Notes under the pieces: generated by a model
What the model saw: the letters and a program-made list of their open reading frames with translations, nothing else
Database searches by the model: none
What the model was told of the DNA's origin: nothing
IMG/VR virus record: IMGVR_UViG_3300021375_000010
Origin: an uncultured virus (IMG/VR IMGVR_UViG_3300021375_000010)
Lineage: Duplodnaviria > Heunggongvirae > Uroviricota > Caudoviricetes
Reading direction: 5' to 3' (one strand)
DNA: 64,000 nt
In this document: piece by piece, positions 1 through 64,000 of the stretch
How positions within the stretch are numbered: the first letter of the stretch is position 1
Layout of the letters: each line of letters opens with the position of its first letter
Translations under genes and position numbers: made by a program

Positions 1-51
1 CGACATCAAGTGACCCCATTTCTTCAAAAGAGCTCGGTTCTCGAACATTAA

Positions 52-100
52 TGCAATGCTCATTAGAGGTTGCACATTATAAACTTGCTTAATAAAGGAG
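52..100 (+). promoter_or_regulatory. ROSE-like RNA thermometer in hsp20 leader
   Basis: CUUGCUU(84-90)/AAGGAG(95-100) hairpin sequesters the SD with a bulged G, matching the ROSE U(U/C)GCU signature; a second G-bulged hairpin lies at 52-74. Confidence 0.6.
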
Positions 101-106
101 AAAACT

Positions 107-547
107 ATGACAAGTAAACAACTCGGAGACTTCGATGTCTTCAATTTCGGGAAAACCTTCCCATTCGCAATTGGGTTCGACAGAACTCTTCAACTACTAA
201 ACAACGCTGACGTTACACAAGGCAGCACAAACTATCCACCTTACAATATTGTAAAACACGATGCAGAAAATTTCAGTATCGAACTTGCAGTAGCTGGATT
301 TAGTAAAGACCAAATAAGTATCACAAAAGAGAAAGCGGTTCTTGCTATTGAAGGTAAGTCAGACAAGGGTGAGGATGAGATGGTTTACATTCACAAAGGA
401 CTTGCATCTAGAAACTTTAAAAGAACGTTCACTTTGGCAGACGACATCAAAGTTGAATCTTCTGAGATGATAGATGGCATTCTATATGTATATCTTGCTA
501 GGGAAATCCCCGAAGAAGATAAACCACAAACTATAGAAATATCCTAA
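107..547 (+). CDS. hsp20: Small heat shock protein (Hsp20/IbpA family)
   Basis: NYPPYNI, IELAVAGF, YIHKGLASRNFKRTFTL, DGILY motifs; AGGAG RBS. Confidence 0.95.
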   Translation: MTSKQLGDFDVFNFGKTFPFAIGFDRTLQLLNNADVTQGSTNYPPYNIVKHDAENFSIELAVAGFSKDQISITKEKAVLAIEGKSDKGEDEMVYIHKGLASRNFKRTFTLADDIKVESSEMIDGILYVYLAREIPEEDKPQTIEIS

Positions 548-630
548 AAACCCTCTTTACGATACGCCCTTTATATTGTATACTGGGTGTATCTTCTATA
601 TTATGTAGAAGCGATATAAAGGAGAAAACT

Positions 631-1128
631 ATGTTAAATGTAGGTGATAAAATCCCTCAAGTGAATCTTCCGATTCAAGTCGATGGTGAATTCAGAACTT
701 TGGATACACTTAAACAACTAGAGGGCAAAAGAGTAATTCTTTTTGCATTGCCGGGCGCATTTACTCCAACATGTTCTAACCAACAACTGCCAGGATTTGA
801 TTCCATGTTTGAACAGTTTGATGAGAAGGGCATTGAAGAGATTTATTGTTTGTCTGTTAACGACACTTTTGTTATGAACAGTTGGTTCGAAGCACAAGAC
901 GTACAGAGAGTTTATCCACTGCCTGATGGTAATGGTGAATTCACACAAGCAATGGGTGCCTCAGTGGAAAAAGGAAACGTAGGATTCGGTATCAGAAGTT
1001 GGAGATACGCCATGGTTGTAAACGATGGTGTTATTGAACAAATGTTTACCGAAGAAGGTCAAGATGATAACATCAACAACGACCCTTACGAAATATCAAC
1101 TCCCGAGAACGTATTAGAGAATCTTTAA
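631..1128 (+). CDS. Peroxiredoxin (Prx5-like)
   Basis: FALPGAFTPTCS active site, SVNDTFVM, RSWRYAMVV. Confidence 0.93.
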   Translation: MLNVGDKIPQVNLPIQVDGEFRTLDTLKQLEGKRVILFALPGAFTPTCSNQQLPGFDSMFEQFDEKGIEEIYCLSVNDTFVMNSWFEAQDVQRVYPLPDGNGEFTQAMGASVEKGNVGFGIRSWRYAMVVNDGVIEQMFTEEGQDDNINNDPYEISTPENVLENL

Positions 1129-1129
1129 T

Positions 1130-2242
1130 ATGGAACTGAGCAGGGAAGATACCATATGGGTAGCGAGCAAGCTCGTTAACTATTTTGCAGACTTCGGTAG
1201 AATTGACGATTATTTTCGTGCAAGGAAAATCGAACGAGTAAAGGACTTACCTGCTCCGTTGTTCGGATTCGGTCTTGAGGATGACATGTTTCAAAACTAT
1301 GACATGCATCCTCGGGACATGAATTTTGAGGTTACAACAATACCAAATGAAACATTTGATGCGATGTTAGAAAAGACTGCATCATTCTCGCCTGATGAAT
1401 CGCCAGGCAAAACTATGAAACTCGTAGTTAAAGAGACCAATACGAACACTGTAGTGGGATTCATAAGATATGGTTCACCACTAATCAATTCAAAACCAAG
1501 AAACGATTACCTTGGTTCTACACCCGACTTAGATATATTCAACAAACGTGCAATCATGGGATTCAACATTGTCCCTATACAACCATTTGGATATAATTAT
1601 CTTGGTGGTAAACTTCTTGCCGCTATCTGTTGTTCACACGAAACACGTAGAATGTTGAACGCTAAATATAACACAGAGTTCTGTTTATTTGAAACAACAT
1701 CTTTATATGGTAACATCAAAGGTGCAAGTATGTACGATGGTATGAGACCATTCTTAAGATACAAGGGCGACACACAGAGTAAGTTTCTACTTACACTAGG
1801 TGAAGAACTATACTTTGAACTAAGAGATTGGTTCACTGATAGAAACGATGGAGAAGACTTGATACACAAAGGTGCTTCATCTCGTAAACTAAAAATGCAG
1901 ACCAAGATGGTTAGTCTAGTAAAACAGAATTTAAAGAAACATGACTCCATAGGATATGAACACTTCTGTAAAGCAATTGAAAATGCAAGTGGTGTAACTA
2001 CACAGAAAAGATTCTACATGTCAGAATGGGGATACACTAATACAAAAGATGTGTTGCTTGGTAAGACTGATAAACTAATCAAAGCAGAAAACTTTGATAG
2101 ATTTGAGATGGATGGTATCCTCGCATGGTGGACAAAACATGCTAGTAAAAGATTTGATAATGTTATCAAACAAGGAAGAAAACGCACAGAGTTAGAAGTG
2201 TGGAATCAAAACACTATGAACAAAATAGATATTATAAGATGA
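1130..2242 (+). CDS. DUF4338/DruA-like protein, possibly Mom-like GNAT fold
   Basis: VGFIRYGSP, PFGYNYLGGKLLA and ETTSLYG motifs recalled from DUF4338 proteins; family assignment from memory. Confidence 0.55.
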   Translation: MELSREDTIWVASKLVNYFADFGRIDDYFRARKIERVKDLPAPLFGFGLEDDMFQNYDMHPRDMNFEVTTIPNETFDAMLEKTASFSPDESPGKTMKLVVKETNTNTVVGFIRYGSPLINSKPRNDYLGSTPDLDIFNKRAIMGFNIVPIQPFGYNYLGGKLLAAICCSHETRRMLNAKYNTEFCLFETTSLYGNIKGASMYDGMRPFLRYKGDTQSKFLLTLGEELYFELRDWFTDRNDGEDLIHKGASSRKLKMQTKMVSLVKQNLKKHDSIGYEHFCKAIENASGVTTQKRFYMSEWGYTNTKDVLLGKTDKLIKAENFDRFEMDGILAWWTKHASKRFDNVIKQGRKRTELEVWNQNTMNKIDIIR

Positions 2243-2631
2243 GAATAGGATTCACATGTGGTGCATTTGACCTTCTTCATGCTGGTCATATTGTAATGTT
2301 AAAGGAAGCATCTGAGAACTGTGACCACTTAATTGTGGGATTACAAACAGACCCTTCAATCGACAGACAAGAAAAGAATCAACCATGTCAATCAGTATAT
2401 GAAAGGTATATACAACTAAGAGCAGTCAAATACGTAGATGAAATTCTACCATATGACACCGAACAGAGTCTGTTAGACTTGATGCAGTCTACAGAGATTC
2501 ATTTGAGGTTCGTAGGAGAAGACTACATAGGTGGAGATTTCACTGGAAAAGGAATGCATGAAATATATTATACAGATAGACAACATTCATTTTCCACAAC
2601 CAATTTAAGGAACAAAGCGGGACTAGTATAA
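2239..2631 (+). CDS. Cytidylyltransferase (TagD/glycerol-3-phosphate CT-like)
   Basis: GAFDLLHAGH (HxGH), VGLQTDPS, RQHSFSTT; ATGA overlap with upstream stop gives start 2239. Confidence 0.9.
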   Translation: MRIGFTCGAFDLLHAGHIVMLKEASENCDHLIVGLQTDPSIDRQEKNQPCQSVYERYIQLRAVKYVDEILPYDTEQSLLDLMQSTEIHLRFVGEDYIGGDFTGKGMHEIYYTDRQHSFSTTNLRNKAGLV

Positions 2632-2691
2632 CGGTCATTACGAGGGGTTACCAACTCTTAGATAACAGTTCGATTCTGTTGTCCCGCTCCA
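2617..2691 (+). tRNA. tRNA-Gly, anticodon ACC
   Basis: GCGGGAC/GTCCCGC acceptor, U73 + CCA, D-loop GG, AGGGG-TTACCAA-CTCTT anticodon arm (ACC at 2650-2652), AACAG-TTCGATT-CTGTT T arm. Confidence 0.88.
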
Positions 2692-2698
2692 ATATATT

Positions 2699-4027
2699 AT
2701 GCTAGATAATTTTTATACAGAAAAGACATATCAAAAGACAATTAGGATATTAGTTTATCCTAATATCACATGGCAGAAGAATTTAGAACAAGATTCTTAT
2801 GTACAAGTGTTAAAGAATATGATTCGTGAAACACAAAACGAACCGTTCTACTGGCATATCATATCACCAACCCATATCGATGGATTGACATTCGATAATA
2901 CGGAACAGTATTTACTACCAGTTCCTACATATCCACCAGTAATGAGAGCACACTTTGATGTGGAATCAGTGAGGAGACTAGTGGGTCATGATAAAGATTT
3001 TGATATCATCATGTCACACTTGCCAGAACATACTCACCAGTTAGTAAATACAATTTACAACATGACACACCACACACCAAAGGTTATTGGTTACTCACAT
3101 TGGTTTGACTTTGACCATATCGTTGCATGGCACAAAGGTACATTCAATCAGAATGCTACTGGTCTATTAGAGTACGATAGATGTTATATCAATACACAAT
3201 GTCAGAAAGATATGGTATTGAATCAAGCAAGAGATACGTTCAATGAGAATACTGTATCTAAACTAGACAACATTCTAAAAGTTCAACACTTGGGTGTACA
3301 CTTAGATGATATTGTTAGTGTGAATAACACCCCAACAAGAACTATAGTATTCAATCATAGATGCGAAAAGTACAAACACTTTGATGAGTTTATTGCTTTG
3401 ATGGATGCATTGTGGGAACAGAGGCAAGACTTTAGTGTTTGGGCACCATTGTTTGATGGTAGTTTCAGTAAACCATATCTATCAAATGAAAAGTTTGATA
3501 AGAAAGGATATTACAAAAAACTAAATGAGTGTTACATGGGATTTGCACCTAAACAAAAGTATGGTGGTTGGAGTGTTGCTGCTACAGATGGAATGATGAA
3601 TGGATGTCCATACATATTCTATGAGGGTGACTACTATCACGAATTACAGGATAACGCTGACTTCTTTACTACAGATGAGGAATCGCTCAAACTAATCAAT
3701 GAGTATCTAGACGATATCGATTTAAGAAATGATAAAGCAACTCAAGCACAAGATTGGTTGAGAACGCATCTACTATACAGTGCAGAGATGGATAAGATGT
3801 GTGATGAAATTAAATCACTTCTATCAAAAGCAGTATGTTCACCTAAAGTAGATGAACTTGTGGAGTATGTAAAGGAACATAAATCAGTAACTAAGAAAGA
3901 ATTATTTGATACTATGGGATGGGGAAGAGGAATTAAATGGACACCTTACAGACGTGCCTTGATGACACACCCAAACATATATGACACTACCAGTAGTGAA
4001 TCCACATACAATTGGAGAGAGGAATGA
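2699..4027 (+). CDS. Glycosyltransferase (GT-B, GT4-like)
   Basis: IVFNHR...K, YGGWSVAATDGMMNGCP resembles the GT-B C-terminal sugar-nucleotide motif. Confidence 0.65.
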   Translation: MLDNFYTEKTYQKTIRILVYPNITWQKNLEQDSYVQVLKNMIRETQNEPFYWHIISPTHIDGLTFDNTEQYLLPVPTYPPVMRAHFDVESVRRLVGHDKDFDIIMSHLPEHTHQLVNTIYNMTHHTPKVIGYSHWFDFDHIVAWHKGTFNQNATGLLEYDRCYINTQCQKDMVLNQARDTFNENTVSKLDNILKVQHLGVHLDDIVSVNNTPTRTIVFNHRCEKYKHFDEFIALMDALWEQRQDFSVWAPLFDGSFSKPYLSNEKFDKKGYYKKLNECYMGFAPKQKYGGWSVAATDGMMNGCPYIFYEGDYYHELQDNADFFTTDEESLKLINEYLDDIDLRNDKATQAQDWLRTHLLYSAEMDKMCDEIKSLLSKAVCSPKVDELVEYVKEHKSVTKKELFDTMGWGRGIKWTPYRRALMTHPNIYDTTSSESTYNWREE

Positions 4028-4341
4028 GTCAACCATTATTTGACAATGATGTTTATTGTGTAGTAGACAATGAAAAGGCAGAATTAGCAGGTATCAAAAT
4101 TCTACATGGAGAATATGAAGGGACGATATATTCGTATGGTAAGGTTGAATTTGAAGATGGCAAACCTAACATAAATTTCGAAAGAACATTTCACGTAGTC
4201 CCCGAAGGTAAAACTTTAGATGAACTAAATACCAACGAAGAATTAAATAAATTGATAGGTGATATCCTTGTGGAACTCATCTCTCATCAAATATCAAAGG
4301 AAGAAAATAATGAACAAAGAAGTATTGAAGGAGCAGATTAA
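4024..4341 (+). CDS. Hypothetical protein (conserved T4-like type)
   Basis: ORF overlapping upstream stop (ATGA), GAGG RBS; IKIL.G.Y.G.IYSYGKV pattern. Confidence 0.6.
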   Translation: MSQPLFDNDVYCVVDNEKAELAGIKILHGEYEGTIYSYGKVEFEDGKPNINFERTFHVVPEGKTLDELNTNEELNKLIGDILVELISHQISKEENNEQRSIEGAD

Positions 4342-4768
4342 GAGACACGAAGGAGAAGTCCTTGAAGTGTACGCTGATTCACTAGGATATTTAACACTAG
4401 GTGTTGGACATCTAATTAAAGAAGGTGATGCAGAACATGGACAACCTGCTGGAACTCCAGTGAGTCAAGAAACTGTTGATGCATACTATGAAGCAGACTT
4501 TGACAAACACGTAGAAGAAACTATCCATGTGTTTGAGTCAAAAGGTGGAGAAGATTTCTATGCACTACCCGAAGACATTCAACACGTTCTAGTTAACATG
4601 ACATTCAACTTAGGTGGAACAAGATTCGGTAAGTTCAATAACATGTGGAAAGGTGTTGTTGCTTGTGACTGGGAAAAGGTTGCAGTCGAAATGGAAGACT
4701 CTAGATGGTTCGGACAAGTTGGAAGAAGGTCAGTAGAACTCCAACAAATGGTTCGAAACTGTGACTAA
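4310..4768 (+). CDS. Phage lysozyme (T4 e/gp5-like, GH24)
   Basis: HEG..LEVYADSLGYLTLGVGHL catalytic motif, NMTFNLG, MEDSRWFGQVGRR. Confidence 0.9.
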   Translation: MNKEVLKEQIKRHEGEVLEVYADSLGYLTLGVGHLIKEGDAEHGQPAGTPVSQETVDAYYEADFDKHVEETIHVFESKGGEDFYALPEDIQHVLVNMTFNLGGTRFGKFNNMWKGVVACDWEKVAVEMEDSRWFGQVGRRSVELQQMVRNCD

Positions 4769-5042
4769 AGAAATCCTTGCAGTAAAATTAATCGGTGGTG
4801 AAGTTGTCATTGGATATGTCACTAAGAACCGATGGAAAAAGGAAATAGTTATACAAGAGGCACAAGAGTGTCTCATTACGTATGCTGAAGGTAGAGCAGA
4901 GGTAGAACTCGCACCTTGGAATCCATATGCTATGGACTATACGTTTAAGGTACCATTTCATGCTGTAGTTACTACATTCAAAGTGAGACCAAATTTAGAA
5001 ATTAACTACAAGAAAAGTACAGGTAATATTAAGGAAAAATAA
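4761..5042 (+). CDS. Hypothetical protein (Sm-like beta fold)
   Basis: VKLIGGEVVIG...LAPW pattern common in T4-like phages; GTG start. Confidence 0.55.
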   Translation: MTKEILAVKLIGGEVVIGYVTKNRWKKEIVIQEAQECLITYAEGRAEVELAPWNPYAMDYTFKVPFHAVVTTFKVRPNLEINYKKSTGNIKEK

Positions 5043-5263
5043 TGACAGATTTATTAAGAGCATTAGAAAAGAAACTAGAGGGTGATGTTGCAGTTCACAC
5101 TGCAAATGCTATGGTATACCAATCAAACCCAACAGGGATTGGTGAACACCCCGATATCGTTCAAGCATTAGAAATGGAAGTTGAAAAACTTGCTGATGCA
5201 CAGGACAAACTCAAATCGGTAAAAGAACTTCTACACCCATCTAAAAAGACCCTTGTAGAATAG
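5042..5263 (+). CDS. Hypothetical protein
   Basis: Coupled ORF with NPTGIGEHPDI motif. Confidence 0.65.
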   Translation: MTDLLRALEKKLEGDVAVHTANAMVYQSNPTGIGEHPDIVQALEMEVEKLADAQDKLKSVKELLHPSKKTLVE

Positions 5264-5281
5264 ACATCTTTCTGTTATAAT
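5253..5281 (+). promoter_or_regulatory. Sigma70-type promoter for gp43 (leaderless)
   Basis: TTGTAG-17-TATAAT, ATG 6 nt after the -10 box, no SD. Confidence 0.55.
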
Positions 5282-5287
5282 AACCAC

Positions 5288-7795
5288 ATGGATTATTATA
5301 CAAACGTATGTCGTACACGTGACAAGATTCTCGTTCGAGGATATCAAGGTAACAAACAAGTCAAGCACAAGATTGACTACAGACCCAAACACTACATTCC
5401 ATCTAAGAAAGGCGAGACACCGTTTCGTTCACTAGATGACAGACCACTTGAAGTTGTAGAACTCAACTCAATGGGTGGTGCAAGAAAGTTCCGTGAGAAA
5501 TATGATGGGACTGCTGGATTTGAAATCCATGGATATGACAGATATATCTACACATATATCGCAGAGAAATTCCATGGAGACATAGAGTTCAATTCAAAGA
5601 ACATCAAAGCAGCGGTACTTGATATTGAGTGTGAGTGTGAAGACGGATTCCCCGAACCAAGATATGCCCAAGAAAAGATAAACGCAATTACAATCAAACC
5701 GATTGGTAAACCAGCACATGTATTTGGAATAGGTGACTGGAATCACGGTAAAGATTATGTGTATTATCCTTGTAGAGATGAAGCACATCTCATGACTGAG
5801 TTCATGAAGTATTGGAGAACAGAAAACTTTGATATTATCACAGGTTGGAATGTAAACTCATTCGATATTACATATATTTGTAACAGAATTGATAGACTCT
5901 TCGGCGAAGGAGAACACAAGAAGTTATCTCCATGGGGTATGAGTGATGTGAGAGAGTTCACCACCATGGGTTATCAAAAACAAATGATTTTTACACTCTA
6001 TGGTGTTAATGTTCTTGACTATCTCGAACTATATCGTAAACACACATTCGTCAATCAAGCATCATACAAACTAGACCATATTGCTGAGGTAGAACTAGGT
6101 AAGAAGAAACTAGACTATTCAGAACATGGGTCATTACATACACTATACAAACAGGACTATCCAAAGTTCTTGGAGTATAATGTGATGGACGTTCTTCTCG
6201 TTGAAGAACTAGATGACAAACTTGGATTCATCGAACTTACAGAGACGATGGCATACAATGCTAAGTGCAATTATGCAGATGTATTTGGTATGGTTAAGTA
6301 TTGGGAAACAATCATATACAACTTCTTAAAAGAACAGAAGATACAAACACCACCACAACAATTGAGAAGAAATGGTGACAAAATCAAGCCGATCGCTGGT
6401 GCATATGTAAAAGAACCACAGGTTGGTGGTCACAATTGGGTCATGTCTTTTGATTTAAATTCACTATATCCTCACTTGATTATGCAGTTTAACATTTCAC
6501 CCGAAAAGATGGTGAATGGTATGAGACAGGATGTTAACGTAGATAAAATGTTAAACAAAGAGTGTAACCTAAATGAAGTGTATAAATTAGGACACACTGT
6601 TACGCCAAACGGAGTAATGTTCAAGAGAGATAAACAAGGATTCCTTCCCGAACTTATGGAAAAGTTCTATGATGAACGTAAGGCATGGAAGAAGAAGATG
6701 ATTGGATATCAGAAAGAACTTGAAACTGTTTCTGATAATGTACAACGTAAAGAATTAGAAACAAAAATCAAACATGCATACAACAATCAACAGGTCAGAA
6801 AGATTGCACTCAACTCTGCTTATGGTGCTCTTGCTAATCAATACTTTGCATTCTTTTCTATCGACCTCGCAGAGGCGATTACTATGTCGGGTCAGTTGGC
6901 CATCAAATGGGCAGAGAAAACCATCAACGATTATCTAAACGAAGTTTTAAAGACTAAAAAAGATTATGTTATCGCAATGGATACAGACTCGGTCTATATC
7001 ACAATGGATGCATTGGTACAACAAGTACTACCCGATGCATCTAAAGAAGAGGTTGTTGATTTTTTATGTAAAGCTGAAGTTCAACTAGAGAATATCCTAG
7101 AAAAGGGATTCATTGACTTTGCAAAATACACGAATGCATTCCAACAGAAGATGGAGATGGGACGTGAGGCGATTGCAGACAGAGGTATATGGACTGCTAA
7201 GAAACGCTACATACTTAACGTTCATGACATGGAAGGTGTGCGGTTTGCTAAACCTAAACTTAAACTCATGGGTATTGAGACTGCAAAGTCCAGTACACCA
7301 CAATGGGTAAGAACCCGTCTTGAAGAGGCGATTAAGATTGTCATGCAAGGTGATGAGGAACAATTATGGGATTACGTAGAAACTGCACGTAAGGAATTCA
7401 GAGAGTTACCACCCGAGAAAGTATCATTCCCTAGAGGTTGCAACAACCTTGCTCAATATAGTAACATGAACACTGTTTACACTAAGGGAACACCAATACA
7501 TGTCCGTGGTGCTTTACTATTCAATCACCACCTAAAGAATAAGAATTTAGATAGACGCTACGAGACAATCAAGGAAGGTGACAAGATTCTTTTCTCATAT
7601 CTTACACTACCAAATGTGTTTAATGAGAATGTGATATCTTATGTTGGTACACTTCCAAAAGAGTTTGACTTACACAGGTTCATAGACTATGACATGCAGT
7701 TCAACAAATCATTCTTAGAACCTCTAAGAAATATTGCAGAACGTATCGGATGGCATACAGAACCTGTTGCATCTTTGGATAGTTTCTTTTCATGA
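5288..7795 (+). CDS. 43: Family B DNA polymerase (gp43)
   Basis: DIE exonuclease, SFDLNSLYPH, KIALNSAYG, DTDS, KKRY motifs; uninterrupted. Confidence 0.98.
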   Translation: MDYYTNVCRTRDKILVRGYQGNKQVKHKIDYRPKHYIPSKKGETPFRSLDDRPLEVVELNSMGGARKFREKYDGTAGFEIHGYDRYIYTYIAEKFHGDIEFNSKNIKAAVLDIECECEDGFPEPRYAQEKINAITIKPIGKPAHVFGIGDWNHGKDYVYYPCRDEAHLMTEFMKYWRTENFDIITGWNVNSFDITYICNRIDRLFGEGEHKKLSPWGMSDVREFTTMGYQKQMIFTLYGVNVLDYLELYRKHTFVNQASYKLDHIAEVELGKKKLDYSEHGSLHTLYKQDYPKFLEYNVMDVLLVEELDDKLGFIELTETMAYNAKCNYADVFGMVKYWETIIYNFLKEQKIQTPPQQLRRNGDKIKPIAGAYVKEPQVGGHNWVMSFDLNSLYPHLIMQFNISPEKMVNGMRQDVNVDKMLNKECNLNEVYKLGHTVTPNGVMFKRDKQGFLPELMEKFYDERKAWKKKMIGYQKELETVSDNVQRKELETKIKHAYNNQQVRKIALNSAYGALANQYFAFFSIDLAEAITMSGQLAIKWAEKTINDYLNEVLKTKKDYVIAMDTDSVYITMDALVQQVLPDASKEEVVDFLCKAEVQLENILEKGFIDFAKYTNAFQQKMEMGREAIADRGIWTAKKRYILNVHDMEGVRFAKPKLKLMGIETAKSSTPQWVRTRLEEAIKIVMQGDEEQLWDYVETARKEFRELPPEKVSFPRGCNNLAQYSNMNTVYTKGTPIHVRGALLFNHHLKNKNLDRRYETIKEGDKILFSYLTLPNVFNENVISYVGTLPKEFDLHRFIDYDMQFNKSFLEPLRNIAERIGWHTEPVASLDSFFS

Positions 7796-8469
7796 AAACC
7801 CATATCATAACAATAATGGACTTGTACGAGAGTGTGGAGTCTGCTATTACGTGTGCAAACACATGTGCATTACATGGTGTCACTGCACAACTCTTTCCTG
7901 CTACAACGCCAGACGATGACCCACATGAAATTATTGAAACAATACTTGGAAGAAAGATAAGCACAAATGTTTTACAAATGGAACCAAGACCCGAAAGAGT
8001 ATTATCATGTCTTGCATCTCAAATGAGATTGTGGAATTCGTGTGTTGAAGTCGATGAAGATTTTCTAATACTAGAACACGATGCAAGAATGATTACACCC
8101 TTGCCTGATATAGAAGTAGATGGGGTTATCAGTCTTGGTAAACCATCTTGGAACAAAGAATTGGCAGACAGTCTAGAGTGGGAAGATGGACTGAACGTCA
8201 TGACAAATACGAACAGACCATTTCTTGGTAACCATGCAATCATGATGAGTCCTACAGGTGCAAAACAAATACTAGATAAAATGAGAAACCCCGAATTTAG
8301 ATGGTTGCGCCCAGCAGATATGATGATGACACCTGCTATGATGGGAGAAGGATTGTTGAAAGAGTATTATCCATTTCCATTCGATGTACAGGAGACATTT
8401 ACAACTGTACAGAGTGGTAAAAGTATTGGTGTTAAAAATTATGTGCCAGTAGATTATAAGGTATTATGA
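7792..8469 (+). CDS. Glycosyltransferase family 25-like
   Basis: FPATTP, SCLASQMRLW, LILEHDA motif. Confidence 0.75.
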   Translation: MKTHIITIMDLYESVESAITCANTCALHGVTAQLFPATTPDDDPHEIIETILGRKISTNVLQMEPRPERVLSCLASQMRLWNSCVEVDEDFLILEHDARMITPLPDIEVDGVISLGKPSWNKELADSLEWEDGLNVMTNTNRPFLGNHAIMMSPTGAKQILDKMRNPEFRWLRPADMMMTPAMMGEGLLKEYYPFPFDVQETFTTVQSGKSIGVKNYVPVDYKVL

Positions 8470-9209
8470 AAAACTTTTTAAAGACATTTGTAATCACACT
8501 CAAAAACAATATACGTTCTATCGAATCTTCTAATAAAACTATATACAGTGCATTGAAACATGGAATGGTAGATGTGCAAAAGTTTACTGCAACGGAACCA
8601 TCCGATTGGAAGATAGTATTGAGTAATGGAAATAATACCACATTCAATGAGTATCCAAATCCCGATGCTGTTGGTGCTTGTTTTGCATCCCACTATAGAT
8701 TATGGAAACATTGTGTTCATCTCAACGAACCTATTCTTATTTTAGAACATGATGCTTTATTTGTGGATTCACTTCCTTCATTATCTCAAGAAGAATGGGA
8801 GTGTATTACTTTCGGCAGACCATCATATATTAAGATGTCAGAAGTCGACCATACTAGTATACCACAAAACGGGCTGAGTGAACTGAAAACTCCACATATG
8901 CTCGGACACCATGCATATGCATTAACACCCAAGTCTGCTAAAGAATTTATAAGAGATGTACAGAGTGGAGAAAGACCACTAGAACCAAATGATTTGTGGA
9001 TGACTAAAGAACACTACCCACACTTACTAGAGTATTACCCGTTCCCTATCATAGCAGACACAGAGTTCAGTACAGTACAGGGTGTCCCAACAAATGAAAG
9101 ATTAGTCTCAGAGTATAACAAACAACCGACCATGGAACAATTTAGATTTATAAAGAAATATTATCCACAGTGTTTTGACCGTCAATCTTTAGAATTTATA
9201 AAACCATAA
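8466..9209 (+). CDS. Glycosyltransferase family 25-like (paralog)
   Basis: ACFASHYRLW, ILILEHDA, GHHAYALTP; colinear with upstream gene (EYYPFP...FSTVQ). Confidence 0.8.
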   Translation: MKNFLKTFVITLKNNIRSIESSNKTIYSALKHGMVDVQKFTATEPSDWKIVLSNGNNTTFNEYPNPDAVGACFASHYRLWKHCVHLNEPILILEHDALFVDSLPSLSQEEWECITFGRPSYIKMSEVDHTSIPQNGLSELKTPHMLGHHAYALTPKSAKEFIRDVQSGERPLEPNDLWMTKEHYPHLLEYYPFPIIADTEFSTVQGVPTNERLVSEYNKQPTMEQFRFIKKYYPQCFDRQSLEFIKP

Positions 9210-9211
9210 AT

Positions 9212-9631
9212 ATGAACATGTATCAATATAATGTAAAAATTTCTAAAGTGGTAGACGGAGATACGGTGGACGTGGACATCGATTTAGGATTCAGTACGGT
9301 TCTTAAAAAACAAAGAGTACGTATGATGGGCATCGACACGCCTGAAAGCCGCACAAGAGATTTAGTAGAAAAAAAATTCGGAAAAGCTGCAAAAGCACAT
9401 CTGAAGGGTATATTAGATGCAAAACAAATTACCTTAGTGTCACATGACAAAGGAAAGTTCGGAAGAATTCTTGGAGAACTTTTTGTCAATGGTGAAGAAA
9501 TATCAGTGAATCAGAGAATGATTAACGACCACCATGCTGTGCCTTATACTGGGGATAATAAAGACTTAGTAGAGGACATGCATCTCAACAACCGAAAGGT
9601 TTTGTTGGAGAACGGCACAGTTGAACTATGA
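9212..9631 (+). CDS. Thermonuclease (SNase-like) family nuclease
   Basis: VVDGDTVDV, RVRMMGIDTPE, GKFGRILG. Confidence 0.88.
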   Translation: MNMYQYNVKISKVVDGDTVDVDIDLGFSTVLKKQRVRMMGIDTPESRTRDLVEKKFGKAAKAHLKGILDAKQITLVSHDKGKFGRILGELFVNGEEISVNQRMINDHHAVPYTGDNKDLVEDMHLNNRKVLLENGTVEL

Positions 9632-9819
9632 CAATATCAATTATGGACATCGTATACATAGTCGCAATTAGCGGAATTGTTGGTGCTCTATATATGATTG
9701 AGGCTCAAATCAAATCAATTAAAATCATGATGGAAGAACACATAAAGTTCGATGAAAAAAAATCCATGCAATGTGACCTCGCAAAAAAGAATACCAAAAA
9801 CGCCCAAAAAACCACTTGA
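9628..9819 (+). CDS. Small membrane-anchored hypothetical protein
   Basis: N-terminal hydrophobic helix, ATGA coupling. Confidence 0.55.
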   Translation: MTISIMDIVYIVAISGIVGALYMIEAQIKSIKIMMEEHIKFDEKKSMQCDLAKKNTKNAQKTT

Positions 9820-9844
9820 CCTAAACTCACTTCTATTCTATAAT
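9816..9844 (+). promoter_or_regulatory. Sigma70-type promoter for uvsX-41
   Basis: TTGACC-17-TATAAT; GAGG RBS downstream. Confidence 0.7.
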
Positions 9845-9873
9845 GGTTATACATTATGAGAGGTGTATAAATT

Positions 9874-10929
9874 ATGAGTTTTTTAAAAGATTTAGTAAAA
9901 GCATCGGGTAACGAATATGCAAATATCGTTGCAGACGGTGTTGCAGCTGGAGATGTAGATTCCTTTGTTGACACAGGAAGTTATATCTTCAATGCACTAT
10001 TAAGTGGTTCACTATACGGTGGACTTCCTTCAAACAAGATTACGGCAATCGCTGGTGAATCCGCAACTGGTAAAACATTCTTTGCATTAGGAATGGTTAA
10101 ACAGTTTTTGGAAGACAACAAAGATGCCGCTGTAATCTACTTCGAATCTGAATCCGCAATATCAAGAGATATGATTGAGGACAGAGGTATCGACTCTAAC
10201 AGAGTTGTTATCGTACCTGTTGTCACAGTGCAAGAATTCAGAAACCAAGCAATCAGTATACTTGATAAGTATGCAGAGACCCCCGCCGACAAACGTCCGC
10301 CAATGATGTTTTGTTTAGATTCACTTGGTATGTTATCAACAACCAAAGAAATTGAAGACACTGCAGATGGTAAAGAGACTAAAGACATGACTCGTGCCCA
10401 AATTACTAAGGGTGCATTTAGAGTCTTGACACTTAAACTTGGACGTGTAGGAGTTCCTATGATTGTTACTAATCACACATATGATGTGATTGGTTCTATG
10501 TTCCCACAGAAAGAAATGGGTGGTGGTAGTGGTCTTAAATATGCCGCTTCATCAATCATCTATCTTTCAAAACGTAAAGAAAAAGAAGGTACCGAAATCA
10601 TTGGTAATATCATTCACTGTAAGAACGCTAAGTCAAGATTGACTGTAGAGAACAAAGTGGTGGATGTGAGATTATCATACGACAAGGGACTGGACAGGTA
10701 CTATGGTCTTTTAGACATGGCACTTGCAAGTGGTGTTTTTGAGAAATCATCTACTAGAGTTAAGTTACCAAATGGTAAGACTGAGTTCGGTAAGACAATA
10801 AACAATAACCCCGAAAAATACTTCACACCCGATGTGATGGAACGATTAGAACAGGTAGCAAATGGACTCTTTAAATATGGACAAAACGAGATTAGAAACA
10901 ACGATTCTGAAGAATCTGATACTCAGTGA
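9874..10929 (+). CDS. uvsX: RecA-like recombinase UvsX
   Basis: AGESATGKT Walker [19 protein letters not shown]. Confidence 0.96.
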
Positions 10930-12265
10930 TGAATATTCACGGAAGGTGCTTCCTTTTGTAAAGGAAGAGTACTTCTCGGAACCCGATGAACAAGTTGTAT
11001 ATAAAGAAGTAGTTTCCTACTTTGAAAAATACAACAAATCCCCAACGGTTGAAGCACTTCTCATCAATCTAGACAACAACACATCTCTATCAGATGGTGT
11101 GTTGAAACAGTCTAAATCAATCGTAAAAGATTTTACATCTTCAGACACATCCGCCAGTGAGTGGTTAGTAGACGAAACAGAGAAATGGTGCAAGGATAGA
11201 GCAATCTATATTGCAGTCATGAACTCTATTGATGTATTGGATGAAAAGAATCAACGGTCACGAGGAGAAATACCCGAGTTACTTAAGGATGCACTTTCCG
11301 TGTCTTTTGACACAAATATTGGTCACGACCAAATTGAAGATTCAGATAGAAGATTTGAGTTTTATCATACGGAAGAAGAGAAGATTCCGTTTGACTTAGA
11401 ATACTTCAACAAGATTACCAAAGGTGGTCTTCCTAACAAGACACTTAACATTTGTCTTGCTGGTACTGGTGTCGGTAAGTCATTGTTCATGTGTCATATG
11501 GCCGCTGCTGGTCTTATGATGAACAAGAATGTATTATACATTACACTTGAGATGTCAGAAGAAAGGATTGCAGAAAGAATCGATGCAAATGTCATGAACA
11601 TACCCATGAAAGATTTGCCCGATTTATCTAAGAAAATGTTTGATAAGAAGGTAGACAAAGTAAGAAGTAAAACACAAGGGAAATTAATCATCAAAGAATA
11701 TCCTACTGCATCAGCACATGTAGGACACTTCAGACACCTATTACAGGAACTAGAACTGAAGAAAGATTTCAAACCCGATATGATTTTTATCGATTACCTT
11801 AACATCTGTGCCAGTGCAAGGGTAAAACCTGGCGCTGGTGCAAACTCTTATACACTAGTAAAGAGTATTGCAGAAGAACTAAGAGGACTTGCAGTGGAGT
11901 TTGATGTGCCAATCATGAGTGCAACACAGACAACACGTAGTGGTTATGGAAACAGTGACATTGAGTTGACTGATACATCCGAATCCTTTGGTCTACCTGC
12001 TACTGCAGACTTTATGTTTGCACTGATTACATCCGATGAACTAGAAGAACTAGACCAGTTGGTTGTAAAACAATTGAAGAATAGATACAATGACCCAACC
12101 GTATTTAAAAGGTTTGTGATTGGTATCGATAGAAGTCGTATGAAACTCTATGATTGTGAACAGGAAGCACAAACAGACTTACATGATGGAGAACAATTGA
12201 TAGACGATAGTATTCCTGTTGCAGACAGAGGAAGGAGTGAAAAATTTAACGACTTTAAGTTTTAG
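10877..12265 (+). CDS. 41: Replicative DNA helicase (gp41)
   Basis: [42 protein letters not shown]. Confidence 0.97.
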
Positions 12266-12286
12266 ATGCATAAATAGATATATATT

Positions 12287-12460
12287 ATGAATAAGTCCTT
12301 AGACCCTAATGAAGTAATCACAACGTTACAAAAGCGTATTGAGATTAAAAAACAACTCAGAAAATCGGGTGAGTTACCCCCATCTGAAGTAAAGAAGTTA
12401 ACTAAAAAGAAAAATGATTTAGATGAAAAACTAAAATCAAAACCCCTTGCTAAGATTTAA
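12287..12460 (+). CDS. Small basic hypothetical protein (57 aa)
   Basis: Hand-translated MNKSLDPNEV...KPLAKI, preceded by CATAAATA late-type box. Confidence 0.55.
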   Translation: MNKSLDPNEVITTLQKRIEIKKQLRKSGELPPSEVKKLTKKKNDLDEKLKSKPLAKI

Positions 12461-12465
12461 AATGC

Positions 12466-12473
12466 TATAAATA
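12466..12473 (+). promoter_or_regulatory. T4-type late promoter
   Basis: TATAAATA intergenic, AGGAG RBS downstream. Confidence 0.75.
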
Positions 12474-12495
12474 ACATTATAGTTTAGGAGAAACC

Positions 12496-12921
12496 ATGCC
12501 GTATACAACAGAACAAATCGCTGACCAAGAAAAAGTCGTACTAGATTTAGACGAAAAAATTAAATGGATTAATGACACAAGTCATCATTTTACTGGTGGA
12601 CGTGTATGTCCTCAAACCGATAGTGCAATGACAAGAACTCAATTTTGGGCTGCTTGGAGAACTGCGAATCCAAATGCTGTTACAGCAAATCCAGTTTATG
12701 GAACTGTACCTGAAGGTAGTCCAAATGAAGGTACATGGACAATCCTAAGTACCGATACCAGTGCTGCCAACTCAACAATCATGTGGGACTATTGGCAACA
12801 TGATATGGTTTATGATATTGGTTACGAACAAGCAGATTGGTCATCAACAGTCACAAGTTTACAGACTGATTTGACCGATGCACAGACTTTGCTAACCACA
12901 ATGCAAAACGACCCAGCATAA
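12496..12921 (+). CDS. Hypothetical late protein
   Basis: Late promoter, strong RBS; Thr/Trp-rich. Confidence 0.7.
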   Translation: MPYTTEQIADQEKVVLDLDEKIKWINDTSHHFTGGRVCPQTDSAMTRTQFWAAWRTANPNAVTANPVYGTVPEGSPNEGTWTILSTDTSAANSTIMWDYWQHDMVYDIGYEQADWSSTVTSLQTDLTDAQTLLTTMQNDPA

Positions 12922-12973
12922 AAAACACCTAAATAGTAGACGAACACACATTAAAGGTGTATAATCTACTATT

Positions 12974-14173
12974 ATGGCAGCGAAAAACTTACATTTAGAA
13001 CACTTAGAAGACGAAATCATCAATCAAGGTATTGATGGTGGTCGTGGTGCGATTAATTTTCTTCAAGGTCTTAGAGACATGATGAAAGGTAACCAAAATT
13101 CTAGAGTGAATATGACTGTGAAATGGGATGGTGCTCCAGCAATCTTTGTTGGGAAACATCCCGAAGACGGCAGATTCTTTGTCGCAAAGAAATCACTATT
13201 CAATAAAGAACCTCTCTTTTATACTTCAGAACAAGAAATTAAAGACGCTAAAGAACTATCTCCTAATCTGAAGGAAAAGTTCTTGACATCATTTCAATGC
13301 TTATCTAAACTATCCTTTACTGATATCTTACAGGGTGACTTGATGTACACTAATGATAAGAAGATGACTAAAATGGATGGTAAATCATTTATCACATTCC
13401 AACCAAACACAATCATGTATGCAGTAGATGTAGAATCAAAACTTGGTAAAGAAATTGCCAGTTCTAAGATGGGTATAGTGTTTCACACTACTTACACTGG
13501 TTCTACTATTGACGGATTATCTGCCTCCTTTGGTGCAAAACTACCAAGTGGAAGTAGTAGTGATGTGTGGATGGATGATGCAACATATAAGGATGTGAGT
13601 GGTAACAGTAGTATGACTGCAAAAGAAACACTTGCATTAACTAGAGAGTTGACTGCAGTGGGTAAAGCATTCCACGGTATCACTAAGAAAGATTTGCAGA
13701 AGTTTAAGCAGATACAAGACACTATCGCAAAGAAAGGCGTAGGTGCATCCTACAAAACATATTGTAACGCACAAATCAGGGCGGGTTCATACAAACCAAC
13801 ATACAACGGATACATGAAACACTTCGAAAACTACTGGAGAGATATGGTAGTTGGTAAAGTGAAGATGGAGAAGACAAAACAAATCAAGCGAGAGATTGGT
13901 GAACAACTCTACGCTGAGTTACGGTCACTAAATAAATTCATAACAAACTTGACGAAGTTTATGGAACACTTGGTCATTGCAAAACAGATTATAATTGTTG
14001 CACTAAATAGAGTAAAGAGTATAGGAACATTCAAAAGAACCGATAGAGGGTTCGAGGCGGTCAACCCCGAGGGTTATGTTGCAATTGATAGGACTGGAAG
14101 TGCAGTAAAACTCGTTGACAGAATGGAGTTTGCATACAATAACTTCACTGCAATGAAGGCATGGGACAAGTAA
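12974..14173 (+). CDS. ATP-dependent ligase-like nucleotidyltransferase (DUF6267-type, RNA ligase-like)
   Basis: Motif I TVKWDG, motif III QGDL, motif IV EGYV, motif V KLVDR; N-terminal KNLHLEHLED. Confidence 0.6.
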   Translation: MAAKNLHLEHLEDEIINQGIDGGRGAINFLQGLRDMMKGNQNSRVNMTVKWDGAPAIFVGKHPEDGRFFVAKKSLFNKEPLFYTSEQEIKDAKELSPNLKEKFLTSFQCLSKLSFTDILQGDLMYTNDKKMTKMDGKSFITFQPNTIMYAVDVESKLGKEIASSKMGIVFHTTYTGSTIDGLSASFGAKLPSGSSSDVWMDDATYKDVSGNSSMTAKETLALTRELTAVGKAFHGITKKDLQKFKQIQDTIAKKGVGASYKTYCNAQIRAGSYKPTYNGYMKHFENYWRDMVVGKVKMEKTKQIKREIGEQLYAELRSLNKFITNLTKFMEHLVIAKQIIIVALNRVKSIGTFKRTDRGFEAVNPEGYVAIDRTGSAVKLVDRMEFAYNNFTAMKAWDK

Positions 14174-14364
14174 TGAAATCATTTAAAGAGTTTGCATTAC
14201 CAAAGTATCCTGCTCAAACAGATATCAAGTTTAAAGATGATGACTGGGTAGTGGGTGACCCCGACCCCGAAAAAGCATTCGAATACGACACTTCAAAAGA
14301 TGGTTATGAAAACATGGATAAAATGGATGACATGGTAGACCAAGACCGAGAGAAAATGAAATGA
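14173..14364 (+). CDS. Small protein with capsid-targeting-like N-terminus
   Basis: Begins MKSFKEF; TAATG coupling. Confidence 0.6.
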   Translation: MKSFKEFALPKYPAQTDIKFKDDDWVVGDPDPEKAFEYDTSKDGYENMDKMDDMVDQDREKMK

Positions 14365-15782
14365 AAAAGACATTCGGAAAATTTCTAACCGAGGCAAAAG
14401 ACAAAGGTGCTGTATTCACTTTCGGTAGATTCAATCCACCAACAACTGGTCACGAGAAACTAGTAAAAAAACTCGCAAGTCAAAAATCATTTGGCGATGT
14501 ACTTTTATTCTCATCACACTCAAATGACAAAGTAAAGAACCCGCTGTCACACAAAGATAAAGTTAAGTATCTAAAAGCATTCTTCGGTAAAGATGTGAAT
14601 GTAATTGACGCTGATGTCAAACAGATTTTTCAAATCCTAACATACCTATATGATAAGAACTACCGAAAAATTCGGATGATAGTAGGGTCAGATAGAGTTA
14701 GAGAGTTTGAGAATATTATCAATAAGTATAATAGTGTAAAGGGGAGACACGGTTTCTACAAGTTTGATGAAATACAGATTGTATCTGCTGGAGAAAGAGA
14801 CCCCGATTCAGATGACGTAAGTGGAATGAGTGCAAGTAAAATGAGAGCATTTGCAGAGAAGGGAGACTTTGAATCATTTAAGGAAGGTGTCCCCACAAAA
14901 GGCAAAAGACTTGCAGACAAATTGTACAAAGACATTCGTAAAGGAATGGGTATTGCAGAAGGTACACTACCTGCATACATGTATGAAGATTTGATTACAG
15001 AAGGTGTGTATGACCCAGGCACGTTCAAAGCAGTTTTCTTTTCAGGTGGGCCAGGAAGTGGTAAGTCAACAGTAGTCGATGCACTTTCACTAAAAGCACT
15101 TGGTCTTAAACTAGTCAACACAGATAAAGCATTTGAAGTTGGTCTAAAGAAAGCAGGAATGACACTTGACCTTAGAGGTGCAGACTTTGATAAAGTAGAC
15201 CCCATTCGTGCAAAGGCGAAAAGGATTACTGGAATGAATATGGATGCATATATAGATGGTAGACTAGGGTTGATATTTGACACTACTAGTGCAAACTTAT
15301 CCAAGGTTAGTTCATACAAGAAGATGCTAGACTCGATTGGATATGAATCAAAAATGATATTTGTAAATGCATCATTAGATAATGCTCAAAAACGAAATGA
15401 AATGAGACCTAGAAAGTTGCCGCAAAAAATTGTAAAACAAGACTGGGATAAGGCGCAGAAAAATGCAAGAAACCTTCAAAAGATATTCGGTAAAGATTAC
15501 GTAGAAATTTCCAACGATGATGATTTAAACACACTACAGAGAAAGTCTACTAGTCTCTTTAGTAAACTAATGAGTTGGACTACTTCATTCCCCAAAAACA
15601 AATTTGCACTTAATTGGAAATCTTCCGAATTGCTGAAGAAGGATACTACTGGTTATTCATCTATAAGAAGTAAAGATGCAGTGAAAAAACCACCAACAGA
15701 AAAACCAAGTCCATTTGGGTCACACTTTAAAACATTCAAAAGTAGAAAGACTGGTAAGAAGACAGTCATTAGAAAGATATAA
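14361..15782 (+). CDS. HIGH-type nucleotidyltransferase fused to P-loop kinase
   Basis: FGRFNPPTTGH, VGSDR, MSASKMR (NTase); GGPGSGKS, IFDTT, RNEMRPR (kinase). Confidence 0.8.
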   Translation: MKKTFGKFLTEAKDKGAVFTFGRFNPPTTGHEKLVKKLASQKSFGDVLLFSSHSNDKVKNPLSHKDKVKYLKAFFGKDVNVIDADVKQIFQILTYLYDKNYRKIRMIVGSDRVREFENIINKYNSVKGRHGFYKFDEIQIVSAGERDPDSDDVSGMSASKMRAFAEKGDFESFKEGVPTKGKRLADKLYKDIRKGMGIAEGTLPAYMYEDLITEGVYDPGTFKAVFFSGGPGSGKSTVVDALSLKALGLKLVNTDKAFEVGLKKAGMTLDLRGADFDKVDPIRAKAKRITGMNMDAYIDGRLGLIFDTTSANLSKVSSYKKMLDSIGYESKMIFVNASLDNAQKRNEMRPRKLPQKIVKQDWDKAQKNARNLQKIFGKDYVEISNDDDLNTLQRKSTSLFSKLMSWTTSFPKNKFALNWKSSELLKKDTTGYSSIRSKDAVKKPPTEKPSPFGSHFKTFKSRKTGKKTVIRKI

Positions 15783-15785
15783 ATA
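15778..15785 (+). promoter_or_regulatory. T4-type late promoter
   Basis: TATAAATA, 5 nt before ATG 15791. Confidence 0.75.
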
Positions 15786-15790
15786 GTATT

Positions 15791-16912
15791 ATGACTAAAA
15801 GATTAGAAACATTACTTCAACAATTTACATCCTTAAAAGAGGATGCAGTCGCATCAGCGGAACTAAAAGCAAAACAAGCAGAAGAATTGGAACGTCTTAA
15901 AACAAAACATGAGACCGAATTAGAAGCACTTACTGATAGACACGAAAGAGAGAGTGAGAGACAGAAAGGTCAAGATGAGAAAGAAGTAAAGGATGACCAA
16001 ATCAAGGCAAAACGAGACGCTGATAGAAAGGCAAACGAAGAACGGGATTACAAAAAAGAGTATGCGAATTATCACTCAAAACCCGACCAAATTAAAAGAC
16101 GTGCAAAAAGAAACGAAGCACGAAGAAGTCTAAAGGACAGAAAAGATATAAAAGGAAAGGACGTTCACCATAAGGACAACAATCCTATGAACAACGATAA
16201 GTCTAACCTTAGTATTGTTTCTCAAAACTATAACAGAAAAGAACCAAGACTTAGAGAAGAAGACTCTGTAGAAGAAGGTAAATATGTCTCAGATATTGGT
16301 GATATTATTAACGTCATTTTCAAAAAACTTAAAGATAAACTAGAGACAGAATACAAAAGGAACCCTGAAAAAGGTCTTGGTATGATTAATACCGTAGGGG
16401 CATTTGTAAATCATAAAGTGACTGATAAGAAACAACAGAAAAATAGATTGTTTCTTAAGTTTGGTGATGTACAGGAAGTTAAACAGGACAAAGATATCAA
16501 AGACCGTGAAGGTACACAACCATCTAAGTATTATGCAAAGGATGCTGATGGTGATGAGATGTCCAAATCTACCAAACAAAAACGTGCCGCTCATTTTGCA
16601 CAGAAGAAAGATGGCCCAGCGCCAGGCGATGCAAGTGCAGAAACAAAACCATCAAAACACACCAAGAAATTTCAAAAGATGTTCGGTGAAGATGCTGGTA
16701 AATCACTTGCAAAGAAAGCAGACAAGTCAGGAATTGCTAAAGGTATTCTACAACAAGTTTATAACAGAGGAGTCGCCGCTTGGAAAACTGGTCACAGACC
16801 AGGCACAACGCCAGAGCAGTGGGGACATGCTCGTGTTAATTCTTTTATCACAAAAGGTAAGGGAACTTGGGGTGGTGCTGATAAAGACCTTGCTAAGAAA
16901 GCAGGTGGTTAA
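15791..16912 (+). CDS. Modular late/head protein with HNH-like module and C-terminal DUF5824-like domain
   Basis: KDVHHKDNNPMNN...NL...N HNH pattern; VYNRGVAAWKTGHRPG...QWGHARVNSF. Confidence 0.6.
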   Translation: MTKRLETLLQQFTSLKEDAVASAELKAKQAEELERLKTKHETELEALTDRHERESERQKGQDEKEVKDDQIKAKRDADRKANEERDYKKEYANYHSKPDQIKRRAKRNEARRSLKDRKDIKGKDVHHKDNNPMNNDKSNLSIVSQNYNRKEPRLREEDSVEEGKYVSDIGDIINVIFKKLKDKLETEYKRNPEKGLGMINTVGAFVNHKVTDKKQQKNRLFLKFGDVQEVKQDKDIKDREGTQPSKYYAKDADGDEMSKSTKQKRAAHFAQKKDGPAPGDASAETKPSKHTKKFQKMFGEDAGKSLAKKADKSGIAKGILQQVYNRGVAAWKTGHRPGTTPEQWGHARVNSFITKGKGTWGGADKDLAKKAGG

Positions 16913-16976
16913 GTGACATTTTGGTTTGTAGTATTGATAACTATATGTATTTTATACATGGAAATGGAGAGTAGAC

Positions 16977-17312
16977 ATGACAGGAAATAAACATGATAAC
17001 GGTGTTCACGAAATAGGAACAGACGAAATCCGTAAAGCATACCAAGAAGACACGCCTGGGCAAAGTGTAGAAGAATACTTGTCACAGATTGCACTCGTCA
17101 ATGAAGAACAAAAGAAGAAGACAAAGAAACACTTCAGTCAAGTGTTCCAAAACCCGTTAAAAGGATTCCCGTACAACGAAGAAAAACTAGAAGAAAGACA
17201 TTCAGATGAAATGAGAAAAAGAACTCAGTCTCAACAAAAGGCACATCAAAAAGCAATGATGAAGTCTGCAAAGAAGTCAATTAAAGACTATGATAGAAAA
17301 AATAAGAAATAA
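16977..17312 (+). CDS. Hypothetical late protein
   Basis: EIGTDE...Y...TPGQ motif, GGAG RBS. Confidence 0.65.
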   Translation: MTGNKHDNGVHEIGTDEIRKAYQEDTPGQSVEEYLSQIALVNEEQKKKTKKHFSQVFQNPLKGFPYNEEKLEERHSDEMRKRTQSQQKAHQKAMMKSAKKSIKDYDRKNKK

Positions 17313-17848
17313 TGAAGACTTTCAAAGACCAAGCTCTTATCGAGACACTCGATACACTACAAGAGACTAATACTAACATCCTTGACAATCCATTCAGGTT
17401 GGGTTCCTTAATGTTCTTTGAGACCATCAAAGAAGCACGAAAGTTAGTCAGTGAAGGACGATATAGACTCACAGAAGTCGATAGACATATACTAGAGACA
17501 GATATTGGAGATTTTGAAGTATATGAGGGTAATCTAGTACCACTCGATTGTCCGATGATAATAGAAGAGGAAGAAAAGAAACAACCCGAATTAAATAAAC
17601 CAAAAGCAGGTGGCCCTAAAAAATACTATGTCTATGTTAAAGACGGAGACAAAATTAAGAAAGTGACATGGGGTGACACTACAGGGTTAAAGGTGAAACT
17701 TGGTAACGAAAAAGCACGTAAATCATTCGCTGCTAGACACAAGTGTTCACAACAAAAAGATAAAACCTCTGCTGCCTATTGGGCATGTAGATTACCATAT
17801 TATGCAAAACAGTTAGGACTATCCGATGGAGGTAGTTTTTACTGGTAG
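17312..17848 (+). CDS. Conserved T4-like late protein (DUF6321-like)
   Basis: KKYYVYVK, ARKSFAARHKC, AAYWACR; MKTFKD N-terminus. Confidence 0.7.
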   Translation: MKTFKDQALIETLDTLQETNTNILDNPFRLGSLMFFETIKEARKLVSEGRYRLTEVDRHILETDIGDFEVYEGNLVPLDCPMIIEEEEKKQPELNKPKAGGPKKYYVYVKDGDKIKKVTWGDTTGLKVKLGNEKARKSFAARHKCSQQKDKTSAAYWACRLPYYAKQLGLSDGGSFYW

Positions 17849-17857
17849 GAATACATT

Positions 17858-18148
17858 ATGACCAGTGACCACCCATATACAGAAACACTTTACGAACAAC
17901 ATGGTACTGGGTTACCATATATAATAAGGACATTCTCAGAAACAGTCGATGAAAATGACCTCATTTGGCATAGAGATAGAACAAATAGAACACTTCGAAT
18001 CCTTTCAGGTACGGATTGGAAGTTGCAATTAGATGATAAATTACCTGAAACACTTGCTACTGGAGGCGAATACTTTATTCTCAAAGAGACATATCACCGA
18101 TTAATTAAGGGTCATGGCGACTTGGTGGTAAGGATAGAGAATATATAA
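17858..18148 (+). CDS. Cupin-like hypothetical protein
   Basis: WHRD...WKLQLD...YHRLIKG. Confidence 0.6.
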   Translation: MTSDHPYTETLYEQHGTGLPYIIRTFSETVDENDLIWHRDRTNRTLRILSGTDWKLQLDDKLPETLATGGEYFILKETYHRLIKGHGDLVVRIENI

Positions 18149-18151
18149 ATA
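18144..18151 (+). promoter_or_regulatory. T4-type late promoter
   Basis: TATAAATA upstream of ATG 18160. Confidence 0.7.
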
Positions 18152-18159
18152 ATAGTACT

Positions 18160-18756
18160 ATGAGTTATAACAAAGACAACTGGAAAGATAAACTAGACGA
18201 AGTCCGTAACTTTGGTCGAGAACCTGCTGTAGTAGTGGAAGAAGTTCTTGATAATGATACAGTAATCAATAACGAGATTGAGGAAGAACTTAAAAAGTTT
18301 TTCCAAGAGGAAGATACCACCACAGAAGTAATAGAAGAAGATGTTCTATTAGAAGCATCTGCTGGTGAGATGATTGATAAGTTATTCAATCTAAAAGGTG
18401 ATAAAGATTCACAATACGGTGTTGCAAAAATGTTAAACATGACTGGTGTTAAAGTAGTTCAAGCAATGCAGAAACAAAATCCTGATGGGTTTATGAAAAC
18501 TGTAAAGGCACTAGGTAAAGACTCAAAAATTAAACTTGCAACAAACAATGCATTAATGAAAATGTTCAAAGATGCTGGGGTTAAACCTCTTAAAGATGAA
18601 GTTGAAGTTAAAGAAGAAAAACTTTCAGTAGAAAAAACTGTAGAAAAACTTGTAGAAAGAAACATGTTAGGTAGATTGGCAAAATCTTTACGTTTGGATG
18701 AAGAAGGTAAAGAGAAAATGTTCGACTACTTCGAAAATGGAGAATTAAAACAATAA
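18160..18756 (+). CDS. Hypothetical late/head-associated protein
   Basis: Late promoter; Glu-rich spacers. Confidence 0.65.
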   Translation: MSYNKDNWKDKLDEVRNFGREPAVVVEEVLDNDTVINNEIEEELKKFFQEEDTTTEVIEEDVLLEASAGEMIDKLFNLKGDKDSQYGVAKMLNMTGVKVVQAMQKQNPDGFMKTVKALGKDSKIKLATNNALMKMFKDAGVKPLKDEVEVKEEKLSVEKTVEKLVERNMLGRLAKSLRLDEEGKEKMFDYFENGELKQ

Positions 18757-19358
18757 TGAAATTCACATCTATGGGTTTATCAGAAGACCTAATCAACACA
18801 ATGGAAGCAGTACTTGCCATGGAAGGCGATTACGAAGAGTTCTTTCAAAAAGCACTTAAAAAGTTTGGTGTAGACTCACCAGCAGATTTTAAATCAGACG
18901 AAGAAAAGAAGAAGTTCTTTGACTATGTAGATAAAAACTACAAAGGGAAGGACGAAGAAGTCGAAGAAGGAAAAGTAAAACCTGTAAAAAAGTTCTTAAA
19001 ATTGGGTGACTGCTCTTACGACAAGAAAAAAAAAGTTAAAGAAGACAACAGTCAGGGAATGGAAGACTTTGTAGAATACAAGTACAAGTCTGCATCACTC
19101 AATAAAATCAAACAAGACCTCAAGAAATTGATGAAAAGAGAATCAGAGTTTAAAGATTCTCAAAAGTATGGTAAGATGTTGATGAAAGTTATGGATAACG
19201 TTACTCTTGTTAACGATGACGGCATCCCACATATGACACCAAAGTTCAGTAAAGAAATCATTGCTGCTTATAACGGTGACACAATGTTTAGAGAAGACGT
19301 TGCATCAATCATCATTAAACATGATGACAATCTCGCATACGCAATATTCGGAGTATAA
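18756..19358 (+). CDS. Hypothetical late/head-associated protein
   Basis: ALKKFGVDSPADF..EEKKKFFDYVD motif seen in T4-like phages. Confidence 0.65.
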   Translation: MKFTSMGLSEDLINTMEAVLAMEGDYEEFFQKALKKFGVDSPADFKSDEEKKKFFDYVDKNYKGKDEEVEEGKVKPVKKFLKLGDCSYDKKKKVKEDNSQGMEDFVEYKYKSASLNKIKQDLKKLMKRESEFKDSQKYGKMLMKVMDNVTLVNDDGIPHMTPKFSKEIIAAYNGDTMFREDVASIIIKHDDNLAYAIFGV

Positions 19359-19360
19359 AT

Positions 19361-20917
19361 ATGAATCTGTTTCATGAAGCAAAAAAAGTTCTAGACAAAG
19401 ATGGTAAAGTAAATCCACTTGGGCCATACGGTAAGATGAAACTTACTGGTCAAGAAGTTGCAAACTACTTCAGAAAAAACAAAGTATCAGATGCAAAAGT
19501 CAAAAGGGCAGTAGAAGTTGCACTCGACATGAGTGGTGCTATGGATATTGCATCTAAAGAAATTCAGAAGTTCTTTGGTGATAAGATTCTCAAATCAAAA
19601 GAAGTACAGACTGCACTTAAGTATGCAAACGAAGAAGTAGTATCAGAAAGTGCAGAAATGGTAATCCATGCTGATGATGCAGTTCAATCAAATCTTGTTG
19701 TCAAGATGGCAAGTAAACACGGACTGAAATCAAAGAAAACTAAAATTTCTTGGTCAGGTAAAGACGGAGTTGTTGTTTCAGGTGATTCAAATAAACTCAA
19801 GAAGTTTATGTCTGCAGTTGAAAAAATGTCAGAAGGAACTGTATCAGAAGGCATGAAGATGAAAGACATCATGCGTAAACATAAGAGAGAACTTACTAAA
19901 GCATACAAAAGTGGAGACTTGTCTTTCATGTCATCAGCAGGTAAGAAAGCAGAAGATGACTTAATGCAGTGGGCAATGGATAACGGCGAAGTCAAAACTG
20001 ATGACCCCGATGATTTTTTTGATTGGTTATCTCGTGACCTCGAAGACATAGTCAAAGGTAAAATCAAAGAAGAAAGAATAAACGAGAACTACAGAGTTCT
20101 TGCAAAACATGGTATGGGTACTGAAACAAAGAACTCAATCAAAGTAGGAACAGAGATTGATTATTATCGTGCTGACGGTGCTAAGTACATGGGTAAAGTC
20201 ACCAAGATGACTCCAAAAGGTTACATTGTTAAAGACGATAAGAATGGTAAGAACTACCAGTTCACTTATCACGATAGAGTTAAAGCAAAAAAATATCTCA
20301 AACAGGGTGACAACATACAAGAAAAAGTAGAGTATGCAGAATACAAATTCAGAAACAAAAGAGATGCTCAGAAAGCATTGGACTACTTTAAAAGTCAACA
20401 GTTAATCAAACTAGAACTCAATGATGACGGATTAAGTCAAGGCGAACTCGCAGTTGATGCTGGTAAGTATGACATGTCTAAGTATCACAAAGAAGTGTTA
20501 AAGAAATTTAAACCAAAAGTTCTAACAACAGAAATGTCATCTGCACAACAGGCAGCAATTGCAATCGCAAAGAAAAAGAAAAATGAATCTGTTATGGATG
20601 CATACAGAGACATGTGGGAAGAAGCAGTTGCAGTTATTTTATTGGATGAACAAGTTGCAGACCTCACTGTAGATATAAGAAACAAATTATCAAAACCAGC
20701 AGACCAAAACAAACATGCAATGGAAATTGCAAAACAGGCAAAAAGATTTGGTTTAAAAAGTTCAATGATGGGTAAACATGTCAGACTTAAAGGTGGTAAA
20801 AAGGCAGTCAATGACTTTCTAAGAGTAGTTATCGGTAAATCATCATATGGTGACCCAACAGAACAAGATACATCAACACCTCAGATAGATAAAATTTTGA
20901 CTAAGGGATTGAAGTAA
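19361..20917 (+). CDS. Modular Lys-rich late/head-associated protein
   Basis: 518 aa ORF in late operon, short modules separated by xxE junctions. Confidence 0.65.
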   Translation: MNLFHEAKKVLDKDGKVNPLGPYGKMKLTGQEVANYFRKNKVSDAKVKRAVEVALDMSGAMDIASKEIQKFFGDKILKSKEVQTALKYANEEVVSESAEMVIHADDAVQSNLVVKMASKHGLKSKKTKISWSGKDGVVVSGDSNKLKKFMSAVEKMSEGTVSEGMKMKDIMRKHKRELTKAYKSGDLSFMSSAGKKAEDDLMQWAMDNGEVKTDDPDDFFDWLSRDLEDIVKGKIKEERINENYRVLAKHGMGTETKNSIKVGTEIDYYRADGAKYMGKVTKMTPKGYIVKDDKNGKNYQFTYHDRVKAKKYLKQGDNIQEKVEYAEYKFRNKRDAQKALDYFKSQQLIKLELNDDGLSQGELAVDAGKYDMSKYHKEVLKKFKPKVLTTEMSSAQQAAIAIAKKKKNESVMDAYRDMWEEAVAVILLDEQVADLTVDIRNKLSKPADQNKHAMEIAKQAKRFGLKSSMMGKHVRLKGGKKAVNDFLRVVIGKSSYGDPTEQDTSTPQIDKILTKGLK

Positions 20918-20918
20918 T

Positions 20919-21140
20919 ATGAACTTAATGGAAACCTATAGAAGTATCGTAGAAGCAGCACCAAAAATGAAAAAGTTGGGCATATACGGTTCAGAAATCA
21001 GTGGATTAAAATACAAGAATGGTACCTATACTGCTAAACCAGTAATATATGGTAGTAATAAGTTAGGATTTAAAGTCCAAAATGAGTTTGGAGACTTTGA
21101 AACTATCGACCTTAAAACATTCGCCAAAAGGTTCGGATAA
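20919..21140 (+). CDS. Hypothetical protein
   Basis: Coupled ORF. Confidence 0.65.
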   Translation: MNLMETYRSIVEAAPKMKKLGIYGSEISGLKYKNGTYTAKPVIYGSNKLGFKVQNEFGDFETIDLKTFAKRFG

Positions 21141-21685
21141 TGGATAGAGTAGACGCCAGATATAAACTCTTTAAAGAAAAATTAAAGAAACTGGGATATG
21201 CTAAGAAAGAGGCAAAAGAAACTAACGCTGTTTTAGAAAAGGCGGGTGACTTTGGTATGATGTCTGATGCTGGTAATAAGAAAATTGCACGTGCTGTTAA
21301 ACAGTCTAAGTCAGAGAAAGAACTCAAACAAAAGTTAGAGAAAATTTCTACAATGGCCGGCGGAAAGTATTCTGAAGCATCTGAAGATGAAGTACTTGAT
21401 AGGGCAATTTCTGCCTTCCAAGATACTGCAATGGGTTCACAGGCATGGGCAGATAAAAATATCGTTGTCCAACTTGGTCAATTTAGAGACCATATTAAGG
21501 ACGGAGAAGTCTCCACCAACGATAATAAAAAGACGAAAGTAAAGAGAGATGATGCGGTAAAGGTTTATGATACTTTAATGAAGGTTAAGGCCCCTATTCG
21601 TGATAAATACTCTAGACTTTTACAGAAAGACGCAAAAACGTTTAAAAAGACTTTTGATGCTATATTGAAAGTCGCAAACAAATAA
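21140..21685 (+). CDS. Hypothetical late protein
   Basis: Coupled ORF; VDARYKLFKEK N-terminus. Confidence 0.65.
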   Translation: MDRVDARYKLFKEKLKKLGYAKKEAKETNAVLEKAGDFGMMSDAGNKKIARAVKQSKSEKELKQKLEKISTMAGGKYSEASEDEVLDRAISAFQDTAMGSQAWADKNIVVQLGQFRDHIKDGEVSTNDNKKTKVKRDDAVKVYDTLMKVKAPIRDKYSRLLQKDAKTFKKTFDAILKVANK

Positions 21686-21698
21686 AGAGGAAATTAAA

Positions 21699-22247
21699 AT
21701 GGCATTATGGGGACATACTTCAGGTTCAGAATCAAAACCAAATTGGTTATCTGATGCTGATAAATTAAAAACGGTAGCAAAACCACACGGTTGGGAATTA
21801 GTTCGTAAAGTTGGTTCAAGAACTTTGACTGAAACATTAGTTGCGATGAAAAATCTAACAACTGCCTTGGGTGCTGCTAACTTAACTGATATCGATTGGA
21901 ATATCACTGCTTTTGACAAGTCAGAAGGTGGAACACTATCTGTTACTGCAACTTTTAACGAAGATGTAGACGTAACTGGAACACCACAACTAACTGTAGT
22001 TAACAGTGTTAATTCTAACCACACATTATCATATGCAAGTGGTACAGGTACTAACGAATTGGTATTTACACTAGTTATTGGTGCTGCTAACGCTGCTACT
22101 GATGCTGATGATGTACTTTCAATTGGTGCTAACGCAATTGCATTGAACGGTGGAACAATTAAAGATAAAGGTACTTCAACTGTATCTACAATTACTAACG
22201 TTGCTGGAATTGGAACTGCTGCTGGTACAATTACTGTAGTTGCATAA
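21699..22247 (+). CDS. Virion structural protein (MALWG type, Ig-like C-terminus)
   Basis: MALWG start, FNEDVDVTGTPQL, YASGTGTNELVF; Thr/Ala/Gly-rich; GAGG RBS. Confidence 0.7.
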   Translation: MALWGHTSGSESKPNWLSDADKLKTVAKPHGWELVRKVGSRTLTETLVAMKNLTTALGAANLTDIDWNITAFDKSEGGTLSVTATFNEDVDVTGTPQLTVVNSVNSNHTLSYASGTGTNELVFTLVIGAANAATDADDVLSIGANAIALNGGTIKDKGTSTVSTITNVAGIGTAAGTITVVA

Positions 22248-22264
22248 AACAATAGGGAAAAATT

Positions 22265-22684
22265 ATGAAGAAATTTAAAGACTTTTTAGATGAATCATAT
22301 ATGGACGGCGCTGGTCTATCTTCAGAGAAGGTACCATTTGACGTTGATGATTCAGTCGTTAAACAAAAAGTTAACGCTATCTTAGGACACACTGCAACAG
22401 TTGAGTTCATGAATCCACTTGCTGCTTTGCAACAGATGGAATCTAAACTTATGCAGTTGGGTATGACTAAACTAAGAAGTGTTGGTGAAATGGGTGTTGT
22501 ACAGAACGAAGAGTTCGATGACGCTGGTGAGATGGATTTAGAGTTCACTAGATATGAGTCATTTGGTAAAACTGTAGACACACCAAACGATGAGTTCGAA
22601 GAATCATCTAAATCATATACCCTAAAGGTTAGATACGAAAAACTAGAAACTGGTTCATTCAAAGTTTACGGTTCATTAGTATAA
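22265..22684 (+). CDS. Hypothetical head-associated protein
   Basis: MKKFKDFLDE N-terminus. Confidence 0.65.
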   Translation: MKKFKDFLDESYMDGAGLSSEKVPFDVDDSVVKQKVNAILGHTATVEFMNPLAALQQMESKLMQLGMTKLRSVGEMGVVQNEEFDDAGEMDLEFTRYESFGKTVDTPNDEFEESSKSYTLKVRYEKLETGSFKVYGSLV

Positions 22685-22698
22685 AGACTAGTTGATAC

Positions 22699-22727
22699 AA
22701 AAAGAGGGACTTTATGTCCCTTTTTTT
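22699..22727 (+). terminator. Rho-independent terminator
   Basis: AGGGAC-TTTAT-GTCCCT followed by T run, A run upstream. Confidence 0.85.
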
Positions 22728-22758
22728 ATGGCTGAAATCGCCTATATAATTGTATATT

Positions 22759-23130
22759 ATGAAACTCTTTGATACCCTTACAAACAAAAATTTTACTGCA
22801 TTCGCTCAAAAACACTATGACGACCCACAATGTGAGACCATAGAAGACTTTGAGGAAGATTTGCGTAGATTCCGTTACCTTAAACGTCTCTTACACAGAT
22901 ACCATGAAAATGGTGAGATGAGAGAACGCCTTATGTTAAACCATATCATTACCATATTCAATGTATTTGGTTTTGATGCATCAATGAAAATGTTGGAGTT
23001 TAAATTAAAGGATGAGAAATATTGGGTATCTGTTAAAACAATGTTACTCTATTTGGGATACATTGATGAATCATGGTCACCCGAGATGCCTCTTGACGAT
23101 GCACTTGTACAGAGGTTACGAGATTTATAA
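22759..23130 (+). CDS. Conserved T4-like hypothetical protein
   Basis: HYDDPQC...FEEDL.RF.YLKRL...ERLMLNHI...NVFG. Confidence 0.75.
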   Translation: MKLFDTLTNKNFTAFAQKHYDDPQCETIEDFEEDLRRFRYLKRLLHRYHENGEMRERLMLNHIITIFNVFGFDASMKMLEFKLKDEKYWVSVKTMLLYLGYIDESWSPEMPLDDALVQRLRDL

Positions 23131-23132
23131 AC

Positions 23133-23208
23133 GCTCCCATAGCTCAGCTGGTAGAGCAACTGATTTGTAATCAGTAGGTCAACCGTTCGAATCGGTTTGG
23201 GAGCTCCA
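23133..23208 (+). tRNA. tRNA-Thr(TGT)
   Basis: GCTCCCA/TGGGAGC acceptor, ACTGA-TTTGTAA-TCAGT, TTCGAAT loop, CCA. Confidence 0.95.
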
Positions 23209-23233
23209 CTATTTTGAATACATAAATAGAAGT

Positions 23234-23794
23234 ATGGCGAACTTAATAAACACACTTATAGTTTTTAGAATCATTAAAATGTTAACTCAGAAATGGGTAG
23301 ACACGGATGCATATAAACTTGGTTTGATTACCAACAAGGGTAAACGAACTGAAAAAGAACCAAAAACATCCGAAGAGAAGAGTGCTTATTCCATGCTACA
23401 CAAACTTGTCTTTAACTTAAAACGAATCATAGAAAAGGTGCCTTTTGGTAAATCTAGATTTGCATCATACGCTGTTGCAATCGCATTACTGAAAGAAGAG
23501 ACAGGTATCACTGCAGAACAAGCAGAAGAATTGTGTGAGAAGGTTTATAGACACATCAAAGATACAGGTGAATTTGATGTAGACGACCTACATGAAGCGA
23601 ATCAAGTTATGACACTTGACGTTGGTAGACACTACCACCTTAGAAGAAACCTAGAAGAACAAAACGGTGTAACTTATCCACAAAAGACCCCTATAACTGT
23701 TATCGCAGAACACTCAATAGTGTTTGGTGTTAACATCTATATCGCACAATGTGGAGTAGAAAGAATATTGGTAACAGAAGATGACGTTTATTGA
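23234..23794 (+). CDS. Conserved T4-like late protein
   Basis: FRIIKML...DAYKLGLI...LVFNLKRI; CATAAATA 5 nt upstream. Confidence 0.7.
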   Translation: MANLINTLIVFRIIKMLTQKWVDTDAYKLGLITNKGKRTEKEPKTSEEKSAYSMLHKLVFNLKRIIEKVPFGKSRFASYAVAIALLKEETGITAEQAEELCEKVYRHIKDTGEFDVDDLHEANQVMTLDVGRHYHLRRNLEEQNGVTYPQKTPITVIAEHSIVFGVNIYIAQCGVERILVTEDDVY

Positions 23795-24548
23795 GGCAGT
23801 AGTAAACGTAGACAGTCTAAAACATACAGGGAAGACTAAGAAACCCAAGATAGAAGAATTGGGTGAATTGTTCGACACTAAAGTTTTGAAGGAGTTATCG
23901 CTAAAACCGAATACTGCCAATTCTAGTCCACAAACCATCAAAGAACTCAAACAGATGGTTGGTATGATTCAGAAACTTACAGATGAACAGAAGAAACGTT
24001 ATCTGAACACAGATGAAGACACTTCATATTATATCAAAGAATACATGTCGAACAATGATTTGGCATATACAGATGAGGATATAGAAAAAATCACAGATAG
24101 TGCAAGACACATTGGTAGACAATTTAAGAATCAATACATGAGACCGAGACCTTTTGTACTTGCAGAGAAACTAGGTATGGAAATGGACTATTTCAATACA
24201 GATACTTCACAATCACCATCATATCCTTCAAACCATGCCTTACAGGCGAGAGTAGTTGCAAACTACTACTCATCAATCTATCCCCAACATAAATCTGAAT
24301 TGTTGGCAATGGCGGAAATCTCTGCATTGGGTAGAGTCCATGCTGGTATCCACTATCCTAGTGATAAGATAGCAGGATACCAACTAGCGGATGCATGTAT
24401 GAAGTATTTTAAGTATGATATATTAGAGGATGCGCCCTTGAATGCTACAGGTACTGCAGTTGCAACAGATGTACCAGTGGTGAAGAAGAAAAAGAAATAC
24501 GAACCTGCCCAACTCTTTGACCTAATCAAAAGAAATTCACAGGTATAA
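23781..24548 (+). CDS. PAP2-superfamily phosphatase
   Basis: K-x6-RP (KNQYMRPRP), PSYPSNH, GRVHAGIHYPSD. Confidence 0.88.
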   Translation: MTFIEAVVNVDSLKHTGKTKKPKIEELGELFDTKVLKELSLKPNTANSSPQTIKELKQMVGMIQKLTDEQKKRYLNTDEDTSYYIKEYMSNNDLAYTDEDIEKITDSARHIGRQFKNQYMRPRPFVLAEKLGMEMDYFNTDTSQSPSYPSNHALQARVVANYYSSIYPQHKSELLAMAEISALGRVHAGIHYPSDKIAGYQLADACMKYFKYDILEDAPLNATGTAVATDVPVVKKKKKYEPAQLFDLIKRNSQV

Positions 24549-24550
24549 CT

Positions 24551-25414
24551 ATGTTGAAACTATTAAATTACTTAGCTCTAATTACATCTATTGTAATCGC
24601 TGGAATTGCTGCATACTTCTCAGTCATAGGTATGGCGACAATGTTTGCTGGTGCATATCTAGGAACAGTCGTAATGATGACTGCATTGGAATTTGGTAAA
24701 CTTGTGACTGCTGCTTATCTTCACCTCGCATGGGAGAAGATGAACTATCTAAAATGGTATCTACTAACTTCAGTTGTGGTACTCATGCTCATAACATCGC
24801 TTGGTATATTTGGTTATCTATCTAAGGCGAACATTGAAGTGTCACTAGTAGGTGATGGGAACAGTTTAGAACTATCCATACTGGACACTAGGATTGGTGC
24901 AGAGAAAGGTAAGATAGAAAGATATCAAGATAGAGTTGCAAACTTAGACCTAGTGTTATCTACTGGTAGACCGCAAGATAGAAACTATATCAACAGACAA
25001 CAGAGAGACGAAAGAAACCAAATTGCAGAAGATATAGATACAGCGATCGGCTTGATTACAGAATACACGGAGGACAAACTTCCGATTCAACGGAAACAAC
25101 TTGAACAGGACTCGAAAATAGGGCCAATCAAGTATGTTGCAGAAGTTATATACGGTCAAGAGGAAAGTGTCAAGTATCTTGACAACGCAGTTAGGTGGGT
25201 GATTTTTGCACTTATTTTTGTGTTTGACCCACTTGCAGTGTTACTTTTGGTCACTAGTGTTGCACTTATTGTTGATAAGAAACCTACACCAAAAAGAAAA
25301 ACTCTACCAGCACAGAAAAAAAAAGTAACCGCAAAACCACAACCAAAAGTAACAAATAAAATTGTATTACAGGTACCAAAAGACAAGGTTTTAGACTTGT
25401 CAAAAGATAAATAA
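24551..25414 (+). CDS. Conserved multi-pass membrane protein with coiled coil
   Basis: Three N-terminal TM helices, LEFGKLV, GPIKY, IFVFDPLAV. Confidence 0.75.
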   Translation: MLKLLNYLALITSIVIAGIAAYFSVIGMATMFAGAYLGTVVMMTALEFGKLVTAAYLHLAWEKMNYLKWYLLTSVVVLMLITSLGIFGYLSKANIEVSLVGDGNSLELSILDTRIGAEKGKIERYQDRVANLDLVLSTGRPQDRNYINRQQRDERNQIAEDIDTAIGLITEYTEDKLPIQRKQLEQDSKIGPIKYVAEVIYGQEESVKYLDNAVRWVIFALIFVFDPLAVLLLVTSVALIVDKKPTPKRKTLPAQKKKVTAKPQPKVTNKIVLQVPKDKVLDLSKDK

Positions 25415-25440
25415 CAGTGTACACTAATTAGGAGTAACAA

Positions 25441-25692
25441 ATGACAGATTTAAATTTAGGGGAAATGACCAAAGAGGAACGTTTAGAGTTCTATAAAGGT
25501 GAAGGCAAACCAGTTGAACCCGAAGGATTCAATGGAAAGGATGCAACAGAAGAGGCGGTAAAATCGTATGAAGAATCTCTTGCAACTAACGAAAGACAAA
25601 TTGCATCTTTAGAGGCAGAACTTGAAGTACTTGCGGAAATTGCTAGAAAAGAAGAAGAAAAAGCAGGTAAATTCGCAGTCGAAGAAGACTAG
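25441..25692 (+). CDS. Small acidic late protein (paralog A)
   Basis: GATAAATA box, AGGAG RBS. Confidence 0.7.
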   Translation: MTDLNLGEMTKEERLEFYKGEGKPVEPEGFNGKDATEEAVKSYEESLATNERQIASLEAELEVLAEIARKEEEKAGKFAVEED

Positions 25693-25733
25693 TATTTACT
25701 AAATAGATAGTAACATTAATTTAGGAGATTAAC

Positions 25734-25940
25734 ATGCCAGAACCATTATCGCCAATCCCAACGATTGACAACCTAGCAGAAAGGAAAGCATGGTTTGAGT
25801 CAGGTGACGGAATGCCTGTTCAACCCGAAGGTTATGCAGACTTACTATCGGACGACCCAAAAAAGGTCGCATACGACAGTTCAGTCACAACAAACACTGC
25901 TCAAATCGCTGAAATTCAAGCACTAATAGACGCCGGATAA
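25734..25940 (+). CDS. Small acidic late protein (paralog B)
   Basis: ACTAAATA box, AGGAG RBS; similar to upstream gene. Confidence 0.7.
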   Translation: MPEPLSPIPTIDNLAERKAWFESGDGMPVQPEGYADLLSDDPKKVAYDSSVTTNTAQIAEIQALIDAG

Positions 25941-25954
25941 ATCCCAAAATCCAC

Positions 25955-25992
25955 TTGAAATAACATGCATTCAGTGATATACTGAGTGTATG
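25955..25992 (+). promoter_or_regulatory. Primase promoter with hairpin over -10 box and start codon
   Basis: TTGAAA-17-TATACT; CATGCATTCAGT(25964-75) pairs with ACTGAGTGTATG(25981-92). Confidence 0.6.
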
Positions 25993-27033
25993 TTATGGTT
26001 AGAGCGAAAGTACCTCTCTACAGTTACACCTCATCTTGAGGTTTGTAAATGGAAGGGAGACAGTACATTAAATCACAGATGTCTTTATTGTGGTGATTCC
26101 CAAAAGAATCGCTACAAAGCACGAGCATATCATTTTTTAGTCGACCAATCATTCATATATAAGTGTCATAACTGTGGTAAATCCACATCATCAATGACGT
26201 TTTTGAAAGACCATTTTCCTGTACAATACAAGGAGTATGTTAAAGAACTTCTACAAGAGAAACATGGTAAGAAGAATACCAATCAAAGAATGCCATCATC
26301 GAATGCATTCAAGTTTAAACCCAAGACTACTGAAAGTCTAAATACAGATGCAACAAAAATGACCATTGAGAATTTGAAGTTTATAGCGAAACCAGCGATT
26401 GAAAGTAAAGTCGCAAGGGAGTACCTAGACAACAGAAAAATTCCAGTAGAGTCACAAAAAGAGTTGTGGTTTGTTGATTCTGCACAAAGTCTATCGTTCT
26501 TGTCAGATAAATACAAAGACAGACCTCTAGGAAACAATCCTAGAATTGTATTGCCATTCATCAAGAATGGGGAACTTGTTGGTGTTAGTGGGAGAGCAAT
26601 CGATGACTCACCATTAAGATATCTAACAATGAGATTCCGAGATGACGATTCACTCATCTTCAACATTGATAAAGTGAATATGACTAAAACTATCTATGTT
26701 ACAGAAGGGCCACTAGACAGTTTATTCCTACCAAACAGTATTGCTGTCGGTGGTAGTGACTTTAAAAAAATCGACAATGCTATAAAAGACAATGCAATAA
26801 TAATTTATGACAATGAACCACGAAACAAAGAAATTCTAAAGAAAATTGATGGGGTAATCGATGAAGGTTACCGTGTGTGTATTTGGAATGATAAGAGAGT
26901 AGAAGGATTGAAAGATATAAACAATATGATAATGAGTGGAATGACAAGCGAAGACATTGTGTCAATTATAGATAACTGTACAACCGAAGGTCTCACTGCA
27001 AAACTGAAACTAAAGGAGTACAAGAGAATATGA
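25990..27033 (+). CDS. 61: DNA primase (gp61)
   Basis: RCLYCGDS...KCHNCG zinc finger; EGPLDSLF, YDNEPRN, KDIN TOPRIM. Confidence 0.96.
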   Translation: MLWLERKYLSTVTPHLEVCKWKGDSTLNHRCLYCGDSQKNRYKARAYHFLVDQSFIYKCHNCGKSTSSMTFLKDHFPVQYKEYVKELLQEKHGKKNTNQRMPSSNAFKFKPKTTESLNTDATKMTIENLKFIAKPAIESKVAREYLDNRKIPVESQKELWFVDSAQSLSFLSDKYKDRPLGNNPRIVLPFIKNGELVGVSGRAIDDSPLRYLTMRFRDDDSLIFNIDKVNMTKTIYVTEGPLDSLFLPNSIAVGGSDFKKIDNAIKDNAIIIYDNEPRNKEILKKIDGVIDEGYRVCIWNDKRVEGLKDINNMIMSGMTSEDIVSIIDNCTTEGLTAKLKLKEYKRI

Positions 27034-29321
27034 ATGCTATGATTAGAGTATTAAAATCAGATGGTTCGAAATCGGACATCAACCTAGACAAGATTCATCG
27101 TATGGTAGAAAAATCATGCAGAGGAATTACAGGTGTGTCAGAATCATTGGTTGAAATGAATAGTGGACTTCAGTTTTTTGATGGTATCACCACAAAAGAA
27201 ATTCAAAAGATTCTAGTGAAAAGTGCAAGTGACTTAATTACACTAGAGAACCCCAATTATCAATTTGTTGCAGCTAGATTACTACTATTTGCAATTCAAA
27301 AACAAGTGTTCAATACCAAGTGGAAAGATTCAGAGATATATCCACCACTGGGTGAAATCATACATAGAAATATAGACTTCGGTGTGTATGATGATGTTAT
27401 CATCAATTCATATTCTACTGAAGAAATTAACAGGATTGATTCTTTCATTAAACATGGAAGAGATACAGACTTTACCTATGCTGGTCTACAACAAATAGTG
27501 GACAAGTATTTGGTACAAGATAGGTCAGCAAATTTGGTCTATGAAACCCCACAGTTCATGTATATGTTAATATCCATGACACTGTTCCAAAACTATGATA
27601 AAGACAAAAGGTTAGACTATGTCAAAAAATACTACGATGCAATCTCAACATTCAAAATCAACATCCCAACCCCTATCATGGCAGGAGTTAGAACTCCTTT
27701 ACGACAATTTGCTTCGTGTGTGCTTGTCGACACAGACGACACTCTCGACAGTATCTTCTCAAGTGATATGGCCATTGGAAAATATGTTGCTCAACGTGCC
27801 GGAATCGGTATTAACGCCGGAAGAATTAGAGGAATTGGTTCAAGGATTAGAGGAGGCGAAGTCCAGCATACGGGCGTCATCCCATTCCTTAAAAAATTTG
27901 AATCAACTGTTAGATGTTGCACCCAAAACGGAGTAAGGGGAGGAAGTGCAACAGTTCATTTCCCTATCTGGCACCAAGAGATACAGGACATTCTTGTACT
28001 CAAGAACAACAAAGGTACAGAAGATAACAGAGTCAGAAAGTTAGATTATTCTATTCAGTTATCAGAGTTATTCTATAAGAGATTTTTAAAGAATGACGAC
28101 ATCACATTGTTCTCACCCCACGAAGCTCCTGGGCTCTATGAAGCATTCGGAACACCCGAGTTCGATGAACTCTATGAGAAATACGAACGTGCTACATCCG
28201 TCCCAAAGATTAAAGTGAGTGCAAGGGAACTAATTACCGATTTGCTAAAAGAAAGAGCAGAGACTGGTAGAATCTATATTATGAATATAGACCACTGCAA
28301 TACACACAGTAGTTTTAAAGACAAAGTTAACATGAGTAACTTATGTCAAGAGATTACACTACCGACAGACCCAATCCAACATATTGATGGTAAGGGTGAA
28401 ATCGCATTGTGTATACTGAGTGCTATTAATGTGGGAATAGTAAAAGCGGACGAAATGGAGAACTTGTGTGACCTCGCAGTGAGAGGACTTGAAGAACTGA
28501 TAGACCACCAAGAGTATCCAGTAGAAGCAGCTCGAGCATCTACTATCGCCCGTAGGTCATTGGGGATTGGTTATATTGGACTTGCACACTTCCTAGCGAA
28601 GAACAAAGTCAAGTATGGCGACCCCGATGCACTTAAATTGGTACATGAACTTACAGAGTCATTCCAATACTATTTACTCAAAGCATCCAACACTATTGCA
28701 AAAGAGAAAGGTGCTTGTTTAGGTTTTGGTGGGACAAAGTATTCAGATGGTATTTTACCCATCGACACTTACAAAAAGGAAGTTGATGAATTGACACCAC
28801 ATGTGTTAAACCATGATTGGGAAACGCTGAGGGGTGACATCAAAGAATATGGTCTTAGACACTCTACACTAACTGCACAGATGCCAAGTGAATCATCAAG
28901 TGTTGTATCAAATGCAACAAATGGTGTAGAACCACCTAGAGATTATCTGAGTGTTAAGAAGAGTAAAAAGGGTACATTGAAACAAGTGGTACCACAATAC
29001 ACACACTTGAAGAATTCTTACACATTACTATGGGATATGCCAGATAACACTGGATATATAAATATCGTAGCAGTGATGCAGAAGTTCTTTGACCAAGGTA
29101 TTAGTGGTAACTGGTCATACAACCCCGAAAACTATCCTAACAATGAGGTTCCTGTATCAGTAATGGCGAGGGATTTTCTAACCACATATAAGTATGGTTG
29201 GAAGACATCCTATTATCAAAACACTATGGATGGTAAGACTGAAGACGTTGTCGGAGACGAACCATTGCAACAAACCAATTATGAGGGAGATGATGAAGAC
29301 TGCGAAGCATGTGCGATATAG
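27030..29321 (+). CDS. nrdA: Ribonucleotide reductase class Ia alpha
   Basis: ATP cone, PTPIMAG, QFASC, SNLCQEI, C-terminal CEAC. Confidence 0.98.
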   Translation: MNAMIRVLKSDGSKSDINLDKIHRMVEKSCRGITGVSESLVEMNSGLQFFDGITTKEIQKILVKSASDLITLENPNYQFVAARLLLFAIQKQVFNTKWKDSEIYPPLGEIIHRNIDFGVYDDVIINSYSTEEINRIDSFIKHGRDTDFTYAGLQQIVDKYLVQDRSANLVYETPQFMYMLISMTLFQNYDKDKRLDYVKKYYDAISTFKINIPTPIMAGVRTPLRQFASCVLVDTDDTLDSIFSSDMAIGKYVAQRAGIGINAGRIRGIGSRIRGGEVQHTGVIPFLKKFESTVRCCTQNGVRGGSATVHFPIWHQEIQDILVLKNNKGTEDNRVRKLDYSIQLSELFYKRFLKNDDITLFSPHEAPGLYEAFGTPEFDELYEKYERATSVPKIKVSARELITDLLKERAETGRIYIMNIDHCNTHSSFKDKVNMSNLCQEITLPTDPIQHIDGKGEIALCILSAINVGIVKADEMENLCDLAVRGLEELIDHQEYPVEAARASTIARRSLGIGYIGLAHFLAKNKVKYGDPDALKLVHELTESFQYYLLKASNTIAKEKGACLGFGGTKYSDGILPIDTYKKEVDELTPHVLNHDWETLRGDIKEYGLRHSTLTAQMPSESSSVVSNATNGVEPPRDYLSVKKSKKGTLKQVVPQYTHLKNSYTLLWDMPDNTGYINIVAVMQKFFDQGISGNWSYNPENYPNNEVPVSVMARDFLTTYKYGWKTSYYQNTMDGKTEDVVGDEPLQQTNYEGDDEDCEACAI

Positions 29322-30294
29322 AAGTAATCGACAATATGTGTCTGATGAAGATAAGACAGTAAGAATTAGGTCAGTAGAACCCGAATCTGACGGAAAATAC
29401 GTTTTTGGTCACACCAATGAAGCGACCATGTCTTTCATTGAGAATAGATATCTGATTCTTAGAGACTTTATACCACAAGATATCATTGATATGACAATGG
29501 ACACGTGGAAGACTATCGAAGGACAAGAAGACTCAGTACTCAAAAGAGAAGGCGACATCATATTTGAGTCACCTACAAAATCATTAGGTAAGTCAGTCGC
29601 TGCTTACTCATTTCCGCCTGCAGTAGCATTGCATAGATGGTTGTGGGAGAACCTAAAACCAGTATTAGATTTTGATTTAAAAGAAACCTATGCATACAGT
29701 AGAAAGTATGAACGAGGTGCATATCTAAAATCACACATGGATAGACCATCATGTGAGATTAGTGCTACTCTTTGTTTGGACTATTCATCCGATGATGGGT
29801 CACCATGGTCAATATGGATTCAGAATGATAAGAACTATCTTGGAAAGGACTTTGGTCATGACGAGATGTTTGAGATGACACAAGCACCACGTCATAAAGA
29901 CAGGACTGGTACAAAGGTTACACTACATCCAGGCGATGTCATGTTATATCAAGGGCCAAATTGTCCTCATTGGAGAGATTATTTTGTAGGAGAATTCTCA
30001 TACCATATGTTTTTACATTTTATAAGACAGCCAGGCCCAATTGATGAAATACCATTATCTACTGAACCAATTGCTCCTGGCCAATTTTGTGCTCAACATA
30101 ACAATCTTACGTGGGATGGGAGAGAAAATAGATACGGTAATGAGAGTAGCAATAAAAAGAACGAAAGATTCGCTTCGGCAAACAAAGCATGGCACAATGC
30201 ATCGCCCGAAGAAAGAGTACTATGGTCGAATCGTTATGATTTCGTGAGAGCAGAAGAGAAGAAAAGGAAAAAAAGGAATAATGACAGTATTTAA
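29311..30294 (+). CDS. 2OG-Fe(II) oxygenase-like protein (start uncertain, GTG 29311 or 29338)
   Basis: YAYSRKY, HMDRPSCEISAT (HxD), PGD..LYQG...HWR. Confidence 0.8.
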   Translation: MRYRSNRQYVSDEDKTVRIRSVEPESDGKYVFGHTNEATMSFIENRYLILRDFIPQDIIDMTMDTWKTIEGQEDSVLKREGDIIFESPTKSLGKSVAAYSFPPAVALHRWLWENLKPVLDFDLKETYAYSRKYERGAYLKSHMDRPSCEISATLCLDYSSDDGSPWSIWIQNDKNYLGKDFGHDEMFEMTQAPRHKDRTGTKVTLHPGDVMLYQGPNCPHWRDYFVGEFSYHMFLHFIRQPGPIDEIPLSTEPIAPGQFCAQHNNLTWDGRENRYGNESSNKKNERFASANKAWHNASPEERVLWSNRYDFVRAEEKKRKKRNNDSI

Positions 30295-31378
30295 CAAGAA
30301 CAACATAGACTTTACCAAAGAGAAATTATTTTTTGGTGAACCACTAAACACACAAAGATTTGATGAGTTCAAGTATCCTATATTTGATAAACTTACACAG
30401 ACACAACTAGGATTCTTTTGGAGACCCGAAGAGGTATCGCTACAGAAAGATAGGAGTGATTACAATTCACTGAACGATGCACAGAAGCACATCTTCACAT
30501 CCAATCTAAGATACCAAACACTATTGGATAGTGTACAAGGACGTGCTCCATCAATTGCATTCCTACCATTTGTGTCATTACCCGAGTTGGAATCTTGTAT
30601 CATTACATGGGACTTCATGGAGACTATACATTCACGTTCCTACACTCATATTATAAAGAATGTTTATAGTAACCCAAGTGATATCTTTGACACTATCTTA
30701 GATGAACCTGCTATTGTTGCACGTGCTGAGTCAGTAACTAAGAAATACGATGAGTTCATTGAATTAGGTAGACGTAGACTATTGGGATTGAAGGTAGATG
30801 ACTATGATTTATATAAAGCATTATACCTTGCACTTATAAGTGTAAACATTCTAGAAGGGATTAGATTCTTTGTATCATTTGCATGTTCATTTGCATTCGG
30901 TGAGTTGAAACTCATGGAAGGAAGTGCAAAGATTATATCTCTAATCGCAAGAGATGAATCACAACATCTTGCAGTGTCGCAACACATACTCAAAGCATAT
31001 AAGAATCAAGAGAATGATAAACTTATGCTTCAAGTGATGAAGGATTGTGAATCTGAAGTGTATACTATGTATGAGGATGCAGTCGCACAAGAGAAAGACT
31101 GGGCAGATTTCCTATTCCAACATGGGTCAATGATTGGTTTGAGTACACAACTGTTAGGAAACTATGTTGAATATACTGCTAATAAGAGATTACGTGCAAT
31201 TGGACTGAACCCTATATATGATATCAGTTCAACGAACAATCCACTACCATGGACATCACATTGGTTCAACAGTAGAGGATTACAGAATGCACCACAAGAG
31301 ACAGAAATAGAGTCGTATGTTATCGGTGGTATTACACAAGATGTAGACGACTCAACTTTTGAGGATTTTAAACTATGA
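30281..31378 (+). CDS. nrdB: Ribonucleotide reductase class Ia beta
   Basis: FFWRPEE, ETIHSRSY, LEGIRF, RDESQH, APQETE. Confidence 0.98.
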   Translation: MTVFNKNNIDFTKEKLFFGEPLNTQRFDEFKYPIFDKLTQTQLGFFWRPEEVSLQKDRSDYNSLNDAQKHIFTSNLRYQTLLDSVQGRAPSIAFLPFVSLPELESCIITWDFMETIHSRSYTHIIKNVYSNPSDIFDTILDEPAIVARAESVTKKYDEFIELGRRRLLGLKVDDYDLYKALYLALISVNILEGIRFFVSFACSFAFGELKLMEGSAKIISLIARDESQHLAVSQHILKAYKNQENDKLMLQVMKDCESEVYTMYEDAVAQEKDWADFLFQHGSMIGLSTQLLGNYVEYTANKRLRAIGLNPIYDISSTNNPLPWTSHWFNSRGLQNAPQETEIESYVIGGITQDVDDSTFEDFKL

Positions 31379-31614
31379 TTGAGATATTCGGAAAAACAAT
31401 GTGTCCATTTTGCGATAAAGCGAAAGCTCTATGTGAACAAAAAGGACTGGAATATACATATTCACAACTGGGTGAGGACTTCACTAGAGAAGAACTCTTC
31501 GAACAGTTTCCAACTGCAAGAACGTTTCCACAAATCAGAGTGGATGGTCAAGCGATTGGTGGTTATGATAAACTACTTGAGTGGACACGATACGGAGACG
31601 TATTGGCGGACTAA
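31375..31614 (+). CDS. nrdC: Glutaredoxin
   Basis: CPFC, RTFPQI, IGGY. Confidence 0.93.
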   Translation: MIEIFGKTMCPFCDKAKALCEQKGLEYTYSQLGEDFTREELFEQFPTARTFPQIRVDGQAIGGYDKLLEWTRYGDVLAD

Positions 31615-31892
31615 TGGCAATGTCAAATGAGTACTATCTATATCTACCTAAACTAAGTGACCAAGATGTTATATGTGAGAGGTGGAAACACCTCTTTGGG
31701 ATGATTGATAGAGAGTATCAAACTGTACGTATATACACTGCTGGACTTGAATTTCATACAGATGAAGCGAAACACCCATTACCATATGCTGTCTATAATG
31801 ACAAGAAGATGTCATTTGAGTCTCTTTATGAGAAAATTATGGTGAAAAGTGAGAAAGATAATACAGGATGGAGACCAAATTATGACAATTAA
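31614..31892 (+). CDS. Hypothetical protein
   Basis: TAATG coupling to nrdC. Confidence 0.6.
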   Translation: MAMSNEYYLYLPKLSDQDVICERWKHLFGMIDREYQTVRIYTAGLEFHTDEAKHPLPYAVYNDKKMSFESLYEKIMVKSEKDNTGWRPNYDN

Positions 31893-32064
31893 CCTTGACA
31901 ATGGCCACAACTTTTTAGTATCATGTAACAGTTGTAAGAGTGAATTCGAATGCTTTTATGATATGGATGAGAATCACTATATTATAGCACATTGTGTGTT
32001 CTGTGGTTCCGAAATAAGTGAAGATGAGGTTGAAAGAATTGATGACGAAGAAGATATGGTTTGA
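31882..32064 (+). CDS. Small zinc-ribbon protein
   Basis: CNSC...CVFCG; start uncertain. Confidence 0.6.
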   Translation: MTINLDNGHNFLVSCNSCKSEFECFYDMDENHYIIAHCVFCGSEISEDEVERIDDEEDMV

Positions 32065-32482
32065 CAATATAGACGTAACCTTTAAAGGACAAATCGCAGA
32101 GAAGAAACGAATCTCTAAATTTGTACGTTCTACCATACACTATTTTATGCCACGTCTCAGGCGGGACGTAGAAATCCAAATATCATTTACTAAATCTATA
32201 CCCGATGCACTAGGATATTGTCTTGGTGATAAAAACTTCATTGATATAGAAATCAGTAAAACCAACCCAATGACTGGTAAACCACAATCAATGTCACAGA
32301 TGATGATGACACTTGCACATGAACTAGTCCATGCCAAACAATTCTTACGTGGTGATTTAACACCATCTTTGGTGAACTACAAAGGTAAGAAATACAAGTT
32401 TACACCCTATTCCCGTCAACCTTGGGAACGTGAAGCATACAAGAAAGAAGAGATGATATATGACCTCTTTTGGTCAAAATGA
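32042..32482 (+). CDS. Zn metallopeptidase-like protein
   Basis: TLAHELVHAKQ (HExxH), PWEREAY. Confidence 0.8.
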   Translation: MTKKIWFDNIDVTFKGQIAEKKRISKFVRSTIHYFMPRLRRDVEIQISFTKSIPDALGYCLGDKNFIDIEISKTNPMTGKPQSMSQMMMTLAHELVHAKQFLRGDLTPSLVNYKGKKYKFTPYSRQPWEREAYKKEEMIYDLFWSK

Positions 32483-32484
32483 CC

Positions 32485-32514
32485 TTGACAATGGCCATAT
32501 AAATCGAGTATACT
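32485..32514 (+). promoter_or_regulatory. Sigma70-type promoter (leaderless)
   Basis: TTGACA-18-TATACT, ATG 6 nt downstream. Confidence 0.7.
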
Positions 32515-32520
32515 ATACGT

Positions 32521-33024
32521 ATGGAAAATAAAAGAGTAAAGAGAATCTTCATCGATATGGATGGAGTACTAGCGGATTTCAACACTGGAGTTGAAACATT
32601 GACAGGGAGAGAGTTCCCTAACACCGACCAAGGTCACAATGATTACGACCAAAGGAAGGAAGAGTTAACGAACAAGAGATTGTTCAGAATGTTACCACCT
32701 ATGCCAGATATGTATGATTTGGTAGGATATGTAAGACACACTGGATTGCCATGGGAAATCCTAACTGCAGCAGGTGTCATCAACAGAGAGTTGGTAGTGT
32801 TCGATAAGAATGAATGGATTAAGGAACATGTGAGTCCTACAGTGGTAGTCACTTGCACTATGACTGGTAGTCAGAAAGGTATGTTTGCAATCAAAGGAAG
32901 TGTCCTTATTGATGACAGACAAAAGAACCTTGATGCATGGGAAGAGCATGGAGGAATCGGTATCCTACACACGAGTGCAGAAGATACTATTGCTCAACTT
33001 AAAGAACTAAGAAAGAACGACTAA
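32521..33024 (+). CDS. HAD-family 5'(3')-deoxyribonucleotidase
   Basis: IDMDGVLADF, ILTA, K..W, LIDD. Confidence 0.88.
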   Translation: MENKRVKRIFIDMDGVLADFNTGVETLTGREFPNTDQGHNDYDQRKEELTNKRLFRMLPPMPDMYDLVGYVRHTGLPWEILTAAGVINRELVVFDKNEWIKEHVSPTVVVTCTMTGSQKGMFAIKGSVLIDDRQKNLDAWEEHGGIGILHTSAEDTIAQLKELRKND

Positions 33025-33043
33025 AAATAGTCCTTCGTTGACC

Positions 33044-33080
33044 CCTAAATATAAGACTAGCAAACACTAGTCTTATATTT
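33044..33080 (+). promoter_or_regulatory. Late promoter embedded in 14-bp perfect inverted repeat
   Basis: CCTAAATA 33044-51; AAATATAAGACTAG-CAAACA-CTAGTCTTATATTT. Confidence 0.65.
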
Positions 33081-33101
33081 TATATTATGGGAAGGTTAAT
33101 T

Positions 33102-33329
33102 ATGTGGGAAAAATTTAAACTATGGGTGAAGATGATTCTATCGCCCCTCTATGAAATCACCGTATATCGACAGTCAGAACAGACTGGTCAGATGTACAAA
33201 TCGCAATATGTTGCACGTAAAATCTTCGTGCAGAAAGAAAAACATCTTAAGTTTAGAGACTTCGATTCTAAAAAGACAGTAGAGATACGGTCAGCGAGTG
33301 GACTCGACTATAAGATAGAGGAGAAGTAA
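33102..33329 (+). CDS. Hypothetical protein
   Basis: GGAAGG RBS; alternative start 33087. Confidence 0.6.
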   Translation: MWEKFKLWVKMILSPLYEITVYRQSEQTGQMYKSQYVARKIFVQKEKHLKFRDFDSKKTVEIRSASGLDYKIEEK

Positions 33330-33330
33330 C

Positions 33331-33714
33331 ATGAATCAATTTTTCATTGGTATCATTATCGTACTCAGTTTAGGTGGTTACTATCTGTATCAACAAAATG
33401 AAGTGTTGGTAAAGAATAACGCTGCTCTTGAGGTTGCGGTAAAAGAACAACAAGATGCTATTGCATCGATTAAGGAGAACTTCGAAAGACAATCACAAGC
33501 ACTATCGAATCTCACAAGACAAAACGCACAGATTGAGGCGGATAAGGCACAATACCTTTCAATCTTAAGTAAACACAACTTCGAGAAACTATCCGTTGCA
33601 AAGCCTGGGTTGATGGAACTAAGATTCAACAAAGGCACCGAAGAAGTAATTAGGGGGATAGAAGATGATTCAAAAGCAATTAGTAATCTTGAGTCTACTA
33701 GTTCTAACGACTAG
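33331..33714 (+). CDS. Inner-membrane spanin (Rz/PseT.3-like)
   Basis: N-terminal TM, coiled coil, AKPGL.E...NKGT; overlaps a lipoprotein gene. Confidence 0.8.
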   Translation: MNQFFIGIIIVLSLGGYYLYQQNEVLVKNNAALEVAVKEQQDAIASIKENFERQSQALSNLTRQNAQIEADKAQYLSILSKHNFEKLSVAKPGLMELRFNKGTEEVIRGIEDDSKAISNLESTSSND

Positions 33715-34192
33715 TTGTTCATTACTTCCACAGAGGGAAGTGCAGATAGTATCTAAACCTGTAGAGATAGATATTATACAACCAACACTACCAAGACCAC
33801 TTGAACTTGGAGTTCCTAAATGGTACGTAGTATCAGAAGCACGTATAACAAATCCATGTAAAAGGACTATACCATTCGAACCTAAGAGATTCAATGACGA
33901 AGGTGTAGAACAACTCAAAAGACCAAAGACATGTGATTTACTCGAAAGGGAGAATCCCGATTGGCCAGTTGGTTACACATACTTAGATAGGTTCTTGGAT
34001 GAAATGAAAGCACAGAACAGTGGTGATGTGGTTTTTGTTGCATCTACAGTAGGTGATTACAAAGTCATGATACAGAACAATCAAGAGATTAAGAGATACA
34101 TCAAACAACTCGGTGAAGTGATTGTAGTGTATCGTAATGTAACCATGAAAGATGGTTCACAGGGTGTAGTAGCAGAGGTGCAATCTAAGTGA
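33665..34192 (+). CDS. Outer-membrane spanin lipoprotein (Rz1/PseT.2-like)
   Basis: Lipobox LTTSC, Pro-rich stretch, RYIKQL..VIVVY. Confidence 0.78.
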   Translation: MIQKQLVILSLLVLTTSCSLLPQREVQIVSKPVEIDIIQPTLPRPLELGVPKWYVVSEARITNPCKRTIPFEPKRFNDEGVEQLKRPKTCDLLERENPDWPVGYTYLDRFLDEMKAQNSGDVVFVASTVGDYKVMIQNNQEIKRYIKQLGEVIVVYRNVTMKDGSQGVVAEVQSK

Positions 34193-34968
34193 CCCATCAA
34201 CCCCAAAAGGCATCAATCTTCCCAGTCTTTCCAATCTACATGTTGCATGGAGAATTGGAAGCAGACCACCACAAGGTAGCAGAATCGTGTAGAAGAGCAG
34301 TCGCTAAGGTCAAGAGAAGACGTAAGGGGAATACTGCAATGGATTACACCACATACTTTGATGGTGATATCCGTGAAGAGATGCAAAAAGAGTCGTGGTT
34401 TATAGACATGACAAACAAACTTAAAGACACATACATCGATTATATAAATGCCACATACGGATGTAGAGTGGCACATTTGTCAAGACATGATGTACATTTC
34501 TTCTGTTGGGTCAACGTCTACAATAAAGCACATCACCATGAAATGCATAACCATGTCAACTCATATGTGAGTGGTACTTACTATGTTAAGACGGATAGTG
34601 ACTCACAACCAATCAAATTTGTATCACCAAATGCAATGATGGATTTTGGATTACAAACAGTTGCAAACCCATCCCCCCCAAAAAATTACATGCCACAAAA
34701 CACGTGTATTCTTGGTAGTGGGATGCATGAATCTGAATTAATGTTTCACCCACAATGTGGTGAGTTTTTGATGTGGCCCTCAGCAATGTTCCATTCAGTA
34801 CCACCCATCACAGATTTTAATGAATTACCCGATGATTATGAGAGGATTTCTATCTCATTTAATTTAGACCACGCTAGAGAGAATTTGGAATGCAAGGAAC
34901 TTGGTGACCAATTTCACTATAGCACAGTACATAAGGAGGAAGACCCATGGGACAACCGTTCTCAATAG
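34189..34968 (+). CDS. 2OG-Fe(II) oxygenase (TIGR02466-like)
   Basis: WVNVY, HNH, SGTYY, WPS.MFHSV, RISISFN. Confidence 0.85.
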   Translation: MTHQPQKASIFPVFPIYMLHGELEADHHKVAESCRRAVAKVKRRRKGNTAMDYTTYFDGDIREEMQKESWFIDMTNKLKDTYIDYINATYGCRVAHLSRHDVHFFCWVNVYNKAHHHEMHNHVNSYVSGTYYVKTDSDSQPIKFVSPNAMMDFGLQTVANPSPPKNYMPQNTCILGSGMHESELMFHPQCGEFLMWPSAMFHSVPPITDFNELPDDYERISISFNLDHARENLECKELGDQFHYSTVHKEEDPWDNRSQ

Positions 34969-35645
34969 ATAAGATGTTTCGTCCATCGCCAAAATGGAAC
35001 GTTCAATACGATAAAGAAAACCAAGTCATCACAATTGATGATTTTTACGAAGACCCCGATACAATCTATGATTGGTTGACAAATGCGGACTATCCTCTAT
35101 GGAAATACAGTGAAGAAATAGAAACACTTAATGGTAAAGTGTACAATGATTGTAGAAACACACTAGCAATCTCACATCCAACAAGAATGTGGGAGATGAA
35201 CATAGAAAGACTCAGTCAAATATGTGGTAATGTATGGTGGAAAAAAGGATACGAAACTGCACAAGCATTCGAATGGAATATATTTCAAACCATTGAGTGT
35301 TTTGATAATAAGATGCAACACTACCCACACGTTGATTCGCCATTAACTCAAACAGATGAAGCATCTACCATCAATGTGTTATGGTATATGGATAAAGAAG
35401 AAAGTGGTGGGACTGCAGTATACAATGGTGAGTGGATTACTAACGATGAGAGACATAGTCTCCTATTCCCAGTAGAAGACCAATTTGAGGTAGCACACAT
35501 GATTCCTGCTAAGTTCAATAGATGTGTCATGTTCCCTGGCAATAGATTGCATGGAGCATGGATTGATGACTACACTAAATACACTGGAGATAAATGGAGA
35601 ATAAGTCAAGTACAATTTCTCCACCCACGTAATAGTAACAGATAA
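34947..35645 (+). CDS. 2OG-Fe(II) oxygenase-like (DUF6445 type)
   Basis: IDDFYEDPD, PHVD, GGTAVY, KFNRCVMF...LHG, R..QV.F. Confidence 0.8.
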   Translation: MGQPFSIDKMFRPSPKWNVQYDKENQVITIDDFYEDPDTIYDWLTNADYPLWKYSEEIETLNGKVYNDCRNTLAISHPTRMWEMNIERLSQICGNVWWKKGYETAQAFEWNIFQTIECFDNKMQHYPHVDSPLTQTDEASTINVLWYMDKEESGGTAVYNGEWITNDERHSLLFPVEDQFEVAHMIPAKFNRCVMFPGNRLHGAWIDDYTKYTGDKWRISQVQFLHPRNSNR

Positions 35646-35661
35646 TTAAAGGTAAAGAAAA

Positions 35662-36411
35662 ATGTCAGAAGAATTTGTAGAAGCACAAAATTTAAACTCA
35701 TCATTCCTATACATAGGACATGGAGTAATCGACCCCGATATATGTGAGGAGTTCATCAAGATGTGGGAACTCGCAGAATACACAGAAATAACATATCCAG
35801 TTGAGTCGAACAAAAACATAGTTGAATGTGTTAATGAGGAAGAGAACGATAGACTGAAGTATGTTGACCATATGAATAGGGATATCTATTCTATCGGTGA
35901 GAGCAATCCACACTTCGAAATGGTTGAGGAAGTGATTAGACCATTACTACCCCTTACACATGATTTAGATGAAATCACATATATGAGTATTATTGGTTAT
36001 CCTGCTAATACTGCTATGCCGATGCATCAAGATGATGCAGATAGTGCTGATACAGCAACCCTCGTAGTACCATTGAATGACGACTTTAGAGGTGGTGATT
36101 TCATGATTGACGACCACGTCATCAAACCATATACTGGTAGTATGATTGTGTTCAATAATTGTGTGAATAGATTCCATGGTGTTAACCCTGTTATCATGGG
36201 TGAGAGATTCTCATTATGTGTGTGGTTCACTAATCCCGAACAAGAAGTAGAACATGGTGGAACAGAAATGCCAACAGGATATGTCAGTATGGATGAAGAT
36301 TCCGATAGACTGCCTGAGACAAATGAAGACCGTATTGCTCGGTTAGAGGAAGATTCTACTACAGAACAAGAGGGTAGAAAGAAATTTAATAGCGTCATTA
36401 TAAATGACTAA
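35662..36411 (+). CDS. 2OG-Fe(II) oxygenase (prolyl hydroxylase-like)
   Basis: HQD, LNDDFRGG, HGVNPV..GERFS. Confidence 0.85.
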   Translation: MSEEFVEAQNLNSSFLYIGHGVIDPDICEEFIKMWELAEYTEITYPVESNKNIVECVNEEENDRLKYVDHMNRDIYSIGESNPHFEMVEEVIRPLLPLTHDLDEITYMSIIGYPANTAMPMHQDDADSADTATLVVPLNDDFRGGDFMIDDHVIKPYTGSMIVFNNCVNRFHGVNPVIMGERFSLCVWFTNPEQEVEHGGTEMPTGYVSMDEDSDRLPETNEDRIARLEEDSTTEQEGRKKFNSVIIND

Positions 36412-36550
36412 CACGTATCCATGTAGTGTGTGCGGAGTATCCATCAATCATGAGGATATAAAGTATCACACTATGGACACTAGACATGTGTTTTGCGGTG
36501 CAGAATGCAGTCTAAAATATCATGAGGAGAAAAGGAATGCCACCAGTTAA
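36404..36550 (+). CDS. Small Cys-rich metal-binding protein (48 aa)
   Basis: Hand-translated CSVC...VFCGAEC (TRASH/MYM-like). Confidence 0.55.
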   Translation: MTNTYPCSVCGVSINHEDIKYHTMDTRHVFCGAECSLKYHEEKRNATS

Positions 36551-36767
36551 ATTCGGCAAATCACAAACCATCAAAGATAGGAATACTGGTAAATCTACCA
36601 TCAAACACGAGTACATGAAAACTCAGAGTACTTCAGTCTTGATAGAGAAATACAACAATTCCAACACTACAGGAAGACTCAAACAAAAGATAAAGAATGA
36701 GTTAGTCCGTAGAATGGGACAGGGTGGCAAAAAGATTGAGTTCGTCCCTAAACCAGTTGCACTTTGA
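36537..36767 (+). CDS. Small basic hypothetical protein
   Basis: KQKIKNELVRR; GAGGAG RBS. Confidence 0.65.
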   Translation: MPPVKFGKSQTIKDRNTGKSTIKHEYMKTQSTSVLIEKYNNSNTTGRLKQKIKNELVRRMGQGGKKIEFVPKPVAL

Positions 36768-37402
36768 TATCGAAGGAACAACTCAAACACTATAACGAAT
36801 GGGGGTGGGTACATCTACCTTCTGTTATACCGTCTGATTTGCTGTCTATCGCACGTAAGGAAGGACTTGCACTCAGACAATGGATGCTGGACAATAACAT
36901 GAAAGGAAAACCATGTTATTATGGGCCAGAGGTACACTGGGACGGAATAGCATGTGCTATGATGTACGAACAGAAACTAGAGAAATGTTATAAGGCACCT
37001 TTTATGAGAGAGATTGCAATCACACTACTAGGAACAGATTTACCACATCTGTTCAATGACCAAATGGTCTATAAGATGGGTAAGGGAATCGATGATGATT
37101 TCGCATTTGAACCCCATTACGATAATCAATACGGGAGTAATGCTAATAATGCAATACATACTGTAAACTGTTCATGGATATTAGATGACATGAACTTTAG
37201 GAATGGTGGACTTCAAGTCAAAGACACTGAACTGAATTATAAGTTTAATGCTGGAGACATTGTTGCCATCAAAGGTGATACATATCACGAGAGTACACCT
37301 AACATGACAGATGAACCAAGAGGTCTATATGCATGTGTGTACACCGAAAAACCCATGAAGATGGATGCATTCTACAATGGGATTTTCGACAAGGGGCTAT
37401 AG
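36764..37402 (+). CDS. Phytanoyl-CoA dioxygenase (PhyH)-family oxygenase
   Basis: EQLKHYNEWGW, HYD, WI.LDD...NGGL, AGD...H.S.PN..R; TTG start. Confidence 0.85.
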   Translation: MISKEQLKHYNEWGWVHLPSVIPSDLLSIARKEGLALRQWMLDNNMKGKPCYYGPEVHWDGIACAMMYEQKLEKCYKAPFMREIAITLLGTDLPHLFNDQMVYKMGKGIDDDFAFEPHYDNQYGSNANNAIHTVNCSWILDDMNFRNGGLQVKDTELNYKFNAGDIVAIKGDTYHESTPNMTDEPRGLYACVYTEKPMKMDAFYNGIFDKGL

Positions 37403-37468
37403 CTCAGTAGGGAGAGCGACTGGTTTGCAACCAGTAGGTCGTGGGTTCGATTCCCTCTAGCTCCACCA
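37393..37468 (+). tRNA. tRNA-Ala(TGC)
   Basis: GGGGCTA/TAGCTCC with G3:U70, ACTGG-TTTGCAA-CCAGT, CCA. Confidence 0.96.
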
Positions 37469-37490
37469 TGACAAGAAGAGGAAGAGTACA

Positions 37491-37688
37491 ATGTTGTACG
37501 CAGATTATATGTTTGAAGTGAATGAGAATGGTATATGTTTCACCGATAGACATAAGGATGAAATGTTAACCACGGAACAAACAAAACTGGTGGTAGGTGA
37601 AACACTCACCGTTCAGTTGGATGAGTTTGACCGTATATGCTTAGTGAGGCAACATGCTAAAGGAAATGAAGGAAACTTTCACAGTTAA
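37491..37688 (+). CDS. Hypothetical protein
   Basis: GAGG RBS, 65 aa. Confidence 0.55.
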   Translation: MLYADYMFEVNENGICFTDRHKDEMLTTEQTKLVVGETLTVQLDEFDRICLVRQHAKGNEGNFHS

Positions 37689-37788
37689 TAAAATCTATCA
37701 ATCGAGATGGGTGTGGTATCACACTATATTAGCTGCAGAGATATTCTTAACCAACATATTATTGATTGCGATATTGGTCAAACTCTAA
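37666..37788 (+). CDS. Small membrane peptide (40 aa)
   Basis: Hand-translated ...RWVWYHTILAAEIFLTNILLIAILVKL. Confidence 0.55.
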   Translation: MKETFTVNKIYQSRWVWYHTILAAEIFLTNILLIAILVKL

Positions 37789-37906
37789 TCGCCTATATAA
37801 TAATGTTACAATGTTGTAACATTACTGAAACACTTAAGACACAAGACTAAGTACCTATATGGGAAGTGCAGTTGTCGGATAGTTTCAAACATAACAGGAG
37901 ACGAAA

Positions 37907-38020
37907 ATGTATTATTACACATCATTGTCTGCCTCGTATCTTAGGACACAAGCAGACAAATTTAATGATTTTATGAAATCAGGTACACTCAGTAGAGTTA
38001 TCGAGAATTCATTTAAATAA
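37907..38020 (+). CDS. Small hypothetical peptide (37 aa)
   Basis: AGGAG RBS; MYYYTSLSASYLRTQADKF... Confidence 0.5.
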   Translation: MYYYTSLSASYLRTQADKFNDFMKSGTLSRVIENSFK

Positions 38021-38024
38021 CCAC

Positions 38025-38067
38025 TTGACAATTATCCCATGTGCCCATTATAATGGGTATATGGGAT
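38025..38067 (+). promoter_or_regulatory. Sigma70-type promoter with palindrome centred on -10
   Basis: TTGACA-18-TATAAT; ATCCCATGTGCCCATTA|TAATGGGTATATGGGAT. Confidence 0.65.
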
Positions 38068-38123
38068 TACCTATATAAATTAGGTAACTAACGAACTATA
38101 TTATTTTACAGGAGAAATATATA

Positions 38124-38993
38124 ATGGCAATTCAAATTATCACCTCAAAAATTGGTGATTCTTGCACAACTGAGGATATCAACAGATTACACCTCGAAAT
38201 GTCACGTAAGAGAATCTTTACGATGACCGCACCAAACCAAATCATCAACCTTCATTGTCTTACGGACGATGCTACGGGATTGCATGAAGATATCAAAATC
38301 ATTGATTACGTAGAGAACGAGTCCATCACGGATGTTCGATTCAATATGTTGCAATTCATGGATTCGACTAACGGATTCGACCCACATGACAAAATCATTT
38401 TATGGGATGCAATGTTACACCCACTTGATTTATGTCAGACTAGGGTGATTGCTGGATTCCCACCTGCTGGTGACCATAGAGAAGCACTAGACTTCATCCC
38501 CGATATGGACTTGGAACTTGGTATGAAAATCAAGAACGACATGCTTCCGTTTTTACAACTTGTGACTAAGTGGTGGGATACAGAAGACTTAGGATATGAG
38601 GACTGGTACGTATCATTCAATGGTAGTGACTGTTCGCATCTTTGTCGTAAATTTGAAGAAGACCCAGTAGCGGCACAATCCACATCATTCGCAGAGTTCC
38701 TATCAACAAACTTCAAAGGAGTATTGTTACCAACAGAACCAGGCGCATTCTCTCCTTATTACGTAGGGAATAAAGAAAAGACCGATGAGTTAAACACTCA
38801 GTGGGAAACCAGTGTAAGACCTTATTTCCCCGATGCATGGACAGGACATGGTGGTGAAGAAGAAGCACCATTCCTCGAATGGAATCATGAGTATAGGGAC
38901 GTAACAAAACAGGTCAAATTCCTATACCTCGACAATACAGAAAACAATATGAATCCAAAAGATGACTGGTATCTTTTGTTGTGGTTCCTGTAA
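38124..38993 (+). CDS. Divergent glycosyltransferase-like (GT-A) protein
   Basis: SKIGD...INRL...HCLTDDATGL resembles phage KWG..Y/CLTDD GT-like family. Confidence 0.45.
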   Translation: MAIQIITSKIGDSCTTEDINRLHLEMSRKRIFTMTAPNQIINLHCLTDDATGLHEDIKIIDYVENESITDVRFNMLQFMDSTNGFDPHDKIILWDAMLHPLDLCQTRVIAGFPPAGDHREALDFIPDMDLELGMKIKNDMLPFLQLVTKWWDTEDLGYEDWYVSFNGSDCSHLCRKFEEDPVAAQSTSFAEFLSTNFKGVLLPTEPGAFSPYYVGNKEKTDELNTQWETSVRPYFPDAWTGHGGEEEAPFLEWNHEYRDVTKQVKFLYLDNTENNMNPKDDWYLLLWFL

Positions 38994-39655
38994 ACTACAC
39001 TAATACATCACACGATGTCGTGCAAGGGTTCCTCTCTATAGAGGAATCCGAACACATTGCTAGGGTACTTAAACGTTCAGAAAGAGACGTACTGAGACTA
39101 CCCAATCCCGAATGGAACGATTCCAATTACCCACCTTTAACAAAACAACACGTAGTCTATAATTGGTTAACCCATCCCGACATACGTCCGTTGAATATAC
39201 CACAACGCCTGCTCGGGCTAGACCTATTCAAAGATATAAACAATCTCACACTTCAATGTTGGGGTAACATATTAAGACAAGGTGAACACATCACTCCACA
39301 CCAACACCACGAAGAAGACAAAGAACCCCTATCCGACTTTCACAAAGATACCACACCACAGGAACGAGCCAAAACACAACTTGTCCCAATGGTCGCAACC
39401 AATATATTCCTAGACGGAGTAGAACCCTCATACACTCATTACGAAGATACCAAACAAACGCTCAATATTAAGGGAGACTTACACATAGTAGGTGCATACC
39501 ACAGACATGAAGTCAAGACCAACGTATACCGTACACCACGCTACTCGCTGGCCATGGATATCTATTTCAGAGATTACACCAAAGGATGGGATACGATAGA
39601 AAAAGGATTCAGTAATACTAAGAGGTTTGTTGACGTTTCCCGAAGTAACGTCTAA
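38981..39655 (+). CDS. 2OG-Fe(II) oxygenase-like protein
   Basis: WGNILRQGE.I.PHQH, H.V, PRYSLAMD. Confidence 0.7.
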   Translation: MVPVNYTNTSHDVVQGFLSIEESEHIARVLKRSERDVLRLPNPEWNDSNYPPLTKQHVVYNWLTHPDIRPLNIPQRLLGLDLFKDINNLTLQCWGNILRQGEHITPHQHHEEDKEPLSDFHKDTTPQERAKTQLVPMVATNIFLDGVEPSYTHYEDTKQTLNIKGDLHIVGAYHRHEVKTNVYRTPRYSLAMDIYFRDYTKGWDTIEKGFSNTKRFVDVSRSNV

Positions 39656-39848
39656 TCGTAAAGACACGTAGATACGCTACTATGGTCATGAACGCAGTAA
39701 TCGTTGTGCCGATAGTAAACGCAGAAGTCATCCCTATAACATCAATACAGATAAACAATCCGATTAGATTCAGAGGATAGTTAATCAATAGACCAGTAAA
39801 GACTGTAGTAAAGGTTTCTTTGTGATATCTTCGAGTTTCTTTGTTCAT
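39618..39848 (-). CDS. Small two-TM membrane protein (only credible minus-strand gene)
   Basis: Hydrophobic; ETFTTV..GLLIN...R.F.IRRYF pattern; minus-strand TATACT just upstream. Confidence 0.7.
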   Translation of the reverse strand: MNKETRRYHKETFTTVFTGLLINYPLNLIGLFICIDVIGMTSAFTIGTTITAFMTIVAYLRVFTIRRYFGKRQQTS

Positions 39849-40122
39849 ACCTTAGTATAACACGCTGAGATGCCTTTGTATAGTGGGTTTTGAATATAAT
39901 TGTTTAGAGCGGAATCAGAGTATGAATATAATGTGTGTAGTAGTGTGCAGAAGTGTGTAATTATATTCGTATTTGAGTACGATGGGAGAATGTGGAATAA
40001 AGTGGGTTTTGGTGGTGCTGTTCGGGGATACAAAACCTATTTTTAGCGGAGAGTCAAGCATGAGAGCATGTTGACAGCGACCCACAAACGTGATAAGGCA
40101 AGGCGCTCCCACGCAAAAAGAC

Positions 40123-40152
40123 TTGACAATGCCCCTCACTTTCCTCTATACT
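40123..40152 (+). promoter_or_regulatory. Early sigma70-type promoter
   Basis: TTGACA-ATGCCCCTCACTTTCCTC-TATACT. Confidence 0.8.
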
Positions 40153-40179
40153 GTATTCATCAACTACGGAGACACACAC

Positions 40180-40389
40180 ATGATTCAGTACATTGACATT
40201 AACACCTACCAAGGTTCTATCCCCCACCTACATGAGATGGTTGAATTCGAGGCGAACAGTGACCCTATCGAAGACGGTATTGTCCTCTATGGGTTTGATG
40301 AGGTTGGTATGGGTGGATTCAAAGACCCTCAACACGCCTTTGTTCCCTTCTTTATGTGTAACTTGGAAAGTGTAAACCCTTTCTTCTGA
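40180..40389 (+). CDS. Early hypothetical protein
   Basis: GGAG RBS after promoter. Confidence 0.65.
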   Translation: MIQYIDINTYQGSIPHLHEMVEFEANSDPIEDGIVLYGFDEVGMGGFKDPQHAFVPFFMCNLESVNPFF

Positions 40390-40485
40390 GATGCCTTGCC
40401 TATAAGGGTTTCAGAGGCGCCATATCTTATATGATAGGAATAAGTCATATAACGTAGAAAGTATATCAGATAAGATATATAAAAC

Positions 40486-40515
40486 TTGACAATGGCCATC
40501 ACTTTTTCGTATAAT
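40486..40515 (+). promoter_or_regulatory. Early sigma70-type promoter
   Basis: TTGACA-ATGGCCATCACTTTTTCG-TATAAT. Confidence 0.8.
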
Positions 40516-40521
40516 GGCTAC

Positions 40522-40620
40522 ATGATAAAGAAATTAAGAAATAACGGTCTGCTTGATGCGGACTTCCTTCAACCCCTACTATGTCTTATGGTATTAATCA
40601 TCCTAGGAGAAGTGTTATGA
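40522..40620 (+). CDS. Leaderless 32-aa membrane peptide
   Basis: MIKKLRNNGLLDADFLQPLLCLMVLIILGEVL; ATG 6 nt after -10. Confidence 0.45.
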   Translation: MIKKLRNNGLLDADFLQPLLCLMVLIILGEVL

Positions 40621-40847
40621 TAAAGAAAGATGGTCACGGACTCATCGGTACTCACATCGCAACAGGTATGGGAGTGGAGATTAATCTAACCAAACAGGAG
40701 ATGCTTCTTGCATCGGCACCTAAGAATATCAATGAGTCGTGGGAGAAAGCCATGGAGATGGTCAAAGCACGTCTCGGTATTGAGGTCATCGGTCAGATAG
40801 AAATTGAACAAATTGTCATAAATGGGGTTGCCAAGACCTTCCATTAA
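40617..40847 (+). CDS. Early hypothetical protein
   Basis: AGGAG RBS, ATGA coupling. Confidence 0.65.
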   Translation: MIKKDGHGLIGTHIATGMGVEINLTKQEMLLASAPKNINESWEKAMEMVKARLGIEVIGQIEIEQIVINGVAKTFH

Positions 40848-40862
40848 TGGTATAATTACTGT

Positions 40863-41230
40863 GTAACAGGGAAAAAAGAAGTTAATCTGAGAGTTATTCT
40901 TTTATTATGTACCTATGTGAAGTCTCAGAGGGTCATGTCCGAACATGCATAGCGGGATGAGAAGCCCGCTGCTCTACAACGCAATAGCTGTAGGGCTCTC
41001 AGAGCGCCTTAAATGGCGATAGGAGAAGTACATTCTGTGTGTCTCTGAGCGTCTGAGCTGCTCTCTAAGCGATTGCGTGTGTAGGGGACTATGAAACGCC
41101 TTAGTGGCGCTCACAGGCTAACGCAAAACAGTGCTGTGGGACTCCTAGAGAGATTCGAAGTCGGGTCATGCGCCCCACTAGATTTACTTTAAGGGTTTTA
41201 AAACACTTCAGAGAAAAAAATTCTCTGGCC
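40863..41230 (+). ncRNA. Candidate large structured ncRNA
   Basis: No ORF of 60 aa or more, ~53% GC by hand count over 40921-41180, about nine helices, promoter TTGCCA-17-TATAAT at 40828-40856. Confidence 0.6.
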
Positions 41231-41254
41231 AAAAATAAAGATTGAGAGGATTTT

Positions 41255-41749
41255 ATGAAAATTACTGGAACACACTTAGGACTTGCTATCCTTATTACCT
41301 ATTTTGTATTGCAATCTACACTAGTAGAAGCAAAAGACCAACTCCGACCCGATGATAATAGATTCGGAGACGTGAGAATACAGGAGAATGTCTATCAAGG
41401 GACTGTTGTCTCTGTATATTCTGTTGTGATTAAGAAAGATGAAGAGGGATATTCTCTCTATGGTGGTCTCATAGGCGGTTATCTAGCACGTGAGAGTATG
41501 AAAGGTAAGGGTGAGTCAGAGGAAGTCCTTGGTACACTCGCAGGCGGACTCGTAGGGTCTAAGATTGGACGTGAGGTGAATAAATCTCGCAATACCGTGG
41601 ATGGTGTACAGTTAATTGTTGACGTGCCAGGCATCGGTGTTAAGTCTATTATACAGCAGAAGACATCTGCATTTAATTTTAGTAGTGGTGATACAGTTTA
41701 TCTTGTCGGCACTCGAAATAATCTACGTGTATTGAAAAAAAACCCCTAG
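41255..41749 (+). CDS. Glycine-zipper outer-membrane protein (SlyB-like)
   Basis: Signal peptide, GGLIGG...GTLAGGLVGSKIG, F..GD.V. Confidence 0.75.
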   Translation: MKITGTHLGLAILITYFVLQSTLVEAKDQLRPDDNRFGDVRIQENVYQGTVVSVYSVVIKKDEEGYSLYGGLIGGYLARESMKGKGESEEVLGTLAGGLVGSKIGREVNKSRNTVDGVQLIVDVPGIGVKSIIQQKTSAFNFSSGDTVYLVGTRNNLRVLKKNP

Positions 41750-41865
41750 ACGTAGTAGGGTATACCATGTATAATGGTATTATATTAACCGAAACTGGTT
41801 TTATTACACTGGTGACTCATAAGGCACCTTCACAATAAATCAGATTCACATTTAAGGAGACGAAT

Positions 41866-43350
41866 ATGTCTTATATTAGTACAAGTGATGGTCTCGATAC
41901 TTTAAAATCGACCTTGGAATCCCTAAACCAACAAAAAGAGGGGAGTGCCTTTTCTGCAAAAGGCGAAATAGAGGTTTCGTTTGGTTTTACCTACGTCAGT
42001 TCTCTGTTTGTTTTAGGTAACCGTTCCTATCAGAGGGAAAGGGTTGCAACAATACCCTTCAAGCAGGGTATACTCCAAACTGTTTTAGAGGATTCCTTTA
42101 AGAGGATTCCTCAAATACACATTCTTGTCAAGTTTGATGAGGATGGTAAGGTCATCGCACTTGAATTGATGGATGGCCAACAGCGTTTCTCCAGTCTACT
42201 AGACTTTTCCAATAACGAATTCCCACTTGCACCGAATTTAACAATCAATGGTGTGAAGTTGGGTGGTCTATACTTTAATCAGTTAGACGTTGACATGCAA
42301 CAGTTCATATTAAACCACTCAGTTGACGCTGTGTGGTATATGAATCTCAAGAAAGAGCAAATCTCAGAGATGTTTGTTGATGTATTGAACAATACAAACG
42401 ATATGAAACCACAAGAGAAGCGTAATGCATACCTAGGTGAGTTCCCCGAGTACGTAAGGGATACCTCTAGGACTACGCCTAAGGGGTTGCCACAGACGTT
42501 CAAGTTTAATCCCTTGTTCACACGTGCAATCGACTCTAAAGGTAAGGAGACGTTATCTCATTTCTCCAAGAACTTTAAACTCAATGCAAGAATGGAAGTA
42601 GACCAGTGGGTCTCGCAACTTGCATACCTATCTTATTCGTCACATGACTGGACGGATGGCATCTCGCAACAAGCACACTCTAAGTGGGTCAAAGAAGTGA
42701 CTACGGGTACGGGTGCTTATGCGGAGAAGTTTACGGATAAGAAGTTCATGGACAAGTTATTGTCTGTTACCAAGGAACTGGTACAGAGTGTACCCAGTGC
42801 AAAGAAAAATCGTTTGACTGCAATGTTTACTCACATGATGGCGTTGTATTACATGGACATTACTGGGAGATTAAATTCAAAGGCAAGTGTCACCAAGTCC
42901 GTCTTTGCAAATAAGTTTATTAGTGTCATGGAAGAATGGAGTGACAAAGACAAAGCACTCTTCAGAGACGAAACGACCTACAACGGCAATCCTATGCCAC
43001 CGGCACTGGAACTCTTTGGTGGTTACAACAAGAATGCAATCATGACGATTAAATCTATTCTTGATAAGTCCGACCCTGTTGAGTATGGGGTGACCTTTAC
43101 CGATGATGCTTCTTTTCCAAAGGAGTGGATAATCAAGAAACTAGAGGAACAGGGTGGTGTTGATTATTACACGGGTCTGCCTCTTGACATAGATAATGCA
43201 GAGGGTGACCACTATGTTGCAAAGTCGCAAGGTGGTAAGACTGAATACTCTAACCTTGTAGTGTGTTCCCGAAGTGTTAACAGACAAAAATCAAACATGA
43301 GTGCAAAAGCATTCCTCGAATATTGCGAACAATTTAAACTGGAGAAGTAA
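41866..43350 (+). CDS. DUF262 + HNH protein (GmrSD-like)
   Basis: YQRE, MDGQQR, F..LN; C-terminal GDH....GG.T...NL..C...N..K. Confidence 0.8.
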   Translation: MSYISTSDGLDTLKSTLESLNQQKEGSAFSAKGEIEVSFGFTYVSSLFVLGNRSYQRERVATIPFKQGILQTVLEDSFKRIPQIHILVKFDEDGKVIALELMDGQQRFSSLLDFSNNEFPLAPNLTINGVKLGGLYFNQLDVDMQQFILNHSVDAVWYMNLKKEQISEMFVDVLNNTNDMKPQEKRNAYLGEFPEYVRDTSRTTPKGLPQTFKFNPLFTRAIDSKGKETLSHFSKNFKLNARMEVDQWVSQLAYLSYSSHDWTDGISQQAHSKWVKEVTTGTGAYAEKFTDKKFMDKLLSVTKELVQSVPSAKKNRLTAMFTHMMALYYMDITGRLNSKASVTKSVFANKFISVMEEWSDKDKALFRDETTYNGNPMPPALELFGGYNKNAIMTIKSILDKSDPVEYGVTFTDDASFPKEWIIKKLEEQGGVDYYTGLPLDIDNAEGDHYVAKSQGGKTEYSNLVVCSRSVNRQKSNMSAKAFLEYCEQFKLEK

Positions 43351-43352
43351 TT

Positions 43353-43721
43353 ATGGAAGTTATGACCTACACCAAGAAAGCAACACTCGAACGTCTTGAA
43401 CGACAATCCGCTGGAGAGACAATTGAAAAACTTGTCAATAAAATTAAAAACTGGCACTACGATAGAAACCTTATTGATGGTGCTACGGATAAAGACCAAG
43501 TGTGTAAACTCATTCAAGAGGTGGGTGAACTATCTGATAACGTTTGTAAAGAACGTGACGTTGCAGATGACATTGGTGACATCATGGTAGTGTTAATTAA
43601 TATTGCCGAACGTAATGGGTTATCTTTACGTCATTGTCTTGAAGTTGCATACTCTGATATTAAAGACCGTAAAGGTAAAATGATTGATGGTATTTTTGTA
43701 AAAGAGTCAGATGCAGAATAG
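43353..43721 (+). CDS. mazG: MazG-like nucleotide pyrophosphohydrolase
   Basis: KLIQEVGEL, DDIGDI, AYSDIKDRKG...DGIFVKE. Confidence 0.88.
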   Translation: MEVMTYTKKATLERLERQSAGETIEKLVNKIKNWHYDRNLIDGATDKDQVCKLIQEVGELSDNVCKERDVADDIGDIMVVLINIAERNGLSLRHCLEVAYSDIKDRKGKMIDGIFVKESDAE

Positions 43722-44250
43722 TAATTTAACAAGTCAACGTTGGAATCCGCCTGCTGATTGGATTAGTGAGGCGGGTTTTAATACCCACTGGTTTGGTTTA
43801 ATTGATTTAATTATTTCACTTAAACATCAAGGTGTACAGAATGCATCTATGATTGAGATAGGAACTAACCGTGGTGAGAGTACAGCACTCTTTGCCATGA
43901 GTGGTTTATTTAAACAGATAACAACAATCGATATTGCATTTAAACAACGTGCATACGATACAAATATTTTTAATAATATTAAATACTTAACGGGTGACAG
44001 TAAAACCGTACATAGTATTTTTTATAATAATTCAATAGATTTTATTTATATTGATGGTGACCATTCTTACGAAGGTGTTAAAGCAGATATAAATAATTAC
44101 TTTAACAAACTTAAAAAAGATACTACATCTTTTATTGGTGGTCATGATTATACAAATGAATGGCCTGGCGTTGTCTCCGCTGTTGACGAGACGTTTCCCG
44201 AAAAGACGAAGCAGAAATTTAGTGACGGTTCTTTTCTTATTAAAATATAA
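43711..44250 (+). CDS. Class I SAM methyltransferase (Methyltransf_24-like)
   Basis: IEIGT..GES, DFIYIDGDHSYEGV..D, GGHDY...WPGV. Confidence 0.85.
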   Translation: MQNSNLTSQRWNPPADWISEAGFNTHWFGLIDLIISLKHQGVQNASMIEIGTNRGESTALFAMSGLFKQITTIDIAFKQRAYDTNIFNNIKYLTGDSKTVHSIFYNNSIDFIYIDGDHSYEGVKADINNYFNKLKKDTTSFIGGHDYTNEWPGVVSAVDETFPEKTKQKFSDGSFLIKI

Positions 44251-44263
44251 CTAGGAGAATATT

Positions 44264-45031
44264 ATGAGATTTAATATACCAAACCCTAACGTTGTATCTA
44301 TTGGAGGTTCACAAAATGAAGAACCGCAATCGACACAATATCAAGAACCCAAGATTGTTAATGAAGTTGAGTCAACTAGACAAGTGGCAGAAGAAGAAAG
44401 ACCAAATCAACCACCCGCCAGAGTTAGAGATATCGAAATCATTAATAATGTTTTTTCGCCAGAGTGGTGTGATGAACTTGTTTCGTACATGGAGAAGCAT
44501 CCATCAATCGGACAAGGAAGTGTCGGATACCAACAAGGAGAAGAAGAACGAGGACGTATCAACGAAGAAATAAGAAACTGTACAACTGGTTGGTTGGATG
44601 TATCATGTGATTATTCTAATCAAATGTTTAATGAAGTGTTACACCAAATGAAAATGACAAACATGTATACCTTTGGATTTGATTTGGAAAACATTGAAAT
44701 ACCACAGTACACTCGTTACGATTATGTCGAAGGTGGTGCTGACCAACACTATAACTGGCACATTGATTCATACCTAGGTGGTATGGGTACACGTCATGAC
44801 CGCAAACTGAGTGCAAGTATTCAGTTAACAGACCCTAGTGAATATGAAGGTGGGGACTTGTTAGTTGGTGATGATGCTCGTATGGTAGAAGACCCACACA
44901 TGGCAGAGGCAATGAGACAAAAGGGAACAGTAATATTCTTCCCATCATTCCTTAGACATTGTGTTACACCTGTTACTAGAGGTTCACGTAGTTCCCTAGT
45001 AGTATGGGGTGTTGGCCCAGACTGGAGATAA
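44264..45031 (+). CDS. PKHD-type 2OG-Fe(II) hydroxylase
   Basis: YNWHID, RKLS, YEGGDL, FPSFLRHCVTPVTRG.R.SLV.W. Confidence 0.9.
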   Translation: MRFNIPNPNVVSIGGSQNEEPQSTQYQEPKIVNEVESTRQVAEEERPNQPPARVRDIEIINNVFSPEWCDELVSYMEKHPSIGQGSVGYQQGEEERGRINEEIRNCTTGWLDVSCDYSNQMFNEVLHQMKMTNMYTFGFDLENIEIPQYTRYDYVEGGADQHYNWHIDSYLGGMGTRHDRKLSASIQLTDPSEYEGGDLLVGDDARMVEDPHMAEAMRQKGTVIFFPSFLRHCVTPVTRGSRSSLVVWGVGPDWR

Positions 45032-45035
45032 GATA

Positions 45036-45332
45036 ATGGTTGAATTCAACGAAGAAGAACTTCAGAATTCAAAACGAATATTTAAAAGTGCAACCCCTAA
45101 GTATACCATTGATTGGTATGTGAAGTGGGTTGCATCTGCTTTTGTATTAGTTGCAATGTCAATCCGTGGAATACCCGAATTACAAATGTATGATTTGAGT
45201 CTTTCCATTGTTGGTATTTTTCTATGGTTAATAGTGTCAGTGCTTTGGAAAGATAGGGCATTGATTTTATTAAATGGAGTGGGCCTTTTGTTCCTTATAA
45301 ATAATCTAACAAGAGCAATGCTAGGACTTTAA
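45036..45332 (+). CDS. Small membrane protein (DUF6552-like)
   Basis: WYVKWVAS, WKDRALILLN, three TM segments. Confidence 0.7.
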   Translation: MVEFNEEELQNSKRIFKSATPKYTIDWYVKWVASAFVLVAMSIRGIPELQMYDLSLSIVGIFLWLIVSVLWKDRALILLNGVGLLFLINNLTRAMLGL

Positions 45333-45334
45333 TT

Positions 45335-45463
45335 ATGGAACTATTGACAACTATCTTTACACTACCATGGACAATCATGTCTGTGTTAGTTAATCTCTTT
45401 GTATGGTCATCCATCGTAATACTCGCTGGTAGACATATCGAAGAATTCTTTAAGGAGAAATAA
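45335..45463 (+). CDS. Small membrane peptide (42 aa)
   Basis: Hand-translated, AGGA RBS. Confidence 0.5.
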   Translation: MELLTTIFTLPWTIMSVLVNLFVWSSIVILAGRHIEEFFKEK

Positions 45464-45464
45464 A

Positions 45465-45638
45465 ATGGGAACAGAATTAATACTTGTACACATAGTGTTT
45501 ATTGCATCATGTGTGTTTTTCAGTTACAAAAGTGGCGAACACAGTGGTAGACAAAAAATGTTACAAGACTTACTAGACTCGGAAGTTTTAACAATTGAAA
45601 GTTTAGAAGCACTATACGGAAGTGAACTAGACAAATAA
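45465..45638 (+). CDS. Small membrane-anchored protein (57 aa)
   Basis: Hand-translated, AGGAG RBS. Confidence 0.55.
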   Translation: MGTELILVHIVFIASCVFFSYKSGEHSGRQKMLQDLLDSEVLTIESLEALYGSELDK

Positions 45639-45652
45639 CAACAGGATTAATA

Positions 45653-46936
45653 ATGAAAAAAATACTTGGAATTAATATTTCACACGATGCCGCTGTTGGT
45701 ACCGTGGAAGGGCCTAAGGTAACTGGTTCGTTTGATGAGGCAAGATACCGCAGAGATAAGTACTGGTGTCCCGATTTCGACCCCGACAATGATGAGACGT
45801 GTCTGTACGATAGTATAGATGTTCGTGCTGGAGATGTCCATGACTGGGATGAAATTATATTCGCCTCTTTTGATAGACGACAGTGTACTGTTACAATCAC
45901 CCCCGATAAAAAACACCCTTCCGGCAAACACTCTATTCAATTAGATAGATTGAAGACAAGAGAATTTTTGCAAGACTTACAAAATTCCCCATTGGGTACA
46001 TCACGTCTAGAAGAGTTGCAAGAGAAGTGGGGTAAAAAAGCAATTGACTTTAGACATGAAAACGAAAATGCAGATGATGATGTCATAGACCAAATTCGTG
46101 GACATCAACTTGATAATCGTGCTTGTTACTTTGTAAGAGAACATCATCATCTATATCATGCATATAATGGATATGCTCTTTCACCTTTCTTTGACAAAGG
46201 TAAAGGTGCTATCACTATAGTTTGGGATGGCGGTGGTGGTCAACCATTGTATTCTGAATATCCAGGCTATCAAGAAATCGAATCAATTTATTATAGTGAC
46301 CCATCAAGAATGGGTGAACTTAAATGGCAGAAATTATCTAACATTAGAATGATGGATGATTTGCAAACACACTATTTCCCAAACGAGATGTCACAGTCTA
46401 CTTGGACTATAGAAGATAAGACAATCAATAAGAAGGATGATAATTTAAATTCATCTGCAGTAGAGTATGTTCTCACATCTAAACCATCTAGTGGTATGAA
46501 CTTTAGTAATATCAGTGCCGCTCTTGGAACAGATGAAGAAGGACGTGCTGCTGGTAAAGTTATGGGTATGGCATCGTACTCACCAACAGATGCTACGTTT
46601 AACGTACACAACAAATATTCAGTTGCACAACTAGTTGAACAGACTTCGTTTACGGAGTCATGTAAACTAATTGACAAAGCAATAGAGATGTTCCCAAAGT
46701 GTAAGAACATAGTGTTAAGTGGTGGGTATTCTTTAAACTGTACAAACAATTACAAGTACTTAGAAAAGTATCCCGACTATCAAATCTTTGTCGACCCTAT
46801 CCCACATGATGGTGGTACAGCAACAGGTGCTGCTCTGTGGTTAGAAGAACACTTGAGACACGAGAAGTTAGGATTAGTAACAAATGACGGATTGGGCGAT
46901 GCTACTGCCGAATTAGAAACAGTAATAGAGGATTAA
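45653..46936 (+). CDS. Carbamoyltransferase N-terminal (Kae1-like) subunit, CmcH/NodU family
   Basis: ILGINISHDAA, HHLYHA, DGGG, GKVMGMASY, LSGGYSLNC..N, DGGTATGAA. Confidence 0.88.
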   Translation: MKKILGINISHDAAVGTVEGPKVTGSFDEARYRRDKYWCPDFDPDNDETCLYDSIDVRAGDVHDWDEIIFASFDRRQCTVTITPDKKHPSGKHSIQLDRLKTREFLQDLQNSPLGTSRLEELQEKWGKKAIDFRHENENADDDVIDQIRGHQLDNRACYFVREHHHLYHAYNGYALSPFFDKGKGAITIVWDGGGGQPLYSEYPGYQEIESIYYSDPSRMGELKWQKLSNIRMMDDLQTHYFPNEMSQSTWTIEDKTINKKDDNLNSSAVEYVLTSKPSSGMNFSNISAALGTDEEGRAAGKVMGMASYSPTDATFNVHNKYSVAQLVEQTSFTESCKLIDKAIEMFPKCKNIVLSGGYSLNCTNNYKYLEKYPDYQIFVDPIPHDGGTATGAALWLEEHLRHEKLGLVTNDGLGDATAELETVIED

Positions 46937-46938
46937 TT

Positions 46939-47562
46939 ATGAAGACAGCAATTATTAGAGATTTAGATGAGGTCATCGACCTTATAGTCGGCAAGGCACA
47001 AATTGTCGCCATCTTCCAAGGTGAATCAGAATGGGGCCCACGTGCTCTAGGCAACAGGTCTATTCTATTTGACCCTAGACATCCCGAAGCAAAACAAATC
47101 GTCAACAACGTCAAGAGGCGTGAGTACTATCGACCTTTCGCTGGAAGCATCATGTTAGAACATGCTGAAGAGTATTTTGAGATGTTGCAATTACAGGAAT
47201 CCCCATGGATGTCATTCGCTATCAAAGCAAAAGACAAAGCATACAAAGACATTCCAACACTAGTACATGCAGATGGTACATGTAGAATTCAAACTGTTAC
47301 ACGTGAACAGAACAAGAACTACTATGACCTTATTGAGAAGATGTATGAAGCGACTGGTGTACCAATTATCTTTAACACTTCATTTAACTTAGGTGGTGAA
47401 CCATTAGTTGAAACTATTGAGGATGCAATCAATACTTGTAACAAGTCAGAGATTAATTTCTTATACGTTCCCGAAGACCAAGACATTCATATTCCTTATG
47501 AATCATTACATCATAAAAACATGAGTGAAATTATTAAGGCGAATAAGAGCGAGATAGCCTAA
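46939..47562 (+). CDS. Carbamoyltransferase C-terminal (YrdC-like) subunit
   Basis: EWGPRALGNRS, VKRRE.YRPFA, HADGTCRIQT, NTSFN..GEP. Confidence 0.92.
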   Translation: MKTAIIRDLDEVIDLIVGKAQIVAIFQGESEWGPRALGNRSILFDPRHPEAKQIVNNVKRREYYRPFAGSIMLEHAEEYFEMLQLQESPWMSFAIKAKDKAYKDIPTLVHADGTCRIQTVTREQNKNYYDLIEKMYEATGVPIIFNTSFNLGGEPLVETIEDAINTCNKSEINFLYVPEDQDIHIPYESLHHKNMSEIIKANKSEIA

Positions 47563-47570
47563 ATATTTTA

Positions 47571-47897
47571 ATGATTGAAGTAACGGATATTGCCATACAA
47601 AAACTTATCGAGAAACAAGTTGACAAAGTTAGACTCGGAGTTACTGGCGGTGGATGTAGCGGATACGAATATGTCTTTATCAGAGACGAATATAAAGACG
47701 GTGACCTAGAAATAGATTACGGTAAGTTTAAATTTTTGATAGATACAATGAGTCAACCATTTTTAAATGGAATGACATTAGATTATGAAAAACAAGGATT
47801 GAATGAAACGTTTACGTTTCAGAATCCAAATGAACAAGCCAGTTGTGGTTGTGGAGTGAGTATTACATTTAATGAAGACATCATCAGCAAAAGCTAA
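47571..47897 (+). CDS. iscA: Fe-S cluster assembly A-type carrier (IscA/HesB)
   Basis: GGGCSG, NPN...CGCG.S; CCTAAATA box 5 nt upstream. Confidence 0.92.
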   Translation: MIEVTDIAIQKLIEKQVDKVRLGVTGGGCSGYEYVFIRDEYKDGDLEIDYGKFKFLIDTMSQPFLNGMTLDYEKQGLNETFTFQNPNEQASCGCGVSITFNEDIISKS

Positions 47898-48219
47898 AGG
47901 AAGAAAACTACAACAGTGGTTTGCAAAGTTAATGGTGGATACACTAGACCTTCATGAAGAAGATATAGAGTCTAGACCTATGGGTTCACAAGGGGAAGAT
48001 ATTATAATGGGACGTGAGTCACGAGAGAAGTTCCCATACAGTATTGAGTGTAAGAACCAAGAAGCAGTAAACGTATGGAAAGCATATGAACAAGCTTCAG
48101 AAAATTGTAAAGGGTATGAACCACTAGTGGTCATAAAAAGAAATAGAAGTAAACCATTAGTAGTGATTGATGCAGAACACTTTGTGGATTTACATAGAGA
48201 AAAAGATGAAATCATTTAA
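47872..48219 (+). CDS. PD-(D/E)xK nuclease, Holliday-junction-resolvase-like
   Basis: SAKAKGR.LQ, G.D, SIECKNQE. Confidence 0.75.
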   Translation: MKTSSAKAKGRKLQQWFAKLMVDTLDLHEEDIESRPMGSQGEDIIMGRESREKFPYSIECKNQEAVNVWKAYEQASENCKGYEPLVVIKRNRSKPLVVIDAEHFVDLHREKDEII

Positions 48220-49588
48220 CGAAATAACAGAAGCAAGAGATGAGGATAATAATAAGAAACCATATCGTTTGGTAGTCCTTGTTGAGCGTCCTAAGAAAAT
48301 TGCTCGGGATGGCACTTCTGCAAAACTAGTATCCAAGGCAGAGAAGTTAGGAATAGAATGCTACAACTGTAGAATCAATGGTGCTTACATTATCAGAGAA
48401 GACGATGGTAAGATTACAATTCATAACGAAGGTGACGACAAGGGTTTTGAATTAGACGAGGATACAATCGTTTTCATACGTGGAGACGTGACTAAGAAAG
48501 ATTCCTACATGGATTTGATATCGCAGATTGAGAGATACGGTATCCCATGTAATAACACACGTGAGTGTATCGAAGTGTGTTGTGATAAGTTTAGAACTTA
48601 TCTAAGACTACAAGAGATTGGTATGAACCAACCTAAGACTGTACTGATTCCAAATGATACACCCGAGGCAGTTGATGCTGCCCATGAAGCACTAGACAAT
48701 AAATTTCCAATGGTACTTAAAACACTTAGTGGTTCTAAGGGTGTTGGTGTTCTGTTAATTGAAACTGAAAGAAGTTTACAATCGCAGATTAGTTTGATTT
48801 ATAAGATTGACCCTTACACTGATATCCTATTACAAGAATACATTGAGTCCGACTATGACGTAAGGTGCGTGATAGTGAACCAAGAAATTGTTGGTGCAAT
48901 GAAACGTAATAAGATTACAGACGACTTCAGAAGTAATGCATCACAAGGTGCAACAGTTGAGTTGATTAAAATGACTGAATTGGAAAAACAAGAATGTCTT
49001 AAGGCTGCAAAAGGTGTGAACGGTCAATGGGTTGGAGTGGATTACATTCCTGCTAAGAACAGAGAGAAGGACACACCGTACATTCTTGAAGTCAATCATA
49101 GTGCTGGTAGTAAAGCAATCTCTGAAGCAATCGAAGAAGACATTACTAAAATGGTTCTTAAACTTTACTTTGACAGAGACATGTGGAGGAAGGAACCTAA
49201 ACAGTGTGGAGTGTTAGAGTCCTTTATAGTTGACGGTCAAGAAATGACTGGTAAGTTAGATACAGGAAACTCTACTTCAGTATGTTCTTTACATGCAGAA
49301 GATGTGGAAATCAAAAACAAGAAAGTCACATGGAAACTAAATGGTGAGACACACACTAAACCATTACATAGAAGTGTTACATTACAAAAACCTGCTGAGA
49401 CAAGACCAGTAGTGTTAATGGACATAGAGTTTCTAAACACTGTATACAAAGACACTGAAGTGTCATTGGATTCAAGAGGTAGTATCCCCCTTCTCATAAA
49501 CCGAGACTTTATGGCTCGTGCAAATGTTATGATTAATTGTTCAAGAAAATTCATGTTAACAAACAAAGGCAAAGATATTTCAGATTAA
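48206..49588 (+). CDS. rimK: RimK-family ATP-grasp ligase fused to retropepsin-like (RimB-type) protease
   Basis: DKF.T, GSKGVGV, LQEYI, FRSN, GVD, LEVN; C-terminal KLDTGN...SLHA...RPVV...LLINR. Confidence 0.85.
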   Translation: MKSFNEITEARDEDNNKKPYRLVVLVERPKKIARDGTSAKLVSKAEKLGIECYNCRINGAYIIREDDGKITIHNEGDDKGFELDEDTIVFIRGDVTKKDSYMDLISQIERYGIPCNNTRECIEVCCDKFRTYLRLQEIGMNQPKTVLIPNDTPEAVDAAHEALDNKFPMVLKTLSGSKGVGVLLIETERSLQSQISLIYKIDPYTDILLQEYIESDYDVRCVIVNQEIVGAMKRNKITDDFRSNASQGATVELIKMTELEKQECLKAAKGVNGQWVGVDYIPAKNREKDTPYILEVNHSAGSKAISEAIEEDITKMVLKLYFDRDMWRKEPKQCGVLESFIVDGQEMTGKLDTGNSTSVCSLHAEDVEIKNKKVTWKLNGETHTKPLHRSVTLQKPAETRPVVLMDIEFLNTVYKDTEVSLDSRGSIPLLINRDFMARANVMINCSRKFMLTNKGKDISD

Positions 49589-49592
49589 TCAC

Positions 49593-49622
49593 TTGACAAT
49601 GCATATTACTTAATAGTATACT
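49593..49622 (+). promoter_or_regulatory. Sigma70-type promoter
   Basis: TTGACA-18-TATACT, ATG 7 nt downstream. Confidence 0.75.
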
Positions 49623-49629
49623 TTTTATT

Positions 49630-50340
49630 ATGACACAAACAAATAAAATATCTGTACAAGAAAGAATGCGAATGAAAGCACTAGATGCTTTTGATGAAGT
49701 AGAATTTCAAATCGACAAATACCTAGAGAATGGTAAGAACTCATTCAGTATGTACAAGTACTTGCAACAACTAGAGTATAGTGGAAAGGTTGTCGCCTAC
49801 ATGAAAGGTCTTACAAATGAGTTGACCTTAGAGTTAAAGAATGAAGAAGGTGATGACCAATTAGATGAAGGGTATGATTTCTTCACCGCCGCTCAAAAGA
49901 AAAAGTTTATTAAGTGGTTAGATAAAATTGAAGAAGACATTCAAAAGTTTTGTGATGAATACAAACCAGTTCGTAAACCAAGAAAACCACAAACACCCGA
50001 ACAGATGGTTAAGAAACTACCTTACTTAAAACAGTGGGAGAGTTACAAGAGCATCGAACCAGTAGAGATTATAAGAGCAAAAGGATTATACACTTATAAC
50101 ACTTCAAGTAAAAAGTTTACTGCCTTCGAAGGGTATGGTCTCAAAGTCAAAGGTTCTAAGATTATTGATTTTGATAAATGTTCAGAAAAGACCTTGACAG
50201 ATAGCAAGTTACTTGATAGGCTAGTTAAAGGTGGTAATATAATTGCGAAAGGTTTCATTGATGAAATCCCTAGGTCTAAGTTGAAAGACGGAAACCCGCT
50301 CATTACCAAAAATACATTATTATTAAAAGTGATTAAATGA
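49630..50340 (+). CDS. Conserved T4-like hypothetical protein
   Basis: RKPRK...VKKL.Y...S..P..I......YNT...GLKVKGS. Confidence 0.7.
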   Translation: MTQTNKISVQERMRMKALDAFDEVEFQIDKYLENGKNSFSMYKYLQQLEYSGKVVAYMKGLTNELTLELKNEEGDDQLDEGYDFFTAAQKKKFIKWLDKIEEDIQKFCDEYKPVRKPRKPQTPEQMVKKLPYLKQWESYKSIEPVEIIRAKGLYTYNTSSKKFTAFEGYGLKVKGSKIIDFDKCSEKTLTDSKLLDRLVKGGNIIAKGFIDEIPRSKLKDGNPLITKNTLLLKVIK

Positions 50341-51170
50341 TACTTATAGACTTTACACAGACCATCATTGCTGGTCTAATGGCACAACTCAAAATGAATG
50401 GTGGAGAAGTTTCAGAAGATATGTTAAGACATATGATTCTAAACTCAGTACGAAACTATCAAAAGAAATATGCACGTGAGTACGGAGAGATTGTTCTTTG
50501 TACGGATGCTTCCCATACATGGAGAAAGGACTTCTATCCACTATACAAAGCGAATCGTAAGAAGACACGTGAAGCATCTGATATGGATTGGGGTATGTTG
50601 TTTGAAACACTACAGAAAGTAAAGGAAGAGATTAGAGATAACTTTCCTTACAGATATATGTACGTAGAGAAGTGTGAAGCGGATGACATCATTGCAATAT
50701 TAGTTAAACATGCAACAGAACCTGTACTCATTGTATCAGGCGATAAAGACTTTCAACAGTTACACCATTACGATGTGAAACAGTGGTCACCTAATCTAAA
50801 CAAAATGATTCGTTGTGAAGACCCTAGTATGTTCTTGAAGGAACATATTCTAAGAGGCGACAAGTCAGATGGTATTCCTAATATACTATCTAACGATGAT
50901 TGCTTTGATTTGGGTATCAGACAAACACCACTGAGAAAACCAGTACTTGAAAAGTACCTCAGAATTAGCATTGAAAAGGACGATAAATACTATCGTAACT
51001 ACTTAAGAAACCAAACTTTAATTGACTTGGATTTAATACCCGACCACATTGAAGAATCTATCTTAAGCGAATTTGACAAAACCACGATAGTTAAGGGCAA
51101 AGTTTTTAACTATCTCGTATCTCATAGATTAAATGAGTTACTTAACCATGTAGAGGATTTTACATTATGA
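50337..51170 (+). CDS. rnh: RNase H / 5'-3' exonuclease
   Basis: WRKDFYPLYKANR, EADDII, SGDKDF.QL, GDKSDGIPN. Confidence 0.95.
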   Translation: MILIDFTQTIIAGLMAQLKMNGGEVSEDMLRHMILNSVRNYQKKYAREYGEIVLCTDASHTWRKDFYPLYKANRKKTREASDMDWGMLFETLQKVKEEIRDNFPYRYMYVEKCEADDIIAILVKHATEPVLIVSGDKDFQQLHHYDVKQWSPNLNKMIRCEDPSMFLKEHILRGDKSDGIPNILSNDDCFDLGIRQTPLRKPVLEKYLRISIEKDDKYYRNYLRNQTLIDLDLIPDHIEESILSEFDKTTIVKGKVFNYLVSHRLNELLNHVEDFTL

Positions 51171-51685
51171 CAGAAGAAAAGAAAAGAGGAAGAGGAAGAC
51201 CAGCAGGCGCTCCCAACAAACCAAAACTAAAACTGATTACAAAAAGACAAGACTTGCTTCCAAGTGCGGATGCATATGAAATCTTTTGCCAAGCAGATAT
51301 AGTTGCAAAGAAAGAACCCGAACTTGCAGTACAGGGTTTAAAAGTATTCAACGAGAGGAATGCATCAATTAAACCAATCCTTATGTGGGTGTACAGAGAC
51401 GACATTCAAAGTAAGTTGCCAGAAGGAACAACACCTTACAATGAAAATGGCGCTCCAGCATCCGACCTCACTGAAACTGCACTTAAGTTTGAACACAAGA
51501 AGTTTCAGTATTTCGTAACAGAACAAGTGCCACCTGCTCGTAGAGAGACAATGTGGATTGAACTGTTAGAAGGTATTCCAACTATGGAAGCAAAAATGAT
51601 TGACTTAGTCAAAGACGGTACTTGGCCTTTCAAAAATGTGACGAAGGAAATCGCTAAAAATGCGTTTCCCGAGGACATAAGATAA
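51167..51685 (+). CDS. Conserved T4-like protein (DUF6433-like) with AT-hook
   Basis: KRGRGRP; LPEG..PY, RRETMWIELLEG...EA. Confidence 0.7.
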   Translation: MTEEKKRGRGRPAGAPNKPKLKLITKRQDLLPSADAYEIFCQADIVAKKEPELAVQGLKVFNERNASIKPILMWVYRDDIQSKLPEGTTPYNENGAPASDLTETALKFEHKKFQYFVTEQVPPARRETMWIELLEGIPTMEAKMIDLVKDGTWPFKNVTKEIAKNAFPEDIR

Positions 51686-51809
51686 CTAAATATTAATGTG
51701 GTTCGAGACTATACATAAAGAACTAGAGAAGTTTATAAGACAAACTTCAATATGTAAACTTCTAGTCGCACACCGCCCCATGGGTTAACCCCCACAAAAA
51801 GGATATATT

Positions 51810-53105
51810 ATGGCAGAACAAAATCAACCCCCATCACAGTTTGCTCAAGAGCAGGCCCCCGAAGTTTTAACTGAAACTCAACAAATACAAAAAAGAGTCC
51901 AAGACTTTAAGGTACAACTCGCTCCGAAGTCAGCACAAGCAGTTAGTGGTATTCTAGAAACTGGTCTAGCGAAAGGACAATACACTTTACAAGACTTAGA
52001 CATGTTAGTTGTAATTCGTGAAGAACTTACAAAAGGTATTATTGATTTTAATACAACTGTTCAGATTGCTGAGGCAAGACTTAAAGAAATTCAACAAGAA
52101 GAATACTTGCAGAGTGCTAACAAAGAAAATGAAATTAATCTTCTGCATCAGCAAGCACTTGCAGATGAGAGAGTTGCAAGGAAGAAGGCAGAAGAGGAAC
52201 TCAGAGTTCTCAAAGACATTTACGAGAGTCGTGTTAAGAACACCGCACCTGCTCCAGTTGAAGTAAAAGGCAATGCACCTAGTGTAACAGGTGAACCACT
52301 TGCAGAACGTCAACCAGTAGAACCACCAAAACCAACGGGTAAAACTTCACCAGCATTTGCAGCTGCTCGTGCATTGAATCCTGTAACTGCAACACAATCA
52401 CAGATTGATGAGTTCAGACCAAGTGGTACAACTACAGAAGAATTTATTGAGGAAGTTGAAAGAGTTAATGAAGTTGCTATCGCAGAGGAACTACTCACAG
52501 ACGAACCAATCTCAGAAGATAAAGAGTTTGTAGAAAAAGTTGAAGAGACTAAGAAGTCCTTTGCAGAGTGGACAGAGGAAACAGTAACTGAAGAAGACTT
52601 TACTGAAGAAGAACAACTAGAGATAGACTTCGCAATTCAAGATGATATTGACGAAGAAGAGTTTAACAATTCATTTGTTGACCCAGTGACTGCTGGAAAT
52701 GCTCCAAACATAAAAGCACAAATGCCCGATACACAACAAGTGACTGCACCATTAGATGCAAAACAGTTTGACACCGAAGAAGAGTTACTCGCAGATATGC
52801 AAGAACGTATTGACGAGGCAACTGAAGAAGCAGAAGAAGAGTACGATGAAATTGTTATTCCTAGTTCAGACGAACTGAACAGAATGACAAAGGCAAAGAT
52901 TGTCGAAGTTGCTGATGTATTGAATGATAAATTTAATGCTGGATTTAATGTGACTACAGAAGACACTAAGGCAAAGATGATTCTTGATTTCCAAGAACAG
53001 ACTGATGCCTTAATTGCAAAATTGCAAGATACTGGCGAGTTCGTAAGTGCAGACAATGAGGGTGAAAATGATTCCACAGATGTCAGAGACGGTGGCTACT
53101 TCTAG
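51810..53105 (+). CDS. Large acidic coiled-coil protein
   Basis: Glu-rich 431 aa; ACTAAATA box at 51685. Confidence 0.75.
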   Translation: MAEQNQPPSQFAQEQAPEVLTETQQIQKRVQDFKVQLAPKSAQAVSGILETGLAKGQYTLQDLDMLVVIREELTKGIIDFNTTVQIAEARLKEIQQEEYLQSANKENEINLLHQQALADERVARKKAEEELRVLKDIYESRVKNTAPAPVEVKGNAPSVTGEPLAERQPVEPPKPTGKTSPAFAAARALNPVTATQSQIDEFRPSGTTTEEFIEEVERVNEVAIAEELLTDEPISEDKEFVEKVEETKKSFAEWTEETVTEEDFTEEEQLEIDFAIQDDIDEEEFNNSFVDPVTAGNAPNIKAQMPDTQQVTAPLDAKQFDTEEELLADMQERIDEATEEAEEEYDEIVIPSSDELNRMTKAKIVEVADVLNDKFNAGFNVTTEDTKAKMILDFQEQTDALIAKLQDTGEFVSADNEGENDSTDVRDGGYF

Positions 53106-53529
53106 AGACTCAGTAGTCTTACCTGTAGCGATCGGCCAAATAAGTAATCAATATGTAGAACACTTTGAGAATATCAAAGATGATGTTTTACGTTTTAATT
53201 TACCCACAGAATACACAGTTAAACTAGGAACGAGATACGATATAGATGGTCTGTACTTATACACTAAGGACGATGTTATGCTTATCTCATCACTAGACTT
53301 AGGTCTAGGACAAGGAACAGATAATATAAGACTCGGCACCTTCTTAGCAAAGTCAAAAGGTAATCCGACATCTTGTATACTTTCAATACATGAGGACGAC
53401 CAGTGGTTAGCAGTTCCTAAACACTTTAGTCCATTCCAAGAAGGAGAGGAAATAAATTATGAGTACATTGAACAATATGAAGAAGATGGTGAATGGGTGG
53501 AACGACACCTTAGAATCACAAGGAAATAA
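53080..53529 (+). CDS. Hypothetical protein
   Basis: ORF fills gap; start uncertain. Confidence 0.6.
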   Translation: MSETVATSRDSVVLPVAIGQISNQYVEHFENIKDDVLRFNLPTEYTVKLGTRYDIDGLYLYTKDDVMLISSLDLGLGQGTDNIRLGTFLAKSKGNPTSCILSIHEDDQWLAVPKHFSPFQEGEEINYEYIEQYEEDGEWVERHLRITRK

Positions 53530-53532
53530 TAA

Positions 53533-54465
53533 GTGTCCGAAAATAGAAACATCCCAATTACAGCAGTTGACCAATATGATTTTCTCGAACATCGTAGAGG
53601 ACAAGAACAGAAACACTGGCAGAGAAAGAAAGGCACTCTAACAGAACTTGACTCTATTCTTACTGTAGAGATTAACACCACAGAACTCTGTAACAGAACA
53701 TGTGTGTTTTGCCCAAGACATGACCCTAAAGTATTCCCCAATAGAAACTTACACTTAACCATTAAAGGTGCAACCACGATTGCAGAAGAACTTGCCGACA
53801 ATGGATTTAACGGTAAGATATCCTTTAGTGGATTTGGTGAGAACTTACTTAACCCCGACTTCATAGAAATCGTAAGAGTGTTTAGGTTTAACTTACCTTA
53901 TGCAACACTAGAGTGTAACACTAACGGCGACAAACTAGATTCAGATTATGTCACAGGTTTGTACAAGAGTGGATTGGATTTGCTCTACATCAATCTGTAT
54001 GATGGTATTCATCAAATGGAAGGTTTTGATTACATGATGGCAGAAGCAAGAGTGCATGAAGACCAATACAGATACAGAATGCATTGGGGTGACTTTGAGA
54101 AACACGGACTGATACTAAACAACCGTAGTGGTGTAGTTGATTGGGTTGGTATCGAAGATGATAGTGTAGAGAATCTAAAAGGTAAACCATGTCACTACCC
54201 TTTCTATAAAATGTTTGTAGACTGGAATGGTGATGTGTTGTTCTGCTCTAACGATTGGGGTAGAGAACATGTCGTAGGTAATCTATTGACCATGTCCTTA
54301 CATGAAGTGTGGTTTAGTAAACCGATGACAAAGATTCGTAAGAGATTAATGAAAGGGAACAGAGAGATGTCCCCTTGTAACAAGTGTAGTGTCGATGGGA
54401 GTTTATTTGGTAAACAATCATTTGACCTAGTAAAGGAATATTATGAAAATCCTAATAACAGGTAG
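53533..54465 (+). CDS. Radical SAM protein with SPASM/twitch domain
   Basis: CNRTCVFC, GFGENLL, NTNG; C...GDVLFC..D...C.KC. Confidence 0.92.
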   Translation: MSENRNIPITAVDQYDFLEHRRGQEQKHWQRKKGTLTELDSILTVEINTTELCNRTCVFCPRHDPKVFPNRNLHLTIKGATTIAEELADNGFNGKISFSGFGENLLNPDFIEIVRVFRFNLPYATLECNTNGDKLDSDYVTGLYKSGLDLLYINLYDGIHQMEGFDYMMAEARVHEDQYRYRMHWGDFEKHGLILNNRSGVVDWVGIEDDSVENLKGKPCHYPFYKMFVDWNGDVLFCSNDWGREHVVGNLLTMSLHEVWFSKPMTKIRKRLMKGNREMSPCNKCSVDGSLFGKQSFDLVKEYYENPNNR

Positions 54466-55015
54466 TACAGGTTTAGCAAGAAACATTAGTGACACTTTTA
54501 CTTCTACACCATTTGCTGGTGGGATGAATATCGTTAACGAAGCACGTATTGAAGATTTGATGCTTTGGGAAGATTGGGAATGGCAGGAATACGATGTGTT
54601 TATCAACAATGCTTTCGGCGCTCCATTTGACCAGTGTGACTTGCTGGAAAAATCTTTCAATGCATATCGACATGATATGAAAAAGATTATCATCAACATA
54701 TCTTCACGTGCCTCACAACCAAACATATCCAAAGGTTACAAGTATGCAGCTGCAAAAGCGGCACTCAACCACATGTCTAACAATTACACATACAATTCAG
54801 ATAAGAAGTGTAAGATTACTACTATGAATTTAGGTTTAATCAATCATGAATTGCCTTCATTATCATATCAGTCAATCTCCAATGCTATTTGGTACCTTGC
54901 AACGTCATATCCCGATATTGAGATTCCCGAAGTGACTATGCAAGCACATGCAAACTATAACGAAGTGCAAAGTGATAAAGAAACTCTCAGAGACATGGAA
55001 AGATTCACTAAATAG
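54443..55015 (+). CDS. Short-chain dehydrogenase/reductase
   Basis: ITGSTG, INNA, NISS, YAAAK. Confidence 0.85.
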   Translation: MKILITGSTGLARNISDTFTSTPFAGGMNIVNEARIEDLMLWEDWEWQEYDVFINNAFGAPFDQCDLLEKSFNAYRHDMKKIIINISSRASQPNISKGYKYAAAKAALNHMSNNYTYNSDKKCKITTMNLGLINHELPSLSYQSISNAIWYLATSYPDIEIPEVTMQAHANYNEVQSDKETLRDMERFTK

Positions 55016-55019
55016 TACT

Positions 55020-55268
55020 ATGAGTATAGAATATAACGATTTTGGGTTCACTGCTATTGATGCAGATGAACTCGCATCCATCGATACAAAGATTGTTGAG
55101 AAAACAGTCGCATCCGCAACCGCCATTGCTAAGATGGACGATTTCATTCGTCCTCTTTTGGAGAATCTTATGAAAGATTCCGATAAAGACTACATCTACT
55201 GGCCCAATCGAGTTGAAATTCTTCGTAAGAAGTTAGACGAACTCGATGAAATTCAAAAAAGTTCTTAA
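55020..55268 (+). CDS. Conserved T4-like late hypothetical protein
   Basis: DFGFTA, PLLENL, YIYWPNR; ACTAAATA 5 nt upstream. Confidence 0.75.
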   Translation: MSIEYNDFGFTAIDADELASIDTKIVEKTVASATAIAKMDDFIRPLLENLMKDSDKDYIYWPNRVEILRKKLDELDEIQKSS

Positions 55269-55275
55269 AAACCCC

Positions 55276-55305
55276 TTTACATTGCCCCTCGCTTTTAAGT
55301 AGAAT
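55276..55305 (+). promoter_or_regulatory. Early-type promoter
   Basis: TTTACA-TTGCCCCTCGCTTTTAAG-TAGAAT. Confidence 0.65.
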
Positions 55306-55352
55306 ACACTAGTTAGATAAATTAACTGTGTATTTACCAAAAGGAGAAAAAA

Positions 55353-55616
55353 ATGATACAAAGTCAACACGAACTATCCCCACATGAACGAGCGTACACC
55401 GATTTAGGTCGCAAAATTATTCAAGAGTGTGAAAATAATACTATTTTCCCAAAGGATGATGAAGAGTCCCTAACATTGTGGAACTCTGCTGTGACAGCTG
55501 CAAACAAATTCATGTCTTTTGGTACAACATGGTCAAAATTTAATGGAATTGATGACTTAAGTAAAAATGAAAGACTTGCAGTCAAGAAATATCTTAATGG
55601 AACAGCATGCGATTAG
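55353..55616 (+). CDS. Hypothetical protein
   Basis: AGGAG RBS. Confidence 0.7.
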   Translation: MIQSQHELSPHERAYTDLGRKIIQECENNTIFPKDDEESLTLWNSAVTAANKFMSFGTTWSKFNGIDDLSKNERLAVKKYLNGTACD

Positions 55617-55786
55617 TAGTTGCAAGTTATGGTGATGTTGTAATCACCCAAGACCGTCTAAATGGTTACAAGCGATACATTGTTGACTGGCAGAACGGTA
55701 GTAAACAATTGTTTAGTGGGTTATATTACACATTAGATGATGTTAAGGAAAGAACAGAGAAGAGGATATCTTCTTTACCGATTTAA
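55607..55786 (+). CDS. Hypothetical protein (59 aa)
   Basis: Hand-translated MRLVVASYGD... Confidence 0.5.
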   Translation: MRLVVASYGDVVITQDRLNGYKRYIVDWQNGSKQLFSGLYYTLDDVKERTEKRISSLPI

Positions 55787-55902
55787 ATAGGGGTGCTTGA
55801 CACTCGGGTAGGGACAGGGTCAATAAAAACAAAATCTACAACTTATTATACGATGTTTGTTTGAGACCCATCCCGCCAGAATTTTTTTATTAGGAGTATA
55901 TT

Positions 55903-56208
55903 ATGGGCATGACAAGCCATTACGCTGGTTCACTTCGATACAGTATGAACGGCAAAAAACGAAAGACAAAATCTATGCGAACTCGCACAAAGAGGATGTC
56001 AGATTTTAATTGGGATACCCCACTCGTGGAACCCAAACCAGTTCGAGAGACTAAGGAATATCCTTCCGCTCCACTTGGTCTTCCGAAAACAAACGTAGAC
56101 GATTCATGGAAGGTAGAAGAGTCTAAAAACTTCACAATCGCACCCGCTTATAATAAAGGTGCTTATCAAGTCATCCCACGTGATGACGTTAAACATATAG
56201 GAAAATAA
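55903..56208 (+). CDS. Conserved T4-like hypothetical protein
   Basis: APAYNKGAYQVI; AGGAG RBS. Confidence 0.75.
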   Translation: MGMTSHYAGSLRYSMNGKKRKTKSMRTRTKRMSDFNWDTPLVEPKPVRETKEYPSAPLGLPKTNVDDSWKVEESKNFTIAPAYNKGAYQVIPRDDVKHIGK

Positions 56209-56211
56209 ACT

Positions 56212-56427
56212 ATGGAAAATTTAAACTTAATTAATTTTATGTTCTCAATCTTGGCACTATTTGCCTTTGGATTCGTACTGGTGGGCGCTTGGTTGCTCGT
56301 AGATGATTCATCTAAGATGTTCAATTTGCGAAAAGATTTGAAACGTAAATATCCCGATATGACTAAGGGTCAACTTCAAGCTCTGGCACGTCACCAGTAT
56401 GCTCAGTCCTTACAGGACAAAAAATAA
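56212..56427 (+). CDS. Small membrane-anchored protein
   Basis: N-terminal TM. Confidence 0.6.
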   Translation: MENLNLINFMFSILALFAFGFVLVGAWLLVDDSSKMFNLRKDLKRKYPDMTKGQLQALARHQYAQSLQDKK

Positions 56428-56429
56428 AT

Positions 56430-56459
56430 TTGACAAAGCCCCTCACTTTTTTATATACT
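56430..56459 (+). promoter_or_regulatory. Early promoter (repeat copy 1)
   Basis: TTGACA-AAGCCCCTCACTTTTTTA-TATACT. Confidence 0.8.
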
Positions 56460-56488
56460 ATACACATAGATTGAAAAAGGAGATACAA

Positions 56489-56860
56489 ATGAACGAGTTA
56501 GAAAAAAGAAATGTTGCGGAAACCAAAGCTATTGAACTAGTAGAACTAGTTGAGACTTTATGTGCAGATATTACTACTGCAATACACGAGAAGTGGGAAC
56601 ACACTCGTGGTGTAAAAACCCACGACTTTTCAATTGGAAAGAAATACATTCGTGTTTATTCAGTAGAGGATGGTCAACCTCGTTCAGTATGGGGGTTCAT
56701 CAATGTGGGCAACGATAAGTTCCAAGTTGGTGATGTGTTAAAAGCATCGGGTTGGAATCAACCCGCTCTTAATTCTGCCAGAGGTAACTTGTACGATGGG
56801 TATGAAATAGCAAAAGGATATTCTACTCACAGAATATTTGGGCCAGATTACTTAATTTGA
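56489..56860 (+). CDS. Conserved early hypothetical protein
   Basis: GKKYIRV, SVWGFI, GDVLKASGW..PA...RGN; AGGAG RBS. Confidence 0.75.
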   Translation: MNELEKRNVAETKAIELVELVETLCADITTAIHEKWEHTRGVKTHDFSIGKKYIRVYSVEDGQPRSVWGFINVGNDKFQVGDVLKASGWNQPALNSARGNLYDGYEIAKGYSTHRIFGPDYLI

Positions 56861-56886
56861 CAAAGCCCCTCACTTTTTGTTACACT
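56857..56886 (+). promoter_or_regulatory. Early promoter (repeat copy 2)
   Basis: TTGACA-AAGCCCCTCACTTTTTGT-TACACT. Confidence 0.75.
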
Positions 56887-56918
56887 ATGTGTATAATATA
56901 AATTTAGGAGAAAATATT

Positions 56919-57368
56919 ATGGGAATCAAACATAAACAAATTTTAGACGGTACTGCAAGATGGTACGTAGTTACTACTCAAAATGTTGAGGAGTACGGTG
57001 TGAACTTTCACAAGTTCAAGGGCGGTTCCGAGTACGTGATTGGTTTCCATGTTGAGAAGTGTATCTTCGAGGAGAACGCATATGGTGAGGGCGAACACTC
57101 ATATTATGAGGCGCCGTCTCTTACTGAGGCGTCAGTTGCTGCTCTCGTGATGAAACACGTGAACAGGTACAACGGATTGAACGGTTCGTTTGATTACATC
57201 ACTAACATTGAAGTGATTGATTCGCCTTTCAACACACCCGACCACCCAACGTGGGGTGGTGATGCGGAAACTCTCATTGAAGAGTTAGATGCAATTCACG
57301 ATAGTAAGGTTGCTAACGGAGAACTTGATGCTCCGTTTATGGAAGAAATTTATTCGGAGGCTGTATAA
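56919..57368 (+). CDS. Early hypothetical protein
   Basis: AGGAG RBS; TQ..E.YG...KFKGG.EY. Confidence 0.7.
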   Translation: MGIKHKQILDGTARWYVVTTQNVEEYGVNFHKFKGGSEYVIGFHVEKCIFEENAYGEGEHSYYEAPSLTEASVAALVMKHVNRYNGLNGSFDYITNIEVIDSPFNTPDHPTWGGDAETLIEELDAIHDSKVANGELDAPFMEEIYSEAV

Positions 57369-57721
57369 TGTATAGTATTAAAGAATTTGAAGTCCTTACA
57401 CTTGAAGAGAGTGTAGGTGGTACATCACTAAAGGGAAGCATCATAACCGATTACAACACTTTGTGTAATGTACTTGGTAAACCAACCTTCACAGATGCCG
57501 ACCCTAATGAGAAAGTTTCTTGTGAGTGGTGTCTCAAAGTTAAGTACTGGGAAGAAGGTGCTCATGCGGACGATTGGGAATACGCTGATGTTACAGTGTA
57601 TGCATGGAAGTATGGTTACATTCCAGTTGAAGAATGCATATGGAATGTTGGCGGTAACTCTTGGGAAGCTACTGATTTGATTGAAACGATTTTGGCGGAG
57701 GACATTGCTAATGCAGCTTAA
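57368..57721 (+). CDS. Early hypothetical protein
   Basis: GTSLKG...Y..L...GKP...KV..EW...W.VGG. Confidence 0.7.
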   Translation: MYSIKEFEVLTLEESVGGTSLKGSIITDYNTLCNVLGKPTFTDADPNEKVSCEWCLKVKYWEEGAHADDWEYADVTVYAWKYGYIPVEECIWNVGGNSWEATDLIETILAEDIANAA

Positions 57722-57968
57722 GGAATACAAAACTATGGAAGCGGAGTATGCTGGAGGCATTACACTTCAATTCAAGTTTGAGAATGGGTACGGTGCCAGT
57801 GTAGTGAAACATGATTTCAGTTACGGTGGTCAAGATGGTCTTTGGGAAGTCGCAGTACTTGACGAAGATTTACAGATATGTTACCATACACCTATAACAC
57901 AAGATGTTATTGGTTATCAGACGTGGAAACAAGTCGAAAAAATTTGTGAGGAGATACAATCATTATGA
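57711..57968 (+). CDS. Early hypothetical protein
   Basis: FENGYGASVV...SYGG..GLWEVAVL. Confidence 0.7.
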   Translation: MQLKEYKTMEAEYAGGITLQFKFENGYGASVVKHDFSYGGQDGLWEVAVLDEDLQICYHTPITQDVIGYQTWKQVEKICEEIQSL

Positions 57969-58162
57969 CATTTACTTTTGAACAAGCAAAACTTATTGCA
58001 TCCAGTACTGGTGGAAAGCTCAGTGCAGATGATGTGATGAATCTTGCAACTTATGGAACAACCAATGCTATGGACATGGCACCCGAAGAGGTGGGCGAAG
58101 GTTGTCCTTGTGGGGTGAAAAATTGCCCCGATGAATACGACCATGTCACACATGGAGTATAG
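57965..58162 (+). CDS. Small hypothetical protein
   Basis: ATGA coupling; CPCG..NC...Y.H...G. Confidence 0.6.
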   Translation: MTFTFEQAKLIASSTGGKLSADDVMNLATYGTTNAMDMAPEEVGEGCPCGVKNCPDEYDHVTHGV

Positions 58163-58163
58163 C

Positions 58164-59792
58164 ATGAAATATTTGTTAAGTTTAATATCCCTAACCATAT
58201 TAGTTGGTTGCGGAGGCGGTGGTGGAGCTGCTGGGGTCTTAACCCCTGTAGTCGCTCCTTCTGGCATAACCTATTACACAGGTTTTACCACAACCACTTT
58301 AGATGATGTCACTAACCAGTTTGTGGTTATTGATGGATACATCGAAGGTGCTAATGTGTTCCTTGATTGGAATTACAATGGTATTCAAGATACAGGTGAG
58401 GCATCAGCAAGTTGGATGGGTGTAGACCCTGTTGTTACTATTTGCACCAGTTACGATTCCCAAGGATGTATTGAGACTGGAACATATGACCCGCCAGATA
58501 ATTATTACTACTTTCTAACAAGGGAGTCTGAAGAATATGCACCAAGTGATTTCAATGGACAGTTTCTAGATGACAATATATCAGATTATTCATCCTACTG
58601 TAAATCATTAAGACCAGTGATGTCTGTGGTACCCGAAGGTGCTTATGATTCTGATAGGGGATATGTAGACACTGCATACGAAATGATGGCGATGCCAAGT
58701 GTATTGGAGAGGGACATTACTAACGGAACTAACATCACTCCATTCACAACATTAATCAATCCCCTCTTTTCATCTTTGATGGTAACAGATTATCCAATTG
58801 ATGAATCATGTAGCACAGGTGCTATATCTCAAGGCGAGAACATCGTCCAATCAATAGAACAGTACATCAATACATTTTTAGAAATGTACAATATCAGTTT
58901 AGATTTCTTCTATGAGGACTTCTTTAAATCCGAGGACGTTGCAAAACAACAATTAGCGATGGACATTGTTGACATCATATCAACAGTAACAACTGCTAAG
59001 GATATTTTAGAGGATACTGTTAACTTACCTTATAGGTATGTCTTTAGTGAAGGAGTCATGTCAGATGTTATGAGTGGCAATTTCACCACACTAGATTTTG
59101 ATATAAATCATAAAATAGAAGAGTCACAAGTGTTCAACGATTTAGTGACTTACTCAGAAAGTTTGTATAGTGGCATTACAACAGACAAAGATGGTAACCT
59201 ATATTCATATGAGGGAGACATCATCCCCATGTCATTTGGTAATATCTCTGTATCTGCTTCTAGTGTAGAAACATCCACAGTCCATCAAGCAACAAATATT
59301 ATGGGAATGGATGACGTACATCTTTATTCTACAGTTGCAAGTGGTTATGATAATGGTATCCTATCAGATACTAGTTTTACTAGAGTGCAATTCTCCAAAC
59401 CAAACTATTATAGGTCAATGCAAACCAATCAAAGAGGTAAACTTTTTTGGGTCACACATGACTATAGATTTTCTATTGCCTTTGGGCCTGGCAACCCTAT
59501 GGCCAACTTCAATACGAATTCTGTAGTTAACAATGGTGACTTGAATACCGCTCAAGATATTTTAAATTCCATCAATAGTGTATCACATTATATAGAAGAT
59601 GCTCAGAATACCATCTCATATTTGTACGCTGGTGATGAATTGCAGTATGCAAAAACAATTGACGGAATAGAATACACATATTCATACACCGTTGGTGGTG
59701 ACGAATTCTGTTTGACATATGACACTAGTACACAATCAGAATCATTCAATAGAACTAATCCTTATGTACAGTGTTCGGAGTTAATACAATGA
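58164..59792 (+). CDS. Large lipoprotein
   Basis: Lipobox LVGC-GGGGG; VIDGYIEGANVFLDWNYNG..D.GE; NITPFTT. Confidence 0.75.
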   Translation: MKYLLSLISLTILVGCGGGGGAAGVLTPVVAPSGITYYTGFTTTTLDDVTNQFVVIDGYIEGANVFLDWNYNGIQDTGEASASWMGVDPVVTICTSYDSQGCIETGTYDPPDNYYYFLTRESEEYAPSDFNGQFLDDNISDYSSYCKSLRPVMSVVPEGAYDSDRGYVDTAYEMMAMPSVLERDITNGTNITPFTTLINPLFSSLMVTDYPIDESCSTGAISQGENIVQSIEQYINTFLEMYNISLDFFYEDFFKSEDVAKQQLAMDIVDIISTVTTAKDILEDTVNLPYRYVFSEGVMSDVMSGNFTTLDFDINHKIEESQVFNDLVTYSESLYSGITTDKDGNLYSYEGDIIPMSFGNISVSASSVETSTVHQATNIMGMDDVHLYSTVASGYDNGILSDTSFTRVQFSKPNYYRSMQTNQRGKLFWVTHDYRFSIAFGPGNPMANFNTNSVVNNGDLNTAQDILNSINSVSHYIEDAQNTISYLYAGDELQYAKTIDGIEYTYSYTVGGDEFCLTYDTSTQSESFNRTNPYVQCSELIQ

Positions 59793-60292
59793 AAATGAGA
59801 CACTTAAGTTTTTTATCAGGCGCCTTGTTAGGTTTCCTGTGTGGTGTTATGACAATGAAGGTTGAGGCGTCAGACCCCAACGGAGAAATCTATTGCATGG
59901 CACAGAACATTTATTTTGAGGCAGGTAATCAACCACTCGCTGGTAAGATTGCTGTATCGCAAGTAGTGTTAAACAGGGTTGAACATTATGCTTATCCCGA
60001 TACTGTTTGTGGTGTGGTATACCAAGCAAAGTTGAGAACAAATTGGAAAGGTGAAATGGTTCCTAAAATCAACGCTTGTCAATTCAGTTGGTATTGTGAT
60101 GGTAAGTCAGACAACCCAGTAGACAGTGTAACTTGGTTATCCTCTATGCACATTGCAAGAGATGTGATACAATCTAAGTATGGTGACATTACAGAAGGTG
60201 CAACACATTATCATGCAACTTGGACATTACCATATTGGGCAGACTCATTGAACGAGACTGTGGTTATTAACGAACACATATTTTACAAATAA
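59789..60292 (+). CDS. Cell wall hydrolase (SleB/Hydrolase_2)
   Basis: CMAQNIYFEA, VVLNRV, CQFSWYCDG, GATHYHA, HIFY. Confidence 0.92.
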   Translation: MKMRHLSFLSGALLGFLCGVMTMKVEASDPNGEIYCMAQNIYFEAGNQPLAGKIAVSQVVLNRVEHYAYPDTVCGVVYQAKLRTNWKGEMVPKINACQFSWYCDGKSDNPVDSVTWLSSMHIARDVIQSKYGDITEGATHYHATWTLPYWADSLNETVVINEHIFYK

Positions 60293-60294
60293 TT

Positions 60295-60831
60295 ATGAAT
60301 TTATTTTACTTAGACAAAGACCCCGAAATCTCTGCAACACTACATTGTGATAAACATGTAGTAAAGATGATTATCGAGTACGCTCAGATGCTATCTACCG
60401 CACATAGAATGCTAGACGGTACTCAGTATACCGATGCATCTAGTGGACGTAGAATCCAAAGATGGGCGCTGAATGATACAAACATGGAAGATGTGTTATA
60501 TAAAGCATCCCATATCAATCACCCCTCTACTAGGTGGGTTCGTGAGAATGCAATTCAGTATCAGTATGCATATGATATGTTTACTGCACTGTGTGACGAA
60601 TACACTCACAGATATAAAAAGATTCATGCAACTGATTTTAAACTTAGAGTATTACTTAATCAGTTACCAAACAAGATTGCACTAGGTGAATGGTCAGAAC
60701 CGCCTCAGTGTATGCCAGACGATGTGAAGATGGAATCGACTCTCGATGCATACCATAAATACTATGCAGTCTACAAGAAGGAATTCGCAAAGTGGACAGA
60801 ACGTGACGTACCAACTTTTATGAGTTTATAA
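60295..60831 (+). CDS. denV: Pyrimidine-dimer DNA glycosylase-like (DenV family)
   Basis: MNLFYLD, HCDKHVVKM..E.AQML, H.NHP, PPQCMP. Confidence 0.75.
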   Translation: MNLFYLDKDPEISATLHCDKHVVKMIIEYAQMLSTAHRMLDGTQYTDASSGRRIQRWALNDTNMEDVLYKASHINHPSTRWVRENAIQYQYAYDMFTALCDEYTHRYKKIHATDFKLRVLLNQLPNKIALGEWSEPPQCMPDDVKMESTLDAYHKYYAVYKKEFAKWTERDVPTFMSL

Positions 60832-60832
60832 T

Positions 60833-61141
60833 ATGCCAACATACGATTTCTTAAATACCGAAACTGGTGAAGTGACAGAACACTTCATGTCTTACACTAA
60901 GTTAGACCAGTTCAAAGAAGATAACCCCCACTTAAAACAACAAATATGCGCCCCTAGAATTGTAGGTGGTCATGGTGACAGAGTTAAAGCGCCCGATGGG
61001 TTTAATGATGTACTTAAGAATATCGCCTCCAAAAATATCGACACTCCACTTGGGGAAAGATATCACAGAAAAGATGCTAAAGAAGTTAAGACAAGAGAAA
61101 CAATAAAAAAGCATATTGACATTCAAAGCAGAAAGAAGTAA
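60833..61141 (+). CDS. FmdB-like regulatory protein
   Basis: MPTYDF....GE, NPHL, DGF.DVL. Confidence 0.7.
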   Translation: MPTYDFLNTETGEVTEHFMSYTKLDQFKEDNPHLKQQICAPRIVGGHGDRVKAPDGFNDVLKNIASKNIDTPLGERYHRKDAKEVKTRETIKKHIDIQSRKK

Positions 61142-61155
61142 AATAGGTATATATT

Positions 61156-61815
61156 ATGATAGATTTACATGAACTAGAACTACTCGATATGAAAGCCGAA
61201 TCGGTGGACGGAAAGCGACTTTACGAAACACCCGAAGGTAATAAGTATCCAAGTGTCACAACTGTAACAGGTCTTCTTAACAAAGAACATATAAAGTTGT
61301 GGAGAGCTAGAGTTGGTGAACAAGAAGCGAATAAGATTACCGCACAGGCGACAAAACGTGGTACTAAGATGCATGACATCTTTGAAAAGTATCTTAGACA
61401 AGAAGAAGAAATTATCTTTGATAACATTCTTCAAGAACAGATGTTCAATTCCGCTTTACCCTTATTAGATGAAATCCAGCCGATCGCTCTAGAAGCGCCT
61501 CTGTATTCCGATACACTTAAGATGGCGGGAAGAGTGGATTGTGTTGGTCTATTCGAAGATAAACTTACAATCATTGATTTCAAAACATCAAGTAAGTGGA
61601 AAGAAGAATACATGGCAAAACCATGGTTTATTCAGATGACTGCTTACGCTATGATGGTTGAAGAGATGACTGGTTATGAAGTTGAGGAGATTCTTGCTAT
61701 TGTTGTAGTAGAGGGTCAAACAGGTGGTGTTCAGGCATTTGGGAGTTTTCCAAATGAACACGTTGATGAATTAGTTAGTTTACGAAAACAGTACACTAAC
61801 TTATACGGAGTATAA
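61156..61815 (+). CDS. PD-(D/E)xK exonuclease
   Basis: YPSVTT, RGT..H, AGRVDC, IIDFKTS, Q..AY. Confidence 0.88.
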   Translation: MIDLHELELLDMKAESVDGKRLYETPEGNKYPSVTTVTGLLNKEHIKLWRARVGEQEANKITAQATKRGTKMHDIFEKYLRQEEEIIFDNILQEQMFNSALPLLDEIQPIALEAPLYSDTLKMAGRVDCVGLFEDKLTIIDFKTSSKWKEEYMAKPWFIQMTAYAMMVEEMTGYEVEEILAIVVVEGQTGGVQAFGSFPNEHVDELVSLRKQYTNLYGV

Positions 61816-61816
61816 T

Positions 61817-62122
61817 ATGAGTGAAGTGAAAGAATTTAATTTAGAAGGAGATTTCAATTGGAATAAGATAATCTCTAAAGGTGATGAGTGGGTTGAGTCT
61901 CAAGCATACGATAGTGCATATGATACACTATTAGAGTATCTTGGAATTGACAGTGAGGAAGACATAACAGAAGAACTGTTAGACACTGCAGACCACCTCA
62001 TAGATTACCTAACAACACCTTATGCAGAAGGTGGTCTTGGTGTTCATGACACTAGTCCAACTTACTATGCTTACTATAGTATAGTTAGAGATTGGAGAGA
62101 CAACTTAGAGTATGGAGACTAA
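61817..62122 (+). CDS. Acidic hypothetical protein
   Basis: GGAG RBS. Confidence 0.65.
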   Translation: MSEVKEFNLEGDFNWNKIISKGDEWVESQAYDSAYDTLLEYLGIDSEEDITEELLDTADHLIDYLTTPYAEGGLGVHDTSPTYYAYYSIVRDWRDNLEYGD

Positions 62123-62123
62123 A

Positions 62124-62579
62124 ATGCAAATTGAAGTAGGAAAAGAATATACGATTTATCCCAAGTATAAAAAATCGTATACAGAACGTGAAGTGTTCAA
62201 GGACAATGATAGTGAAGATAGAGTTGTCATTGAAGCACTTTGGAGAAGTGGTGCATATATCATCAAGGTAACTAACGAAGAAGAGAAGGAAACCTTAGAA
62301 GCATATATGTCAGAAGGTGCAACTGGTGATATGGAACCATGTGAATTCGAAGAGAATGAATTTGTGGAGTCTTTTGATGAGTGTGGACGTGATGTTTATG
62401 TTCACCTTGCAGAAGGTAGTAAAGCAGATGAAGATTCAATTCTAGAAGCAGTCGAAGAAGAAGGACATGATTGGTTTTGGGATAATAACTATGATTCATG
62501 GGATGCAGAACACTTCTTTGGTTTACCATTACAGGTAGATGAGGTTGACCCCGATAACAGATATAACTTGAGGTTCTGA
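62124..62579 (+). CDS. Acidic hypothetical protein
   Basis: GGAG RBS; KKS..E.E...WR.G. Confidence 0.65.
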   Translation: MQIEVGKEYTIYPKYKKSYTEREVFKDNDSEDRVVIEALWRSGAYIIKVTNEEEKETLEAYMSEGATGDMEPCEFEENEFVESFDECGRDVYVHLAEGSKADEDSILEAVEEEGHDWFWDNNYDSWDAEHFFGLPLQVDEVDPDNRYNLRF

Positions 62580-62818
62580 TGATTACTAAGAAAAATTTTA
62601 CAGAACAAGTTGAAAAACTAATTGTACGTGGAAGAGGTTGTGATGTAATGTCAGCAATCATTAAAGTGTGCGAAACAAACAGTCTTGAACCCGAAAGTGC
62701 TAAGAGACTATTATCAAATCCGCTAAAAGAAAAACTTGAAGCAGAGGCTCAAAAATTAAACCTAATCAATCGTGGCCAAGTGAGTCAGGCAAATATCACG
62801 AAATTTTATGAGGACTAA
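62579..62818 (+). CDS. 33: Late transcription coactivator (gp33)
   Basis: F...VE...AI...CE...LEPE...L...LKEKLEAEA..LN; synteny with 59-32. Confidence 0.88.
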   Translation: MITKKNFTEQVEKLIVRGRGCDVMSAIIKVCETNSLEPESAKRLLSNPLKEKLEAEAQKLNLINRGQVSQANITKFYED

Positions 62819-62819
62819 A

Positions 62820-63122
62820 ATGAAAGAATTAATTAATGAGGTAATAACAATTGTTACTGCCACAGGTGAGTACGTTGGTAAACTGGATACACTCCAGCAA
62901 GACGACACTTCAGTTGTACTATCTAACCCTAGGATGATTATCCAAAACCAAGAAGGTCAAATGGGATTCGCTAGGGGAGTTGCTGTAACAGGTGAAGAGA
63001 ACCCTAAGACAATGGTTGTGAAAGACTACATCTTTATGTGTGCAACCAATGACAAAGTCACAGAAGCATATAACACTGCTACTGGTGAAATCCATATCCC
63101 CGAGAAAAAGATTATTACTTAA
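62820..63122 (+). CDS. Sm-like hypothetical protein
   Basis: TIVTATGEYVGKL...L.NPR. Confidence 0.65.
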   Translation: MKELINEVITIVTATGEYVGKLDTLQQDDTSVVLSNPRMIIQNQEGQMGFARGVAVTGEENPKTMVVKDYIFMCATNDKVTEAYNTATGEIHIPEKKIIT

Positions 63123-63712
63123 TGACATCTAGGGATGGATATGATGCATATACGTTGTACCTTGGAATTAAGTTACACTTCAATTCTAAGGATTATGACT
63201 TCATTAAATACAACGGAAAAGTACGAAGTGATATCAACTCTTTCCTAAAGCGGAAAGATAAGTTTCACTTTGGAAAACTTCACAAAATTTATAAAGATAA
63301 CCTACAAGACTTCTATATCGCCAATCTATCTCAGAAAGATAGTTGGGCGGGAGACTTGTTAAACGAAGAAGCAGAACGTGTCTACGCCGATTGGAGAAAA
63401 CGTCAACAGAAGTTGTCGTATATGTTTCAATCAGAAGTGTCAGATGTGTTACGTAAAAGAACAATACAAAAAGTTCTAGAAGTAAAGAACGGTCAGCATC
63501 CTTGGTTATTACGAGACTATCTAGCAAAGAATGTCTCACTCGAAACTCTTTGTATCATGGATGAGATAATCGGGTTCACTACAGATTGGGAGAGACTAAT
63601 CTCTGAGAAGGTAGTGTACCCCGATGTCCATACTAAGATACGAAAGTACAAGACGTTTATAAGTGTAGACCATAAGAAATTTAAAAAGATTCTTTTGGAT
63701 GTATGTTCATAA
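63122..63712 (+). CDS. 59: Helicase loader (gp59)
   Basis: Y..YL..KLHF...YDF.KY.GK, KRKD..F, SLET; precedes gp32. Confidence 0.9.
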   Translation: MTSRDGYDAYTLYLGIKLHFNSKDYDFIKYNGKVRSDINSFLKRKDKFHFGKLHKIYKDNLQDFYIANLSQKDSWAGDLLNEEAERVYADWRKRQQKLSYMFQSEVSDVLRKRTIQKVLEVKNGQHPWLLRDYLAKNVSLETLCIMDEIIGFTTDWERLISEKVVYPDVHTKIRKYKTFISVDHKKFKKILLDVCS

Positions 63713-63781
63713 ACGCCTAAATAAAATCGTCTATTATAAAAACCCTCTTGTATTATTGCAAGTGATGACGTATAATAGATT

Positions 63782-63824
63782 AATACAATGCAAATACAAT
63801 GTTAATACAATAGGAGAATACAAT
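63782..63824 (+). repeat. Four AATACAAT direct repeats in gp32 leader
   Basis: Copies at 63782, 63793, 63804, 63817; last includes AT of the start codon. Confidence 0.85.
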
Positions 63825-64000
63825 GTCAGCATCATTAGATAAACTAAGAGCAGCTATGGAAACTGCTTCACCTACAGAAGGTGCAAAAAAATCCTACACA
63901 GACGACACGATGTGGAAACCCGAACTTGATAAAACAGGTAACGGTTTTGCGGTAGTTCGTTTTCTACCCACACCCGAGGGAGAAGAGATGCCATGGGTAT
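63823..64000 (+). CDS. 32: ssDNA-binding protein gp32 (5' part, truncated by window)
   Basis: MSASLDKL...DDTMWKPELDKTGNGFAVVRFLP...MPWV; AGGAG RBS. Confidence 0.93.
   Translation, partial: MSASLDKLRAAMETASPTEGAKKSYTDDTMWKPELDKTGNGFAVVRFLPTPEGEEMPWV

Follow-up and report, generated by a model that had tools for sequence, protein, structure and literature searches.

Avoided CC-starting words are kept next to a flanking G in an uncultured ocean phage: a possible footprint of modification at GCC/GGC

Phage clusters of C5-methyltransferase and TET (5mYOX) genes act post-replicatively and sequence-specifically, mainly at GpC[C/T] (Burke et al. 2021, PMC8256090; preprint 10.1101/2023.12.21.572611), a specificity that covers the rescuing context described here, GCC and not GCG. 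Such clusters adjoin the polymerase gene in phage Melnitz and nine relatives of the phage analysed here, which itself lacks both the methyltransferase and TET. Neither publication describes a genome footprint, and in the preprint it is doubted that marks so sparse could shield a genome broadly. The DpdA/7-deazaguanine modification of phage CAjan is confined to two motifs, GA and GGC, and restriction enzymes are blocked wherever their sites overlap it (Kot et al. 2020, PMC7544227). Read on the opposite strand, GGC becomes GCC. Relatives of the present phage carry TGT-fold genes, and the phage itself has no such genes. Chlorella-virus methylases such as M.CviPI (GpC), cited in PMC8256090, likewise combine a viral 2-3 bp specificity with protection of overlapping sites, but if every GpC were methylated, CGCG, GTGCAC, TGCGCA and RGCY would be protected too, and in this genome all four are purged. 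Restriction-site avoidance by virulent phages (Rusinov et al. 2018, PMC6286503) resembles the present case in that sites are purged through synonymous codons and word sets differ between related phages. It concerns whole-word sites, however, and the survey's text contains neither 'flank' nor 'overlap', whereas here one flanking base decides. An earlier account of flank-conditional avoidance was not found in the open-access literature.

A 64,000-nt stretch from an uncultured ocean phage (the window) was analysed together with 72,327 bases from the rest of its genome (approximately 136 kb combined). The genome is about 154 kb; its circle was completed with a contig 96-97% identical, and 17.7 kb of the circle is represented solely by that 96-97% identical strain. 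Two near-identical records (G001 and G002) stand in for the phage's own assembly. Expected counts were obtained with a synonymous-codon shuffle inside genes (200 shuffles) and with an order-2 Markov model on both strands of the 136 kb. Sites were scored as flanked when G lay 5' of CC or C lay 3' of GG, and H denotes a non-G base.

The initial annotation had proposed that CCGG, CCWGG and CCAGA are kept almost only next to GpC. Shuffle, Markov model and replication agree with this: 45 of 47 sites in the window were flanked (Table 1), and two unflanked sites were observed against approximately 127 expected by codon shuffle. By the same null 25.7 unflanked CCGG and 22.4 unflanked CCWGG were expected, and none and one were observed, respectively. 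Among the CCGG positions given in the annotation, 27738 is not CCGG; the true nearby sites are 27799 and 27817. The CCWGG sites numbered 19 (span 790..59491), 18 of them with G 5' or C 3'. CCAGA was preceded by G in 16 of 17 cases (exception 45017), and TCTGG was followed by C in 4 of 4. HCCAGA was observed once against 79.3 +/- 6.9 by codon shuffle (shuffle minimum 55), and GCCAGA 20 times against 13.5 +/- 2.7. G precedes CC with a baseline probability of 0.106, from which the binomial probability of 20 in 21 is 7e-19.

Markov-corrected counts conditioned on the flanking G, a check that the annotation had suggested, also revealed flank dependence: in 136 kb, 3 HCCAGA were observed (257 expected) and 41 GCCAGA (32.5 expected). 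The non-G flanks were purged alike (observed/expected: ACCAGA 0/111, TCCAGA 1/72, CCCAGA 2/47). When every flank/core pair was scanned without bias, only G before CC-cores was returned, plus two composite cases. Both exceptions in the window have GC one base away, as had been noticed earlier, and form GCC-C at 28128 (opposite strand) and 45017. Four unflanked CCWGG were found in 696 kb of the clade, all as GCCCWGG, and three of the eight HCCAGA exceptions there were GCCCAGA; GC one base away partly rescues a site. A longer protector motif (GGCC, RGCY or other) was rejected, the base before the rescuing G being distributed as at all GCC sites.

Table 1. Positions of the analysed words and genes in the window.
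Feature	Position	Strand	Remark
CCGG (n=7)	751, 21357, 25933, 27799, 27817, 43000, 45921 (span 751..45924)		7/7 GCCGG or CCGGC
CCAGG (n=11)	790, 1403, 15015, 15051, 16622, 16799, 29929, 30031, 38739, 41627, 46262		flanked 11/11
CCTGG (n=8)	11828, 17055, 28128, 30076, 33604, 35535, 44164, 59487		flanked 7/8, exception 28128
CCAGA (n=17) and TCTGG (n=4)	span 3023..60719		20/21 as GCCAGA/TCTGGC
Unflanked CCWGG, sole case in window	28128..28132		opposite strand reads GCCCAGG
CCAGA without 5' G, sole case in window	45017..45021	+	reads GGCCCAGA
GATC, only 4 in window	6391, 25045, 53130, 61482 (span 6391..61485)		all inside CGATCG; CGATC and GATCG together 8
GT-B (GT4-like) glycosyltransferase, 442 aa	2699..4027	+	extra C-terminal helical domain; slot upstream of polymerase gene
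Family B DNA polymerase (gp43)	5288..7795	+	anchor of variable slot
Two GT25-like glycosyltransferase genes	7792-8469, 8466-9209 (7792..9209)	+	directly after polymerase gene
Second cluster	41866..47562	+	ParB-like (GmrSD_N)/HNH, MazG-like pyrophosphatase, small SAM methyltransferase (Methyltransf_24), 2OG-Fe(II) oxygenase, DUF6552, split carbamoyltransferase

Avoidance was achieved through synonymous codons, CCC-GAN being used for CCA-GAN and CCW-GGC for Pro-Gly. The proline codon before Glu or Asp was CCC in 79 cases, CCA in 13 and CCT in 9, although CCA is the commonest proline codon overall (340 vs 134 CCC), much as the annotation had described. Twelve of the 13 CCA-GAN pairs were preceded by a codon ending in G. 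Pro-Gly pairs used GGC in 12 of 17 cases, though GGC makes up 100 of 1186 glycine codons, and four of the five pairs lacking GGC came after a G. At plus-strand GCCAGA the rescuing G was supplied by the third position of the codon before in 12 of 16 cases. The codon shuffle rules out coding constraint and codon bias as explanations. The data support a flank dependence that is due neither to chance nor to codon usage or coding constraint, and short words are depleted beyond codon usage and composition.

Further words were purged. GATC was observed 4 times against 248 expected (178 by codon shuffle), and codon shuffle predicted 25.7 GGWCC and 21.8 CGCG where none was present. The annotation had held that GpC palindromes are not avoided. 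This stands for TGCA, which is enriched (observed/expected 874/550); GGCC, at 80/122, falls slightly short, whereas CGCG (0/56), GTGCAC (0/34), TGCGCA (0/17), GCATGC (2/24) and AGCT (129/370) are purged. RGCY is also purged, its GCC-containing word AGCC standing at 0.18 of expectation. CG-starting sites were not rescued by G (GCGCG 0 observed, 17.5 expected), and no purged word here begins with CT or CA. Of the two contexts compared, GCC and GCG, only the former shows the footprint; rescue depends on GCC rather than on GpC at large. Because GpC-containing sites are purged and CG-starting sites are unrescued by G, a mark cannot lie on every GpC, and modification of all GpC was rejected on the purging of CGCG, GTGCAC, TGCGCA and RGCY. 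Of the GpC-modification reading in the annotation, the non-chance flank effect on several words is retained; its every-GpC form is contradicted, and neither C5-MTase nor TET was found.

In the 72,327 further bases, flanked sites made up 5/5 CCGG, 27/27 CCAGG, 19/19 CCTGG, 18/20 CCAGA and 3/3 TCTGG. The same pattern was found in 47 uncultured relatives and in the cultured OM43 phage Melnitz, which adds the G-rescued words CCTCC, CCTGA, CCGAG and CCCGT. In Melnitz the G flank is present at all 15 CCGG and all 68 CCWGG sites. In 50 kb of the control cyanophage S-SM2, CCWGG was unflanked at 63 of 78 sites, and 121 HCCAGA were counted vs 19 GCCAGA. CC-cores were rescued by G in 8/8 cases in Melnitz, in 4/4 in 80 Melnitz-like loci (663 kb) and in 4/7 in this phage, where the remaining three have 4-9 sites expected; in the same comparison G rescue of CG-cores was never seen. 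Depleted CC-cores were rescued in 0/4 cases in 27 cassette-free N-type loci (314 kb), as with CCCAG (observed/expected 33/151 with H, 2/28.8 with G). These loci fall into at least three separate groups of the PolB tree, branch support not being considered. Avoided-word sets differ between related phages: CCAGA is purged here and not in Melnitz, both phages purge CCWGG and CCGG, and avoidance of GATC and of CCAGA varies independently among relatives. C/T differences between two strains were not raised at GCC and GCT (0.033 and 0.037 vs approximately 0.10 at NCG), so this comparison gave no sign of 5mC decay, and 5mC-type hypermutability at GCY was not seen.

The polymerase gene anchors a variable slot. 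DNA-modification-type cassettes lie beside it in 43/53 A-type loci and 0/27 N-type loci, and nine of the ten A-type loci lacking one have less than 2.5 kb of upstream sequence. In this phage the slot holds the GT-B gene, whose family is confined to A-type relatives (AF2 pLDDT 86; best Foldseek matches to GT4 enzymes, plus T4 alpha-glucosyltransferase 1xv5), and the GT25-like genes, which occur in 16/47 A-type loci and 0/27 N-type loci and never alongside a methyltransferase-TET pair. The flank rule is the same in relatives with four different cassettes, namely C5-methyltransferase/TET, DpdA-preQ0, an N6/N4-type methylase and glycosyltransferases. The first three lie, in the relatives that have them, where this phage has its GT-B gene. 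Phage C5-methyltransferase/TET pairs acting on GpC, which the annotation had mentioned, are indeed published for GpC[C/T] (PMC8256090), and Melnitz and nine uncultured relatives were found to carry such a pair adjacent to the polymerase gene. Melnitz gene 5 is a C5-MTase (PF00145, 187 bits) and its neighbour matches Tet_JBP (PF12851, 43 bits, cut-off 34.9); the C5-MTase gene was matched in loci L037, L041, L053 and L065-68. A TGT-fold gene is carried by relatives L016, L059, L079 and L080, with FolE, QueC and QueE beside it in L059. A 430-aa protein that relatives encode alongside FolE/QueC/QueE has the fold of a tRNA-guanine transglycosylase, and this enzyme together with preQ0 pathway genes is present in L059 and L079.

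C5-MTase (PF00145) was absent from G001, G002 and the window by six-frame HMM search, Pfam search of all ORFs and tblastn with the Melnitz enzyme. TET/JBP (PF12851) had no match in G001 or G002 and gave no tblastn hit. The annotation had seen no C5-MTase in the window and had pointed to the rest of the genome for one and for TET/JBP; neither was found in approximately 154 kb. DpdA or TGT-fold and preQ0 genes, and a DNA methylase of any recognised type, were likewise absent from these 154 kb. A hidden C5-MTase in the GT-B gene was rejected (hhalign probability 0.1%), and its family has no homology to the Melnitz 427-aa protein or to the relatives' TGT-fold protein. The second cluster (Table 1) may also be a module that modifies DNA or nucleotides, but is the weaker candidate; no recognised DNA methylase or TET is among its members. 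Among the genes in common with Melnitz and missing from HTVC008M there is no plausible DNA-modifying enzyme.

To the reading that site purging is combined with a GCC/GGC-directed modification, most likely made by the phage from its polymerase-slot cassette, we assign a probability of roughly 0.4. On this reading the phage lives under heavy restriction pressure, and silent recoding has removed GATC, GGWCC, CGCG, CGWCG, GTGCAC, TGCGCA, CCGG, CCWGG and CCAGA, CC-starting words being left at expected frequency only where G precedes. Duplex GCC/GGC would be modified either on the cytosine that adjoins G or on its paired guanine, and the mark would block cutting at any overlapping site; the GT-B gene and the GT25-like pair around the polymerase gene would be its makers. 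Depletion and rescue are all-or-none under both nulls. One protective mark is likelier than many enzymes with the same flank preference, because the rescued words are unrelated and share only their leading CC. For two of the cassette types a specificity for this trinucleotide is documented in the literature (C5-methyltransferase, GpC[C/T], PMC8256090; DpdA, GA and GGC, PMC7544227). Against this reading stand the negative searches for a DNA methylase, TET/JBP or TGT-fold gene in the 154 kb, 17.7 kb of which come from the other strain, and the C/T differences that are not raised at GCC or GCT. In addition, AGCC is depleted though it is predicted to be protected, and the GT-B fold is matched best by generic GT4 enzymes. 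A glycosyltransferase also has to act on an acceptor, 5hmC or 5hmU for example, and this phage shows no evident route to one. Since the rule holds across four different cassettes, cytosine-5 chemistry is unproven for this phage, and all four chemistries must target GCC/GGC or else a shared cause lies outside the cassettes. The hosts of A-type and N-type phages, too, probably differ, which confounds the association of rescue with cassettes.

Such an outside cause could be a methylase of the whole host population that marks GCC/GGC on replicating phage DNA, so that sites under the mark would escape cutting in the following host, the cassettes serving other ends. This seems rather unlikely, but would account for an identical rule under four cassette types and for the lack of a recognisable maker in this phage. 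The confinement of GATC to CGATCG (5/6 in 136 kb) resembles rescue by an ordinary 6-bp methylase site, and the 73% identity to Melnitz over part of a tail-fibre gene suggests that the hosts may be similar. However, according to PMC8256090 a specificity of 3 bp, here indifferent to the base before G, is typical of viral and not bacterial methylases. Scans of genome contigs for host genomes with the Melnitz-type methylase gave no match, and repeated gain of methyltransferase-TET pairs by phages would be redundant for this purpose.

A bolder form of the phage-made reading, which we consider unlikely, is that the glycosyltransferase cassette is itself a new context-specific marker of GCC/GGC that works without methyltransferase, TET or DpdA. 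Four unrelated cassettes would then swap in one slot, held to the same trinucleotide because recoding throughout the genome would have made it dependent on protection at GCC.

It appears distinctly improbable that there is no modification, the purging nucleases simply failing when G precedes CC (through a shared CC-reading module or a degenerate site) and flanked sites being neutral. Palindromes are rescued from one side, as a half-site defect would predict, G-preceded CC-cores are near expected frequency, and the searches of this phage for a modifying enzyme were negative. Yet the same flank rule would be needed for at least seven different words, and the three non-G flanks are equally purged. 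The differing purge of CCAGA here and in Melnitz, alongside a purge of CCWGG and CCGG common to the two, means that several agents are involved, and related N-type phages purge CC-cores without G rescue. Highly improbable is a relic of an ancestral C5-methyltransferase/TET pair since lost, with flanked sites awaiting purge: such pairs exist in Melnitz and nine A-type relatives and the cassettes are clearly mobile, but GCCAGA (41/32.5) and a density of G-flanked CCWGG equal to that of Melnitz (0.48 per kb in each) give no sign of decay, and lineages with polymerases only about 75% identical share the pair-free arrangement and fully keep the purge of unflanked sites.

If a phage-made GCC/GGC mark is correct, the footprint would be the first evolutionary evidence that sparse motif-limited modifications act as anti-restriction devices. 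Sparse protection appears here to be completed by recoding every unprotected site; only mark-covered sites would be kept and the rest recoded, which would answer the published doubt on GpC-specific hypermodification. Phage Melnitz and the Methylophilales (OM43) strain H5P1 on which it is grown provide a cultured pair for a bench test. Plain sequence would then read out the modification specificity of phage DNA, also for uncultured genomes, and would flag phages that bear the footprint without a known modifying enzyme, including this one.

Flanking bases were tabulated for CCGG, CCWGG and CCAGA, a site being called flanked when G precedes CC or C follows GG. In the window 7/7 CCGG, 18/19 CCWGG and 20/21 CCAGA/TCTGG were flanked. 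A codon shuffle gave expectations of 79.3 ± 6.9 HCCAGA (H = A, C or T), 22.4 unflanked CCWGG and 25.7 unflanked CCGG, against 1, 1 and 0 observed; GCCAGA was observed 20 times (13.5 expected). Under an order-2 Markov model of 136 kb the observed/expected counts were 3/257 for HCCAGA and 41/32.5 for GCCAGA. A further 72 kb of the same genome had 5/5 CCGG, 27/27 CCAGG, 19/19 CCTGG, 18/20 CCAGA and 3/3 TCTGG flanked, so the flank dependence claimed in the initial annotation was borne out by window counts, both null models and independent sequence. In 50 kb of the control cyanophage S-SM2, 63/78 CCWGG were unflanked and HCCAGA numbered 121 vs 19 GCCAGA.

Codon tables of Pro-Glu/Asp and Pro-Gly pairs show how the pattern is achieved. 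Before Glu/Asp, Pro is indeed mostly CCC (CCC 79, CCA 13, CCT 9), and the codon preceding 12 of the 13 CCA codons ends in G. No codon choice lets Pro-Gly escape CCWGG and CCGG together; 12 of 17 such pairs take GGC, rare elsewhere, and four of the other five are preceded by G. Many CCTGGC sites are accounted for by the collagen-like Pro-Gly periodicity of CAACCTGGCAC / CAGCCTGGCAC repeat runs in a structural gene downstream of the window. Such collagen-like fibres could equally be the substrate of the many 2OG oxygenases and GT25-like genes.

Every gene of the window is encoded on the plus strand. Pfam searches identified a T4-like myovirus replication module (family B polymerase, UvsX, gp41, gp59, gp33, RNase H, NrdAB), Hsp20 and many 2OG-Fe(II) oxygenases; the closest cultured polymerases were those of cyanomyophages (47-48% identity). 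A second IMG/VR record of this phage (G001), 99.98% identical over window 15636-64000, contributed 72,327 further bases downstream, in which the structural genes sit. A third (G002, 96-97% identical) bridged the far end of this extension to the window start, closing a circle of ~154 kb. The 17.7 kb known from G002 only codes for gp45/44/62, regA, curli genes CsgF/CsgG, NifU and a CHASE2 cyclase. Similarities in the curli gene, a small nuclease and part of a tail fibre (73% identical) connect this genome with HTVC008M, a Pelagibacter phage, and still more closely with the cultured OM43 phage Melnitz.

Every flank base was scanned against every 4- and 5-letter core. Rescue was found only with G before cores starting with CC, plus two cases due to overlapping purged 6-mers; the base before the rescuing G showed no preference. 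The proposal that GpC modification protects these sites thus holds as to the rescuing base, G before CC, but GpC as such gives no protection, since several GpC palindromes are purged. Observed/expected counts were 0/56 for CGCG, 0/34 for GTGCAC, 0/17 for TGCGCA, 2/24 for GCATGC and 129/370 for AGCT, and AGCC/GGCT stood at 0.18 of expectation. Cores starting with CG were not rescued by G (GCGCG 0/17.5, GCGWCG 0-1/7). From the purged palindromes and unrescued CG-cores it follows that the rescuing context is GCC (GGC on the opposite strand). In 696 kb of the clade all four unflanked CCWGG are GCCCWGG and three of eight unflanked CCAGA are GCCCAGA; both window exceptions belong to these. RGCY words were 2-5-fold depleted in window plus extension (AGCC 0.18, AGCT 0.27, GGCC 0.46 of zero-order expectation), and TGCA was enriched 1.85-fold there and 2.4-fold in Melnitz.

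Polymerase relatives in IMG/VR numbered 549, and the best 80 of these loci were divided on HCCAGA density into 53 A loci (HCCAGA-poor; 654 kb) and 27 N loci (314 kb), the HCCAGA difference thus holding by definition. GGWCC and unflanked CCWGG are likewise missing from A loci, and this does not follow from the definition. In every A sub-group GCCAGA was near expectation (5/12 to 22/20), with 0-2 HCCAGA vs 55-292 expected. GATC avoidance varied independently of the A/N split. Among N loci, G rescued none of four purged CC-cores (CCCAG: 33/151 after H, 2/28.8 after G), which argues against the rule being common to CC-reading nucleases at large. By topology only, the polymerase tree places N loci in three or more groups that alternate with A loci.

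Melnitz (141.5 kb) contains 68 CCWGG and 15 CCGG, all of them flanked, and lacks GGWCC, GTGCAC and TGCGCA. Eight CC-cores are rescued by G, among them CCTCC (3/61 vs 13/8.8), CCTGA (6/154 vs 25/22) and CCCGT (1/42 vs 15/6); CCAGA is not avoided. Compared with the words of this phage, this set points to several agents with different words under one flank rule. In 80 Melnitz-like contigs (663 kb) unflanked CCWGG stood at 4/166, three of the four being GCCCAGG.

GATC was purged ~50-fold in the window (4 observed vs 178-248 expected), and the next 72 kb held two more, one CGATCG and one GGATCC. Its survival is a second flank-conditional rescue with a separate rule, a 6-bp site. The whole genome of HTVC008M (NC_020484) tolerates GATC after G (HGATC 55/710 vs GGATC 111/100), GANTC-type words after G (GACTC 0/83 vs 15/12) and RGCY words after C.

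Modification enzymes of matching specificity are described in two reports: phage C5-methyltransferases paired with TET target mainly GpC[C/T] (PMC8256090), and the target of phage CAjan's DpdA is G within GA and GGC, its modification blocking restriction sites that overlap (PMC7544227). PF00145, PF01555 and PF12851 had no match, and neither a TGT-fold nor a preQ0 pathway gene was found, anywhere in the ~154-kb circle. The initial annotation was right that the window has no C5-methyltransferase (PF00145), and the C5-methyltransferase and TET/JBP genes for which it proposed a search of the remainder (PF00145, PF12851) did not turn up there. A variable slot beside the polymerase gene holds the methyltransferase-TET pair in nine A loci, a TGT-fold protein in four (with FolE, QueC and QueE adjoining in L059), a 508-aa protein with a weak N6_N4_Mtase match in eight, a 442-aa GT-B glycosyltransferase of this phage's type in 13, and the GT25-like pair alone in nine; that pair also lies beside some other cassette types. 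The L059-type TGT-fold protein (AF2 pLDDT 89.8) had tRNA-guanine transglycosylases as 50/50 Foldseek matches listed; the GT-B protein (pLDDT 86) best matched GT4 enzymes, T4 alpha-glucosyltransferase also being matched. Cassettes were confined to A loci (0/27 N loci), and nine of the ten A loci without one have <2.5 kb of sequence before the polymerase gene. All cassette classes obeyed the flank rule with equal strictness. By sequence, Melnitz carries a methyltransferase-TET cluster directly after its polymerase gene: gene 5, a C5-methyltransferase, then a Tet_JBP-scoring gene, with a 427-aa protein without assigned function and a P-loop kinase downstream. The pair also occurs in the 80 Melnitz-like contigs.

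Locations of features in the window and in relatives' loci (L)
Feature	Location	Remark
GT-B gene	window 2699..4027	
Family B polymerase gene	window 5288..7795 (+)	
GT25-like pair	window 7792..9209	
Surviving GATC	window 6391, 25045, 53130, 61482	all CGATCG
ParB-like/HNH protein, MazG, small SAM methyltransferase, 2OG oxygenase, split NodU-type carbamoyltransferase	window 41866-47562	methyltransferase weakly matches part of a PHROG labelled DNA methyltransferase; Melnitz has a homologue of the oxygenase only
Tet_JBP-scoring gene	L094:5208-6194	Melnitz (MZ577097); annotated hypothetical; 43 bits vs Pfam cut-off 34.9
preQ0 pathway and TGT-fold genes	L059:4241-7983, L079:5406-8344	same slot, upstream of polymerase gene
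508-aa N6_N4_Mtase-like protein	L074:7217-8740	same slot, upstream of polymerase gene
CsgF, CsgG curli secretion genes, curlin-repeat protein, CHASE2 adenylate/guanylate cyclase	L089:6572-8664, 11431-13269	G002 gap region
Ribosomal protein S21 gene	L004:11169-11402	

A single protective mark at GCC/GGC on phage DNA would account for one flank rule across unrelated words and for the slight help from a GC one base away. Being limited to that context, it would leave CG-cores and GpC palindromes unspared, and cassette-free relatives, having no such mark, would show no rescue. Against this reading, four chemistries would need to converge on one trinucleotide, GCC-containing RGCY words are depleted, the hosts of A and N phages probably differ, and no 5mC-type mutational signal at GCY was seen in the two-strain comparison. 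C/T differences from G002 (window 1-17819 and the extension end) were ~0.10 per site at NCG and 0.03-0.05 in other contexts, a 2-3-fold excess at NCG. The main alternative as to its origin is that the mark is made by a host methylase common to the host population. No prior description of flank-conditional avoidance was found in the open-access literature or by word search of the main restriction-avoidance survey.

In Melnitz-type phages the maker of such a mark is very likely the methyltransferase-TET pair. For this phage an acceptor base for the glycosyltransferase is not evident, which counts against that enzyme as maker. The phage's own glycosyltransferase cassette is nevertheless the favoured candidate for making a mark at GCC/GGC, on the grounds that it occupies the slot and is confined to A-type phages.

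Follow-up and report, generated by a model that had tools for sequence, protein, structure and literature searches.

How a phage that has removed the tetranucleotide GATC almost completely from its DNA comes to carry this same tetranucleotide repeatedly inside one dispersed word, and what such a word might be good for, is the question raised by the stretch analyzed here. This stretch, the window, comprises 64,000 bases of an uncultured phage, which is a marine T4-like myovirus of the pelagimyophage/Melnitz group. It was extended by the record G001, which is 99.98% identical and adds 72 kb, to a joined sequence of 136,327 bases, and the strain G002 supplied a further remainder of 17.8 kb beyond the joined 136 kb. 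The species-level lineage, called the cluster in the following, was defined at a nucleotide identity of at least 95%. It was compared using 61 loci of close strains (542 kb), 351 loci of relatives from outside the cluster (3.38 Mb) and a sister clade at ~85% identity, for which nine loci at 80–86% identity were examined; strains L325–L327 (~93%) were put into this band by the script, although they are cluster strains.

The window contains only four GATC (6391, 25045, 53130, and 61482), compared with 230.7 ± 14.1 in dinucleotide-preserving shuffles, with a lowest implied count far above four. The preliminary description, made from the window, had reported exactly these four and a count far under expectation, and had proposed to count over the full sequence; this count yields six GATC in 136,327 bases, five of them in the motif, and the pattern thus holds past the window. 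In 300 synonymous-codon shuffles of the joined sequence 364 GATC were expected, and the same shuffles show CGCG (0 vs. 43 expected), CCGG (12 vs. 96), and GGWCC (0 vs. 61) to be depleted and AGCT (129 vs. 423) to be partially avoided. GATC is strongly under-represented against composition-keeping as well as codon-keeping models, as in restriction-type avoidance, and the pelagimyophage/Melnitz group likewise purges CGCG, CCGG, GGWCC, and AGCT besides GATC. Such a purge of several palindromes is the usual signature of pressure from a restriction enzyme or a related nuclease. The sixth GATC of the joined sequence lies outside the motif in GGGATCCG of the capsid gene gp23, in a codon run TGG GAT CCG (W-D-P) identical in phage Mosig, and it is forced because with GAC as the other codon GGACC would arise, which is purged. 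The purge is still active in the lineage. When the 934 substitutions that separate two strains were placed randomly, 16.5 GATC arose (minimum 6 in 500 trials), while two were seen, both in the motif; moreover, each GATC of the 61 close-strain loci is either a motif copy or the capsid GGATCC, and the nine loci of the sister clade contain none. Pfam searches detected no DNA methyltransferase in either the 136 kb or the extra 17.8 kb from G002 and recognized no restriction enzyme in the phage; the sole methyltransferase-like gene (43711–44250) encodes a YrrM-type O-methyltransferase.

All four GATC of the window lie in one 10-mer, GCCGATCGCT (6388 +, 25042 −, 53127 −, and 61479 +), at the positions and on the strands that had been described before, and five of the six GATC of the joined sequence lie inside WATYNRGCCGATCGCT. 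The longer matches given in the preliminary description are also correct, namely AATCAAGCCGATCGCTG at 6382–6398, which recurs reversed at 25041–25057, the copy beginning at 61473, and the copy at 53.1 kb, TATTTGGCCGATCGCT, which is reversed at 53127–53142. The complete word of 16 nt can be written as WATYNR-GCCGATCGCT; ~13 of its positions are specified, and it is asymmetric, being palindromic in the CGATCG core only. Copy 1 (AATCAAGCCGATCGCT, 6382..6397, + strand) is found in the family-B DNA polymerase gene gp43 (5288–7795) in the codons ATC AAG CCG ATC GCT (I-K-P-I-A). Copy 2 (25042..25057, − strand) lies in an open reading frame of no family (24551–25414) and reads on the + strand as GCG ATC GGC TTG ATT (A-I-G-L-I), copy 3 (53127..53142, − strand) lies in another open reading frame of no family (53047–53529) and reads on the + strand as GCG ATC GGC CAA ATA (A-I-G-Q-I), and copy 4 (AATCCAGCCGATCGCT, 61473..61488, + strand) occupies the codons ATC CAG CCG ATC GCT (I-Q-P-I-A) of a PD-(D/E)XK exonuclease gene (61156–61815). 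Copy 5, TATTGGGCCGATCGCT, is located in the G001 extension beyond the window. Three copies are in forward and two in reverse orientation, and they are spaced 8–35 kb apart with ~1 copy per 30 kb. The window genes carrying the motif are unrelated and the codons used in it are rare (CCG 8.9% of Pro, GCG 7.3% of Ala, and GGC 9.3% of Gly codons), both in agreement with what had been claimed. At the sites there is no hairpin potential (z-scores −0.32 to 1.34), and no pile-ups of read starts were seen at sites 3 and 4 in one raw-read run with a depth below 10.

The occurrence of the word exceeds chance by a wide margin. In the window, four matches to the 10-mer with at most one mismatch were seen vs. 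0.47 expected, a number reached in 0 of 100 shuffles, and in the joined sequence the exact 10-mer occurs five times vs. 0.05 expected, with a maximum of one in 300 synonymous-codon shuffles. Copies with one mismatch are absent (0.97 expected), and those with two mismatches number 14 (21.9 expected). CGATCG is found five times, each inside the motif, whereas a simple exemption of CGATCG from the purge predicts ~7.8 occurrences with varied flanks. Of the places that permit silent encoding of the 16-mer, 5 of 5 carry it, while of those that permit silent encoding of the 10-mer alone just 5 of 21 carry the 10-mer; the 16 unused places, e.g., ACCGATTGCT at 66252, are without the upstream WATY part. 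A GATC-bearing word in five unrelated genes points to a DNA-level signal, and because both orientations occur, the genes are unrelated, rare codons are used and all five silent-accessible places are filled, the data support a signal that would work at the level of DNA and not of protein, as the preliminary description had argued in proposing selection on the DNA.

Comparison with relatives indicates that the motif was newly created in one species-level lineage and is not conserved. Neither the sister clade nor more distant relatives carry site 1, 2, 4, or 5, so that of the preliminary description's picture of a site kept despite strong selection against GATC, the strong selection holds and the old, kept site does not. 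No outgroup was found for site 3, and the 351 loci from outside the cluster contain no copy of the motif. Codon-by-codon alignments show that the sites differ from their outgroups by 2–6 clustered, mostly silent substitutions each, with the length unchanged. At the place of site 1 relatives have AAA CCT ATY, at that of site 2 the sister clade has TCT ATA GGT CTA ATT, corresponding to six changes within 12 nt with a Ser-to-Ala replacement among them, and at that of site 4 the sister clade has ATT ATG CCA ATC GCT and relatives at 78% identity have ATT CAA CCC ATT GCA; site 5 is carried by the cluster strains L325–L327. Loss of the motif in close relatives, which the preliminary description had counted as evidence against its reading, does occur in the literal sense, in strains without site 1 or site 3. 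Strains L073/L074 have AAA CCT at site 1 inside a patch of ~180 nt, and L537 (~96% identical) has GCA ATC GGT and no GATC at site 3; single sites are dispensable. The natural motif-less alleles of L073 (AAACCTATCGCT at site 1) and L537 (ACCGATTGCT at site 3) differ at exactly two motif positions and belong to short recombinant patches of 130–180 nt. The cluster has 2 segregating sites in 80 motif positions vs. 75 in 3000 flanking positions, a diversity too small for purifying selection on the motif to be demonstrated.

The explanation we propose, to which we give about an even chance, is that the motif was recently selected as a cis site recognized by a protein that binds or cuts DNA in a sequence-specific manner. 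The GATC-free background is maintained by continuing selection against several short palindromes, and the lineage has recently gained five copies by point substitution in unrelated genes and in both orientations. The word stands wherever the encoded proteins allow, one position having required the Ser-to-Ala change; more copies would be better, up to a number limited by what the genes can encode. For the reading protein, the central GATC would be part of the specificity, and it might be tolerated because the benefit exceeds a small cost per site. We infer that selection rather than biased conversion wrote the motif and that some protein reads it, and its likeliest use would be that of a loading site or of a programmed nick or break site for recombination-dependent replication or packaging.

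In the main rival explanation, a mutational process writes a word that has no function, by biased repair or short-patch gene conversion, and we judge this to be unlikely, though with a real chance of being right. It could take the form of a methylation-linked mismatch-repair ratchet, as discussed for the cyanobacterial word HIP1, or of ectopic copying of 10–17-nt patches between dispersed copies, the phage being T4-like and highly recombinogenic, and purifying selection on the proteins would spare only silent or nearly silent conversions. Five exact copies without any one-mismatch copy fit a one-step process, and the identity of sites 1 and 2 over 17 nt, degenerate positions included, despite opposite orientation and different genes hints at copying. 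Short-tract exchange is active at sites 1 and 3, because the motif-less alleles of L073 and L537 sit in their short patches with two motif positions changed. The reverse strand GCGATCGG is one letter off HIP1, and one-off forms are intermediates in the model that Elhai describes (PMC4390886); however, the ratchet as described there extends an existing CGATCG and does not make CGATCG from CCTATC or GCAATC, which is what took place here. Even HIP1 is kept by selection and not by biased repair, as Xu et al. (PMC5861425) argue from its conservation. The W, Y, N, and R positions vary among the copies exactly as the local codons require, so that the tract was not copied as a whole; neither the 136 kb nor the 17.8 kb of G002 contains a non-coding master copy, and no gene for a CGATCG methyltransferase or a Vsr-like protein was found in the phage.

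Words recognized by the host are a further precedent. Chi is read by RecBCD/AddAB and uptake words by the competence machinery, and such words have 5–12 nt and are necessarily frequent in the host chromosome. It is conceivable, but quite improbable in our view, that the phage gathered copies of a Chi-like or uptake-like word once it had switched to a host where this word protects or promotes phage DNA. The lineage-specific gain with more copies apparently being better, and the three forward and two reverse copies, which suit a circularly permuted genome needing protection from either end, agree with this idea, and for Synechococcus PCC 7002 it is reported that HIP1 (core CGATCG), when methylated, acts "in a manner reminiscent of" Chi (bioRxiv 10.1101/2024.09.10.611283). 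The ~13 specified positions are more than such words possess, however, and a scan for AATCNAGCCGATCGCT in one genome per prokaryote species, with at least 123 rows, gave scattered, chance-like single matches across many phyla, with no marine streamlined genome having several matches among those listed, which speaks weakly against a host word. The copies might finally be mere survivors without function, at places where the agent acting against GATC is blocked, e.g., by an overlapping methylase or bound protein. Survival of GATC does depend on context in relatives, as in the first 50 kb of HTVC008M each of the 24 GATC is part of GGATC/GATCC, all eight of Mosig are GGATCC and several uncultured relatives retain GATCC only, and the five CGATCG are near the unconstrained expectation of 7.8. 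Tolerance, however, cannot produce a ~100-fold excess of the 10-mer (5 vs. 0.05), and it explains neither the absence of CGATCG with other flanks nor several directed substitutions per site in a lineage whose ancestors lacked GATC there; the available data already argue against mere survival, a reading that we regard as very improbable.

If the motif is a selected recognition site, the sole candidate enzyme in view is a nuclease of the lineage itself, a 494-amino-acid protein encoded at 41866..43350 (+ strand) in a compositionally unusual stretch (GC 0.41). The preliminary description had listed it as a DUF262/ParB-like candidate binder; the protein combines a DUF262/GmrSD_N-like N-terminus with an HNH (endonuclease VII-like) C-terminus and is not a ParB partition protein (Pfam HNH_4, E 1.2e-4, and GmrSD_N, E 6e-4; PADLOC NsnA, E 9e-9; PHROGs endonuclease VII/HNH). 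This DUF262-HNH protein was found in the phage cluster only (91–100% amino acid identity), apart from remote relatives at 35–38%, and it is possibly the sequence-specific enzyme for the motif because its gene, too, is lineage-specific as far as sampled; in strain L537, however, the gene is present and site 3 is missing. In its boldest form, which we hold to be rather unlikely, the word would be a DNA "zip code" by which the phage addresses itself. An enzyme acquired recently, perhaps DUF262-HNH, would read a 16-nt word written at every silent-accessible place; the word would either serve for programmed nicks or breaks from which recombination-dependent replication or packaging starts, or form part of a conversion drive that writes sites and so spreads the word it recognizes. 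If true, this would be the first look at a genome-wide cis signal being born in a virus while still polymorphic. The origin of Chi, uptake sequences, and HIP1 has been argued indirectly, because such words are generally encountered at an old and saturated stage; here, a word of ~13 positions is caught soon after its birth, absent in outgroups, filling all silent-accessible places, and with motif-less alleles segregating at two sites. As it contains a tetranucleotide otherwise banned by the genome, the motif is easy to score in metagenomes and offers a tractable system to test whether selection or biased conversion gives rise to such words and to search for the protein reading this one.

Among known DNA signals, parS is palindromic throughout and occurs clustered. 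The motif shares with it a length of 16 nt and a palindromic core, and one phage protein has an N-terminal domain (DUF262) that is ParB-like; the flanks of the motif are asymmetric, however, its sites are 8–35 kb apart, the DUF262 protein is an HNH nuclease without a recognizable DNA-binding part of ParB, and partition is not an evident requirement of a lytic T4-like phage, so that a parS/ParB system was rejected. Sites for packaging can reside in coding DNA, as the pac site of P22 in the small-terminase gene and the pac-like words in T4 genes 16/19 do, and P1 pac has GATC hexamers, which shows that a packaging signal can include GATC as a functional element. Like these sites of ~20 nt, the motif is asymmetric and embedded in genes, but pac sites normally occur once per genome, at or near the terminase gene, and five copies in both orientations, none of which falls into the terminase region (115,445–115,864 of the extended sequence for the small terminase), led us to reject a pac site. 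Chi and uptake sequences are dispersed, orientation-sensitive, over-represented words in genes that are read by a DNA-processing machine and benefit from a higher copy number, and the motif resembles them as a dispersed word established inside genes via silent changes; they are, however, far shorter, far more frequent, and defined by a known enzyme. HIP1 (GCGATCGC) of cyanobacteria, as described in PMC4390886, PMC5861425, and by Kamoku and Nielsen (2024), shares with the motif the CGATCG/GATC core, the origin by substitutions inside coding DNA instead of insertion, the restriction to particular lineages, and the debate between selection and biased repair as its cause. It differs in being a perfect 8-nt palindrome instead of an asymmetric 16-mer, in its abundance of ~1 copy per kb compared with five in 136 kb, and in belonging to cellular genomes with GATC and CGATCG methylases, whereas no DNA methylase was detected in the phage. 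GCGATCGC itself is absent from the phage, because each CGATCG sits in GCCGATCGCT.

Avoidance of GATC also occurs in enterobacterial phages. Restriction-site avoidance in phages as reported by Rusinov et al. (2018; PMC6286503) resembles the purge described here in that GATC and other palindromes of 4–5 nt are almost gone via silent codon choice, and the purge varies between close relatives and continues. It is unlike the present case in that restriction systems are rare in the presumed hosts, being reported for 1 of more than 100 SAR11 genomes (PMC7029224). That pelagimyophages, cultured and uncultured, purge several palindromes almost fully although their SAR11 hosts are reportedly near-devoid of restriction systems implies either unrecognized nucleases in the hosts or nucleases carried by the phages themselves. 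Avoidance accounts for missing words, however, and not for a new GATC-bearing 16-mer that was made five times.

Exact counting confirmed two statements of the preliminary description, namely that GATC is almost absent from the window and that the few copies share one dispersed word: four GATCs occur (6391, 25045, 53130, and 61482), compared with 230.7 ± 14.1 expected from dinucleotide-preserving shuffles, and all four are housed in the 10-mer GCCGATCGCT, two forward and two reverse. These four are also the only matches to the 10-mer at up to one mismatch (0.47 expected). The near-identical record G001 (120,692 bases) matches the window at 15,636–64,000 with 99.98% and adds 72 kb, and the joined 136,327 bases contain six GATCs, five being motif copies. 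The 10-mer is part of a 16-mer, which lies at 6382..6397 (site 1, +, in the DNA polymerase gene gp43), 25042..25057 (site 2, -) and 53127..53142 (site 3, -), both in ORFs without family, 61473..61488 (site 4, +, in a PD-(D/E)XK exonuclease gene), and in G001 (site 5, +), in the forms AATCAAGCCGATCGCT (two copies), AATCCAGCCGATCGCT, TATTTGGCCGATCGCT, and TATTGGGCCGATCGCT (one copy each). The flanks of the copies show no similarity past ~16–17 nt. The sixth GATC sits within GGGATCCG, and the remaining ~17.8 kb of the genome, read from the related strain G002 (96% identical), contain none; the genome size is ~153 kb, and a relative record of 152,961 bases exists.

All genes of the phage lie on the same coding strand and, according to Pfam, include T4-type replication, recombination, baseplate, tail, portal, and capsid genes as well as many 2OG-Fe(II) oxygenases, ribosomal protein S21, and peptide deformylase, with curli CsgF/CsgG found in strain G002. 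S21, deformylase, and curli genes are described as hallmarks of pelagimyophages (PMC7029224). The capsid protein shares 68% identity with its counterpart in phage Melnitz (host OM43) and 65% with the one in Pelagibacter phage HTVC008M, CsgG matches these two phages only, and the polymerase reaches at best 48% identity to any isolate. Contigs carrying the stretch come from sequencing runs of 14 studies of marine, estuary, or reef sites. In the region immediately preceding the window, strain G002 (L170 4572–7769, 9431–11272) encodes CsgF, CsgG, a curlin-repeat protein, a FecR-domain protein, and a CHASE2 adenylate/guanylate cyclase, a curli/FecR/CHASE2 cyclase gene set that HTVC008M shares.

The purge extends to further palindromes, the window containing 0 CGCG, 7 CCGG, and 33 AGCT. 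Compared with the expectation from 300 synonymous-codon shuffles, GATC (6 observed, 364 expected), CGCG (0, 43), CCGG (12, 96), GGWCC (0, 61), and AGCT (129, 423) are depleted, and GANTC (536, 496), GGCC (80, 85), and GCGC (62, 61) occur at about the expected numbers. This purge is a clade-wide trait of the pelagimyophage/Melnitz group: CGCG and CCGG are absent from nearly all of 80 gp43 loci of relatives, GATC is missing from most of these loci and present at normal counts in others, it is zero in 224 of 351 loci outside the species-level cluster of this phage, and the first 50 kb of Melnitz lack or are poor in the same set (GATC 4, CGCG 0, CCGG 3, GGWCC 0). The purged set differs among relatives, with CGCG and CCGG nearly always gone and GATC, AGCT, and GGWCC varying. 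The first 50 kb of HTVC008M (SAR11 host; L410) contain 0 TCGA vs. 159 expected and 16 GANTC vs. 159, and each of their 24 GATCs is GGATC/GATCC, as all eight in Mosig (L412, 1–50,000) are GGATCC; the surviving GATCs of L137, L139, L140, and L146 likewise are all GGATC/GATCC, a context rule unlike that of the present phage. For SAR11, restriction systems are reported in only 1 of >100 genomes (PMC7029224). Neither GATC nor palindromes are mentioned in this article or in the Melnitz paper, the word avoidance is absent from the latter, and for phage GATC avoidance only general literature was found.

In the lineage of the window the purge still acts. When the 934 substitutions that separate the window from G002 are distributed randomly (500 trials), 16.5 GATCs result (minimum 6), compared with only two actually observed, both of them motif sites, and close strains (61 loci, 542 kb) contain GATC only as motif copies or GGATCC. 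The one non-motif GATC (G001:C1:12046) lies in the capsid gene gp23 as TGG GAT CCG (Trp-Asp-Pro), and Mosig gp23 (L412 25054–26403) uses identical codons. It is forced, because the synonymous GAC gives GGACC, itself a purged word with 0 copies, and therefore the five motif copies are the sole avoidable GATCs in the genome. Here two avoidance rules clash and the GATC rule gives way.

The motif behaves as a word at the DNA level. Forward copies encode I-x-P-I-A (ATY NNG CCG ATC GCT) and reverse copies A-I-G-x-I (GCG ATC GGC YNR ATW), using codons that account for only 7–9% of their families. The tripeptide Pro-Ile-Ala occurs 8 times and Ala-Ile-Gly 12 times, and the five occurrences having the extra Ile carry the word. 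The 173 ORFs offer five places for silent encoding of the 16-mer, all of them occupied, and 21 places for the 10-mer alone, of which only the same five are occupied; the degenerate half of the 16-mer pattern was taken from the five copies themselves, and for this half the test is therefore not independent. Synonymous-codon shuffles produce the 10-mer 0.05 times. Two-mismatch variants number 14 vs. 21.9 expected. CGATCG in itself enjoys no exemption from the purge: an exemption would predict ~7.8 copies in varied flanking contexts, and CGATCG is absent outside the motif. The common codon phase of the five GATCs was dropped as a signal, since 224 of 399 silent CGATCG places share it, and the motif sites have no hairpin or cruciform potential.

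The central idea of the preliminary description, DNA-level selection for a dispersed cis word, is upheld by the complete filling of the silent places and by the rare codons, and its view of the word as an old site that was kept has to be replaced by one of recent gain. Site 1 reads AAG CCG ATC in strains at ≥98% identity and AAA CCT ATY or other codons in the sister clade (~86%) and ~70 further relatives. At site 2, GCG ATC GGC TTG stands against TCT ATA GGT CTA in the sister clade, six changes within 12 nt including Ser to Ala. Site 4 was derived from ATT ATG CCA ATC GCT or ATT CAA CCC ATT GCA to ATC CAG CCG ATC GCT, and site 5 from ATT GGC CCA ATT GCA to ATT GGG CCG ATC GCT; for site 3 a search for an outgroup found none. 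Since the sister clade lacks GATC (nine loci examined at 80–86% identity) and non-cluster relatives (3.38 Mb) contain no motif copy, the five sites are placed on one branch, and their gain would fall between ~15% and ~4% divergence, in a GATC-free genome.

Within the cluster, single sites are dispensable, as seen from motif-less strains. L073/L074 have gp43 genes 99.76% identical to those of motif-bearing strains, yet read AAA CCT at site 1, accompanied by three private changes in a stretch of ~180 nt, and L537, from the 152,961-base record ~96% identical to the window, reads GCA ATC GGT at site 3 among five clustered differences in ~130 nt. These look like short recombinant patches from unsampled site-less lineages. 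Segregating positions (2/80 in the motif vs. 75/3000 in the flanks) give no power to detect purifying selection, and a sweep signal at site 1 was rejected, the 228-nt identical stretch between two lineages being not unusual for ~42 intervals. When 52,500–62,000 was compared with contigs from three runs and with the low-depth raw reads of one run, none of the differences listed lay in copies 3 or 4 (249 more exist beyond those listed), and no start/end pile-ups were seen at these sites in the low-depth raw reads, which are too shallow to judge nicks or ends.

Elsewhere in IMG/VR, the 16-mer occurs at 69 loci, 21 from this phage and 48 from unrelated viruses; the latter were rejected as a shared signal, being about the chance number. 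In one of them (L032) a repeated terminator-like hairpin contains the word by coincidence. This hairpin-forming, dispersed intergenic repeat, CAATCCAGCCGATCGCTACGCTCCGGCTGATT, is present several times in a contig and is also found in L413, L435, L449, and L459/L460 (Syntrophaceae, Smithella, and Bacteroidales MAGs). A species-genome scan for a host-abundant word gave scattered hits among the matches listed and argues at most weakly against such a word. The region of the site 5 gene (93–108 kb of the extended sequence, e.g., G001:C1:40170–41288) contains several large structural genes sharing numerous copies of a peptide repeat of ~18–20 residues, visible in the DNA as words such as GCTAGACAACCT in up to 20 copies; their Gln/Asn/Tyr/Pro-rich products, without family, are probably fibres.

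As regards candidate readers, Pfam revealed neither a DNA methyltransferase nor a recognisable restriction enzyme in the phage, and the gene at 43711–44250 is a YrrM-type O-methyltransferase. Among the DNA enzymes, just one was seen to be restricted to the lineage, a DUF262-like protein with HNH domain (494 aa; 41866–43350, in a GC-richer stretch), 91–100% identical within the cluster and 35–38% to remote relatives. L537 has this gene yet lacks site 3, so that this candidate and the motif show no one-to-one link; no sister-clade contig (85%) covers the carbamoyltransferase or DUF262-HNH neighbourhoods. The surrounding 40000–44300 is unusual in composition (GC 0.41, low AT skew) and contains this nuclease, a MazG-like gene, and the O-methyltransferase, the nuclease being only 91% identical between strains and adjoining genes 95–99%. 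The slot just downstream of gp43 varies among relatives, with two family-25 glycosyltransferases and an SNase-like nuclease in the window (7792–9631), an N6/N4 DNA methylase in L078 (6311–7216), a Mom-like gene in L126 (5287–6126), a C5 methylase in Melnitz (4010–5227), and an adenine methylase at the Mosig record ends; this suggests a hot spot of genes for DNA modification and anti-restriction. A methylase beside gp43 does not correlate cleanly with GATC retention (39 of 118 ORFs scanned): of the GATC-free relatives, one carries an N6_N4 methylase and one a Mom-like gene there, and GATC-rich relatives have no methylase in the ORFs scanned.

Chance is excluded as source of the motif. Tolerance alone, by which GATC merely survives in this context, cannot account for a single word that directed changes have raised to a ~100-fold excess. 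A live rival is that biased conversion or repair wrote the word, with which the identity of sites 1 and 2 over 17 nt and the lack of one-off variants (0 one-mismatch 10-mers vs. 0.97 expected) are consistent. We nevertheless favour positive selection, through which a new site recognised by a protein would have been established, because the degenerate positions obey the local codons, one site was completed at the price of an amino-acid change (Ser to Ala), and the phage has neither a master copy nor a methylase. Under such selection, coding constraints would limit the copy number, and the sites might serve for a programmed nick or break, or for loading in replication, recombination, or packaging. 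The known repair model for HIP1, the cyanobacterial iterated palindrome, also argues against conversion: it extends pre-existing CGATCG and creates none (PMC4390886), whereas the motif of this phage appears to have been newly created in a GATC-free genome.

Follow-up and report, generated by a model that had tools for sequence, protein, structure and literature searches.

A conserved intergenic motif in the early region of uncultured marine T4-like phages and its candidate role as an RNA signal

The translational operators of T4 genes 32 and 43 and the nut/put antitermination RNAs of lambdoid phages are cis-acting phage leader RNAs, each tied to one gene or lying near a promoter. The PeSL cassettes of T4-like genomes, as the available parts of PMC2839356 and PMC4122927 describe them, juxtapose a promoter and a terminator stem-loop and occur in many copies per genome. 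The T4 replication origins, in the portion of PMC3016281 at hand, depend on MotA-type middle promoters near strand-bias switches. Candidate structured RNAs have also been drawn from marine metagenomes and phages, and these, in the available part of PMC2864571, rest on covariation. Here we describe a non-coding element of an uncultured marine phage that includes a short motif for which each of these systems offers a partial precedent, and which we tentatively read as a cis-acting RNA signal.

The window, that is, the whole stretch of 64,000 nucleotides that was analysed, comes from an uncultured marine T4-like myovirus, whose DNA polymerase shares 46-48% identity with its cyanomyovirus counterparts. 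All long ORFs of the window are on the + strand, and the neighbourhood of the element includes genes for 2OG-Fe(II) oxygenases, MazG and a methyltransferase, as well as pieces of a carbamoyltransferase. The element occupies an ORF-free gap of 407 nt (40848-41254) between an 88-aa ORF and a 164-aa glycine-zipper ORF (Table 1); protein-family searches with the small flanking ORFs yielded no function. The initial annotation presented the gap as the largest ORF-free stretch, which is accurate for the coding strand when the ORF cutoff is set at 30 or 40 aa, but not at a cutoff of at least 50 aa, where the gap ranks third. Likewise, the GC content of ~53% given there fits the core of the element (52.9% over 40923-41185) but not the full span 40863-41230 (46.7%); the figure for the window is 37.8%. 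The GC-rich, non-coding sequence is followed by an A/T-rich stretch (41177-41254). Four GGGWC words are located within the element, and three of the nine CTCWGAG sites of the 64-kb window are grouped in a 126-nt span inside it. Tandem Repeats Finder returned 0 rows for 40500-41600 at a minimum score of 30.

Table 1. Features of the element and of the adjoining sequence in the window
Coordinates	Strand	Feature	Basis or remark
40581..40847	+	Upstream 88-aa ORF, no known family	Last codons overlap the promoter
40828..40856	+	Sigma-70-type early promoter TTGCCA-17-TATAAT, TG extension	11/12 matches
40863..41094	+	Clade-specific 5' part of the non-coding transcript	nhmmer: 28 loci, near-identical, own clade only
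41095..41128	+	Position of the variable hairpin H1; CGCC-UUAGU-GGCG (41097-41109) and a 12-nt insertion	Alignment
41129..41176	+	Near-invariant core: CAGUG-Y-U-N-UGGGACUCCUA, 14-nt part-variable linker, GGGUCAUGC-R-CCC(C)	23-variant alignment
41177..41208	+	A/U-rich spacer	AAGGG in the window where other clades have GAAGA
41209..41227	+	Hairpin CAGAGAA-AAAAA-UUCUCUG	No U-run after it on the + strand; X4 contigs stop at 41228
41243..41749	+	RBS GAGAGGA and downstream 164-aa glycine-zipper ORF (41255-41749)	Weak Pfam PF05433 match

The claim that the element has its own promoter was borne out by a near-consensus sigma-70-type sequence immediately upstream, from which transcription is predicted to start at ~40863. 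The -10 box and the TG extension are invariant among six clade variants, and the -35 box carries a C>A change at 40832 in two of the six. This promoter belongs to a series of strong early-type promoters, others of which are found at 40123, 40486 and 41747, and is not preceded by a stem-loop. The hairpin at 41209-41227 was considered as an intrinsic terminator of the + strand and rejected, given that it resembles a terminator on the - strand only. Because the + strand has no terminator after this hairpin, read-through into the glycine-zipper ORF is expected.

All or part of the stretch is contained in 20 of the 22 sequencing runs listed, and at least half of its words in 8; 16 of the runs containing it are recorded as RNA, spanning 11 studies. 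The presence of the element in RNA libraries agrees with the proposed transcription, these libraries being contig sets that may include DNA. The four runs examined (X1, X2, X4 and X6) are of this kind and are blind to strand, level and true ends. Run X4 was poly(A)-selected; its sole contigs on 39800-42300 cover 40875-41228, and their capture by oligo-dT could be explained by the A-runs at 41216-41241. The X6 contigs cover 40812-41139, with nothing at 40052-40807 or 41228-41731. The contigs of X1 and X2 extend from ~40480-40500 through the element into the next ORF, bridging 41228-41298, and those of X1, X2 and X6 begin upstream of the promoter. Taken together, the coverage gives a weak hint of a discrete RNA with a start near 40863 and with greater abundance or stability than its neighbours. 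A 7.4-kb contig of X6 joins 40025 to 41127, with only 22 bases on one side of the junction.

The element is carried by five IMG/VR contigs and two metagenome contigs. Compared with the relative L048, it shows 7 differences in 374 nt (1.9%; 40857-41230), against 241 in ~2,490 nt for the flanks (9.7%; the rest of 40479-43344), so that it is ~5-fold less divergent than its flanks between relatives; five of the seven differences cluster at 41040-41052. Conservation to this extent is clearly non-random. Wider comparisons indicate that the element is composite, with a 5' part of ~230 nt that is limited to the window's own clade and a 3' part of ~100 nt (41095-41195) that is a copy of a motif shared with other clades. 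The initial annotation had depicted a single multi-helix RNA of ~350 nt, a picture that has to be abandoned since, beyond the window's clade, relatives exist for the last ~100 nt only. A derivation of the 5' part from ORF-B, one of the ORFs that precede the motif in other clades, was also considered and dropped: the two lack similarity, the best nhmmer match (E 8.1) lies elsewhere in the window, and tblastn found nothing in the element. No second or degenerate copy of the motif was detected in the 5' part or the rest of the window, the next-best match to the covariance model described below reaching 8.9 bits.

All strings listed as helix arms in the initial annotation occur at or near the positions assigned to them. 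Those within the 5' part are TCTGAGA/TCTCAGA (40886/40923), CATGT/ACATG (40934/40943), AGCGGG/CCCGCT (40951/40965), the long-range arms 40972-40985 with 41072-41086, and CTCAGAG/CTCTGAG (40998/41043). CGCC-loop-GGCG hairpins are present at 41005 and 41097, CTCACAG/CTGTGGG at 41110/41134, and CAGAGAA/TTCTCTG at 41209/41221; GGGTCATG is found at both 40930 and 41163. In addition to the long-range arms, the 5' part thus has local hairpins at 40886-40929, 40934-40947, 40951-40970 and 41005-41018. None of the individual 6-8-nt repeats of the element is significant, and the same holds for an internal duplication. The predicted folding energy is weakly better than that of shuffled sequences for the whole + strand (z -1.82; 5 of 100 shuffles equally good), with values of z -2.32 for the 5' part (3 of 200 shuffles), z -0.39 for the 3' part (70 of 200) and z -2.63 for the - strand.

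Natural variation within the clade speaks against the inner helices. With the clade variants at 41040-41052, mismatches arise at five of the six variable sites that are paired in the predicted fold, and when the sequence of L003 is placed on this fold, its energy changes from -74.7 to -59.0 kcal/mol. The inner helices proposed initially are accordingly broken by naturally occurring variants and lack comparative support, and the outer arms (40972-40985 and 41072-41086), being invariant, are uninformative on pairing.

The statement that the element is not a tmRNA, RNase P RNA, 6S RNA or intron was upheld by searches with Rfam covariance models and ARAGORN, neither of which produced a match in the element. 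The Rfam comparison involved 4,227 families, including ribozymes, riboswitches and marine RNAs of the IMES/GOLLD type. At the gathering thresholds of Rfam 15, the whole window contained only 3 tRNAs, all elsewhere, and at E<=10 the region 40700-41400 gave two chance matches, scoring 16.1 and 11.5 bits where the thresholds are 43 and 191. In other clades, five loci had no Rfam match within the motif. ARAGORN placed tRNAs at 2617, 23133 and 37393, and none in 40848-41254.

Relatives of the 3' part were found by searching the DNA of 36 further records of marine phages, which gave one significant partial match (query 267-314, E 3.9e-6). A search pattern derived from this match and consisting of two words, UGGGACUCCU and GGGUCAUGC, retrieved more IMG/VR contigs and 68 metagenome loci. 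Thirty-three of these loci are true relatives, with exactly 16 nt between the words and with CAGTG, an additional word outside the demands of the pattern; the remaining 35 are chance matches, 34 of them with other spacings and one with the right spacing but without CAGTG. For a comparison of variants over 190 nt, three loci that were too short were left out along with identical duplicates, and the 23 distinct variants that resulted were aligned, that of the window with 22 others. The pattern demanded 19 invariant core bases, and a scan in which 8 of these 19 were freed recovered only the 4 contigs already known. A covariance model, R1, matches the window once, at 41121-41180, with 68.7 bits (E 1.8e-18); eight of the chance loci were among the 52 sources searched with R1, and five of these appeared, at 12.6-18.4 bits. 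The motif is also single-copy in the nearest 120-kb record.

Genomes of 185,579 bacterial and archaeal species yielded 0 matches to the exact motif pattern, and cultured phages gave no DNA match for either the window element or the locus of another clade. Literature searches on non-coding RNAs of T4-like phages and cyanophages, and on small RNAs of marine metatranscriptomes, found nothing relevant, which is no proof that the motif is unpublished. By sequence comparison, the motif is common to a lineage of uncultured marine T4-like phages and is uncatalogued.

One alternative is a trans-acting small RNA, a stable molecule whose active domain would be the motif and which would titrate a host or phage target or base-pair with it. 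Such an RNA would be made from its own promoter in this phage and cut from an operon transcript in the other clades. Consistent with this possibility, the motif is independent of both neighbouring genes, bases outside the predicted pairs are extremely conserved, the window copy has its own promoter, and the contigs of X4 and X6 cover the element rather than its flanks. The C/U-rich word CUCCU, which we take to resemble an anti-Shine-Dalgarno sequence, could serve as the seed. Nevertheless, the motif is found in no host genome, and the window is not enriched in complements of the core word (10 matches with <=2 mismatches versus 11.35 expected), the only exact one being the motif itself. Furthermore, the + strand lacks a terminator that would set a 3' end, and the X1 and X2 contigs continue into the next ORF. 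We therefore consider a trans-acting RNA unlikely and prefer to interpret the motif as a signal acting in cis.

The aligned variants share one order of parts: the hairpin H1, the purine word AGAG, the first conserved block, a semi-conserved AGAA, the linker, the second block and GAAGA. The invariant core measures ~60 nt. After AGAA, the linker is A-rich, with 7-9 variable nt and a constant length. Spacings are strictly fixed (16 nt between the two pattern words; 12 nt to GAAGA) despite a linker that is nearly saturated with changes, and GAAGA lies exactly 28 nt after GGGUC in every clade except that of the window. In other clades, H1 consists of 4-6-bp stems of differing sequence, such as GAGCG/CGCUC, GCGUC/GACGC, GGCUC/GGGUC and AGCGU/ACGCU, and the corresponding segment of the window folds weakly (z -0.27). 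On the alignment, the window clade is an aberrant member of the family, with its weak H1, the 12-nt insertion and AAGGG in place of GAAGA. An invariant long sequence with strictly fixed spacings would also be compatible with a DNA site.

The motif is always on the coding strand, in an intergenic spacer. In most clades, the TAG of a ~55-aa ORF without a known family immediately precedes it; in L076 and L116 another ORF takes that place, and in L085 the stop codon is inside H1. The next ORF begins 60-130 nt after the motif and is not always the same gene. Overall, the upstream context is ORF-B, ORF-A or nothing, and the downstream context ORF-C, the glycine-zipper ORF or another gene. A link to ORF-C was considered and rejected, as the more distant homologues of this ORF (L147-L150) come without the motif. 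Neither a promoter nor a terminator was found beside the motif in the other clades inspected (L080 and L081), and the distance to the nearest promoter is 270-500 nt. The types of H1, linker and tail are found in all combinations, which points to recombination inside the motif.

Such recombination, together with the strictly fixed spacings across a near-saturated linker, would suit a site that functions as DNA, its invariant blocks being bound in duplex form by a phage protein, be it an iteron-like site, a preferred point of modular crossover or an origin primed by a transcript. The four GGGWC words of the window element point in the same direction, as does its succession of a promoter, a GC-rich non-coding stretch and an A/T-rich stretch, which can be compared with T4 oriF/oriG, each a promoter with an unwinding element in the available part of PMC3016281. 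However, neither the GC skew nor the gene orientation changes at the locus, the element is single-copy, and the motif lacks its own promoter in other clades. Moreover, the variable stems of H1 and the variation compatible with G-U pairs only (see below) point to RNA of the + strand. As for the precedent, the T4 origins share no sequence motif, and no role is shown for the oriE repeats, as far as the same part of PMC3016281 goes. A DNA-level function thus seems to us quite improbable, and an RNA signal in cis remains the preferred interpretation.

A coding function was likewise considered, either in the form of a hidden coding sequence, for which a 33-aa ORF (41091-41192) inside the gap is the candidate, or in that of a decayed gene, namely a remnant of ORF-B. 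The 33-aa ORF has a G-rich word nearby, and in one frame the changes at the three variable core sites would be synonymous or Leu/Phe. Yet this ORF exists in the window's clade only, and across clades the stop codons fall at differing places in every frame, including the one followed through 26 sequences, and the register relative to the upstream ORF is not constant. The element has neither nucleotide nor protein similarity to ORF-B and is better conserved than the adjoining real genes, contrary to what decay would suggest. In agreement with the initial description of the element as non-coding, no reading frame is kept across the relatives, and either version of a coding origin strikes us as barely plausible.

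The same is true of the specific roles suggested at the outset, those of an antitoxin or guide-like partner for a nearby nuclease or of a protein sponge acting through twin hairpins. An ORF with DUF262/GmrSD_N and HNH domains (41866-43350) starts 640 nt downstream of the element, and distant homologues of it exist in three of the four other motif-bearing records checked. However, in those three records the homologues are ~12 kb away from the motif, two of them with in-frame stops, and in the window the glycine-zipper gene separates the element from the nuclease. A type III RNA antitoxin is further disfavoured by the lack of tandem direct repeats and by the identity of the next gene, a glycine-zipper ORF and not a nuclease. 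For a sponge, the two similar CGCC-loop-GGCG hairpins are indeed present as strings, but they do not form a pair of equals: the one at 41005 is limited to the window's clade, with a loop that varies in L119, whereas the one at 41097 corresponds to the stop codon and the variable hairpin of the other clades. Involvement of the element with the nuclease, or as a sponge, is therefore highly implausible in our judgement.

For the core of the motif, RNAalifold proposes a hairpin made of GUGY:GCRC and GACUC:GGGUC, corresponding in the window to the candidate pairings of 41131-41134 with 41170-41173 and of 41140-41144 with 41163-41167. An alternative hairpin of the window pairs GGG (41163-65) with CCC (41173-75). 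Across the 23 variants, the RNAalifold hairpin is compatible with pairing in 98.3% of 230 cells, compared with 13-60% when the register is slid, and its two variable paired sites (U-A/U-G and U-G/C-G) are tolerated on the + strand only; in single sequences, however, its mean ensemble probability is 0.02-0.05. The GGGG:CCCC hairpin is paired in 89.1%, with an ensemble probability of 0.37, and is impossible in L085; a third candidate, CUCAGAG:YUNUGGG, is paired in 89.4%. Compensatory changes on both sides of a helix are absent from all three candidate core foldings, and the thermodynamic and consensus predictions disagree, such that we endorse no single fold of the core.

Comparison of the motif variants gives modest support for pairing of the H1 arms. 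Six of the 17 distinct H1 segments fold better than 95% of shuffles, and cognate arms pair more stably than non-cognate ones (-4.29 versus -3.19 kcal/mol; permutation p 0.022), which modestly favours the hairpin. Upstream of the motif, the last ~35 nt of the preceding ORF outperform shuffles in pairing with the first block in 11 of 16 distinct sequences. In the ORF-B clades, a fixed-register long helix that encloses the upstream stop codon is paired in 70.4%, compared with 32-50% when slid, and shows two-sided changes at 6 of 22 pairs, values that are reached by 4 and 16 of 500 shuffles in the control and are attainable from relatedness alone. In the window, no pairing of the first block with the sequence upstream was found (z +0.91).

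Alternative pairings of this kind raise the possibility that the ~60-nt core is an RNA device that acts on itself, as a self-cleaving ribozyme or as a translation-sensing switch. In the switch version, ribosomes reaching the end of the upstream ORF would unwind the long helix, whereupon the core would refold, separating or coupling the two cistrons. Compatible with such a device are the location of the upstream stop codon inside the predicted long helix in the ORF-B clades, the mutual exclusivity of the GACUCC:GGGGUC and GGGG:CCCC pairings, the many invariant bases outside helices, the fixed loop lengths, and the intergenic site within a polycistronic early RNA. On the other hand, no known ribozyme or riboswitch family is matched, the core shows no covariation, and the window clade and the L076/L116 type retain the core without the upstream partner. 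On balance, a self-acting device appears very improbable. A more elaborate scenario would have the core as a new self-acting device that is shuffled as a cassette and, in this phage, fused to a promoter-driven leader of 230 nt to become a stand-alone RNA detected in abundance in the ocean; we regard this as a long shot.

The interpretation that we prefer is that of a cis-acting RNA signal in early transcripts that is recognised sequence-specifically, a tentative choice that we place ahead of each alternative but hold to be somewhat less likely than not. It is favoured because the motif occupies a coding-strand position in early transcripts, its neighbours vary, and outside the window's clade it comes with neither its own promoter nor its own terminator. 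Direct observation covers the promoter, the conservation, the non-coding nature, the presence in RNA libraries, the membership in a motif family and the independence from the flanking genes, whereas the action as RNA and in cis, the partner and the outcome are inferred. Constraint at the RNA level is hinted at by the H1 arms, the changes tolerated on the + strand only, the pairing with the upstream ORF and the long helix. The designation of the element as a novel phage non-coding RNA survives in part: the element is non-coding, has a promoter, is present in RNA libraries, is conserved and has no Rfam match, but it does not represent one family of ~350 nt.

Under the cis-acting model, transcription from the sigma-70-type promoter would begin at ~40863, cross ~390 nt that encode no protein and enter the glycine-zipper gene. 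What matters for function in this RNA would be its copy of the shared motif in the 3' ~100 nt (41095-41195), and the motif would work in cis, as + strand RNA within early transcripts. It would be read in a sequence-specific manner by a conserved partner, be it a protein or the RNA polymerase or ribosome. The outcome, exerted between two cistrons, might be processing or altered stability of the RNA, termination read-through, or a coupling with translation of the ORF upstream.

T4-like phages that have not been cultured rank among the most abundant marine viruses, and hardly anything in their early regions has been explained. If the motif is a regulatory RNA signal, it would provide a handle on the organisation of early gene expression in these phages, and model R1 could be used as a probe to follow the lineage through metatranscriptomes. 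Should the motif be a DNA site instead, it would be a landmark of recombination or replication in genomes for which none is known.

Among described systems, the phage leader RNAs offer one comparison. Like them, the motif is compact, structured and conserved in sequence, belongs to early transcripts as + strand RNA, and is followed by an unstructured A/U-rich leader; unlike them, it precedes unrelated genes, and no similarity of the motif to phage leader RNAs was found in sequence or through Rfam.

The PeSL cassettes are the nearest described systems and share the genomic setting. As far as the available parts of PMC2839356 and PMC4122927 describe these cassettes, they and the motif are both intergenic, in the variable early regions of T4-like genomes, where they reach from the upstream stop codon towards the next start; both feature a stem-loop of a G-run with a C-run, and both comprise ~100 bp that stay conserved while the small ORFs around them are unrelated, and serve as points of crossover. 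In contrast to PeSL in those accounts, the motif is single-copy, lacks a promoter outside the window clade and a U-tract terminator, and has a core that does not resemble a promoter. Thus, the motif shares with PeSL the property of an exchange point and neither the multiple copies nor the cassette of terminator and promoter.

With the T4 R-loop origins oriF/oriG and with oriE and its direct repeats, as presented in the available part of PMC3016281, the element has in common a promoter-driven non-coding transcript followed by an A/T-rich stretch and short words at fixed spacings; it differs in that its promoter is of the sigma-70 type and no switch of strand bias occurs nearby. Finally, the motif resembles the candidate structured RNAs of marine metagenomes and phages in that it is defined by conservation in uncultured marine sequence, and differs from them, going by the available part of PMC2864571, in having a core without covariation. 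Set against these systems on the evidence of sequence, the motif is an uncatalogued, conserved intergenic RNA or DNA motif of phages.

Most clades carry the motif between two small conserved ORFs, one of about 55 amino acids that contains ..KFKLETWYDPEGEPTVEYFTSLKECS.LAASRSKEGLTVVIERV.. and one of about 60 amino acids that contains ..LRESGAMNMFGAP.., and searches of Pfam and PHROG returned no matches to a known family for either. Three loci of one clade (L079, L111 and L133) have a mini-ORF of 10 codons, MKRIRIKYG plus N or K, that starts 0-3 nt past the GAAGAG word. The window encodes a homolog (43% identity) of ORF-E and a partial stretch resembling ORF-A, both genes that adjoin the motif in other clades; these lie 15-17 kb from the window motif, and the position of the motif is thus non-syntenic between clades.

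A long-range helix of 12 bp is possible in the 5' part of the element. In the window-clade variants L003 and L119, the double change TG>AC at 41040-41041 converts two mismatches of this possible helix into two Watson-Crick pairs, and the same change also disrupts the helix predicted for the window. Among the contigs of sequencing run X6, one of 7.4 kb fuses the motif core to a 40-nt sequence that resembles 39986-40025 (window 40025/41127), with 22 bases only on the motif-core side of the join; one contig of run X2 lacks 57 nt at 40422-40478 (join 40421/40479).

Elsewhere in the window, the N-terminal and C-terminal Pfam domains of a carbamoyltransferase are encoded by two neighboring ORFs with a stop between them, so that this gene is split or interrupted, and ARAGORN predicted a tRNA-Gly with the unusual anticodon ACC. 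The distant homologs of the window's DUF262-HNH ORF on two other motif-bearing contigs, G038 and G039, each contain a single TGA and a single TAA within the matched segment.

Locations of features in the window and in motif-bearing relatives
Feature	Location	Remark
Two small conserved ORFs, either side of the motif	L073:464-670, L073:800-982	homologs in L056, L067, L079-L142
ORF-E homolog and partial ORF-A-like stretch	window 55909-56205, 58067-58156	
Possible long-range helix	window 40925-40936 with 41036-41047	
Promoter series	window 40123-40152, 40486-40515, 40828-40856, 41747-41775	10-12/12 matches
Minus-strand ORF	window 39618-39848	76 aa
Carbamoyltransferase ORFs	window 45653-46936, 46939-47562	
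Distant DUF262-HNH homologs	G038 4698-5951, G039 5620-6873	
tRNA-Gly (ACC)	window 2617-2691	

The region around the element is wholly on the plus strand except for 39618-40090, which holds the sole sizeable minus-strand ORF of the neighborhood followed by a G/T-rich, ORF-poor stretch; GC skew is +0.40 at 39800-40099. The promoters are of the sigma-70 type and near consensus, and each precedes a small ORF. This arrangement of serial promoters and small ORFs is that of a T4-type variable early region.
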